64,000 nucleotides of DNA from Zygnema circumcarinatum SAG 698-1b (lineage: Eukaryota; Plantae; Zygnematophyceae): positions 1,364,001 through 1,428,000 of the forward strand of contig CM074812.1 in the NCBI GenBank assembly GCA_037447605.1, written 5' to 3'. Below the pieces are notes generated by a model. That model did no database searches. It was not told where the DNA came from and worked only from the letters and a program-made list of their open reading frames with translations. Below, piece after piece: positions 1-64,000 of this stretch. Numbering within the stretch: position 1 is the stretch's first letter; every line of letters starts with the position of its first letter. Made by a program: the position numbers and the translations under genes.

Positions 1-138
1 TTCTGACTGCTCTCCCTCCCTCTCCCCCAATCCCCCTCTCTCCCTCTCCCCCAATCCCCCTCTCTCCTTCTCTCCCTCTCGCCCTCGCCTCTCTCCCTCT
101 CTCTCTCCCCCTCTCTCCCTCTCGACCTCTTGCCCTCG

Positions 139-169
<31 letters not shown>

Positions 170-228
170 CCTCTCTCTCTCTCCTTCTCCATCTCCCCTA
201 CATTTCTTGGTTACTTCCTCGCGAAGCC

Positions 229-2470
229 ATGGCGAAGGGGCCTGGTCCTTCCCCAGACTACCTCCGTGCCCTCCTCCGCCATGGCTTCCTCGTGATGTCA
301 GTCGCAATGCTGGCGGGGGCGGAGAGTGAAGGGCGGGGCCGCGGAAACCACCGGTGGATCTCCGACATCGACGAGATTCTGCATGGTTCGGCCCCTGCGT
401 GCCCTTCCCCGTTCATCGATATCTTCACATGATTTTTTTTGCCGTGGAAATTTCTAAACTAATAAGTTATTTCTCACATATTCGCAAATGGGTTGTCATT
501 CTTAATGCATAAGTGGGTTTTCTCAGCTAAATATTATAGCAGATGTGAAGGATGCTATGCAACGTCATCATTAGTGTTGGCGTAACAATTCATTTTAAAA
601 AAATTCTTCCCATCATTTAAAGATCAAGCAAAATCAGTTCTGGAATCCATCATTAAGTCCAAAAATAACCAAACCGTTCCGAATGTAGGGCTTCCACAGG
701 CATATCATCTTTTTCTTCTTCTTCCCTTTCCACTTCCCTTCTCCCCAACTCCCTCTTCCCCTCCTCTCTTCCCTCGTTCTTCACCCATCTCGCCTATCCG
801 TCCTCACTCTCATTTTCACTCACTCCCTCCTCCCTCCCCCTCCCNNNNNNNNNNAGCCCAAAACCGCCGTTGACCAGAGAACAAACTTTCGCTCTTCAGT
901 CGCCCTCTCTCCCAGCCACATTTTGCCGCTGTTAGGTTTTGCGGAAACTGAAACTGTGGCATGTGAACAGGCCGTACGAACCATCGCTTCGACGGAGTGG
1001 CCCTGCCGGAGGAGTTCATTTACGTGTACGACATTGGCAGCGAATACAATGTGGACCTCATGGAGAGGGAGAGTGCGTGGTGGAGCTCTCAGTATGAGGG
1101 AGAGCTGCAGGTCTACAAAATGTTGGCGGAGGAAAACATTGGGCGGACATTTGACCCAGAAAAAGCAACCCTCTTCTACATACCATTCTTTAGCACCCGC
1201 TACGCTCACGTGATTTTCAAAGATCACATCAATTATTCGGACAATAGGGAGTGGAACCGCATATCTGTAATGTTCAACTTGACATCGTCCGCTTACGGAG
1301 AAATTCTCAAGAAAATTCGGAGCCAGTCTCCCTATTTTGATCGGAATAGGGGGAGAGATCACTTTTCTGTGCTGACGCATGACCATGGTAGATGCTCCGC
1401 CCTCACATTTATCGATCCGAACTTGTATGAAGAGATGTTTTTCTTGACGGTAAGTCCAAGAAATTTCATGCTGCTCACCTGCTCCCTTTCCTGAAACCCT
1501 ACCCTTCCCTCTCTCTCTCTCTCTCCCTCTCTCCCTTTTGGTTGTTTATGAAGTCCTCCTCCGGTCGAGCTTATTCCTGACGAATGCTCTTTCTGCGGTG
1601 CAGCTAAATGGAGACAAAATGGTTAGAAGCACACATGCAATAACCGCACGAGAAATGCAGGTTTGAAACTTTAACTCCTCCTTTAACTCCAATCTCTCGG
1701 AAAGAATAAGGGAAGAAGATCTAAGATTACAGGAAGAGATGGAGAGAGCATGTTCTTGCAAATTATCCGTCTTTTGTGAAACATTACGAAATGAAACATC
1801 TAACGGAATCGATCACTTTGTTGATGCTGTTAAATGGGCTATTCTTTCATTTCAGGTTCTAACTTATGATTGGAGCAAACAAGGAAATTGCCAAATTCCC
1901 GACATCCCGTGCTACATGGCAGACCGAGACATTGTTGTCCCTCCGGGTCCCATTCATCTCGCGGAGGAAAAATCATCTCCGTGGGAACATGAAAGAAACG
2001 TCACAGCGCTGTTCCGTTTCTCTGCAGTTATGGATCACAATGTACTCATTCCCTTTTGGCATCACTACGTGCGAACAGAGCTGTACAAGGTGAGCGAATG
2101 TGAAAAGTAAAAAATAACCCACAATGGCTTGTGACATGAAAATTTTGAAACTTGGAATAGTCCCTTGAGGAATCGTCCTCAAAGTTCAATCTTCCGTTTG
2201 GGGAAATCGGGGTTATAGATTTGGAAAGAAAAGCATGTGGAGGGATTTGACTTCGGAGTGAAGTCCGAGGCGGAGAGTGAGGGCGACTGGGAGAGGGCCA
2301 AGTTCTGCGTGTGCCCGCCCGGCCACTCGCAGTGGACTTCGCGATTCCCCAAAGCGATATTGGCGGGATGCATCCCCGTCACCTTCTTCCAGGAGCATGA
2401 CAACCCATGGCAGGTAAGCTCTCTTTCTCTCTCCCTCTCTCTCTGTGTCTCTCTGTCTCTCTGTCCTCGG

Positions 2471-2515
<45 letters not shown>

Positions 2516-2538
2516 GTCTCTCTCTCTCTCTGCCTCTC

Positions 2539-2599
<61 letters not shown>

Positions 2600-5500
2600 C
2601 TCTCTCTATCTCTCACTCACACGCACGAGCATGCAGTCCCTTCTTCCCTCTTCATTCAGTGTCAGCCCCAATTTTCCACACATCTCACTTTTGTATCCCT
2701 TTCATCAGCTCCCTCACTCGCTTCGCCATTTTCCTGTCTTCTCTTCTCCTTTCCCTCTCTCCCCAGTGCTGATTACCTTATTCTGCCAATCCCTTTGCTT
2801 CGTGCTTCTCCTTCCTCCCTTTAGCCTCTTCATTCATCCCCGTCCCTTCTCTCCATTTCTCGCTTTCACTTGCTCTGATCCATCGGCCCCCCTTCTCCGT
2901 CCCTCATTCGCCCTTGTGATCAACCTTGCTCCGTCTCCTCCTTTCTCCCTCTTCCTTTCACCCCCATTTTTCTGCATATCGCAACTTTCCCCCATTTTAC
3001 CTGCTCCTGTGCTCCATTTCCTGTCACCTTTTCTTCTCTTCCCTTCTCGTCTCCCTCCCTCCCCACCTCCCTCTCTCCCTCCCTCCCCCCTGCTTCACTC
3101 CCCTCCCTCCCCTCCCTAGTGCGGTCCCACCCCTCCCTCCCTCCCTCCCCCTCTTCCCTCAGTGCGGTTCTTCCCTCCCTCCCTCCCTCAGTGCCCTCCC
3201 NNNNNNNNNNCAGTGCGGTTCTTCCCTCCCTCCCTCCCTCAGTGCCCTCCCTCCCTCCCTCTCTCTCTCCCTCCCTCCCGCGCAGGACGACATCGACTAC
3301 GAGCTGTTCACTGTGAACATCAACGTTGACGATATGCGCTCTCTCAAGCACCGCCTCGACGCCGTACTGAGTGACGTCACGCGTCTGCGGGTCATGCAGC
3401 AGGAGCTCGCCAAAGTGCAGGCGAGGACTCCCTCCCTCCCTCTCTCCCTCCCTCCCTCTCTCCCTGCTTAAAGGCTCAAGCTTAAAGGGGAAAATTTTCC
3501 TTTCTAGGCATTTCAGGAAGTGGGGTTTTGTGGGGTTTTACCGCAAGCGAAGTTGCTGAGAAAGCGTTCGTTTTGGGGCCACTTTGCAGGAGTTTTTTCT
3601 ATGGGGTTCTGGACATGGCGTATGGGCGCTTTCGTTTCGAGCTCTTCGAAATCGAGCAAAGAAAATTCTCCAGAAAACTGAGAGGATTAATGCTATTTTC
3701 GCAGGGAAAGAGTTAAACAGTGGGAATCGGAGGAGGTTGAGGGAGGTAGAGAACATAGGGCCGGGCAGCGGTCCTGAAAAGTATCTCTACTTTCAAAGGG
3801 AAAACGATCAGTATGCGAGTTATGGAGAAATTATGTCATCGTTTCTGTGTTCATTAAAAGAAGCGGAAACTCTCAATCGGACTTTTGTAATGGATACTGA
3901 TTGGTGGGTTTCAACGGAAAACATAAACGGCGGTGAAAAAATCTTCCAGGATGCGCGACTCTACATCGATCTTGAAAAACTCAGCAAGTAAGCACCTCCA
4001 TGTCTTGCTACTAACTTTTTTTTTTGTTTTTAACTTCAATACCTTCACGATTATATAGCTTTCTTTACTCTCTTGTTCCCTTTATAATTTGAACGGATGT
4101 GTATTCTTAAAACGAGAGAAGAGAAACCCCCCCCTAACAGTCTGTTATTTTTTTTTGTTGGCATGCTGTTTCTAGCCGCCAAGGTGTTGCTTCAAAGTCC
4201 CAATTTTTGCAAGATTGGAGAAAATGGGATAAGGAAAATCCCCAAAAAATCCTCTCTCTGCAGGCGCTTGTTCCCCCCCTCCCCTCCATTGACGAACTCA
4301 AAGGATGTCAAGCAGCAATTCTTTCCCACAACTTCATTTTGCCGGACTCCGAAAGGAAATTCTACAAGTTCTGCAAAGATGAGAAGGTAAACTCTAACAA
4401 CTTGCTCCTGCTTCTGTCTACAAACTCAACCCGTACAATGCTTACATTTTACTTTTACTTTTGCAGAAAATTTCAAAGCTTCCGAACGAGCTGCTATCAC
4501 CCCTCCTATTGGAGATAGTTGAGGCCATCTCGCACGCGATTGGTCGGGAATTTGACAGCGTGGAGCTGAGGAGAGGTGTGCTTTCAGCCTCGCCGCAGAA
4601 GTGGCCAAACTTGGGAATAGACACACAGCCTATGAGGTGAGAGTCTGCAGCAGCTGTGGGAGGGGGGGGGCGGGGGGGAAGGGAGGGGGGGAGGGAGTGG
4701 GGAGGGAGGGAGGGACCCGCTACAGCTATCCCTCTTCCTCTCCATCTCCTCTCTCCTGCTCCCTCTCCCTCTTCCTCTCCCTCTCTCTCCCCATCCCCTT
4801 CCCCTCCCCCTCCCGTCACTTGTCCTCCCACTATTTTCCTCTCACTGTCGCCCCATCCCCATCTCCCTGTCCCTCTCCCATCGTACTGTCTCCCTCTTCT
4901 CTTCGTCTCCCTCCCTCAACCCCTTCCTCCTCTCTCTCCTCCCCTTCCTCTACCTAAACTCGGCCTCTCCCACTCCACACTCCTTTTCCCTAAGTGAGTG
5001 AGAGGAAGCGGGCGTAGGAAAATTTCTTGTGCACGTCGGTATTCACTTTATCCGGCTGAGGGGGCGAGAGCGGGTGATGGGAGACGGAGGGGGAGAGGGA
5101 GTATGTGGGAGAGGAAGAGAGAGATGGGGTGAGGGAGAGGGGGCGAAGGAGAGCGGTAGAGAGAGGGCGAAGGAGAGCGGTAGAGAGAGGGAGTGAATTG
5201 GTGAGGGATAGCGGTAGGGAGAGGAGCAGAGTTTTCGGAGACGGAGAGCGGTAGGGAGTGAGGGAGTGTAAAAAGAGGAAGAGGGAGAGAATGGAGGGGG
5301 GGAGGGAGACGACGAAGAGAGGGAGAGAGTACTCTGCGATAAGAGCAGGGAGGTGGGATGGAGACGGACTTGGAGAGGAAGAGAATGGAAGGAAGAGGAC
5401 GAGGGGCAAAGAGAGGATGAGGGAGAGGGAGATAAGAGGAGGAGAGAGATGAGAGGGAGAGGGAGAGAAGGGGGGCAGAGTGAGAGCAAGTGCGAGAGGC

Positions 5501-6374
5501 AGAGGTTGAGGAAAAGAACTACTCAAACCTCCTCTCATGTTCGCTCCCTACTGCCTTGCTTGTATGGGTCTTTCTCTATGCAGACTGCATCAGAGCATAG
5601 AAAAGAGAATTAGCGCTGGGCGCACACTGTACATTGCCACGGATGAGCGGAGGGCGGGATACTTCAAGAACTTGCGCGAAAAGTATGTTGTGAAGACGCT
5701 GGGAGACTTCAAACATTTGTGGCAGAAGGGCAGCAAGTGGTGGATTGCTGCGCAGAATATTTTGGGAAGTGGGGTGGACCCGATTTTCGATGCACATATG
5801 CAGGTACTTTGTTCTTCTCCGTTTACTTTATGGGGACGAAGTAGAGGTAGGATTGTGCAAACGGTGAATAATTCATATGCATCCCAATAGATATTTCAGA
5901 GCCAACCCTAACTTCTGCAACCTCAATCTTTGCATTATTTCGTTCTCGTTGATAGTTGAAGTCAATTGAAGAAATGAAAGCAAACGACAGAATTACATAT
6001 ATCTACAGTACTCTTATATTTTGTATCGAAATGAAAGGAATCTCACTGATTCGGGCTGTTCAGCACCTTCAAAACAGTGTGGGCCGCACTGCTTAGTCAT
6101 TTAACGGTTTCACCCATTGAGGGGCTAAAAATAAGTGTGGCCGGCACTGATATACGTGGCCCTAACAATACTGAAATGTCCACAAATGGTGGGAATTATA
6201 GCTCACTTGGAGCCTGAAAATTTGAAGGAAAAACTGATTTCTTTGTGGGTTTGGTGCCGGTTTTCGACGCAGATGATGGTCGATTACGCTGTTTGGGAAC
6301 AGGGAACTACGAGGCTTCGGACATTCAACGATTTGACTTCAGACTCAGAAGAAGGGGTGGAAGCAGGGAGGTAG
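229..6374 (+). CDS. Exostosin/GT47 glycosyltransferase fused to a C-terminal SUB1-like (O-fucosyltransferase-like) domain; 11 exons
   Basis: Exons 229-385, 971-1449, 1604-1660, 1856-2089, 2219-2413, 3286-3420 (GC donor), 3590-3987, 4176-4386, 4467-4636, 5584-5803, 6273-6374 splice in frame. N-terminal hydrophobic segment. GT47 motifs FIYVYD, DPEKATLFYIPFF, GRDHF, AKFCVCPPG...ILAGCIPV. Second half (KYLYF, SFLCSLKEAETLNRTFVMD, FLQDWRKW, RTLYIATDE, TFNDLTSD) matches my recollection of the Arabidopsis SUB1 family. Confidence 0.85.
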
Positions 6375-7784
6375 CCGGAGGGAGCTCAGGCAGATGCAGG
6401 TTCTGATTATTGATTGAATTATTTCACAGCATACATAGGGTGCTTTGTCTTTCTATCAGCAAAGCAAAAGCAAATGAACGGGTTTTCAACGAGAAACCCA
6501 TGACGATTTTTCCATAAGACAAGGGACAGAGGGAATGTTCGGCGGTGAGCAGGCGAATTAGATGAAAGGGTGGTGGTGGGTTCGAGGTCGATGGGGTGTG
6601 CCAATTCGTATGGAGGGAGGGAGGAGGCCATGGACGCCATGGGCCCCAAAAGGTGTCCCATGTCCATGGGGGTCAATGGCATGCATGGAAGTAGGCTCAC
6701 ACGAAATAGGAGTCAGGGAGGACCTTTCTGCTTTAATCTTTCAACTCTGCTATTTGTTTAGAATTCGTTTTTCATTAATTCCATTGTGCATATGCGTGTG
6801 TTATAGTTACACATGGTGCATGGAACATACTTGGCGTAGCTCGAATACATACATGAACGCGCCATGTGACCCATGTAGCCATGCAACAAGGAACATTGTA
6901 TGGAGAAGGATGCGAGTTCTTTCTCCATCCTCCACTTCGTAATGTCACTTTCCATTGTTAAACAACAAGACTGGAAATGGATATGGGTCTCGCGCAGGGC
7001 GATGATGCCATGAAATGTGCCTGCATGCGCAACAACAACATGGGGAACCACGAGGTACCAGACGGTCACAATGGACGTAAGGATGAAAGAAACAAAGTCA
7101 TGAGCACAACTTGGCTTCCAGGCCCGACAACAACAACAAGGCTCTAGAGACGTTACGATGGATGACGCGCCAGCTGCAAACTATTTGACGTAATATTGGC
7201 AATGCTGGCGTCACGTAAAAAACCTGACCCCCTAAAAACCTGCCGCGTGAAAATCCCGTCCGAACAAAACTTTCATTTTTCTCAAAAAAGAATAAAACTT
7301 GGAAAATTTCGTGCATCGCTTTTAGCGAGCGCTCTCACAGGCAGACTGAAAGTTTTCATTCCTCTGCCCGTCGGTCGCATGCTCGGGATCGGACGGTCGC
7401 ATGTGTCGGGGTCGGCCCTTTGCACGTGTCACGGACGGTAGATATTTATCGCACGTGTAGGGTCGACGCGCGGGAGAGTGTCGAGGAGGGCCTTTGAACA
7501 TTTTGTGACCGGCCGCTTCGCTGCCGGGAGGAGGGCCTTCACCGAGGGGGGAGGGGGAGGGGGGGAGCGAGAAATGGGGAGAGAGTGAGAGAGAGAAAGA
7601 GAGAGGGAGAGAGGGAGAGAGGGAGAGAGGGAGAGAGGGAGAGAGGGAGAGAGGGAGAGAGGGAGAGAGAGAGAGCCAGTGGAGAGAGGGAGGAAGGATG
7701 GAGGGAAGATTTTAATAGGAGGGAGAGGTTGGAAAGGACGGGGAGAGCAGGAGAGGGACAGTTGCAGAGTTAGAGCTGATAAAT

Positions 7785-10191
7785 ATGGATAGCAAGGCCC
7801 TACTTTTGACACTTACTTTTCTGGTTTATTTTCTTAGCGAGGGTGTCAGTGCTTTCGGGGTGGAAGCGGGAGCTTTGAGGAGGAAGGAGAATGACAGGCA
7901 GGGCGGGCGGAGGCTGCAGGACCAAGTCATCCAGAAGTCGCACCGATGGGTCTCCGACCTCAAGGAGATTCTGAGGGATGGCGACTCAGTCATCATCAAA
8001 GACAGGCACCAAGAGGTAATATTTCTGCCTTTTATAAGCTTCCATTTTGCTCTCACATTCTCACCTTGTGTCCTCTCTATCCCATTACCTCTGCGATCTG
8101 AGTAATCAACGGTTGATCTCGCTTTAATGCCATTCTATGAAGATTTTTTTCAGGAGATGCTGAGCCAGATAATTCGAACGCATACAACATGGCAGTCGTT
8201 GAAGACTCATAAAGCAAACGTGAGGTTGTGCACTGGCGCACCATCTCATGCTCCATTCGTGCAGGGCACCTGGATCTTCGGAGAGGCCCAAACTCGCCTT
8301 ACAGGTATGTTGCCACATGGCGCCATCGCCAGCACATGTTCAAGTTGAACATGTCATGGCAATCAGGATAGCGCACTAACAATGCTCATGCTTGATTCCG
8401 CCTTGATTCCACTCTTTGAACTGTTATGTGGACTCGATATCAACAACCGTTTCTGTGTTGGTTCGTGGCTGGCATTCTTGTATGGAACAGTGTTTGATGT
8501 CGAGCTTTTGCAAGAAGTGCAGCCTGAAGCTTATGCGCGGCAAACATCCGCTCCTCCGACTCTAAGTGCTTTGGCCTTCCTAGAGTCTGCAACGAGCATA
8601 GAGAATGTACAATGGAAGGTACAATGCACGGCTCACAGAAGCACCATGGTTCATGAAACCCACCAATGGAATGCTGCGCATAATATAACATAGTTTTGCG
8701 TTGACAATGTGTTGACCCGTTGACCATCTCAGGGACACATCACAGTATGGCATGCACATAGAAAAAACTTGCGGAAAAAAAGTTAAAGTATCGTCCTCTA
8801 CAAACTATGCATGTGTTCAAAGAGTAATTTTTGGCCTTCTATTTGTCACCGACAGGGATGGGGTGCGGGCATCATGGACCCTATTGCACAATCCTTATCG
8901 CTCAAATGCCGCATATATCCAGGTGGGTGACATTAGAAACTCTTTGTGGGATCTTTGTCCAATATAAGGTGCTAGCAACATTTCAAGTTTGCTCAAAGAT
9001 TATGGTACCAGAATGTAGCACTATGCCTGGTTCCTCCACAATTCCGCATCGACAATGATCTTCTTCTTCTTCTTTACGACCTTGTGCATTCTGAGAGCAG
9101 GGCATCGTGCAAGTGCCCTTTTGGGAGCCCCTCTATTCGAGGCCGAAGCGTACGTCATCTCGCCCGCGAACATGTCGAGCACGTGCTTCTTCAACCTCAG
9201 ATGCCCCTTGAGAAAAGACCTTTCGTTCTTCAACTCGGCTGAGTTCCAAGTAAGTCCTCCTCTCATCCTGCGTAGAGCACGCCTTAAGAACAACATAAAC
9301 ACATTTGTTGGCGAGCTCGACAGCGAATAGTGGGCGCCACCTTCACGTTCATTTCGGCAAGTGGCTAGTCCATGACCGTTCGATCAGACCTCTGATTTGT
9401 GCGACGTGGCATGCATGCATGCATAGGCTCGAAAACATGAAAGAAGCAGCAGCAACGACGTTATGAATTTAACTTTCCCACTGAGGGGAACGACTTTTTA
9501 AAAGCCGCACATTTTGAAGGGCTGTTATGAAAATTCTCTCTCTCTCTCTCTCTCTCCTCTCTCTCACTCTCTCGCTCGCTCTTTATCTCGCTCTCTATCT
9601 CACACGCTTGCGCTCTCTCCCCTCTCCCTCTCTCGCTGTCTCTCTGCCCCCCCCCCCCTCCCCTCTCTCTCTCTGTCTCCTCTAATGCTGCAGGTAGAAT
9701 TTGCATTTTCCGGCAGAGACGAGGGGAATCCGGAGGAAGACAAGGGAATCCTGCACTTGAGCGCTCTCCCCCTCTGCCGCACTCTCCAGGCGCCGCTCTT
9801 CGCTCCTCCTCCGGAAGAGAAACTCTCTCTCTCCGCCTCTCTTTCCATGCAGGAAATGCCGCGCATCACCTATGGAAGTCTTCCTCAAAACAAGCTTGAC
9901 AAGTCTGCTGACAGCATTGCGGCGACGACGAAAAGCACTGCAACTGTTGCCATGTGCATCCGTGCTTATCACGAGCATGGATTGTCGTCCAGCAAGTAAG
10001 CAACTGGTCCTTCCAGCCGTTCTGGTTAAGAAATTAAACTATTGGAATTTTTACTTGCATGTTTTCTGATGCATTGCTCCATTTGAAGCTGCAAGGAGGA
10101 TAATCGAAATCTGCAAGACAGTGTTATGCTGCGCTTTCTGCTTCGTTTGCTGTTTTTTTCCAACTGTAGCTAGAAAGTTTCCATCGTTCTT

Positions 10192-10239
<48 letters not shown>

Positions 10240-12350
10240 AAACATTGACAGTATAGCGGCGCGTGCACCTGTTGCTGTTTTTTTATCGCAGAAAAGCTAC
10301 ACACAGTACCGAGCGTCTAATCGAATTTCTCGACTACCATCTCCTCATTGGCGTCAGCCGGTTCTACTTTTATGACCGGTATGGAATCTTCATGCAAAGA
10401 ACGTTGCAGGTAATAATCATTGCCTGCTTTCTTTATCATTAAAAAATTTAAATCTCTTGGGTCATTGTTTTTCAAGCTTCAATGTCTGTGGTTTCGTTCT
10501 TTCCTTCATGCTGAGCCGGTGAATTTTAACATGGAATATAGATAGGAGGAGGTAAGAATCTTAAAGATTCGCCATGTCGTGACAATTAATTAATTTTTTG
10601 ATTATCAATTTTTTCTTTTTTTTTATCTGCTGCTCTGCAGCCCTACATTGAACGAGGACTTGTCATTCTCCTTCCGTTCCCGCTTTGGTCGGAAGTTTTT
10701 TATCGAAAGGAGTGGTTTTTCAATAAGTCGATCACTCCGTACGAGTATGTTCCTCAACAAATTGCAATACTGCGGCAACGCTTTATGTTTTTCGCTCGAG
10801 GGCTAGCAATGTAAATTTTCCATTTTGAGTTCACCCCATATCCTCTTTCCTTATTGCCATTTTGCAGCTTTCCAGCAGCCTACGATCAAGTCATAAACTA
10901 TGAACACTGCCTTATGCAGGCATGTTCGGATCACCCCCTTCTTCTTTTTGCAGCCTGTTCTTTAGTTCTGTGTGGAGGTTGACCAACTTGTGATTTTACA
11001 AGACTCTGTACATGCATGCTATAATTTTTTAGGACATTTTCTGAAAGGTGGTTTAATGGTTTGGCAGGGTCGCCGAAATGGTGACACGTGGATGGTTTTT
11101 ACTGACACCGACGAGTTCATGCGGGTAAGTTGACTCTATATTGCACTTTTGCGCTTGAAGGAGGCTGGGGAAATCTCTAAGGATGTCATTTTCTTCACCA
11201 GAAATGGTAATATTATAAGAAATGACAAAAGAAATTGCCAAGCTGCTTGTAGGTGATGAGAATATGACTACATTTTTGGAAAATTCTGTGATCACGTTGC
11301 CTTTTGCAGCTTCCAAAACCAACCATAGGCGGCCTCCCCTCCCTGCTTGAGGAAATATCAGAAGCTCATGCAAGAAATCATGACAAAAGAAAACCAGCTG
11401 AAATATCTGTCCAGCGTTTCAATTTCCACGGCGCAAACGAGACCGGAGAGTTAGTACTTGGCAAATGTACATCGCGCTGCAGCGGGCCTATACCGGTAGG
11501 CTGGCTGATACTGGTTCTTAATAAAATCCTGGATGCTTGCATGCTGAAATCTGAGAAATATGCATGAGCCTGTGAAGTTTTTTGATGGGTTTCCATCGTT
11601 TAACCTTTAGAGGCTCCCTCATGTTGTGCAGCAATTGTGGTATAGGAGTGATGGGTCGATAGATACATCTCGAGTTGTTGACTTCAAGAACAAGGTCATC
11701 CTTCGGCCGGAAGCCATGTTGGGGAGCCAACTCCATATTCATCGAGTATCGTAAGTCTTTCATTCATCAGGAATCTCTTCTCTCACTTTCTCTGGAAGTG
11801 CATATACGGTTGAACTTGGTTTCTCTTTTACTGATTCAAATAATCAGATTCAGATTCAGTCCTTTCCAGTCAGTATCTTCGTGTGTTGAGGTCCTTCTGG
11901 CTGCTTTCCTATCGCAGTGGAAGTTTGCCCGAAGAAATGAAGACTTTTCCCGATCCTGATGTGCTCCGAATCAACCATTATCGGTCAACCCCCCATCACT
12001 TGTACATGGCCGATAGGACAATACAATTGTGCAGCTCCTGCTCTAAGGTTCGCGCACTTACTTCACTCTCAATGGTGTAGATTTCGAGTTTTTTGGTTGT
12101 AATCATGCTGCTCTCCTTGTATGTACCACCTATCTATATATGGCTGATCGATTTAGTGATCCGTAATTGACTGTGTTTGCAGGTGGGTAATCCCTACAAG
12201 CCGGATGACCTCTCTGTGGAGGACTTTTCATTGGTATGGGCGGCAAAGGTCCTCGAGCAGTGCACCAAACCCAAGGCGTGTGAAGTTCTTGGAGAGGCCA
12301 AATGTGGGAGCTTGTGCAAAGAGAACATGGAGGAAGGCAAGGACAGATAG
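7785..12350 (+). CDS. Glycosyltransferase family 92 (DUF23)-like protein; about 14 exons
   Basis: Exons 7785-8015, 8154-8304, 8491-8618, 8856-8922, 9101-9249, 9694-9995, 10292-10409, 10641-10744, 10868-10919 (GC donor), 11068-11124, 11310-11495, 11632-11750, 11918-12047, 12183-12350. Signal peptide MDSKALLLTLTFLVYFLSEGVSA. GT92-type motifs VAMCIR, LIEFLDYHLLIGVSRFYFYD, DQVINYEHCL, WMVFTDTDEF (DxD), LRINHY. Confidence 0.8.
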
Positions 12351-13566
12351 TCCTTAGCAGGGCCGCGTGGTTTCAGCTCCCAGATGCAAACATTTGCATG
12401 TTTTTGGGCCTTGTTGGGGAGGACGAGCCAAGAGCGAGGAGGTCTAAATTTCCAAATTTGGCAACTTGGGGCCGTTTGGAAAACAGGAGTTTCCGTTAAG
12501 GAGGGGTTTATGGGGTTTAGAATGTGGGGTTTTAGGAAGTCATCCCCACTGGGGATTACTTAGTGAACGAAGAACTCAGCAAATAAGTAGAGTATCTACG
12601 TCCACAAGCGAATGTCTTATGTTTTATGTTTTTTCTCCGTTTTTTTACTTTTATTGTAAGTTTAATAGGATAGCAAGCAAGAGGGCGAGTACTGCGCTCG
12701 CCATTTGGAGGGAGCGTGCGGCGAGTGATTGGCCTCGATCACTGGCCGCACACTCCTTTGCTTCTGTAATTTTTTGTTGGGGCGAACCTATGTAGCCAAT
12801 TAGAAGTGGGGCCATAGAGCAGGTGGCGGTGCCGTGCGTGGGTCGGCTTGTAAAGGTACACGAATGATGGAGAGAAAATTGCATTGGTCTCACGCATGGC
12901 GATAGCATGAAGGTGCATGCACAACAACGACATGGGGAACCACGAGAAGCTGCTCATACAAGACCTAGGGATAAAAGAGAGGAAAGCAGGGAGGTAGGTA
13001 TTTGGGGTGTGTGGAAACGAGGATTGCTTGGAAAGGATGGGATTCACACATTGCAAGATTGAAATTCCAAACTTAGTTTGCAATCATTTGCTTTCTTGCC
13101 AGTCAATGATTGGTAATTGGCATGGTGTCCTATTGCATGCGTGCTTTGCCTATCTCCCCAACACGTCCCATGGCTCCCTAGCATGCGCCCTCAAAAATGG
13201 GAACATAGGCAACTTGGTGCGTGTTAAACAACAAATTGTCGTTGTCAATCCCATTTCCACATGGAGCCGTACTGTGCCGTACTGTACTTTGTCGCTACCT
13301 GTACCCAAACCGCGAATCATGCCGTGCCACGTCTCCGCGCGTGTGGGATTACAGGAGTGCGCGAACCGCTTTGTCCTAAAGTGCGAGCGCGGAAACGACA
13401 AAAAACCATGCTAGTGTCACAGCTTTTCGATACGACGAGCGCAAGCGCACGACACGTGACGAAACGAAGCCTTTGTCTTCAAAACCCATTTTTTGATTTT
13501 TTACAAGCAAGGAAGCAGCTGAACCCTAACCCTAATCCTAATCCTAACCTTAACCCTAAACCGAAG

Positions 13567-16297
13567 CTAGTCATCTCTGCTGTAGCGCGCCTCTTGCCGC
13601 GCCATGAGTCCCAGCGCCGCCGCCCTTATCGCTCGCTGGCGGAGCTCCTCGTCCCGCCAATAGTGGCGCACCGCGATGCCGCCATGGCCGGTCATCTCGC
13701 GGAAGGGCACCACCGCGATGTGCCGCTTGTACCTATGCGCGATGGCGTTCACCCTCTTCTGCTCCCACGGATGCAGATTGAAATATGTCGGGTCCGGGTC
13801 ATGGAACCACTCGTCCAGGAACTGCAAGAACAGGTGAGGGACAGTGGGTCAGTTTATGGAATATATGCCGATTCTTTTCCCTTTAGGAAGGTAGGGTTAA
13901 GTGGTCGATTAGGGTTAGGGTTAGAGTGAGGGCTCGGGTTGAGATCATGGTCAGGGTTAGACAGAAGGTTAGGGTTAGGGATATGGTTGGGAATAGGGTT
14001 GGGGTTAGGGTTAGGGCAATAGGATTAGGGTTAGAGATAGCGTTAGGTTCTGGGGTGAGGGTAAGAATTAGGGTTAGGGTTGAAAATTTTGGTTTCCAAG
14101 CAATTTAGTGTTTACAAAATTTTCTAAGTCTGCGAGGTTGGTTTGGGGTTATTGGTGACCTCCTAGCTTCATGTCAACTCCCTCCCTTGTCTTAATATCT
14201 TTACCTACGCTGAAGGCCCTGATATCTCTCCATTTTCCTTTAGTGAAAGTCTACCATCGCCCTCTCTCCCTCTCTCCCTCTCTCCCTCTCTCTCACCTGG
14301 TGCGTGAGAGATGAATTTCGCAACATGAATTGGCCCGCATTCATGAAACCCCAAAAGCACGCTCCTTCCTCATCGTCAGGCTTCGTAAAAAAGGAATCCT
14401 TTTCTTGCGAGTTTTTCCCTCCACACGCTCCATCCGTACTATCTCCATTTCGTGGAAACAGAGCAATTAGACCGTCCTCCACCTCTGAAGGTTCTAGAAG
14501 TTTCACCGGATCCTTCGGAAACCATAACTGAGTGGTCATGTTGACATTTCTCGCACGAATCTTATTGAAATAGTCCTGTTCAGTTCTCAAAAATACGCCA
14601 AAATCACCAACAAACTTACAAAGGAGTGTAAGAAAGTATATCAAGTGTATTTTTTTCCTTTGTTAAGTAGAGTTTCCCATTGACAATTTTAGACACGGTG
14701 AGAAGGGCAGCAGCAAGTATTTGAACATATTTTTGTCCTTACCGGCTCAGTGAGCTTGTGCAGCCATTGCTCAATAGACAGGTCGTGACCGCTCATTCGA
14801 AAATATGCGTCCGAGTCCAAAAACATGACCCATTCGCAGCAGCATTGGAGCTGCGCCTTTGCAAACAGAATCTGCAGTTGAATGAACGAATTAAAAAAAT
14901 CACTTCAGCATTGAAGAAGCTGCATAATTCTACGCCTTAATGCTTCGAAGTCCTTCTCGAGCCTCCCCCCCTCTCTCTCTCTCTCTCTCTTCCTCTGTCT
15001 CGAGCCTCCCCCCCCCCCCCCCCCCCCNNNNNNNNNNCCCCCCCCCCCCCCCCCCTTCTCTCTTTCTCTTGTTCTGTCCCTCCTTTTGGCATCCAAGAGA
15101 CTCACCTACGACATGGACTCATACTGTACCTGCAGAATCTTCTCATCTAACTTCTATGTTTTTTTTTTTTTTTTGGGTTTGGTCATGTGGGAAAAAGAAG
15201 AGAGTTTAAGGCTAAGCTTTACCTTGTACCAAGATGCCGCGCGTTTCGGCGTTGTTTCATAGTCCTTTGCTCTCGCGAGGATGAATCGGTAGCCATGCCT
15301 TTCTGCATAGGCTCTAGACATGTTTCATGCATTAACGAATGCGAGTAAGAACATCATACGGCGCATGAGAAGAGAGAGAGGGAGAGGGAGGGAGGGAGGG
15401 GGAGAGAGAAAAAGGGAGCGAGTGGGGGAGAGGAAGAGAGAGAGAGAGAGAGCAGGGGGGGCGCAGAGAGGGGGAAACAGAGAAGGGAAGAGATACTCCC
15501 TAGTTTCTGTAAAGCGGTCCTTAATCCAAAAACAGATTCAAACATTCTTTCATGCGAATTATAAGTCAGAAATTTAATTAATAAACCATAAAAGGATTTG
15601 ATGTCTGGACATCAACTTTTTGGCAGACCCACCGGTTGATCACTCTTGAAAATAACCAAAATGGCGCAAATTCGCCCCACTTTTCCAAATCCGGATAATT
15701 CATTTTGAATCGGCGGTCGTCCATAAATAGAATGCATCCAGGGGGACCTCCCTTTACTGGCTGGAAAAATCAATTCAAAAGAAGAAAAAAAAAGTGGAAG
15801 GAAAAAGGGAACCAAACTTAAACCAAAAACTTAAATCTTTTCTTGATCTTTCAGCACTTGAAAGGGAAAAATAAGAAAGGAAAGACCTGCTCCTGTCTCA
15901 ACCATTTCCTCCCTCTTACTTTTATTTTATTTTCTGAGCCGTTAACATTACCGAAAGCCTAAACTACGCGATCCATGAAAGCCCCAATTCAGTTCTTGTG
16001 CTAAAAATATTCATAGAAGAAATAACTGTAAGTGGAATTCAGAACCTCACTCCTTCCATTAAGAAATAAATCTTCAAAAATGAAGATACAAGAGTTGTTA
16101 CATCATGCTTTATTCATCCTTCTCATTATTTTTTTTTAAATAAAAATTATTACTACCTTATTCTCTTGCGAGCGGAGGATCGTGTCGATGTTTGAAACCC
16201 ATCGCCGCGAGCCGTGATGGGTCCCTCCGTCAATGCATAAAAAAAATAACGGTAAAAGATAAAATGTGCTGATCGCTGTCGGAAAGTTCCATGCCAT
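13567..16297 (-). CDS. GT34 (GMA12/MNN10-type) glycosyltransferase-like protein, paralog A; 6 exons
   Basis: Exons 16297-16157 (MAWNFPTAISTFYLLPLFFLCIDG...RRWVSNIDTILR), 15760-15633, 15313-15223 (AYAERHGY...SWYK), 14871-14743 (WVMFLDSDAYF), 14575-14297 (FMNAGQFMLRNS), 13821-13567 (FLDEW...WEQ). Exons 1-4 are missing from the ORF track. Exon structure is collinear with paralog B. Confidence 0.8.
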
Positions 16298-18610
16298 TGA
16301 ATATAAGTTTCACAAAAAAAAACCCAAGAAAAAAATCCAATTTTTTGCAAGAATGAATGCACGAATGGCTCCTTCTAAGGAACCTCCCTCTCTCTCCCTC
16401 TCTCTCACACTCTCTCCCTCTCTCTCCCTCCCTCTCCCTCCCTCTCCCTCTCTCTCCCTCTCTCTCTCTCTCTCCCTATCTTTCCTGTAACCCTTGTTTC
16501 ATACTGTACGGTTCTATCAGAGAGTGTCGCCACCTCCAGCCAGCCACCTCGTCTCTCCCTCTGGGCACTTCCCTCTTCCCTCCCTCTCCCTCACTCGCTC
16601 TCTCACCTACATCCTCTATTTCGCTCCCTCTCCCTCTTCCACTCTCTCTCCCATACCTTCTTCCTCTCTCCCTTTCTCAAGCCTCCCTCCAACTCCCCCT
16701 CTCCCTCCCCCTTCCTCTCCCTCTCCCTCTCCCTCTCCCTTTCCCACTCCCTTCCTCCCGCTCTCTCCCTTGCCAGCTGCTACCTTCACTTTGCGGTTGT
16801 TAACCGTACATGTACGGAAAAGACCACCTCACACTCGCGGATAAAGTACAAATGTACCAAAATCATGTTCGTACATTTTTGTCGAGACAATGACCGTACA
16901 GGTTTTTGAGGTTTGTTGAAGAACCGTGCAACGTCACGCATGATGTCATGCATCATCCGCCCCTCCCTGGGTCCGCATGCTCATACATGCATACATGCAT
17001 GCCTGAATGCATGCATGCATACATACATCATGGACCATCCTCGCTCGTGCGGGCACATGGCGCGTGGGGCACCCGACCTTTGTGCAAACCATGGACCCAA
17101 CGAACTTGTTTGCCCATGTGCAAACACTGCATGAATGCGGGCGGTCCTAGGGAACTGGGGCTCACTAAAATCTCGCTAAACGCAAGGGCCAACCATGAAA
17201 ATAATGCAACACGCAATGGATGACCTGCGCATTGTGAGCACAATAGCATATGAAATCTTCCAAAGCAATGACTTGGGAAGAGGATTTCAATGCTTTGTAC
17301 CCTCCAGGGTTTAACATTCATACTAGAAAACGAGCTTTGGGCTGGCACCACATGTGAGATCTTTCAGGAAGAAATTTGAATTCTATAAATATGTGGTCTT
17401 CGACAAGAAAAGTATTCTTGCAAGCTTTGGCTGTTAGGACAACCAACTTGAACGTTGTTCAGTATATCTTGATACTAGGCATGTCTTGATTAGGCATTGG
17501 TCTCCGATGGCAATGATGGCATTAAAATGTGCATGCACAACAAAAACATGGAGAGCCATGAGGAGCCAAATGATCACAACAACAACAACAACAACGACAA
17601 CGACAACAAAGCGGCTCTCTCAAGTCGAACAACAAGGTTTAAGGCAGAGGTTTGAACTTCCACAATCGTCTGACGTACGGTTATATTTACGAGACTATTT
17701 TTTGTCGTTTTTGGCCCGCGCTGGACGGCTGGATCTCGGTATCCGCAATCTCCACAGATCCGTCCAATCAATGCGCAGATCGCAGTCCCCCGCCGGAACG
17801 ATCCGGAACTACCGTGGATGGACTGTCCGTACATAACGACTAATCCGGCATGTGTCAATGACGACACGACAGTTGACAGTTGGTTTTGTCCGTTTCCCAG
17901 TCTTCCGTACAGTAATTGGATATCAGGCAAGAATTTTACTGCAGAACGAGTACTCCAAAGGAATCGTGATCCCCTCATAAAGGAGTACTGCATCTTTTCC
18001 ATTCAAATTTTCTTGTCTGATACCCCATCGAGCCGGGACTTGCAGTCGTGGAACCATCGAAAATGGCAAACTCGACAGGTTTCGGACCTTTTCACCTTAA
18101 GATTCACTTTGTCGTGGTCCTTAACTGCCGCCCCGGAGTCTGCACAACCGCCAAACTCACGTTGCCGTAATAACTGCCTCGTTTGTCCTACGCGACCGGA
18201 GACGTACGGTTTTCGGAGGCCTGGCTACTAGCCTAGCTACTCTGGGACACATCGCATGGGCATGCCCATGCCCGCATGGGACCACATCCCATGCATGCAC
18301 AACACCCTTCGTCTCCACAATGCTAGATGGAACTCATGCAGCTGCAACAGTTTCTTTGACACACGTGTTTGTGTGAGAATGGAGAGGGAGAGGGAGAGGG
18401 AGAGGGAGAGGAATGGAGAGAGAAGGAGAGAGAGGGCTTTACAGCGCTTTATTCTTTGGCAAAAATCGGCAATTTCATAAAAAGCATTCCCTAACCGCTT
18501 CCATCCCTCGTTCTTCTAAATCCATTCCCATCGATCCCTCTACTGCCTACAGCAAAACACGTTCCCTAACCGCCGCCTCCTCTACTGTACACCCCCCCCC
18601 CTCCCTCCCT

Positions 18611-19679
18611 CTACCGCGGCCTCCCATTGGCCTGCACGAGCTCCGCCAGCGTCTGTCCGAGTTCCCTGAGCGCCACCGGTTTGACGAGCACCGTGTCCAT
18701 GCCCACCTCCAGGCACGCCTCCCTTATGCCCTTGTCCGTGCGGGCCGTCAAACCCACTATCAGCGGCCGCGCGTCGGGTCTGAACACGAGACCCACAAAA
18801 TAGGAACATGAATCCAACACCCCAAACCCCACAACATTAAGCGTGAACCCACACCCGAAACCCACAGCATTGAGCATGAACCCACACCCCAAACCCCACA
18901 ACAACAACAACAACGCCCATGTAAAGCGGCCGTCACCTGAACACTTGATGTATTCTTCTGGACACATCGAAGCCGTCGATTTCCGGCATGCACACGTCCA
19001 ACAGTACGGCGTCGATCGGACGGCCCCGCCGCACTCCGAGCTCCGCCAAACACTCCACCGCGGACTCCACCGCAGTCACTTCGCAGCCCAAAGTCTCCAA
19101 CATCGATTGGATCGCCACTCTGTTCACATTGTTATCATCGACCACCTGCATGCATGGCGCCCCTCCCCTTCCAAATGAATGACTTACACGGCATACGTAA
19201 TATAAATATATGCATATATAAAACATAGATAGAACTGGGAACTAATTGCTTGCCATACGACCCACCAAAACTGTACGTAATCGCAAGGAAACCCTTAGCA
19301 CGGTACAACTGAATTGGGTCATCACCAGCACATGGAGATCCGCGAGCTCATTCACAAGCGCTTCCAAAAGAGAGGTTTGAGAATTTCGTTCGTTCAACAT
19401 GGAAAGCTGCAGACGGACGGCACATGTGACGGTACAGCCACAGCCCTCTCCTTCACTGGTCATCCATATGTGGCCCTCCATTAGCTGCACAGCAACCGAC
19501 CCACCACCCCGAACAGGACCAAATTCAGACAAATTGTTGCAGACATAGACCTGCTTCGTCTGCTCTCCCGAATGCGGGGAATCTCTCACTCTCCCTCTCA
19601 CGCTCTCTCTCGCTGTCTCTCTCTATCTCTCCCACTCTCTCTCTCTTTTTCTCCCTCTCTCTCTTTTTTTCTCTCTCTC

Positions 19680-19711
<32 letters not shown>

Positions 19712-20822
19712 CCTCTCTCTCGTGGACTCTCCCTCACCTCCACAAACTTTTGGCAAATGGCGAGCCCTAGCCCGTTCCCTCCATAGCTTCCCAGCGCGTT
19801 CCCCTTCTTCCCCAGCCCGAATGGCTGAATTTGTGAAGAAATTTCGCTCTCACTGAACCCTTTACCCGTGTCTTTTACCTCTATTTGAATGTATGCGTAT
19901 CTGTCGGCTTGAACCGGCTGAAAGGGACACACACACAACCCAATTACTATCCAAAAAAACAAGCATTCAATCTCTGAATACATGTATATATATATAGGAC
20001 GTTCAACTCTCCATTTTTCTCTTTACTCTTCTTTATAATCACATTCATGCTGCTGCGACTCACCTCCCATGACGGATTCCGTAAATCTCTGGGACTGTTG
20101 GGCCCATCCAAACGGACTTCCATATTCACAGAACCCTGTGCATAGAAACCACAACCTCTCACTACTTTAACAAAAGCAATTAACATTCCAAGAATCGTCA
20201 AAGCATAAAATTTGAGGATTTTCTTTGAACACATGTCTTCATACTTCAGCATGTGTGTATGATTAATTTCGTCCAAAAGGGAAAGGACGATTTCCTAGGA
20301 TCAACACATACCTTCTTTGTACCCTTCACTGCATTCCCAATCACATTCAAAGTTGTTTGAAGAAGTCGCTTTTCATCTCCAATCACCCATTGCGGAATAT
20401 CTTCCGCGAGATGCATTGAAAATTCAAGTCCTTTACTTCTCGCCATCGGCCAAGCAAGTTTCGCGGTTTCTTGGAACATAGCGAGGAGATCGAAGGGAGT
20501 CATTTCGAGCTCAAGACTGCCACACAACACCCAAAAAAAAAAAAAAAAAAACAAAACAAAAAAAAAAGCTCAAAATCATCCATAAACTGGCGCACATGTG
20601 CGACGGAAGCAAGATTGTTCAGAAAGCGAATGTTTTCAATGTTTGAAGAATGGAGTTTACCCGCCCTCTTCAAGCCGAGAAAACTCCAAAACATCGTTGA
20701 TAAGAGTGGACAGAAGGGATGAGCTCTTCAGTACGGTCTCCACCATCGGAACTTGTTCCATCGTCAAATTGCCTTCCTGATTTTCCCAATTCCATACATC
20801 CAACTGCTCAACAGCGCGAAAC

Positions 20823-20868
<46 letters not shown>

Positions 20869-23800
20869 AACCAAGACCTCCCATTCGGACCCTTCATAGA
20901 GAGAGGGAAAGAGAGACGGGGGGGGGAAGTGGCGGAGAGAAAGGGCGAGAGCAACCAACACCCCCCATTCGGACCTGTAGAGAGTGGGAGAGAGAGAAAG
21001 AGAGGAAGAGAAGAGAGAGAGAGCAACCAAGAGAGAGCAACCAAGACCTCCCATTCGGGCCCAGCAAACGAGACCTCTCATTCCTGCCCTTGATAAAGTC
21101 GAAATTTTCCGCTTGATAAAGTCACCTGTAAGATGGAAGCGAGCGCTATAATGGCCTGCAGGGGCGTCCTCATCTCGTGGTTCATAACGGCCAAAAAATC
21201 GTTCCGAGCTCGAACCGCGGTTTCTGCTCTTTGGCGAGCAGTCTGAAGGGCTCGGTTCTGCTCTACAAGGGCATCTCTGGTTTTCTGAACCGCAGAAAAA
21301 TTACATTTTCAATATGAAGTTAAAGAGTGCGAAAATCTTAGAATCTTAGAATCTAAGAATTTTCAAAGTACAAAGTTTGTATGTCGAGCTTTTATTTTAG
21401 TTTTTTTTTTTAATTTTGATATGATTCATACTTGGGAATCTTCCAGCACTGCCGCATGGGAAAGAGCAACAGCCACTTGGTCTGCCACAACTTCCACCAT
21501 CTCCACTTCATGGGCTTTCCATTGCCTGCAGAACAGAAAAAAAGCTCTTATGTCAACCAACCCAATATCACGGTGCTTTTGATCCCTCTTAAGGTGCGTA
21601 AAATCATGATCAAGTGCTAATCTCCTTTCCTCCCTCCCTCCCTTCCTCCTCCACCTCCCCCTCTCTCCCTTCCTCCTCCCCTCCTCCTCCTCCCTTTCCT
21701 CCCCTCCCTCTCCCTCCCCTCTCTCTCCCTTCCCTCCCTCTCCTTCCTCCCCTCCTCCCTCCCCCCTCCCCCTTCCCCTCCCTCCCGCCCTTCCTGCCTC
21801 GCCCTCCATCTATGTAGCTGGTAAAGATTAGGTTAGTTTAAAGTGGTCTACCTTCTGGAATCTGCAGGAAGCACGAGCACCATTATAGCATACGATGATT
21901 CGGACATTTTCGGCGATTCTCCGGTTCTGAGGTTGTACACTTGGAGCAATGGCAGCCTGACAGCTGTCCTCAACCCACCCACCCTCTGTAACTTCCAGAT
22001 CTTTCTGTCTCTCCCTCTCCNNNNNNNNNNTCCCTCTCCCTCTCCCTCTCCCTCTCCCTCTCCCTCTCCCTCTACCTCTCCCCTCCCCCTCAGACAACTA
22101 CTCCCTAAATCATCCCTAACTCATTAGAACTAAAATCATACTGGAAAAGTGTGTGAGAGAAAAGGTGTGCAATTAGGGCTGATATTTACCTGCCATTGCC
22201 GACTCCATTGTTCCCCTTGGAGTACTCGCCTTTCCAAGGAGGCAGTCTGGTTGAATTCTGACTGCTTGAGGAGTCCTTATTATGGTCTGAACAGTGGAAT
22301 CGGAGGCCGGAACAGTGATAGGGACTTGAATCAACCTCCTCTCCAGCTCATGTGTGAGCTCCAAATTCTCACCAGCTGAAAACAGCATACAAAATAACAT
22401 AAAAATCTCGACCTAAACTTATGTTTCCTTGGTTGAAAAATTGGACAAAAAAAGGAGGGTGGGAGGTAGACGAGAGTGTAGCAGGGGATGGAGAGGAGTG
22501 AAATTTCTCTCCCTACATTGGTCCGGCATCCAAATGGTGCAATTGTCGAGTGAAAGTGTATGCGCGAGCTCTACAAGAGTTGTGTTTAGAATGGTGAGTC
22601 GGTCGAGCGTTGACCGAATTTCATGTGTGAGCATTCGCACGTGCCGGCCCACCTCCTCCTGCCTTCGAATCACTCCCATTTCTCGGTCCAATTGAGCCGC
22701 TTTGTGCTGCAGGAATAGCTCTCGAACCTGCGATTCATCTCCCATGCAACAACTCATTAACAAGCTCTCTAACACAATCTACAAAGTGACCCATATGCAA
22801 AAGAACAGACAAAAGAACGAAACGAACGGCAAAGGGAAGAAGCATTTTGTAACTAAAGCTTGATCAACAGTGGATTGTTCAAGACCCACATGAGTATATG
22901 GGAGCAATTGGGAGTGGGATGGATTACCTTGATATTGAGCAGAGCCGGAATGACTCGCACAAGGAGGAAGGCGGTCGCGCAGGAGACCGCCGCTGTCAGC
23001 ACTTTGAGCACAGTCTGCGTCAGGGCTATTGTGCGAGGGTGGGGGCCGTAGGTCCAGATGGACACGAAGTGGGTGAGCCCTGCATGCATAGAAACGAGCG
23101 AAAGAAAGAAAGGTGAGAGAGAGAGAGAGGGGGAGAGAGAGAGAGAGAGCGAGAGAGAGAGAGAGGGGGAGGGAGGGGGAGAGAGAGAGAGAGAGGGAGA
23201 GAGAGAGGGAGAGAGAGGGAGAGAGAGAGAGGGGAGAGAGAGAGAAGAGAGAGAGAAGAGAGAGAGAGAGGGAGAGAGAGAGAGAGCGAGAGAGAGGGAG
23301 AGAGAGAGAGAGGGAGAGAGAGAGGGGGAGAGAGAGAGAGAGAGGGAGAGAGAGAGAAAGAGATTGTGATTGGAACCAAGATTTGCGCGCTTTTATTTGA
23401 TTGAATAATGATGAGCAATGGCAATCGGCATTAAGCAATTTTTTTTACAACACAAACAAAGGCTTCTAGAAGTGCTTCGTCACTGGCTGTTGAGAGTTTG
23501 AACAAGCCATTGTCAAGGAGAAGGCGGGAATCGAAGCTAGTTTTTTCTTTGTTCTATGACTTGAAATTTAATTCCATATTGCTGAACGAAAAAAAGGAAA
23601 ATGCGTACCGCATAGAACTATGAAGAGGCCGAACTGGAGAAGCACCCACCGGTGTGGGAAAACTTTGGACCTCAGAAAGAAATAGAGAAGCTCCAAAGGA
23701 ATGGAGAAATATGCAAGCGCTATGAGAAAGTCGCTGCAAACCACGAGTTTCAAGCCCACAAATCATTAAAGCAGAATTCCACTATCAAACAAGAAACTAC

Positions 23801-24404
23801 TTCCTTCCTCCTTTCCTAATAAGGTCTATGCTTATCCTTCGTTTGAATGTTTTTTGTAACTCTTGGAATGTCTCCAAGTCATGTTTCGGAACCATGAAGA
23901 AGGAGAGAGAGAGAGAGATAGGGGGGAGAGAGAGAGAGAGGAGGGCTGTTGAGTAGTGGATCTAAATGAAGTCAACAAGGTCAATAAAGCCAACTAATCC
24001 CATACCTTGCCAGCTGGCACCGTGCAACGCCTTCATCCAAACCAAACATGTCTTCATCACACGAGCAGACAGCTGGAAGCACTCGAGGGAGAGGATGAAG
24101 CCTGCACCCCGTTTAGAACTTCAAAATAATCATTCAATTTATGAAACAAACCTAAGCAGCAACGAATGGATCAGTCCTACATATAAAAACCAAACAATGA
24201 TTAAAAAAAAAAAAAAACGGAGGGCGAAGTGATGAAACAGAAACGCCTTCTCGCATGACGTGCAGGTTGCTTTGATCCTCTCGGACTTTCTTTCTCGTAC
24301 CATAAACAACCATTGTGAATGTACAACTCGTGCGATATCTTTCATACAAAGTGAAGTCAAGCTGCGGCAATCCTTTGCTGGTTCTACTTCTGCAAGACCC
24401 CATG

Positions 24405-24442
<38 letters not shown>

Positions 24443-24829
24443 ACTCTCACCTCATGAATAGTGTTCAGCAGAGTTATGCTTCAGCCTCTATTCAAGCTTT
24501 AACTTCTCAGCTGCCCTTCCGTCTTTCTTAAAACTCATTCCAAATCCCAATCCCAGGTGCTTTGCACCCCTCCATGCGGCACCTTCTCCTCGCTCGGAGT
24601 GGTAGATGTGAGAGTTATATTGTGACAGGAAACCAACGACGATCGAGCTGCCAACTGCAAATCCTAATTGGGCCCCAAAACTAAATGAAATTCAAAAGCA
24701 ATCGAGAAAAAGAGAAGTAAGAACATGCCTGCCCTCCCCTCCAGAGGCTCTCACAGCCGCGGAAGCCGCAGCTGCGACGGCCGCCACGGCTGCCAGAGCT
24801 GTGCTCACACCCAGCCACCACCGCACCAT
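18611..24829 (-). CDS. ETR: Ethylene receptor (signal peptide, ethylene-binding TM domain, GAF, His kinase, receiver); 16 exons
   Basis: Exons 24829-24729 (GC donor), 24101-24006, 23733-23609, 23079-22928, 22727-22517, 22375-22190, 21963-21852, 21525-21432, 21284-21126, 20776-20661, 20516-20312, 20135-20064, 19917-19738, 19484-19326, 19145-18937, 18779-18611. Motifs [90 protein letters not shown]. Confidence 0.95.
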
Positions 24830-26017
24830 GGCTGCGCACCTATCGCCTCTCCACGCTCGCACACAATGAAGAAAGGAGGGGGAGGGAGAGTGAGGGAGAG
24901 GGAGAGGGAGAGGGGAGGGGAGAGGGAGGCAAGGTAAGAAAGTGGGGGAGAAAGGGAGGGAGAGCGACAAGGGGGGAAAGGGGAGTGAAAGAAAAGGTGA
25001 GGGGGAGGAGGAGAAGGGGGAAGAGAAGAGAGGGAGGAAGAGGGGGCAGAGAGCTGAGTGGGCGAGGGAGACTGAGGGGGGAGAGGGTGGGAGAGGGAGA
25101 GGGGAAGGGAGGTACACACAGAGAGAGGGAGAACAGTTTTTTGCTGTCGGCACCTGCTAACATCAGCCTGGTATAATTATGACTTCAGCGTGCATTTTCA
25201 TGACGTCATGACATCTTTGTAAGCAATGATGCTCCGTAGAATTTACGTTCGACAACTGGTGATGTACTGTACATGTACGAGCTGCATGACGTCATACATG
25301 AGATAGATGACGCCATAGAGGAAACCTGGTTTACGGGCTTACGCTACTGCGAACTTGGTTTTGGGGTCGAATGGGACTGCCAAGATTTGCAGCAGGTTCC
25401 TCCAACACAATGTTGTGCAGTGCTGATAAGTAGTACAGCAAAGTAAAGTCCTAAATTGAATTTGAAATTGAATTAAAGTTAATCAAGTTAAATTTTGTTG
25501 ACAGGCAGCAAAGCTTTCATGGTTTTTGGCACTGAACAACAGCCTTAGTTCGTCTCTTGGGTTTGTTCAGTCCCAAGTTTTCAAGCTCATCCATGCGACT
25601 TCATGTGGTCCCCAACGTTTGGGTCAAAATCCGCAACGGATAAAGTTGCAAGGCCCAACCGAGCCGAACCGAACCAAGAGTTGGGACTCTCAGACTTGAC
25701 AAAATTTTACGAAAAAATGCTTTTTAGTACAGTATTGCGAAAAATAAATATATATATATATAGCATAATTACATTTGTAGTCCTTGGACCGAATCGAACT
25801 GGACCCAAACAACTATAAACTGGGGACCAAAACGGAAACTAAAACTCGAACTACATCTTCAACTGCAACTAGAACTGGAACTGACACTGGATGTCGTAAA
25901 CATGTGTCGGGGTAGAGGTCCGTTTCCCTAACCCTAATTTTGATCTTTTTCTTTTCCTTCCTCCCCCTCCACCTCCCCCTCCCCTTTCCTCGCTTTCTCC
26001 CTCTCTCTCTCGCAGCC

Positions 26018-26497
26018 ATGGCCATGGCGGAGGCTCTCTCGTCTCTCTCTTCGCTCTCTCTCTCTCACTGCCCCTGCCGCCTCCTCCGCTCTAGAGAAAA
26101 TCGCATGCCACGTGTCGCTCTGCCCGCAGTTCGCGGAGCGCGAGCAGCGCTGTCGCCGCGCGAGTCCTCGCGGAGCGCGGGACTCGTCAGGAAGAAAATG
26201 TGAGATGAAATGTGAGGGATCCCTTTAATTTACCGCACGATAAAATTTTAAGTATATTTTATGTATGCAGATATACATATTTTCTTATAAGTTGTTTTTT
26301 TTGTTTATAATTTTGGCTTCGGGAAACAGAAATCCGCGCATTTTGGAAGATGGTGTTAAAATATTTGAATTGTTCCTTGCTGCATGGTGAATCCAAGCAT
26401 TCCTAAACTTCTAATAATGTCTTCTCGCGCGCTCTCTCCCTCTCCCTCTCTCTCTCCCCCTCTCTCTCCCTCTCTCTCCTCTCCTCTCTCTCCTCTC

Positions 26498-26530
<33 letters not shown>

Positions 26531-28325
26531 GCCCTCTTTCTCTCCCCTTCTCTCTCTTTCTCGCTCTCCCACTCGCTTTCTCGGAGATAGTTCCCGTTCC
26601 GTGTCTGCCGCTGCACTGCCTTCGGAGGCATTGGACCTTTTGCCTTTCGCTGTAACGGGGACATCCGCGCTTGCGTTTGTTTCCGCCCGAGCGGTCGTCT
26701 ACTTCAGAATGCAGGTGCTAGCACTCCCCTTAACTTTATAAAAAATGTTTTTATTTATGCTTTTCTTATATTATAATGATTGTCTAGGGCTTGTTTCAAG
26801 TCTATGAGCTGTAATTTTGCCCCCAATCCAATTCATGCAATTTACGCGCTTCCTTTTTCGAAGTTAAGAAAGGAAAGGAGGGGCTGCAGTACGTTATTGC
26901 AGCCATGCTTGGGCGGCATGTGCCACGTGGCGGCGCGCGAGTGGTGGATCTGAACATAGGCCCCGGGCGGAACCTCTACTACCTCCCCAATGATGTCGTC
27001 CAAGTTTTAGCGGTGAACCCTGCGGAGAACAAGCAGCTGCTGGAGAATCAAGGTGGGAGTGAGAGCTGGAGGGAGAGGGAGAGGTATGGGAGGGGGGAGG
27101 AGGAAGGGGGGAGGGGGGAAGGGGGAGGGGGAGGACGATATGGAGGGAGGAAGTAGGGAGAGAGGCAGTGGGTAGAATTCACGAGGAGAGAGGGGCGGGG
27201 AGGGAAGGTGGGAGAGCGGGGAGACTGGCGGGGAGAGGAGGAGAGGGAAGTAGGAAGGGAGAGCGAGCAGTGGGAGAAAGCAGGAGGGAACCGAAAGGAA
27301 GAGGGAAAGATATATAGAGGGAGAGGGCGAGGGGGGGGACGAGGAGGAGAGGGTGATAGGAAGGGGGAGAGAGGCAATGCGTAGAGGGCAAGAGGGAATG
27401 GAGTGAGAGAAGAACAGGGCATAGGACAGGGAGGGAAATGGGGTCGTGGTGGAGAGAGGAAGTGAGGGAGAGAGGAAGGAGGTGGGAGGGGGTGAGGGAG
27501 AGAGTGAATGACATTGCAGAGGCGACTGCGAAAGCATTACTTTGCCAGTTCTTCCTTTCTCTGCTTTGGCGAATTTTACCTTGTCTGTTCACTGACACGT
27601 GTGAAAGCTTCCATGCACATGGCAGCCATTCAGGCGCGCATTCCCATTGAGATTAGAACAAGAGACCTCCTTTCCTTGCAACTTCCTGCGGCAAGTTATG
27701 ATGCAGTGGTAAACTTAAACATCTTTCTCTTTTCTTTTCTCTGTTTATGTGCATCTTTAAGTCTTTTTGGCTTGGATGTCATCCAGCTAACTCTTATGCT
27801 TTCTTTCCTGCTGTGATTTCTCTGGACGGTTTTGCAGGTCTCTGTGTACGGTTTTAGCCAATTAGAACAAAGCACTTTGCCGCTGATCCTTAATGAAACT
27901 TCTCGAATTCTGAAGGCAGGAAAGGTAAAAGGTTGGTTTGGACTTTTGGTATTGTAATGCTTGTTTTCTGTTTTACTTTGTTTCATTTCGTTTTGTTCCC
28001 TTAACCTATTGACATTGATTTGATTCAAATCAGCCGTTGATCTTTGTGGAGAGTTCACGCGCTAATGGAGGACCTCTAAAAGCCATTCAAGGGCTATGGT
28101 GGGATATTCTTAAAGCCACCGGAAGGAAAACCCACTATAGGGGAGATCTCTTGGAAGCCATCAAGGTAACGAACATTTAAAAACCAAAACAAACCAATTA
28201 GTCTTTTAGGGTTTTTAGGGTTTTTAGGCTAGTCACAATCTGCACTCTGTCAAAAACTGAAGAGACCTTTTCTTTTCAGTTGGTGGTGGCCTTACTGGCT
28301 CAGGCTTCTGTGTTCATTCCAACGG

Positions 28326-28369
<44 letters not shown>

Positions 28370-28551
28370 AAAAATGGGTGCAGGCGACACCCGGTTTTGA
28401 AGATGTGTCGGCGGACCGATTACTCGAATTTCAGGACCCTCACGTGGTAGGAGTAGCTATTAAGGGAGAGGTTAGCGCTGGAAAGAAGGTGAAAGCTTCC
28501 TCAGGGGGATTCAAAGGTTTCTCCAGTAAAGGGGAGAGCTCACGGAAATAA
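26018..28551 (+). CDS. Class I SAM-dependent methyltransferase (Methyltransf_11 / METTL7-like), probably plastid-targeted; 7 exons
   Basis: Exons 26018-26199, 26591-26714, 26890-27052, 27626-27708, 27838-27924, 28034-28165, 28384-28551. Ser/Arg/Ala-rich N-terminus. Motif I-like VVDLNIGPGRNLYY, motif II LPAASYDAVVS, motif III ETSRILKAGKPLIFVE. Confidence 0.8.
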
Positions 28552-29595
28552 GTTAAAACTTTTAAAAGAGAGTTGTGACGCTACACTGTTGTTCCAGTGT
28601 ATGAAAACGAGAGTCAACGCAGTTTTGTCCTGTTCGAAAGAGTTTAAGAGAGTTGGGAAATAGAAGCAAGGAGCGGGGCAAGTTTGCAGTTTGAGGCTTA
28701 ATTGCAGGCCATTTCCCCGTTTGTGTACAGGAAGGATTTTTGTATTTGAGTTGAAGTTCGAATACTTGTTAGTGTCATGAAATTTTATGTTTATTATGTT
28801 ATGCTTGTAAGGGAGAAAAGGATTGTACGGTGAGAACTTGTACTCTGAGAAATCCTCAATGTCAATGAACATTGCGATATTGTCAAAACATTGACATATG
28901 TCAAACCATTGACAAACGTCCTGAGACGACACAAAGGAAACTCTCTGGTAAAGTATACTCCAACTAAAATCTTTACAAGTTGAGCCAAACTTGGCCACCC
29001 GAGCTAAGAATTAAAATTGTGGAAAAGAAAGATGGCAGAGAAAACTAACAAGTGTGGCAGAGCACGCCTCTAGATTGTTGCCTGACCGAGCCCAGAAATC
29101 GGTGCTGACCAGGCTTTATTTGCGAACTTCGCATGAATGCAAAGAATTTGAGATGCTGAAATGTGTACAGACCTGGATAAAGTCACAACGGAGTCATGTG
29201 CCGAACGATGGACGGTGCCACTCGATGGGGATGAATCCCCATTGTGGAAAGAAAGGACGGCGCCTTTGAGGAATCTCCAACAGCCATTTCTCTCTCTGCC
29301 TCTCTGCCTCTCTCCCTCTCCCTCTCTCCCGTCTCCTCTGGTATCCCTCCGTCTCCCACTCCCCCACTTCTCTCTCACTCGCTCTTTCCCGATAACCCTC
29401 CCCGCCCCCTTTCCCTTCCGCTGCCTCCCTTCAACTCTCGCTCTCCCTTCCCCTCCCCCCCACTCACTCTCTCCCCCCCTCGATCTCTCCCTGCCCCTTC
29501 CACCTCTCTCCCCCTCCTCTTGAACAGCGCAAGCGTGTCTTGCCTCCCCGCAGTTTATTCAGCCCCAAATTGCACCTCCATATCACATCAATCAA

Positions 29596-31766
29596 CTAGC
29601 TAAGCTCCCCATAATTCTCCGCCATGGCTATGTAAGCTGTTAGCGCTTGCTGCAGCTTCCTTAGCCGTTCCCTTTCCGTCCCCTCCCCCGACCAATAGTG
29701 GCGTACTCGCCGGCCATGGTGGCCGGCGAGCTCCTTCATGGGGACGAGAGCAATCTGCTCCTTGTAGCGGCTGGCTATGGCGTTCAGCCTCCCCTGCTCC
29801 CACGGTCTTGCAATGTCGAACTTTCCACTAGGATCGTTGTACCATTCGTCCAAAAACTGCATTCAAACCCCAAATTTCGAAGGTTAATTATGGAATCTGT
29901 GTAGATTATGGTCATCTGTTTATTGGGGTTAACCCCTCCAATGTGCTGAATATGTCAGTGAGGAAAAAATCTACCTTGTGGGTGGCAGTGGAATTTCGGA
30001 GAAGGAAGACTCCCGTGTTGATGAAACCCAGTTCGCAAGTTTCACTTCCTTGGTCTGGAAAAAACTCCACGACGCCTTCCGGGAACTTTCCAGCACATGC
30101 GCCTTCTTCGCTGTCTCCATTCCTTGGAAAGAGGCCGATGACGTCATCGTCCGAGTCTGGAGGCTGAAGGAGCTTTCTTGGGTCTTGAGGAAACCACGTT
30201 TGATTCTCCAAATCTACTCCGTAGTCGGCTTCAAGCCATTTGAAATAGTCCTAAAGACACACACACTTTCTTCACTTTAAGAAGAAAGAAAATTGTGCAT
30301 CTTATACTGTGTGGGATCTTTTTCTAAGCGAGTGAGGCCACTTCTTGGATCAGCGCAGTTCGAAATAAAGTACTGACAAATGGTGGTATGTATGAGAGTG
30401 GCACCTTCGAGGTAAGTTCTGAAAGCCAAGATTCAACGGAGAGGCTGTGCTCGTCCATTCGGAAGTATGCGTCGGAGTCGAGGAAGAAGGCCCACTTGCA
30501 GCAGCACTGCAGCTGCTCCTGGAGGAGGCGGATCTGGGGCAAATGAAGCGCTGTTGTCAGCGAGGGAGAGGGAGAGGGAGAGGGAGAGGGAGAGGGAGAG
30601 GGAGAGGGAGAGGGAGAGAGGGGGGAGAGAAACGATGCGATAGATGGGAGCATGAAAAGAAGCATTTGGTGTCACCTTCTTCCATGCGGGAGCCAACCTC
30701 CTCTCATCATGAAATTTTTCTCCCGAGCTCATTACGTAGCGGTAGCCATGCCGCCGAGCGTACCCTCTGCTTCCACCATGCATCAGCGCGCACCATGTCA
30801 TTTAACTCTAGGAAAGACTACAACATGGCTCATACAAACCAGCCACTTCTCTTCTTGGTAGACTCCAAATTCTCCTCCCCCAACCTCCCAAACCTTTTTC
30901 CTTTTCCGCCCTCCTTTCCGCCCTCCACTCTCACATGCGACTCTAGCGACTTCAACTACTATTCACATGCATAAACTGTGACTACATCGCTATCCTTCAC
31001 CATGTTGTTCAGTATTAACTAGTTCACACATTTCGAACATGTGAAACAATGCAGCCAAACCCACCGGTTAATGATCCGGGACGCCGTCCAATAGGGGAGG
31101 TCCCTTTGGCCCTCCTCAAAGGCCTCCAGTCCGTCGTAGTGCAGTGAGCGGTCGTCTAACTGCACAATGCAACCGCCCGAATGCCGCTCCCGCCGCTGCA
31201 TGCACAGCCATGCACGTCCTGCGATCTGCTGTTAGTATGGCATTACATTTCCCTTTCCGGGGGGGGGGGAGGGAAGAGGGGATGGGTTAGGAGGCGGGGT
31301 AGGAGGAGAGGGGAGGGAGGGAGAGGACGAGGGAGGGAGAGAGAAAGGAGAGGGAGGAGGAGGAGAAGGGGAGAAGGAAAGGAGGAGGATAGATATGGGA
31401 AAAGGGAGGGGGGGAGAGGGAAATGGAGGGGTGAGAAGGAAATGGAAGGGAAGTAGGGAGGGGGGCGAGGCTGGAATATAGATGTGCTGGAGAGTGAGAG
31501 ACAAGGAAGGAAAAGGAAGAGAGAGCGAGCGTGCGAGAGAGAGATAGAGAGAGAAGCAGAGGCCTTGCCTGCTCGTGGCGCCGGTCCTTTATGACGACAG
31601 AGTTCCCGTCCCTTAGAATCTCGCTGAGGTCCGACACCCAGAGCCGCGTCTTCCTCGTGGTTTCCACCTCCCCTCCAAGCACGTTCCTGCCCTCCTCGCC
31701 GGACACAGCCGCCGCTACGGTCACACCCCATGCAAGCAGCAGCGCTGCTATCCGCACACCAATCAT
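29596..31766 (-). CDS. GT34 (GMA12/MNN10-type) glycosyltransferase-like protein, paralog B; 6 exons
   Basis: Exons 31766-31569 (GC donor), about 31228-31065, 30766-30676, 30533-30405, 30250-29975, 29856-29596. Signal peptide MIGVRIAALLLAWGVTVAAA. Motifs YARRHGY, AWKK, FFLDSDAYF, FINTGVFLLRNS, WEQGRLN. Confidence 0.82.
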
Positions 31767-34559
31767 GATTTCCTATGAGGCCTAATTTCAACAGGACACT
31801 AAGGAGGTTTGGGGAATATTTTCTCCTGTTCTCTCTCCCTTTATCTCCCTCTCTCTTTCTCTATCTCTCTCTCCTTCTCCTTCTCCCCCTCCCTGTCCCA
31901 GTCCCTCTCACTATCCCTGTCTCTCTAACTCGCCCTGTCCCTCCCACTCCCTGTCTCTGTCCTCTCCGTCTCTCCCTCCTCTCCCTCTCCCACTCTCTCT
32001 CCCTGTCCCTCCCGCTCCCTGTCTCTCTCTCCCTCCCTCTCCCCACCTGCCTCTCCCTCCCTCTCCCTCCCCCAGCTATTCCGCAGCGCCACTTTCCCGC
32101 CGACGAAGAGATCCGTCAGCCCCGTCACGGTCCAGTGGTCGTCCGTCCGTGCGTCCGTACAATGTCCTGCAAAAAAGTACCTGAAGAACCTGTCAAGCCG
32201 CTCGCCGACAAACGAACCGTTACCTTCCTGGCTTCTTCCTCCTTGTCCATTTACTAAAGACAAACAAATGTGATAATGTAGAAAGAAACCACTCCAGGTG
32301 AGCCGCGTTTCAAGGACTTTGTGACTGTCGTGTAGCCTCTGTTTGGAATTAGAGACCACTTATTTGTCGTCTTGCCGGTTTAGTTTTTTTGGAGTTTAGC
32401 ATTGGCCACTGCGGCCGTTTCTTCCCCTTTGGTCTCTCTGAAGATAATGCCAAAAATGTAGGAACATAATTGCTCTGTTCGCGAAAGTGTCCGACACCTG
32501 GCAGCTGCTGGCGACGCGAGTCCAGTTTGACTCGTCATTATCTTGGCTTTGTTCGTGCAGATTTGACTCACTATGGAATCCAATCAAATTTCGCCACGTA
32601 TAATATTTCTCACTTTTTCCATTGGCTTTTTAATCCACGTGGCGCTACCTCGCTGGATCCAGGGGCCTCTGTACCAACTAACAGTACATTTTTTTGTTTT
32701 TTTGGAAGAGTGATCCAGTCATTATCCGCCAGGTGTCGTTTCCGAAGGGCTTCAAGTCGGCCGGTTGGTACAGTACGGCAGCTGGCAGGGTCGGGCGGGA
32801 AATTTTGTCGTATGTCTCAGGGAGGCGACTCCGTGGCCGTACCTCGACAGCGAATGTCGAACCTTCACCAGTGTGAGGGACCGGAGCAAGACCAGCCAGT
32901 GGTGAGGCGCCACGTGGCAACGATTTGCCTTTGACGCGCGTCCGAGGTTGCCGCACGTCCCTCCAAGCCCAGAGGCGCTTAGGGACGAGGGGCCGTACTA
33001 TATGTACGGATAGTCATACGGTATCCGTACGATTAGGGCAAATCATGGTGCATGAAGCACCATGGTAGCTTTAGCACTCGCAACACTAACATGGTTCAAG
33101 AGTTTGCATCAACTTTTAAAGCCGTGTTGTTAAGCCAACAACTAGAGTTATGTACATATGAAAATATAGCCATCGTTAGTACAAAAGCAATTCACTTTAC
33201 ATTTTTTTAGGGTTTTTAGAGTGAATTGCGCCAAGGCTTTTCAGAGGCTTTTATGGTATTTACAGGTTATCCCCTTAAGTCAATCTCAAACTGTCCGTGC
33301 TTAAGCTATTTACGATGTTTAGGGGTTTTCCCGTGTTTGAAAGGCCTAACGATAAGCCCTAATGTAACAGTACGGTGCAGGGTAAGTGTATGACTTCATG
33401 TTTATACCCGCGGTTGCCTTTCAAGGGTTTAAGCACGCAATTAGTCCAGATCAATAGGGCGTGTCAGACTTAACAAAATGTTACGAATATCGAGTTTTTA
33501 GTATTACGAGAATCGAGGTTACTAAGTACTAAAAATCATCGCGCCCCCGAACCTAAACCGAACCGAACGGAAGTCAACTGTACTAAGTCAACGGGTCAAT
33601 TGAGCTTGGCCGATTTGGGACACTTGTCAAGGCCTTGTTGTTCGTACAATATTGGTCTGTCAGATTACGCGGCCCGGGTTCCTGCTGTCGATTGTCGTAC
33701 AATTCCACGTGGCAGTCTATCATTGCTAGTTGTCCAAAAAGACCGGCCTTGTCCAGGATTCGCGCTAGACCACAAGCGTGTAAGGAATGATGACGTGGAC
33801 AGGCAACACGTGTGTCACGTGGACGCACGCGGGCCGCCGGCCCGCCGACGAACGGCGAACACGTACTTTGAGGCAGCTGAGCCTGGTCGGGAAAATTTGT
33901 CGCTTCTGTGGGGTTTCCATTCAGCCTGGAACCATTCATGGTTCGCATGTTTGGCAACAACCACAGCAACAAACGTGCTAGCGGCCGGGGTGCTAGCTAG
34001 CGGGCTTAGTTGTTGGCGTCGCCATCGCGAGACCCATGTGCCACATTGCTCCTCTCATGTTGGAACATGCCGCGAGGAAGCTTCTAGAAGGGTAGGAAAC
34101 CCAGGCCCTACGACGGCCGTCCACGACCGTCACCCTTTCGCCGGCCGTTTCGTCGGCCGGTTGTCCACTAAAAACGACAAACGTTCCCGCCAGGAGCACA
34201 GCGGGCTGGATGTACGGTCAACCGGCTATAAACCCGCCGGCTCTCCCCCCGTCGCCGGCCGAAACCCTATCGACGTGGAGCGTCGAGGGCCGTGGATTCG
34301 TCCACGTGGCTGGTACGCGCACGGCACAGCTTGATATGTGTCCCTAGCGCTGCTACCAAAGGATGGGGATGGAACTGCCTGCGGGCCGCCATGGCTCGAG
34401 CTCGCGTCTGCCGCCAGCTCCCCTCGGAAGCCGACCGGTGGAAGGCCGAGAACGATGTGTGGCCGCGCCGCACACACTACCGCTGGTGAAGGTACGCCTC
34501 CCTCCTGCTCTCCCTTTCCCTCTCACCCTCCCCTCCCCTCGTGCCTCCCTCCCTCCCTA

Positions 34560-34960
34560 ACTGCCTGCCTCCGCCCTGCTTGCCTGCCTGCATGCCTGCA
34601 TACCTGCATACTTTCGTGCCTGCATGCCTGCATCCCCTGTGTGCCTGTATCCTTGCATCCCTGCATGCCTGCATGCCTGCATACCTGCGTGCCTGCATGC
34701 CTGCATGCCATCCTTGCTTCTCTGCATGCCTGCTTGCCTGTATCCCTGCATGCCTGCATGCCTGCATGCCATCCCTGCGTACCTGCATGCCTGCATACCT
34801 GCATGTCTACGTGCCTGCATGCCTGCGTACCTGCATGCCTGCATGCCTGTATCCCCTGCGTGCCTGCATCCCTACATCCCTGCATACCTGTGTGCCATCC
34901 CTGCTTGTCTCCATGCCTGCTTGCCTGCATCCCTGCATGCCTGCATGCCACCCTGCCTGC
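34560..34960. repeat. Degenerate 8-bp tandem repeat (GCCTGCAT)n
   Basis: Repeated gcctgcat/gcatgcct units visible directly; they generate the spurious PACLHAC ORFs. Confidence 0.9.
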
Positions 34961-36254
34961 CTCTCCTTTCCCTCACATCTTTTTCTCTCGTCCCTCTTTC
35001 TATCTCATCCCTCTCCCACTCTCAATCTCTTTCTACCTCCCTATGTCCCTTATTTGCTCTCTCCCCTCCGTTTTCTCTCCCTCTGTGTTCTACTCCCGTA
35101 ACTGTTTTTTTCTGCGTACTGTCTGAAACTCCCTTTCCTTGTCTTCGTCGCTCCCTCTCCCTATCTTTCTTTCCCTCTCTCTATCTCTTACCCTCCTTCC
35201 TTCCCCCTTTATGTTCACCCCCTCACTCGCCCTCCCCCTCTCCAGCTTTCCTTCTCTTATCTTCCCCCCGCTGTTCTCCCACTCTATTCCCCTTATTTTA
35301 ATCCCTCCCTCCCTCCCCTCTCCACTATCACTCTCTCTGTCCCCCTCCCTTTCTCCCTCTCCATTTGTTCCCCCCATCCCCTCTCGCTCCCAAAGGATGA
35401 TGTAGCTGCGGTTATCAGAGAATATACGGTATTAGCATTTGCTTCCAAATGTTTTTCCATTTAAATATTTCAACAATAAAATCCGTTGTTATTTGTAACT
35501 TGAAAACCTTTATACAACGCAGCAAAAAAAAACGAGAAACAAATAAACCATAAACCAACCATTTTTTTTGGTTATCAACCTTTTTGTGGGTCTGAAGTCT
35601 GCGTTTATATTGGGCATAAAACTGGTGTTAAACCTCCCACCCTCCGTCTCTTCTCAATCTCCCTGTCTACCCCCCTTCATCCTTTTTGTTTTCTTGTTTT
35701 TCTCGGTAGCCCCCCCACTCCCTCTCCCTCTCCCGTTCCCCCTTCCCGTTTTCTCTCCCCTTCTCCCTCTTTCTCCTTCTCTCCTCCTCTCCTTACTCCT
35801 CTCCCCATCCTCCTTTTGTCTCGTCCCCTCAGCTTTCCCTCTCTCACTCAGTTTTTCGTGGCTGCCCCTTCTCCTTCTCCCTCTCTTTGCATCCCCACTC
35901 TCTCTCTCCCTAAGCTCCGTCTCTTTTCCTACCCCCCCTCTCTTCCTCGTTCTCTGTTTAGCATCTCGGCGACTCTCTCTCTCCTCTCCAACCCCTCTCC
36001 CACTCTCCCTTGCTCCCTTTCACCCTTACCCACTTTCTATCCTCTTCTCCCTCCTCTCCCTCCCTCCCTCTTGTCTCTCCCTTGAGAGAGAGAACTTCTT
36101 ATCAAGTTTAAACATCGAATAAATTACTTTTACAGATGTTGTCTTATTTTAGAGGTGGCGAGCGATCATTGCATGATAGCAGGCTATGATGTGCAACCAG
36201 AGTAGGAAATATGGGCCACAATCCTCGGAAAATTTTGATGTAAATCTCCTTTAA

Positions 36255-36440
36255 TTAAAGAGAGGCGTGATTAGCATCTGTGGGATCAAGGATGTTCGAG
36301 TCTTCCACCACTCCCCACAGATCTCTCGCCTTCAAGAAACACTCTACCCTGAATGACCAAATACTAAAAATTTTCCAATTAAACTTGTCAACGATATAGT
36401 TTTGTGAGTTCATATCCTGTTCAACTTCATAGTCAGTCAT
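36255..36440 (-). mobile_element. Truncated Ty1/copia gag N-terminal relic (DUF4219-like)
   Basis: KFNWKIFSIWSFRVECFLKARDLWGVVE resembles the copia gag motif KFxGxN(F/Y)xxWxFRMxxxLxxxDLWxVV. It stops after 61 aa, and no pol or LTRs are seen. Confidence 0.65.
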
Positions 36441-37247
36441 ATAGAAAAGGCAAGTTTTGAATCACAGAAGCAAAACAAAAGAGTTCACAAAATGTGTCAA
36501 AATCTGGATGATTCACAATTGAAGAACATCAAAAGAGAGGCCGCCTCGAAGGCAGCATGGGAGAAGCACATCTATCTTCAGCAGATCAAGATCTGACAAA
36601 ATCGTTGTTGCGGAGGAAGAAGTTCATCGACGTGAAGATAGACAAGCATGTCCTGACATGTCCCAAGCTCCAAGGCAGCTCAACATAATCAATTCAATTC
36701 TTGCACGGCCTGCTTTATGTCTTGTTTGAGTGCTTCGTTGAGTTTGAATCTTTTCATCTCAGGTTGTAAACTCTTCTGTTGAAGGCTGCCTTTCTTGTAT
36801 GGCTATTTTTTTTTCAAGATTAACAACTTGAACCTGTGGAAACAGTTAGTTCGTAGAATTGTTGCTGTTGCAGGCACTTTTGAACCTAAAATGCCGAAGG
36901 ATCTTTGGGGTTTCCAGGATAGTTAGAATGTTAGGGTCTCAAGACATTTGGCAAGCTACAAAGAACCAACAGAAGGCGTGCCCAATGCTCAATGCTTGAT
37001 CATGTTTGAATCCCACCGGATGCAACTCAGAACTCACCCCACAACTGCCAAGCTTCAAGTCTTTTCAAACAGGAGAAAAAAAAAGCATAGAAAATGAAAA
37101 AAATAATTCCTCACATTTGATATCACCCACACAACACTCTACTGTTACAATTTAATCGAACCCCTCCCCTCCTACCCCCCCTCTCCCTCCCCCGCAGGCG
37201 GTACGGTACACTTGGCATCTAGGAAAAACCGTCGAAGCCATTGAAGC

Positions 37248-37371
37248 TTGGCCCCAACATTGGCCCTAACATGGGCCCCAACATTGGCCCAACATTGGCC
37301 CAACATTGGCCCCAACATTGGCCCAACATTGGCCCCAACATTGGCCCAACATTGGCCCCAACATTGGCCCT
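37248..37371. repeat. 11-12-bp minisatellite (TTGGCCC[C]AACA)n, about 10 copies
   Basis: Direct tandem units visible in the sequence. Confidence 0.9.
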
Positions 37372-38098
37372 TGCGAGCCCTCCTTGTGGGAGATGGTCCT
37401 CCTCCTTATTGGCCGGCGCGAGGTCTCCCTCGGGTCGCTCTAGGCTGCAGACTTACTTCCTAGCATTCTCCCAACGACTATGTTGTTCTGAAACCATAGC
37501 TCGCCGCAGCTTCTTCCACAACTCGCTAGAAAAAAATAGTCATGTGAGAGAAACGAGAGCTTTGCCATTCATAGAGTGACTTTTGTCGCTTATCATGGAA
37601 CGAAGCTTCGCAGCCATCATACCCCACCTGCTGCCTTATAAAAAGGGAATAGTTTTACACCCAAGTTAGTTCACTATGGTACATATATGGGGATATGGGG
37701 ATGTCATTGTTGACTTCACACATATGAACCCCGGATCGGAGGTGCTTCCGCAATGGCAGCCTGACCCGTGCTGACTTTTGCGGAAGAGTTCGCCTCCGTT
37801 TCGAGTACATATGCTCCCCTGCATTATAGCATATGAAAACGAAAAAAACGACGGAAATAGAAAAAAAAGAAAAAAATGTGGGGGGGGGGGGGGGCTCGTC
37901 GAACAGACCCTTTGTTCGTCTTGTGAACTAAAGGCCAAAAAACGAGATTGCCGAAATCCCCTTCGTAGACTGACTGAATGTGAACACCACCCACTACCAC
38001 TTTCCTCGTCAAATTTCTTCCAATTTCAATGTCGACCCCACCTCGAAAAAGTTCTCCCTCCTTCAACAAATTCAGCTTAGGAAGGTTCAGTTCAGCCT

Positions 38099-40028
38099 TC
38101 ATGGCGTCATGGGAGAGCCCAATTCTTCCCAAGAGGATGCAGCGAGAGAAGGGAGGCTGAGAGGGCGACGCAGAGGAGTGGGAGCTTCAGGGGAGCTCCA
38201 TGACTGTGTGCGATGAAGGGGGAGAGGGAGAGAGAGAGGGCGAGAGAGAGGGAGAGGAGGGAGGCGAGGAGAGGCGGGGGGGCGGCATACTCCCGAGCAG
38301 CCATGACAGTTCATGGCGGACCATGCGTGATTAGGGTTGGAAAGCTGAGGTTGTCCAGAAGCGAGAAAGCTCAAGAGGGAGGAGGAGATGGGAGAGAGCT
38401 TGGAGGAGGGGATGGAGGGAGCAGCCATGGGGGGGGGAGTGGAGAAGCGATGGTGGGGAGAGGAGGAGGAGTAGAGGGAGGCGAAGCAGGTGGTGTTCAC
38501 GATGGGAGAGGAGGAGGGATGGAAGGATATGGCGGAATCAGAGGGAGAGATATCATTCTCGGGGTGGGAGGCCGCCATGGATTGGAGCATGGAAATACAG
38601 TTGAGATCATCACATGGAACTCCACATGCACCTTGGGAGGGCCATTCTTGAGCAGGGTATCCTTGAATCTGCGATGGAAAAGTTTCCGACGATAGCTGAG
38701 TCGCTGCCATAGAGTCTGAAACAGAATTTACAATGTTGGGTTGCTCGAAAAATCCGATTTTGCTAATGTCAACTTCGTCTATCCCAACCATCCCCCCCTG
38801 TTCGTTTTGGGGTTGTTGCAGGTAAACCTGATTTTGGAAGCTTCCGGAAGTTTCCATGGCTGCCTCCTTCACTCCCGGTAGAAAGCCATTACCGGTCTGT
38901 TCGAGAGAGAGATCATCCATGAGATGAAAGGAAGAAGATGCAGCATCTCTGCGGTTTTCCAGAATGGCAGTCTCCTCCAAGTTTCCATAATCAAGGTTCA
39001 AACTTGGAATTCCATCCAATATACTCTTCAAATTCGGACCCTCCAGAAAGGAAACATCTTCATTGGATATGGAATCTCCTCCCCCAACTGTCTCTGTCAC
39101 GGAATTCAGTGAATTTTCCGTTTCTAAACTGAGCTGCTGCAAAATAGCATCACCCTGAACTTCCGCAGAAGCTGCAAGCATTTCTAGGAGAGCTGTTTCC
39201 ACTGCTGCTTGTGTGTCAAGGAGAGAGTAGTGACCTTCATCCATGGCTTCCATGGATGCAAGTGGGGTTTGCCGATACTCTCCACTTTCGATCATCTTTG
39301 ATAAAAGAGCAGAAATATGTTGCTCCACAGTTTCATCTATTGCAGGTTGATTCTGCGAAACTTCCCAATTTGGAGCTGTACCCACAACAGAAACTGCATT
39401 CATGCTCGTTTCACAGTTCGAACCGTTAAACTCCTGGTTCGATCCAACGGAATTTTGTGTCTCCAGTTCCATGTCGTCCAGTTTCACTCTCTTTGTGTTA
39501 GCTGCAACAGTTCCATCCTGCCCAAACATAAGCAGCCGTTTTGCTTCTAAACGGGCAGACCCGGGGGAAATTGCTCCTTCCTCTATCTTTACCGGCCCAA
39601 GAAAGATATTACCAGAAGGGTGGTTAGGCTTAAAATTGGGGTCCATAGAACCGTTGTGTGCGACAGCAGGCTGACGGAACTGAGACTGCGGAGTCATGGG
39701 ACTGCCACGTGGCGTGTTCCGTCCGAAATCTTCGTGGTGAAGGGGGAGGGAGGGAGGGAGAGAGAGAGGGAGGGAGCCATGGCTGGGAGATGGCTGCTGC
39801 TTTGGGGAGGGTTGGGCGAGGTTCGGGAGGGAGCCATGGGAGGAGACTCGGAGGAGGGAGGAGGGTCGGCGAGAGGGGGTGGGCTTTAAGGGAGCTTCGG
39901 CTGAGCTTCGGACCAATAGGGTGATGCCACGTGGATCCTGTAGCATCAGCTCAACGTGCTTCAGACAGACAGACAGAGGTGGGAAGCCATAAAAAACATT
40001 CTCTCTTTCTCCCTCTCCCTCTCCCTCT

Positions 40029-40080
<52 letters not shown>

Positions 40081-40247
40081 CTCACTCTCTAGCTATTCCC
40101 CCCCTCCCACCAAAAAACTTTCTCTCCATCTCTCTCTACACACTTTTGTTCTGCGAAAGATAAAGGAGTAATCCAGGAGCGTAATCCGAAAAGCGACATG
40201 GTCTCTAAATACTACTTTGGGCAGAAAAAAGAAAGAAAGTGGGGGAG

Positions 40248-40286
<39 letters not shown>

Positions 40287-41235
40287 AAGAGAGAGAGAGG
40301 AGAGAGTGGGAGGAGGGAGGGGGAAGTTAGGAGTGTGGGTCTCACCGCCCCCTGATTCTCCAAAAGCAGACTGTTTCCATGCTCCTCAAATCCGTTGGTG
40401 TAGTTCGACACATAGTCGCAGCGATCACTGAAGCTCCGTAGAGGAGGGTTGGACGGAAGCTCCGTTGGCTTCCACGGAATACGCGACATGGAACCGCTGT
40501 CTGCAGTTGCAGGAGCTCTCCCTCCTCCTCCCTCTGGTGAGGGAGACACCCAATCATGATTAGGCTCTACATGCTCCGTCGCAGTTCCGTTGAACTGCAT
40601 GGAATTTACTGCGTCCTTCATTTGGGTTTCCTGCAAAATCCAAAGATCAGAAGATCTTATAAAGTGTAAATTTTCTAATAAGTTTGGATTTAGCACAGAC
40701 AACAAGGAGAGGGAAAGCAGAAATTTTCAAATTTTGAAGCATAACGGATCGGAAGAAGGACGAAGGTCTGCGCGCATCTTTCCTGTCGCCAAGAAAAAAG
40801 AATCAGTACTCACCTGCATTTCTGCTCGGTACTTTGCGAGGAGCTCCGGATACCGCTTCTTAAGAGCCGCATGCCAGTGGTTCTGCATCCAAAAGGGTGA
40901 CAAAGAAACAAAAATTCTCCATTCAAAATTTGACGAAGTTCCAGGAATACGTTGTTCGCAGAGACAATAACCAAGAAGAAAATTAACTGAAGAAGAAATA
41001 AAAAAAAAAGAGAATCCCGTGAGAAATTTACTTTGATGGCATTGTCGGTCCTTCCGGGCATATTTTTTACAATGACAGCCCAGCGGCTGCCATGCTCCGC
41101 GTATCCGAGAACTATGGATCTGTCCTCTTCCTCCGTGAAGGGGGCCTTGGAAACCTGCCACGTGGCAAAATCTGGATCGTCAGACAGGGCTAGGGAAAAG
41201 GTTTTTACTCGTGTCATAGACCAGAGCCTGCGTCT

Positions 41236-41277
<42 letters not shown>

Positions 41278-42130
41278 TGGAGGGGGGTGTGGGAGAGACA
41301 GGACACAATAGGGCTTTGTGGGATGAGGAAAATTCTAAATGTCCCGCATGCAGGGGACGTAGAAGGATGGGAACAACAAACGTACACACCCGAATAGAGA
41401 GCGGAGGAGGAGGACGAGGGAGAGGGAGAGGGAGAGGGAGAGGGAGAGGGAGAGGGAGAGGGAGAGGGAGAGGGAGAGGGAGAGGGAGGGAGGGGTGTGC
41501 AGGGAATTGATGAAAGAAGGTGAAGACGAAGGAGCAGATAAAAACGGAACGAGACACTCAGTAGGGTTCGAGAAATGAAGAAATGCAAATGAGCGAAGAT
41601 GAAGGAGACTCAACGAGAGACGTAGAGCGAGCGAGAGAGAGACAAAGCATGCGAGGGAGAGAATGAAAGCGAGAATGCGGGCGAGCGAGATTATTCGAGC
41701 GACACAATGAGAGCGAGAGAGAGGGAGAAGAGAGAGAGAGAGAGAGAGCGGGCCCCACCTGCGGGTGCAGGTGGTTGCACCATCGCAGGCGGCAGCTCTT
41801 GGAGGTCCGCCCCTTGAGCCCCCGCGCGATCGCCCCCCACTGCCTCGCCCCCCGCGCCGCCACCAGCGCGCGCAGCGCCGCGTCCTCCGCCGCACTCCAC
41901 GCGCCGCGGACCGCCGCCTCCGCTTCCTCCGCCTCCGCCTCCGCCGCCACGTGGCGCGAGGAGGAGGACGAGGGGGAGGGGGAGGAGGACCCCGCCGCGG
42001 GGGACGGGGACTCCGCCATGTGGCAGTCGTCCTGCACCTCGCGGGACTCGGCGTCCGGCACGTGGCAATCGGACTCCGCCACGTGGACAGCGGTCTCCTT
42101 TTGGGTCGTGGGCAGTGCCTCCAGCGCCAT
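38099..42130 (-). CDS. R2R3-MYB transcription factor, paralog 1; 5 exons
   Basis: Exons 42130-41759, 41154-41032, 40882-40814, 40630-40346, 39958-38099. RGAWSAAED...[29 protein letters not shown]...PGRTDNAIK/NHW, followed by a long acidic, Ser-rich C-terminus. The start could instead be the upstream in-frame ATG at about 42368. Confidence 0.88.
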
Positions 42131-44886
42131 GGCGGCCTCCGCCCCCTCCCGCCTCCACCTCTCCCTCCCCCTCCCTCCCTCCCTCCCTCTCTCTCCCTCT
42201 CCCTCCCCCTCTCCCTCTCCCTCTCCCTCTCCCTCTCCCTCTCCCTCCCTCGCCCTCTCCCTCCCTCGCCCTCTCCCTCTCCCTCTCCCCCACTCCCTCC
42301 CTCGGGTGGCGTCAGATGATGCACGCGCGCCGGAAGTGATGTTGCGGAGGGCGGCGGCGGGGGACATATGGGGGGGAGGAACCTCCGCATACGACAATAT
42401 ACTGTACGACAACCATCATGATGACGTCACTAGCGTCAGTCCATTGGCGCGTCCTGGCGAGAAAGTGGACAAATGGGCCTTACGCGACAAAACTAGCGGC
42501 GTGGCGTGGGCGGCAGGGGACAGGTGGCGCGCTGGGGGAGAGCGGAAGGCTTGAACGGCCTTGACTGGGCTGGACTTGGTGGGCGATCTGCGAATGTGAG
42601 AGCACCACGTGTGCATGTGGTTGGATACATATGTTGGGATGGTGCAGATGTAGATCACGGGACAAGGGCCGTAATTCTTGTAGGTCGGCAGGCTTGTCGT
42701 CTTTGAAGATGTAGGCCGGTGGATATGTCGTCTACTTACGTGTAGGTCGATGTGAGATTCTTGTGCGGCCACGCGACCTTTGCCAGACTGGCGTCGCAGA
42801 TCGACAGAGGCTTCGACGGGCAGCTAAAAAATAATTTTTGAGGGACCCGAAATTGGAAACTTCAAACATTTGTATCACGAGAAAATCGATTATTCATGTC
42901 TGAAATATGTTTCTGCCCGAAATGTCTCTTTGGTATTTTTTTGTAACTGCCCGGTAGTTAATTCGTTTTGAACTTTTCGAAATGTCACTTGTTTAAATTT
43001 AGGGGACCTTCAAGAGGCTTCCCTTGTTGTATTATCGCTCGTACGGTTAACCGTACGGTTAACCGTACGTATGTCACGTGCGAATTGTGACCTGTTATAA
43101 ATGAAGCCAATCATTTCTTCAATCCTGGCCGTCCGATATGCCACGTTTCACTTTCTGCTAGGACCGAGGTTTCAAAATCGTCCATCTTGTCATTTTGCGT
43201 GACTTTCATTTTCTGAAGTCACCTTTTCGTGAATTTTCAGCCAATCACCGCCCAGGAATCTATAGATTTCTATCTCATTTTTTCTATTTTTCAATAGATG
43301 GTAATTCTGCCAGCTGTCGTATGACGTGGCATTCCCACTTCCACGTTTCCTACGGGACCACCCTAATACGACAATTTGTCGCGCTGTTTCGTGTCGACCT
43401 TACTGCCTTATACGACAGATGTTTGTCTTTTCTGCTGTACTGTCATATTCACGTGGAACGATCCCGGCTTCTTATTGGCCCATCACCCGGGCCGAATCTC
43501 TTGGTGTCGGCGGGTCCTCGTCTTTCCGAGCGCGAAATGTCCGCCGTTATGAAAATTTATGAATTGCGTTCCTATGTTTTGGGGTACGCCGTCGGCATTG
43601 TTCGGTGCTGACGTCATGGTTAACACATGCCGTCGGCCGGTTTCTTTTGGTTTGTGGTTTGTGGTTTGTGGTTTGTAGTTTGTGGGGAAAATGGAGGACT
43701 GTACAGTACAGTAAACAGATGAGAGCGGTTTGGCCAATGAAACATCGTCACGTGGCACACCGTGCTCCTCACTTCCACGCTGTCCGCGATTTCGTCATTT
43801 TATGATGTTTGCACAAGGCGCCACTTGGCAGCGACGTGGCGCGCTCTTGTTGGCGCTGGTGGCCAGAGAAGCGGCGCTCTTCCGGCTTTGCCGGCCGAAG
43901 TTCCGCAGTCGTTGGACCAAAAAACTTGTCTCTCAGGTTTCAAACCCGCCGCCGCGGTTTGCAACTCGCCGACTGTCTTGAAAAGTGAAATTTGTGGACC
44001 CCAGTCACATGGCACAGATATATGTCTGCATTTCGGACATTGCCATGCCATGCCATGTTATGCCATGGCCATCCGGAATGTTACGGATGGATACCCATGG
44101 CCATGGCCCATGCTTCCAAGAAGGTCGAAGGTTCCAGTTCGTCGCCGGCAGTTGCGGCAATGCTGAGCATTCGCCACTGCCACATGGCACCAATGGCGTA
44201 CGGTCTTCACGCGTGTGGTTCCGTCCGGCGCCGCCCATTGGTCCGTTTCAGCGTGCTTATTGTGTTCGTACAGTCATGTCCTACGGTACGGATTATCCTG
44301 CCGTACCGTTGTTCGACATCCGTACGAGAGTACGGAAATGTATGTTAGTGTTGTTGTTGTGCATGCACCTTTCATGCCATCGCGAGACCAATTCTAGAAC
44401 CAATTCCCTCCCTTACATTCCTCCAATCGATCCCCAATGTCCCCAACTCGAGTACAATGTTGCTCCAAAGAGCAGTCGGACATTGCACCGCGTTCTTGTT
44501 GAACATGCGCACATGAACATCGTTAGAATGGCGGGAGGCCGCGTACTCACGTGACGTGATGTCACGCGATCACATGACTTGAGTAAAACCATATTTCAAA
44601 GTCATTCTTTTTTCATCATTTCCAAATTTGCAAAAGGAAACAGTTTGACATGGCCTTTTTCGCCACATCGTTGAATTGAATCGGAAAAAAAAAAAAAAAA
44701 AATGAAACAGAAGTAAAAACGAGATTTGTTTCTGCTTCTGTCTAATGTATAAAATAGATGACATTCCCAATCCATCCATGGGGGGATGTGCAGGTCTCGA
44801 GCCATGCCCTTTAAACCCTAAAACCCCCTACCCCCCCGCCCCGCTAAATGATCTTAAAAACAACGAAGAAACCCACATCTTATTCG

Positions 44887-48730
<3,844 letters not shown>

Positions 48731-50434
48731 TGGATAGGGGGGGAGGGGGAGGTCGAGAGGGAGAGGGAGAGGGAGAGGGAGAGGGAGATCGCGAGGGAGA
48801 GGAGAGAGAGGAGGATGAGGGATAGGGAAAACGAGAGGGAGATGAAAAGGGTAAGGGAGGGAGAGAGGGAGAGGGAGAGGGATAGGGAGGGCGAGTTGTA
48901 GTGTGATACGGACGGAGAATTTACGAGGGAATGGAAGGGAGGGAGGGAGAGGTAGATCAAGAGGTAGGGAGCGAGGGATACAGACAGGGAGTTGGAGAGA
49001 GACGGAGGGAGAGGCAGATGGGAGAGACGCAGGGAGAGATAGATGGGAAGTGGGAGAGGGAGAGGGAGAGGGAGACGAAGTGGGAGAGGGAGGGGGAGCG
49101 AGAAAGTCCAAGCGCGCCGCGGCCAATATAGCCCGAACCCGCGAACCGCGCGCTTTGGGGACAGTACCATCTTGCACGTGCGATGGGGGGACAATGCGTA
49201 CGGACAGACTCTCATTACGAATGAAAGGGCGCCACTTGGACAGTCTATTTCCCGGGTCTTTGGAGGTGACGTGTTTGCATGGGCGGATGTACGACCCTCG
49301 GGCGGCATCTGGGGAAGTTCATATCTGGGATGTGTAGATCTGGGCTGCTCCGCGTACGGATTCGGAGATTTCCAGGGGTACTGTATGTACGGCTCCAATC
49401 AGGGGGCGGGATCAGGTGGCCGCACCATACCGGGGTGTACGGACACAAAATTTCACACAAAGCTTGTCGCGAAGTGGATGAAGTTTCTGGCTAGAGTTAG
49501 GTTTTAGGAAGATATCCAATGAAAGGGCGTCACGTGGACTCGTGTACCATGTGGCAAGTCACCATTGGGTGGAGGTAATTTTATCATGGCATTTTGGGAC
49601 GTTGTTTTGGGTTTCCTGTGCAGAAACGAAAAAATGAAAGGTCTCGAATGAGTGGCCGCGGGTCCCGGCAGTTGGCCGAGTCCGTTATGTTTGTCGTTTC
49701 TCCGTACAGGTGGTGGTGTCGGGCACTGGCCGGCGCCGGGCGGTCGGAGTTCATTTGGCGTATCGGCGCATCGTCATCGTATCGGTGCGACCGGCAGAAA
49801 TCCCGCCGGCAGAGCTTGACGGCCTGTGTCCCGCCGGCGGTTGTTGTTGAACAGGGGGTTCAGCTGTCGCGGTTTTCGTCTCTCCCTGCGGCAAGAACGG
49901 CCGACCACTTCCGATACGACGGCGATATTACGATATGCTAATGGTCAGTGGCAAATTCGCTTCCGACAAACAAATGTACGAAGAATCTGGATGTTCGACC
50001 TCTTGTGACTCGTGGCGTTCTCATATGAGTCTTTTGCCACGTGTCCCAATCATCTCCCGCATTATCACGTGATAGCTGCTTACGTGGAGATTCGTAATAC
50101 TGTCGACGTGGCAGAATACCATATTCTGAACTACTTGTACCGTCTTGCCACATTTTGACTTTCAGTCAATGGCAAAAAGTGCTTAAGGACACGTGGCGGA
50201 TTTTAAGCGGTCAGCTTTGGTCCACTTTTACTGGTTGCGCGTCATTTCCGCCAATCGGAGAACGTTCTGTTTGTCGTTTTAAAAAGGACAAATTTCCGGA
50301 GGTCCCCGGGTGCCGCGTCCGGCGGTAGTTCGTTACCCGGAGGACACTTGTTTGTCCTTTCTGCTACGTGGCGCCACACCTCCGAAGTCGCTGTAGCCGA
50401 AAGGAAATGGACCAAAAAAACCACCGACTGCGCT

Positions 50435-50703
50435 CCAATCATTAGCCCACACGTGCCGGACATGCTTGCCCTGATTTGTTGCTAATCAGAAGTAAACACG
50501 TGGCACTCACTGGGAATGCCATTACGCCTCGCAGCACAGTTGACACGTGGCAGTCGCAGGAAGTCCACCGACATCAGCTCCAATCCACGTTTCGCACGTG
50601 GCAGCCAAAGACTTCCCCTTTTTCCCCTTCCAATCTCCAGATGACACGTGGCAGCCCCATAGGCTCGCCCTTTCTTGCTCTTCCAATCCTCAGATGCCAC
50701 GTG
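50435..50703 (+). promoter_or_regulatory. Array of CCAAT-N10-CACGTG (ERSE-I-like) composite elements
   Basis: CACGTG at 50450, 50497, 50544, 50595, 50645 and 50698. CCAAT lies exactly 15 nt upstream at 50435, 50580, 50630 and 50683, with CTAAT at 50482. Function is inferred. Confidence 0.6.
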
Positions 50704-51087
50704 ACTGCCGCAGGTCCGCCCAAAACGCGGCTCTCCAGGCCTCCGCATCTCCCCCGTCGACCGGCAGGCAATCGCAGCCGAACATGTCGCTGGTGGACAC
50801 GCGGCGCGGTGTGCGGCAACCACGTGGCGGCCGCTCATTCGCCCACCTCGTCAATTTTTTTTTTTTTTTTTTTTTCGCGTCAACTCGATGATGGAGAGGA
50901 TGTGGCATTGATCCAACGATGGCGATGATGCCATCAATTGTCCATGGACAATGTCATCATGGAAACCACGAGGAACTGGTCGCAAAGGTCCTAAGCACAA
51001 AGAAAGATGCTAGAAGCGGAAAACTACGCGTAGGCTCAACAAGATGGCTTTTCTACGGTGGTCTTTGTTGGCGACGTGCTCGGAAGA

Positions 51088-51418
51088 GCGGCTGCTTCTA
51101 GGGCCGTGTTGTTGGTGGGCTTGGAAGCAGATTTCCGTTCATAGGCTGTTGTTCTCTTTTGTCCTTGGGTCCTTTGTGGCCGATTCCTTTGGTTCCCCAT
51201 GTCGATTAGATGGCCTTGACATCGTGAGATCAATGCTATTTTCTTGTCTTCTTCTTTTTGCAAACTTGCATTGGTCTCACGATGGCGAAGACATCAAGTG
51301 TACATGGATAAAATCAACATAGGGAACCAAGAGAAAATCACAAAGAACCTAAAGACAAAAAGAAAAAGATTATATATCTATTTCTAGGCTCAATAACACG
51401 GTACTAGAAGCAGCCGCG
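51088..51418. repeat. Imperfect inverted repeat (arms about 150 bp) formed by two copies of a dispersed repeat family
   Basis: The reverse complement of 51088-51236 aligns to 51268-51418 (gcattg.tctcacgatg...cat.gggaaccaa...acacgg..ctagaagcagccgc). Confidence 0.75.
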
Positions 51419-52043
51419 ATCATGTAGTGATACCTCCGTCATGCTTCGCGCCGACCATGAGCTGCACATGCGCGCATGCTGCATGCATGCATGCACACAT
51501 TTGTACTGCCAAAGCGAAGACTTGGACCAGCGCGCTATCCTGTACCGCCCCTTCAGACCCGACCCCTAACTACCCCTTTGGCCAACCAAGACGACGTATA
51601 TTAGTCAATCGTACATTAGTCAACGGACTAATGTAAGATTGACCTTGGCTCGCCGCGGTTCAAAGTCCTCCCTCGGAGCGAGTCAAACTGTCGGCAGGAG
51701 GAACTCGAAATCACTCAAAACTTCGCCTTTCCAACGGACCCTGCGCTCGGATTGGCCATCCGAAGCGGCCTCGCGCCTCCCATTGGCCCTCCGGCCCCGC
51801 CCGGCCCGACTCGCCGCCTTTGCCTCCCCCGAGGCCAACCACTGCCGGACCACCGCGCGCCACCGGGCGTCCCCTCTCCGCCCACCCCTCGTCACCCTTC
51901 CACTTGACCCTTGAACCCTGAATTCGGAACTCTGAACCCTAATTCCTGGATCCTTCACCTGGAAGCCATCCATCCGGCCCTGAGCTCTGAGCCCTGAACC
52001 CTGAGCCCTAAGCCCTCGCCGGCGCGCGCGGCCCTGAACCCCG

Positions 52044-58924
<6,881 letters not shown>

Positions 58925-61523
58925 GAGGGGCCAAAATTGAGAATTTAAATAAGTAGAAATTTCAATTGTGGTCCTTGAGCCGTTCCAGCCGCACTTTCCA
59001 AAGCATAATTTTTCCGAGAAAATTTTTGTTAAAAGACAACACCCTGTAACGGACGAATGTGATTGGCGAGGAATTTTTTCGGTTTTGTACCTATTTTGAA
59101 TTTTCAATATTTTTGAGAAGTTTGTTGGAGGAATTTCATGGCAGCCAAGGGTGGTTTGCCACGTGTTAGGCTCGCGCGATCGAACAAGTTTTTTCTGCTC
59201 GCGGGCAGCCGTCAACGAAGAGTTCGTGGGTCGCAGAGGAACTGCGTGGCTCGCCCCTTTTTTTTTTTCTGCCCGAACTCCGGCGATTGGCCGTGTCGCC
59301 GTGGCAGAAAAATGTCGCCAGAAATCTAACCGATTCCACCGTCGCCCTCTCTCCCGTTTTTTGTCGCCAACTGCGAAACGGTTTTTGGTTTTTGGTTTTT
59401 GGCCGGAGCCGAAAATGGGCTCTAACGCTTTCGCACTTGCCAACAGTGGACCCTACGGAGGCGGACTTCGACAATTTCGACCCAAAACGAGGCAGTGTGA
59501 ACAGGCCCTGCGAAAGTTCTAGGTGACGTGGCAGCGGCGCATCCAACCAATGGGAGTACACCGACAAACCGACATCGCATGCATTTTTGACACGTGTCAA
59601 CAAAAACACGTGGTCGGTGCCACATGGCACTTCTACTAAGTTGCATGCCTTTCAGCCAACGACTGTGCCACGTGGTGGCTGAAAGGGCTCGGGGGAGCGC
59701 CACGTAGTAAGTTGTTGGTCAAAACGTCCCAAAAACGACAAAAGGTCTTTCAACCCCGCGGTGGGATTTCAACGTGGTTGCCGCTCGAAATTTTGTTCTC
59801 ATGTGAAGCGGCACCTGCGAAGGGGCGCGCTGGTTGGCTACGGATGGACTTGTGAGGCCAGAAAATGCCAAAAAAGGTCTCGCGCACGCCCTGGCTCACA
59901 AGCGAAAGAGGCCAAAATGATGGCTTGTACGGACTGACCTTTCCACCGACTCGTTTCGAAAAAAACAGAATCAGAATGCCCTGAAAACGAATTCCGCGAA
60001 ATATCTTTCCCAACAGAGTAGTACGGTCGGCGTACGAACGGACGATCACGACAGCCGCATGTCACATCTTTTCACGTGGTGAGTATCTATTGGCTAGAAA
60101 CGCATATAACGACAAAATGGGAAATGCGATGATCGTACGGCGTACCCGGAATCTGGTACAAATGTCCAAGATATCCCTATAAAGGACAAAAAATCACGAT
60201 GGCCTTCCTGACATTGGGGAGAGATCCCAAATTTCTGCGCCTTGGGAGCGATCGCCCGAAAGGACCTCAGATGGCAGCTTCGAATCATTTAATTTCAAAT
60301 CGACGGCTTGGAAGTCTTTAAGTCATCTTACACGTGTAATCGACAGCTTGGATGTTCCGACGTGGCATCAAAGAAGATCTGGTTGGCCAGAAATCTCTGT
60401 CAGATACAGTGACTCCATCTCCCGATAGATATTTTCGTATCAGAATCTGTTGTCGTACGTTACCCGTACGTTTTCTTTTTACATTCGTACAACCGTTGTC
60501 ACTGTCCGTACAACCGACAAAGTCCTTGCTTGCATACCCAACAGTCAGCACTTGACGGTTCACCTGTCAGTCTATCGCCAGCTGGTCAACAGATCAACCG
60601 CCCCCTAATACGACAATAAAACTCCCAAACTGGAAGTAGGGCGTCCCTAGAAGAGCCTAATTCGTCCCCACTTGCCAACGCAAGTTCTCAGCCAATCTCA
60701 GCGTACCATAACACGTGTGAAACCCGACATTTCCGCCGGCATTTCCTCAGCTGGCCGCTGCCGGCCGTTGGTTCAACAGCCGCCCAAACTGCCCCAACCG
60801 ACAAACCGACTGCCGACCACAATTTGTCGTTTTATGCCGCCTGGTTCCTCCGCCCGCGTCTGTCCGTACCGCTTGACGGCCCTTTCCAGGAAGTTGCGTC
60901 ACTCAGATACGACAAAATAACGTGCGGCTGGAGACGAAAAGTGCCAAAATTTCACCCGCAAAACGCCAAACTTTCGATGCCACGTGGCAGCGCCGGGCGC
61001 GGGGAGGGCTCGCCGCATCGCGTCAGTTTGTGTCACGTCACGCGGCGCGCAGAGGCCGGAAGCGTGACCCGGCGAGGCGTCACGTCACGCTTTCGAACGG
61101 CGCGAGTCTCTGGCGGGGTCCCGCGAGGGCGCACTTCGGCGCGGAGGGTCCGCAGGGGGGCGGGGACGGCGGAGCCAGGGGAGAAATAGGGGGCGGGAGA
61201 GAGAGGGAGGGAGAGAGGGAGGGAGAGAGGAAGGGAGAGAGAGAGAGAGTGTGAGAGAGAGATAGATAACGAGGATAGAGATAAGGAGAGGTAAAAAAGA
61301 CTGAAACGAGAGGAGTGAGAAGGGAGGAAGCAGGAGAGAGTGGGAGAGAGAGGCGGGGAGAGGGAGGGAGCGGGAGAAGCAAGGGTGAAGGTGTAGCGAA
61401 ATAGAAGGAGACTGACAGGAAGACGATAAAGGAGAAGGGAGTACCAACAGGGAGTGGACTATCGAGAGACGGAGTGAGCGGTGGGAGAGAGAGGGGAAGA
61501 CAGAAGAAACGAGAGAGAGAGAG

Positions 61524-64000
61524 ATGTCAAGGTGGCGAGGGGGTGTGGGAGAGGATTACGGAGAGGAGCGCGCCACCTCCGACCGCGATCGGAGCGTGGC
61601 AGTGAAGGGCCCATGGAGCGCGGTGGAGGACTCAGTTCTACGGAGGCTCGTAGAACGGAACGGGCCACGGAACTGGGCACTGATCGCGGAGGGCTTGAAC
61701 GGCCGCACGAGCAAGAGCTGCCGCCTCCGCTGGTTCAATCACCTGCATCCTCAGGTGAATACGACAAATCTCGGTTGCTTCCTGAGGGGTCTAGGATGGC
61801 CCTAGGGTACTAGGGACCTAGAAAGGAAGCTGGGGCAGTAGGGGGAAGACACGTAGAAATTGGAAGGTTCTTCATTGACAGGAGCAGAGGGAGGAAAAGG
61901 GAGGCAGAGGGAGAGGGAGAGAGGGGGAGAGGGGGGAAGAGTGGGAGAGGACCGGGAGGGAGAAGGAGAAGGCTAGTTTTTTTCTTGTTATTTCATTTCA
62001 TAGGTAAATCAATTTTTTTTTCTTAATTATAATTTTCATGTTTGGTTACAGGTCAATAAGGAGCCCTTTACAGAGGAAGAGGACAAAAAAATAGTCCTCG
62101 GATATGCCGAGCACGGTAGCAAGTGGTCTGTGATCGTTCGAGACCTGCCGGGACGCACTGACAACTCCATCAAAGTACGCAGACAAGAAAAAAAAAAAAA
62201 AAAACCCTTCCAAAGAATACAATGTAAATTATTAATTTGATTTCTTTGGTTTACCTGTTTCATGTATTCACCCATGTTAGTGAGGTATTAGATATTCCTT
62301 AAAGATTCTCAATATTTTTTTTTCGAAATGTTCATCATCGATGGTTGTCAAGGGAAGTACTTTCTTAAATGAAGGAATGAGCGTTATTAAGCTATGGGGG
62401 TTTGGGTCACGGTTGCAGAACCACTGGCACGCAGCGCTCAAGAAGTCGTATCCGCAGCTTTTGGCGGAATGTCTGAAAGAGCAGGTGACTGCTTCACCAC
62501 AAAAAATCACATCGAATTTCGGTTTTCTTTTGTTTTTCCGCTTGCTGTTATGTGCAGTTTAAGTAATCTTTCCATAGCTGAATATCATGTAACTGTGTGT
62601 CTTTTTTTCCTTTCAAATTTTCTGCAGGCCAAAAGTCAATCTCTCCGCAGCAAATCTGAACCCCTGCCTTCACCTCCGAAGATTTCGCAGGCGCTCGAAA
62701 ACTCCCCCAGCCGAAGCAGCTTGGCCTCCTCTACATCACCCGCCACAACATCATCGCTGCCGACATCACCTGTTTTGAAGGCATCAAACTCAACGTCCTC
62801 CCTTCTGACATCAAAAGTTACGAATCCATCCCACTCGACATCATCATCCCTGCCAACATCACCCGTTATGAAGGCGTCCCCCTCAACATCACCGAACATG
62901 AGGTCATCCTTCCCAACATCACCTGCCATGACATCATCGCTGCCGCCATCACCTACAATGACGTCATCCATGTCATCATCATCCCTTGTGCTCCCATCCC
63001 TGCCGCCATCCCCCGTCCTGACGCCATCAAAGCCCTCCGCCGGTTCTTCAGAGAAGGGAGCCGCCGCAGTGGAGGCCGCCGTGGCGAGTCTCATGGCGGC
63101 CCTGCTCAAAAAGAACACTCCGGAAGCCGCCAGACCCGTAAGCACCTTCTTAACGCTTTACACAAAATCAGTCATCGTCGTTTTTTCATATTTCACTTTT
63201 TTTTTTTTCCTTAACCCTGTCCCTCGGTTTTTAAACATTGTGGAAAGTCCGAAATGCCGAAAATTTTCTTAATGGTTAAGGCTTTTTCATGTTTTGCAGG
63301 TGCAAGCGCGTGCATTGAACATGGAGAAGTTGGGGTTGAACAGTTTACCATTGAACGGGTTCTCGTTGAACGGCTCCCGATCAACCGCCGCCGTGCAGCC
63401 CGTACAGAACGGTGCGATGCATAGAACAGCGCCTCAAGTCTCCCAAGGGGAAGTTCCGAGGCTAAGGAAACAGCCCCCGCTCGCCCGAGTGGAATCCACC
63501 AACATAAGGTCAACTGCGGCAGATGGGGTTAACCGCCAGCAAGGCGTAGGATCCACCGTTAACCTTGCCGCTTCCAATAAAGGAGGAGTTTCCACTTCTT
63601 TGAGCAGCAAGGCCCTGCTGGAGTATCAGATCATCTCCTTTTTGAAGCAGCTGAATAAAAAAAAGCTGGGACGAATGTCAACAAGCTATGGAGAGAAATC
63701 TCGTCCTGCCGATGGGCCATTTCCAGCAGAGAAATGGAATTTGATAAAGGAGGGACAGAAGGAGCGGAAGCAGCCGCTTAATACTGATCTCGCACTTCTG
63801 AGGCAGGTGGCAGCTCACGGGGGAGTCAACACGGACCAAAAAATTCCCAAACGTGACCGAAACGCCTTTGAGTCAACGCCTCCAAAAATAAATGCGAAGA
63901 AACTGTGTCTTTGCAGTCACAAGCAGCCGACACAGAACGGCTATATGCCGCTGTTACCGCCTCAGTCACAGTGCTGTGCCGTTCAACGGCCGTGCATGGA
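61524..64000 (+). CDS. R2R3-MYB transcription factor, paralog 2 (3' end beyond the window)
   Basis: Exons 61524-61754, 62052-62174, 62419-62484, 62628-63137, 63300 to beyond 64000 (open). KGPWSAVED...[29 protein letters not shown]...[18 protein letters not shown]. Confidence 0.9.

What the first reader, a model, noticed from the sequence alone, without database searches (positions are those of the whole stretch)
349..31646. One N-terminal peptide tag shared by four glycosyltransferases from three unrelated families
Seen: shortly after the signal/anchor sequence and just before intron 1, four genes encode the same motif. These are HRWISDIDEILH (GT47-SUB1, 349-384), HRWVSDLKEILRD (GT92, 7941-7979), RRWVSNIDTILRS (GT34-A, 16207-16169, absent from the ORF track) and RLWVSDLSEILRD (GT34-B, 31646-31608). 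Known: GT47 is GT-B type while GT92 and GT34 are DxD GT-A types, and stem regions are normally not conserved between families. I do not recognise this motif as a named domain. Inference: W-x-x-x-(L/I)-x-x-I-L would form a short amphipathic lumenal helix. It could act as a common assembly or retention tag that brings different GTs into one glycan-synthesis complex, especially if the N-terminal hydrophobic segments are cleaved.
Basis: partly seen in the sequence, partly recalled or inferred. Interest (0 to 1): 0.92.

Follow-up and report, generated by a model that had tools for sequence, protein, structure and literature searches.

The report
Shared tag on unrelated algal glycosyltransferases
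Four neighbouring sugar-transferring enzyme genes of an alga, from three unrelated families, carry the same short, strongly conserved peptide just behind their secretion signal; it probably docks these otherwise unanchored enzymes onto a common partner, but that function is inferred, not shown.

Summary
A core W-[VI]-S-[DN]-[LI]-x-x-I-L sits at the 3' end of exon 1, behind a short signal-peptide-like segment, in a GT47/SUB1-like fusion, a GT92 and two GT34-like genes, and nowhere else in the window. RNA contigs from 3 studies splice the GT47 motif exon in frame across the N gap. A full-length spliced GT92 homologue from another sample keeps the block at 27/31 residues while third codon positions are 14/31, as conserved as the catalytic exons: selection acts on the peptide. 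GT92 and GT34-B share a longer 24-residue form that GT34-A lacks, so exon 1 moved between unrelated genes. No second membrane segment or KDEL/HDEL was found, so the mature enzymes look soluble. Best reading: a portable lumenal docking helix for retention or assembly (about 0.5). No Pfam, PDB or paper match. Limits: function untested, GT34 splicing untested by RNA, GT34 assignment weak, range outside this lineage unknown. The scan also noted the motif in the adjacent upstream window (s1-344037; unchecked, overlapping this stretch at 1-385).

The parts
229..385 (+). GT47/SUB1-like gene, exon 1: signal-peptide-like segment, short linker, motif; phase-1 donor
   Evidence: frame; RNA joint 385 to 971
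349..384 (+). Motif copy 1 (short form)
971..6374 (+). GT47/SUB1-like gene, exons 2-11 (exostosin GT47 domain, then DUF7075/SUB1-like domain); 784-aa model
   Evidence: Pfam PF03016 and PF23272; exons 2-6 joined in RNA; later joins modelled only
7785..8015 (+). GT92 gene, exon 1: signal-peptide-like segment, linker, long-form motif; phase-0 donor
   Evidence: co-linear with spliced homologue P0002
7923..8015 (+). Motif copy 2 (long form, 31 codons; core 7941-7979)
   Evidence: 27/31 aa identical to P0002 41-71, third positions 14/31
8154..12350 (+). GT92 gene, exons 2-14; 653-aa open model with DxD
   Evidence: PF01697 on homologue P0002
16157..16297 (-). GT34-like A, exon 1: signal-peptide-like segment and motif; phase-0 GT donor
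   Evidence: splicing not tested by RNA
16169..16207 (-). Motif copy 3 (short form)
13567..15760 (-). GT34-like A, exons 2-6; 340-aa open model with DxD
   Evidence: weak PF05637
31569..31766 (-). GT34-like B, exon 1: signal-peptide-like segment, linker, long-form motif; phase-0 GC donor (inferred)
   Evidence: splicing not tested by RNA
31572..31646 (-). Motif copy 4 (long form; core 31608-31646)
   Evidence: 17/24 aa identical to the GT92 copy, third positions 12/24
29596..31195 (-). GT34-like B, exons 2-6; 361-aa open model, same intron phases as GT34-like A

Best explanation
Exon 1 of these genes is a portable cassette: signal peptide, variable linker, then a conserved peptide. It spread among unrelated neighbouring glycosyltransferase genes by exon duplication or exchange long ago, and selection has kept the peptide while the signal peptide and linker drifted (shown). 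After signal-peptide cleavage the enzymes would be soluble in the ER/Golgi lumen (inferred). The peptide would then form a short amphipathic helix whose W, V/I, L/I, I, L face binds a shared protein surface, either a membrane anchor or scaffold, or the same helix on a partner enzyme. That would hold the enzymes in the Golgi and group them for making one wall or mucilage glycan (inferred, untested).
For: Non-chance motif, only in exon 1 of the four genes. In-frame splicing shown by RNA for GT47 and by a co-linear spliced homologue for GT92. Block conserved 27/31 with third positions 14/31, against 35-62% for non-catalytic exons and 79-94% for catalytic exons. Cross-family long form 17/24 with third positions 12/24, and no flanking DNA similarity apart from simple repeats, so not a recent copy. 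GT34-B exon 1 matches GT92 (score 108) far better than its own paralogue (39). Short hydrophobic cores with small -3/-1 residues, no other hydrophobic 19-mer above 1.21, no KDEL/HDEL. Precedents for anchorless plant enzymes held by partners: IRX10 with IRX9/IRX14 and GAUT1 with GAUT5/6/7 (PMC11062476; PMC12235428).
Against: No partner identified and no interaction tested. AlphaFold on the N-terminal piece gave mean pLDDT 56 with helix only over part of the core; the full model was unusable (pLDDT 32). Signal cleavage was judged by hydropathy, not by SignalP or experiment, and is hard to call even for IRX10. A GT92 paralogue (P0005 locus) and the GT14-like gene have signal peptides without the motif, so such enzymes can apparently do without it. 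Only one homologue from outside the window was found.
Confidence: 0.5

Rival explanations
1. The peptide is a forward sorting signal read by a cargo receptor that sends these proteins to a special vesicle class or out to the mucilage or wall, like an N-terminal vacuolar sorting propeptide, not a retention or assembly tag.
For: Position right behind a cleavable signal, sequence-specific conservation, independence from the catalytic family.
Against: DxD motifs are intact in GT92 and both GT34-like proteins, and nucleotide-sugar donors are supplied in the Golgi lumen (own knowledge). The 24-31-residue long form is longer than typical sorting signals (own knowledge).
Confidence: 0.17
2. The peptide is a pro-region: it helps folding, blocks the active site, or presents a protease site, and is cut off on maturation.
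For: An R-x-hydrophobic-L/Q stretch resembling a site-1 protease site (consensus from memory) lies between signal peptide and motif in GT92, GT34-B and P0002.
Against: One peptide would have to fit both GT-A and GT-B folds. The site-like stretch is missing in GT47 and GT34-A, and it lies upstream of the motif, so cleavage there would keep the motif on the enzyme.
Confidence: 0.12
3. The N-terminal hydrophobic segments are uncleaved signal anchors, or the amphipathic helix itself lies on the lumenal membrane leaflet; the peptide is then a membrane-contacting stem element with no protein partner.
For: Hydrophobic moment 0.61-0.80; uncharged N-terminal runs reach 13-19 residues; signal peptides of IRX10 homologues have been proposed to act as cryptic anchors.
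Against: The helix is only about 9-12 residues. Invariant W and S and a near-invariant acidic/amide position suggest a specific surface, whereas lipid-binding helices usually keep pattern rather than sequence (own knowledge). The distance from the hydrophobic segment varies widely (W at 33-55).
Confidence: 0.13
4. The peptide is a passenger of a shuffled signal-peptide exon and has no function of its own.
For: Exon-1 exchange is evident, and it would supply a needed signal peptide.
Against: The signal peptides have diverged while the peptide is kept, with third codon positions near saturation within and between families.
Confidence: 0.05

Closest known systems
Xylan synthase complex: IRX10 (GT47) held by IRX9/IRX14 (GT43); GAUT1 held by GAUT5/6/7 (GT8)
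   Same: Catalytic enzymes without their own anchor are kept in the Golgi lumen by partner proteins (PMC11062476; PMC12235428). This is what the tag would work like.
   Different: Those are family-specific pairs; the passages read describe no short sequence tag shared by unrelated client families. The genes here are not shown to be IRX10 or GAUT orthologues.
Vps74/GOLPH3 tail signals
   Same: One adaptor recognises short N-terminal features of many unrelated glycosylation enzymes (PMC8421267).
   Different: Those signals are cytosolic, basic and loosely defined, on type II membrane proteins. This peptide lies after the hydrophobic segment (lumenal), contains acidic residues and is sequence-conserved.
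GALS1 (GT92) stem-mediated homodimer
   Same: A GT92 stem region mediates protein-protein assembly (PMC11062476 citing Prabhakar 2023).
   Different: Within one family only. P0002 has no sequence match to any PDB chain, GALS1 included, so no homology of the stems is shown.
Bacterial repeat protein P0003
   Same: Five repeats resembling the core, followed by Gly and a short hydrophobic strand-like stretch, as in the long form.
   Different: Prokaryote-type locus, no signal peptide, E 4e-4 only by summing repeats, best of 1.8 billion proteins: most likely convergence. At most a hint of a helix-turn-strand unit.

Membership tests
Annotated domain or motif (Pfam, PDB, ESM Atlas) | Exon-1 peptides match a described family or solved structure | tested here: not met
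   No Pfam family for any exon 1 (best E 0.16), no PDB hit for the motif profile, Atlas best 0.79 with low recognition
GOLPH3/Vps74 client signal | Short basic cytosolic tail before a transmembrane segment | tested here: not met
   Motif lies after the hydrophobic segment, W at residue 33-55
Partner-anchored Golgi enzyme (IRX10/GAUT1 type) | Mature enzyme lacks its own membrane anchor | tested here: inconclusive
   Signal-peptide-like N-termini, no second hydrophobic segment, no KDEL/HDEL; cleavage itself not testable
Partner-anchored Golgi enzyme (IRX10/GAUT1 type) | Physical binding to an anchored partner and Golgi residence | not testable with these tools
   No multimer prediction or localisation data
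GT47 (exostosin) | PF03016 domain | tested here: met
   E 2.9e-18 and 4.5e-09 on exons 2 and 5
GT92 | PF01697 domain and DxD | tested here: met
   PF01697 E 3.8e-12 on co-linear homologue P0002; DxD at 447
GT34 (MNN10/GMA12/XXT) | PF05637 above the curated cut-off | tested here: inconclusive
   Only exon 3 of GT34-A hits, E 0.013, 15.7 bits against a 23-bit cut-off; no PDB hit exon by exon; the joined model was not searched
GT34 (MNN10/GMA12/XXT) | DxD and the usual order of family motifs | tested here: met
   DxD in both; motif order read from the models against my own knowledge of the family
Polysaccharide biosynthetic gene cluster | Clustered non-homologous enzymes, co-expressed, acting on one product | tested here: inconclusive
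   Clustering seen (three families in 31 kb, interrupted by an ethylene-receptor gene); co-expression and product not testable

The most novel reading that the evidence does not exclude
The peptide is a portable lumenal address code: acquiring this first exon enrols any glycosyltransferase, whatever its fold, into one Golgi assembly, and the tagged genes form a physical cluster that builds one algal wall or mucilage polysaccharide. That would be a mechanism of enzyme-complex evolution with no precedent that I found, and a tag that predicts pathway membership from sequence.
Probability: 0.3. Interest if true: 0.9.

Novelty: new variant of a known kind. Interest (0 to 1): 0.72.

Why it matters
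How unrelated glycosyltransferases find each other, and how anchorless ones stay in the Golgi, is open in plant wall biology; known cases are pairwise and family-specific. A 12-31-residue tag shared across GT-A and GT-B families is directly testable: it is a bait for pulling out the partner, a search key for the other members of the pathway, and possibly a tool to co-locate enzymes. It also documents first-exon exchange between unrelated neighbours in an alga close to land plants.

Tried and rejected
Spliced models were built from coordinates only to check frames; they were not sent joined to any search tool, and all searches were exon by exon or used database proteins. Homologue searches: motif region of P0002 found only itself; whole P0002 found one paralogue and one distant protein; GT47 exon 2 found nothing. 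The window's own proteins did not turn up, so the database barely covers this lineage and blanks say little. Metagenome, prokaryotic genome and viral scans gave no confirmed locus. P0001 and P0004 are low-complexity repeats, ignored. AlphaFold models were too poor for a fold search. Atlas hits for GT34-B exon 6 (integrase SAM-like) share few features and were not believed. Rejected as motif copies: the RRRL linker of the GT47/SUB1-like fusion (not among the top three scores of that protein), the RRLL helix upstream of P0005 (score 8.8), and a W-x-S stretch in the GT14-like gene (8.6; 42% of shuffles do as well). A special GT47/GT34-A subtype was considered and not supported (16-mer scores 46 against 47). 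A recent DNA duplication was rejected. Ten paper searches found no description of the motif; short peptides are poorly searchable, so this is weak evidence of novelty.
Full report
Setting. The window (49.7% G+C) holds intron-rich genes of a streptophyte alga. I infer Zygnema circumcarinatum, from a genome of about 1177 windows (roughly 73 Mb at a 62 kb step) against 71 Mb published (PMC9915684), but this is not shown. Gene order: GT47/SUB1-like fusion (229-6374 +), GT92 (7785-12350 +), GT34-like A (16297-13567 -), an ETR1-like ethylene receptor (24829 to about 18610 -), GT34-like B (31766-29596 -), and further on a GT14-like gene, enolase and MYB genes.

The observation. The four peptides are exactly where stated. 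A profile made from any three scores the fourth at 38.7-44.7, while the best other position in six frames reaches 22-27. Pairwise exon-1 similarity exceeds shuffles for all six pairs. No fifth copy is in the window. The shared core is R/L-W-[VI]-S-[DN]-[LI]-x-[ET]-I-L.

Are the motif exons part of the enzyme genes? For GT47, the one case where an assembly gap (845-854) separates the motif from the catalytic exons, contigs of four runs from three studies join 385 to 971 with GT..AG ends and go on through 1449/1604, 1660/1856, 2089/2219 and into exon 6 beyond the second gap, without other letters. The runs carry only exons, so they behave as RNA although not on record as such. The frame is open and the exons are exostosin GT47. 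For GT92, a profile search of 1.84 billion representatives returned one real hit, P0002, a 643-aa GT92 on a single intron-less contig of run SRR8128906. It is co-linear with all 14 exons of the window's gene, exon 1 included. The best RNA run holds 0.38 of the words of 7780-9260, close to the 0.40 I calculate for five exons and above the 0.26 without exon 1. For the GT34-like genes there is no RNA test: both models are open, share exon lengths and phases, and have no gap between exons 1 and 2; GT34-B needs a GC donor. Their family label is weak by Pfam.

Selection and origin. Between the window's GT92 and P0002 the 31-residue block is 27/31 identical, with nucleotide identity 28, 29 and 14 of 31 at the three codon positions. 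Catalytic exons are 79-94% identical, most others 35-62%, and the signal peptide and linker barely align. Between GT92 and GT34-B, unrelated enzymes, 17 of 24 residues are identical with third positions at 12/24, and the flanking DNA shares only simple repeats. So the peptide is old and kept at the protein level. GT34-B exon 1 resembles GT92 exon 1 (score 108; intron 22 against 23 codons after the W, both phase 0) much more than exon 1 of its own paralogue (39), which has only the core. The motif's history therefore differs from that of the catalytic domains: first exons were exchanged or duplicated between neighbours. The direction cannot be told from these data. The motif is not obligatory: the GT92 paralogue on L003/L004 and the GT14-like gene at 48721 have signal peptides and no significant copy.

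Topology and shape. All five N-termini have a short hydrophobic core (best 11-residue hydropathy 2.3-2.5) followed by small residues at likely -3/-1 positions; no later 19-residue window exceeds 1.21 and no C-terminus carries KDEL/HDEL. I read them as cleaved signal peptides, by eye and hydropathy only. The core has a helical hydrophobic moment of 0.61-0.80, in the top 1-5% of its shuffles. AlphaFold gave only low-confidence support and the full-length model failed.

Mechanism. Shown: the motif, its splicing in two families, purifying selection, exon exchange. Inferred: cleavage leaves soluble lumenal enzymes that need a tether; a sequence-specific amphipathic helix common to GT-A and GT-B enzymes most simply binds a common protein surface or its own kind. 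I give retention or assembly 0.5, forward sorting 0.17, a membrane-contacting stem 0.13, a pro-region 0.12 and a neutral passenger 0.05.

Comparison with what is known. It would work like IRX10 held by IRX9/IRX14 or GAUT1 held by GAUT5/6/7, and GALS1 uses its stem to dimerise (PMC11062476; PMC12235428), but these are family-specific. The known cross-family signal, read by GOLPH3/Vps74, is cytosolic and basic (PMC8421267); this peptide fails that definition. It matches no Pfam family, PDB chain or Atlas cluster. A bacterial repeat protein with a similar unit is probably convergent.

Limits. One outside homologue only, whose organism I could not confirm (it may come from the Svalbard Zygnema mat study PMC6899726; the accession link was not verified). 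The databases seem not to hold this organism's own proteins, so the motif's range is unknown. Spliced models were searched exon by exon; the joined search was left out.

Verdict. Real, selected, undescribed as far as I could search; function inferred. New variant of a known kind, interest 0.72.

Noticed in passing
window 2219-2413 (+): In the GT47 domain the usually acidic position of the R-x-x-E/D-A motif (family consensus from memory) is Lys, so the GT47 half may be altered or inactive.
   Followed up: no
window 229-6374 (+): GT47 fused to a DUF7075/SUB1-like domain.
   Followed up: partly
window 298-327 (+): In runs X2 and X5 the contigs break here, with lower depth upstream (79 against 101; 60 against 101): a second sequence may enter GT47 exon 1 between the start codon and the motif. 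Unexplained.
   Followed up: no
window 18610-24829 (-): ETR1-like ethylene receptor (ETR1_N and HisKA confirmed) with an extra N-terminal signal-peptide-like segment, lying between the two GT34-like genes; no motif.
   Followed up: partly
window 44870-48721 (-): Fifth glycosyltransferase gene, GT14-like/Branch (PF02485), with a signal peptide and no significant motif copy.
   Followed up: yes
window 14297-14575 and 29975-30250 (-): Exon 5 of both GT34-like genes carries a shared acidic, Cys-containing insertion of about 60 residues with no Pfam match.
   Followed up: no
window 3420, 10919 (+) and 31569 (-): Three modelled introns in these genes need GC donors; none was tested by RNA.
   Followed up: no
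L003 100-465 and 420-2003: GT92 paralogue whose signal-peptide frame is out of frame with the catalytic frame on this contig; L004 has different upstream letters, suggesting alternative acceptors.
   Followed up: partly
window 57490-58640 and 13900-14080: Arrays of telomere-like units inside introns of the enolase and GT34-A genes.
   Followed up: no
L002 3001-3594: Small prokaryote-type repeat protein (P0003) with five units resembling the motif, no Pfam family.
   Followed up: partly
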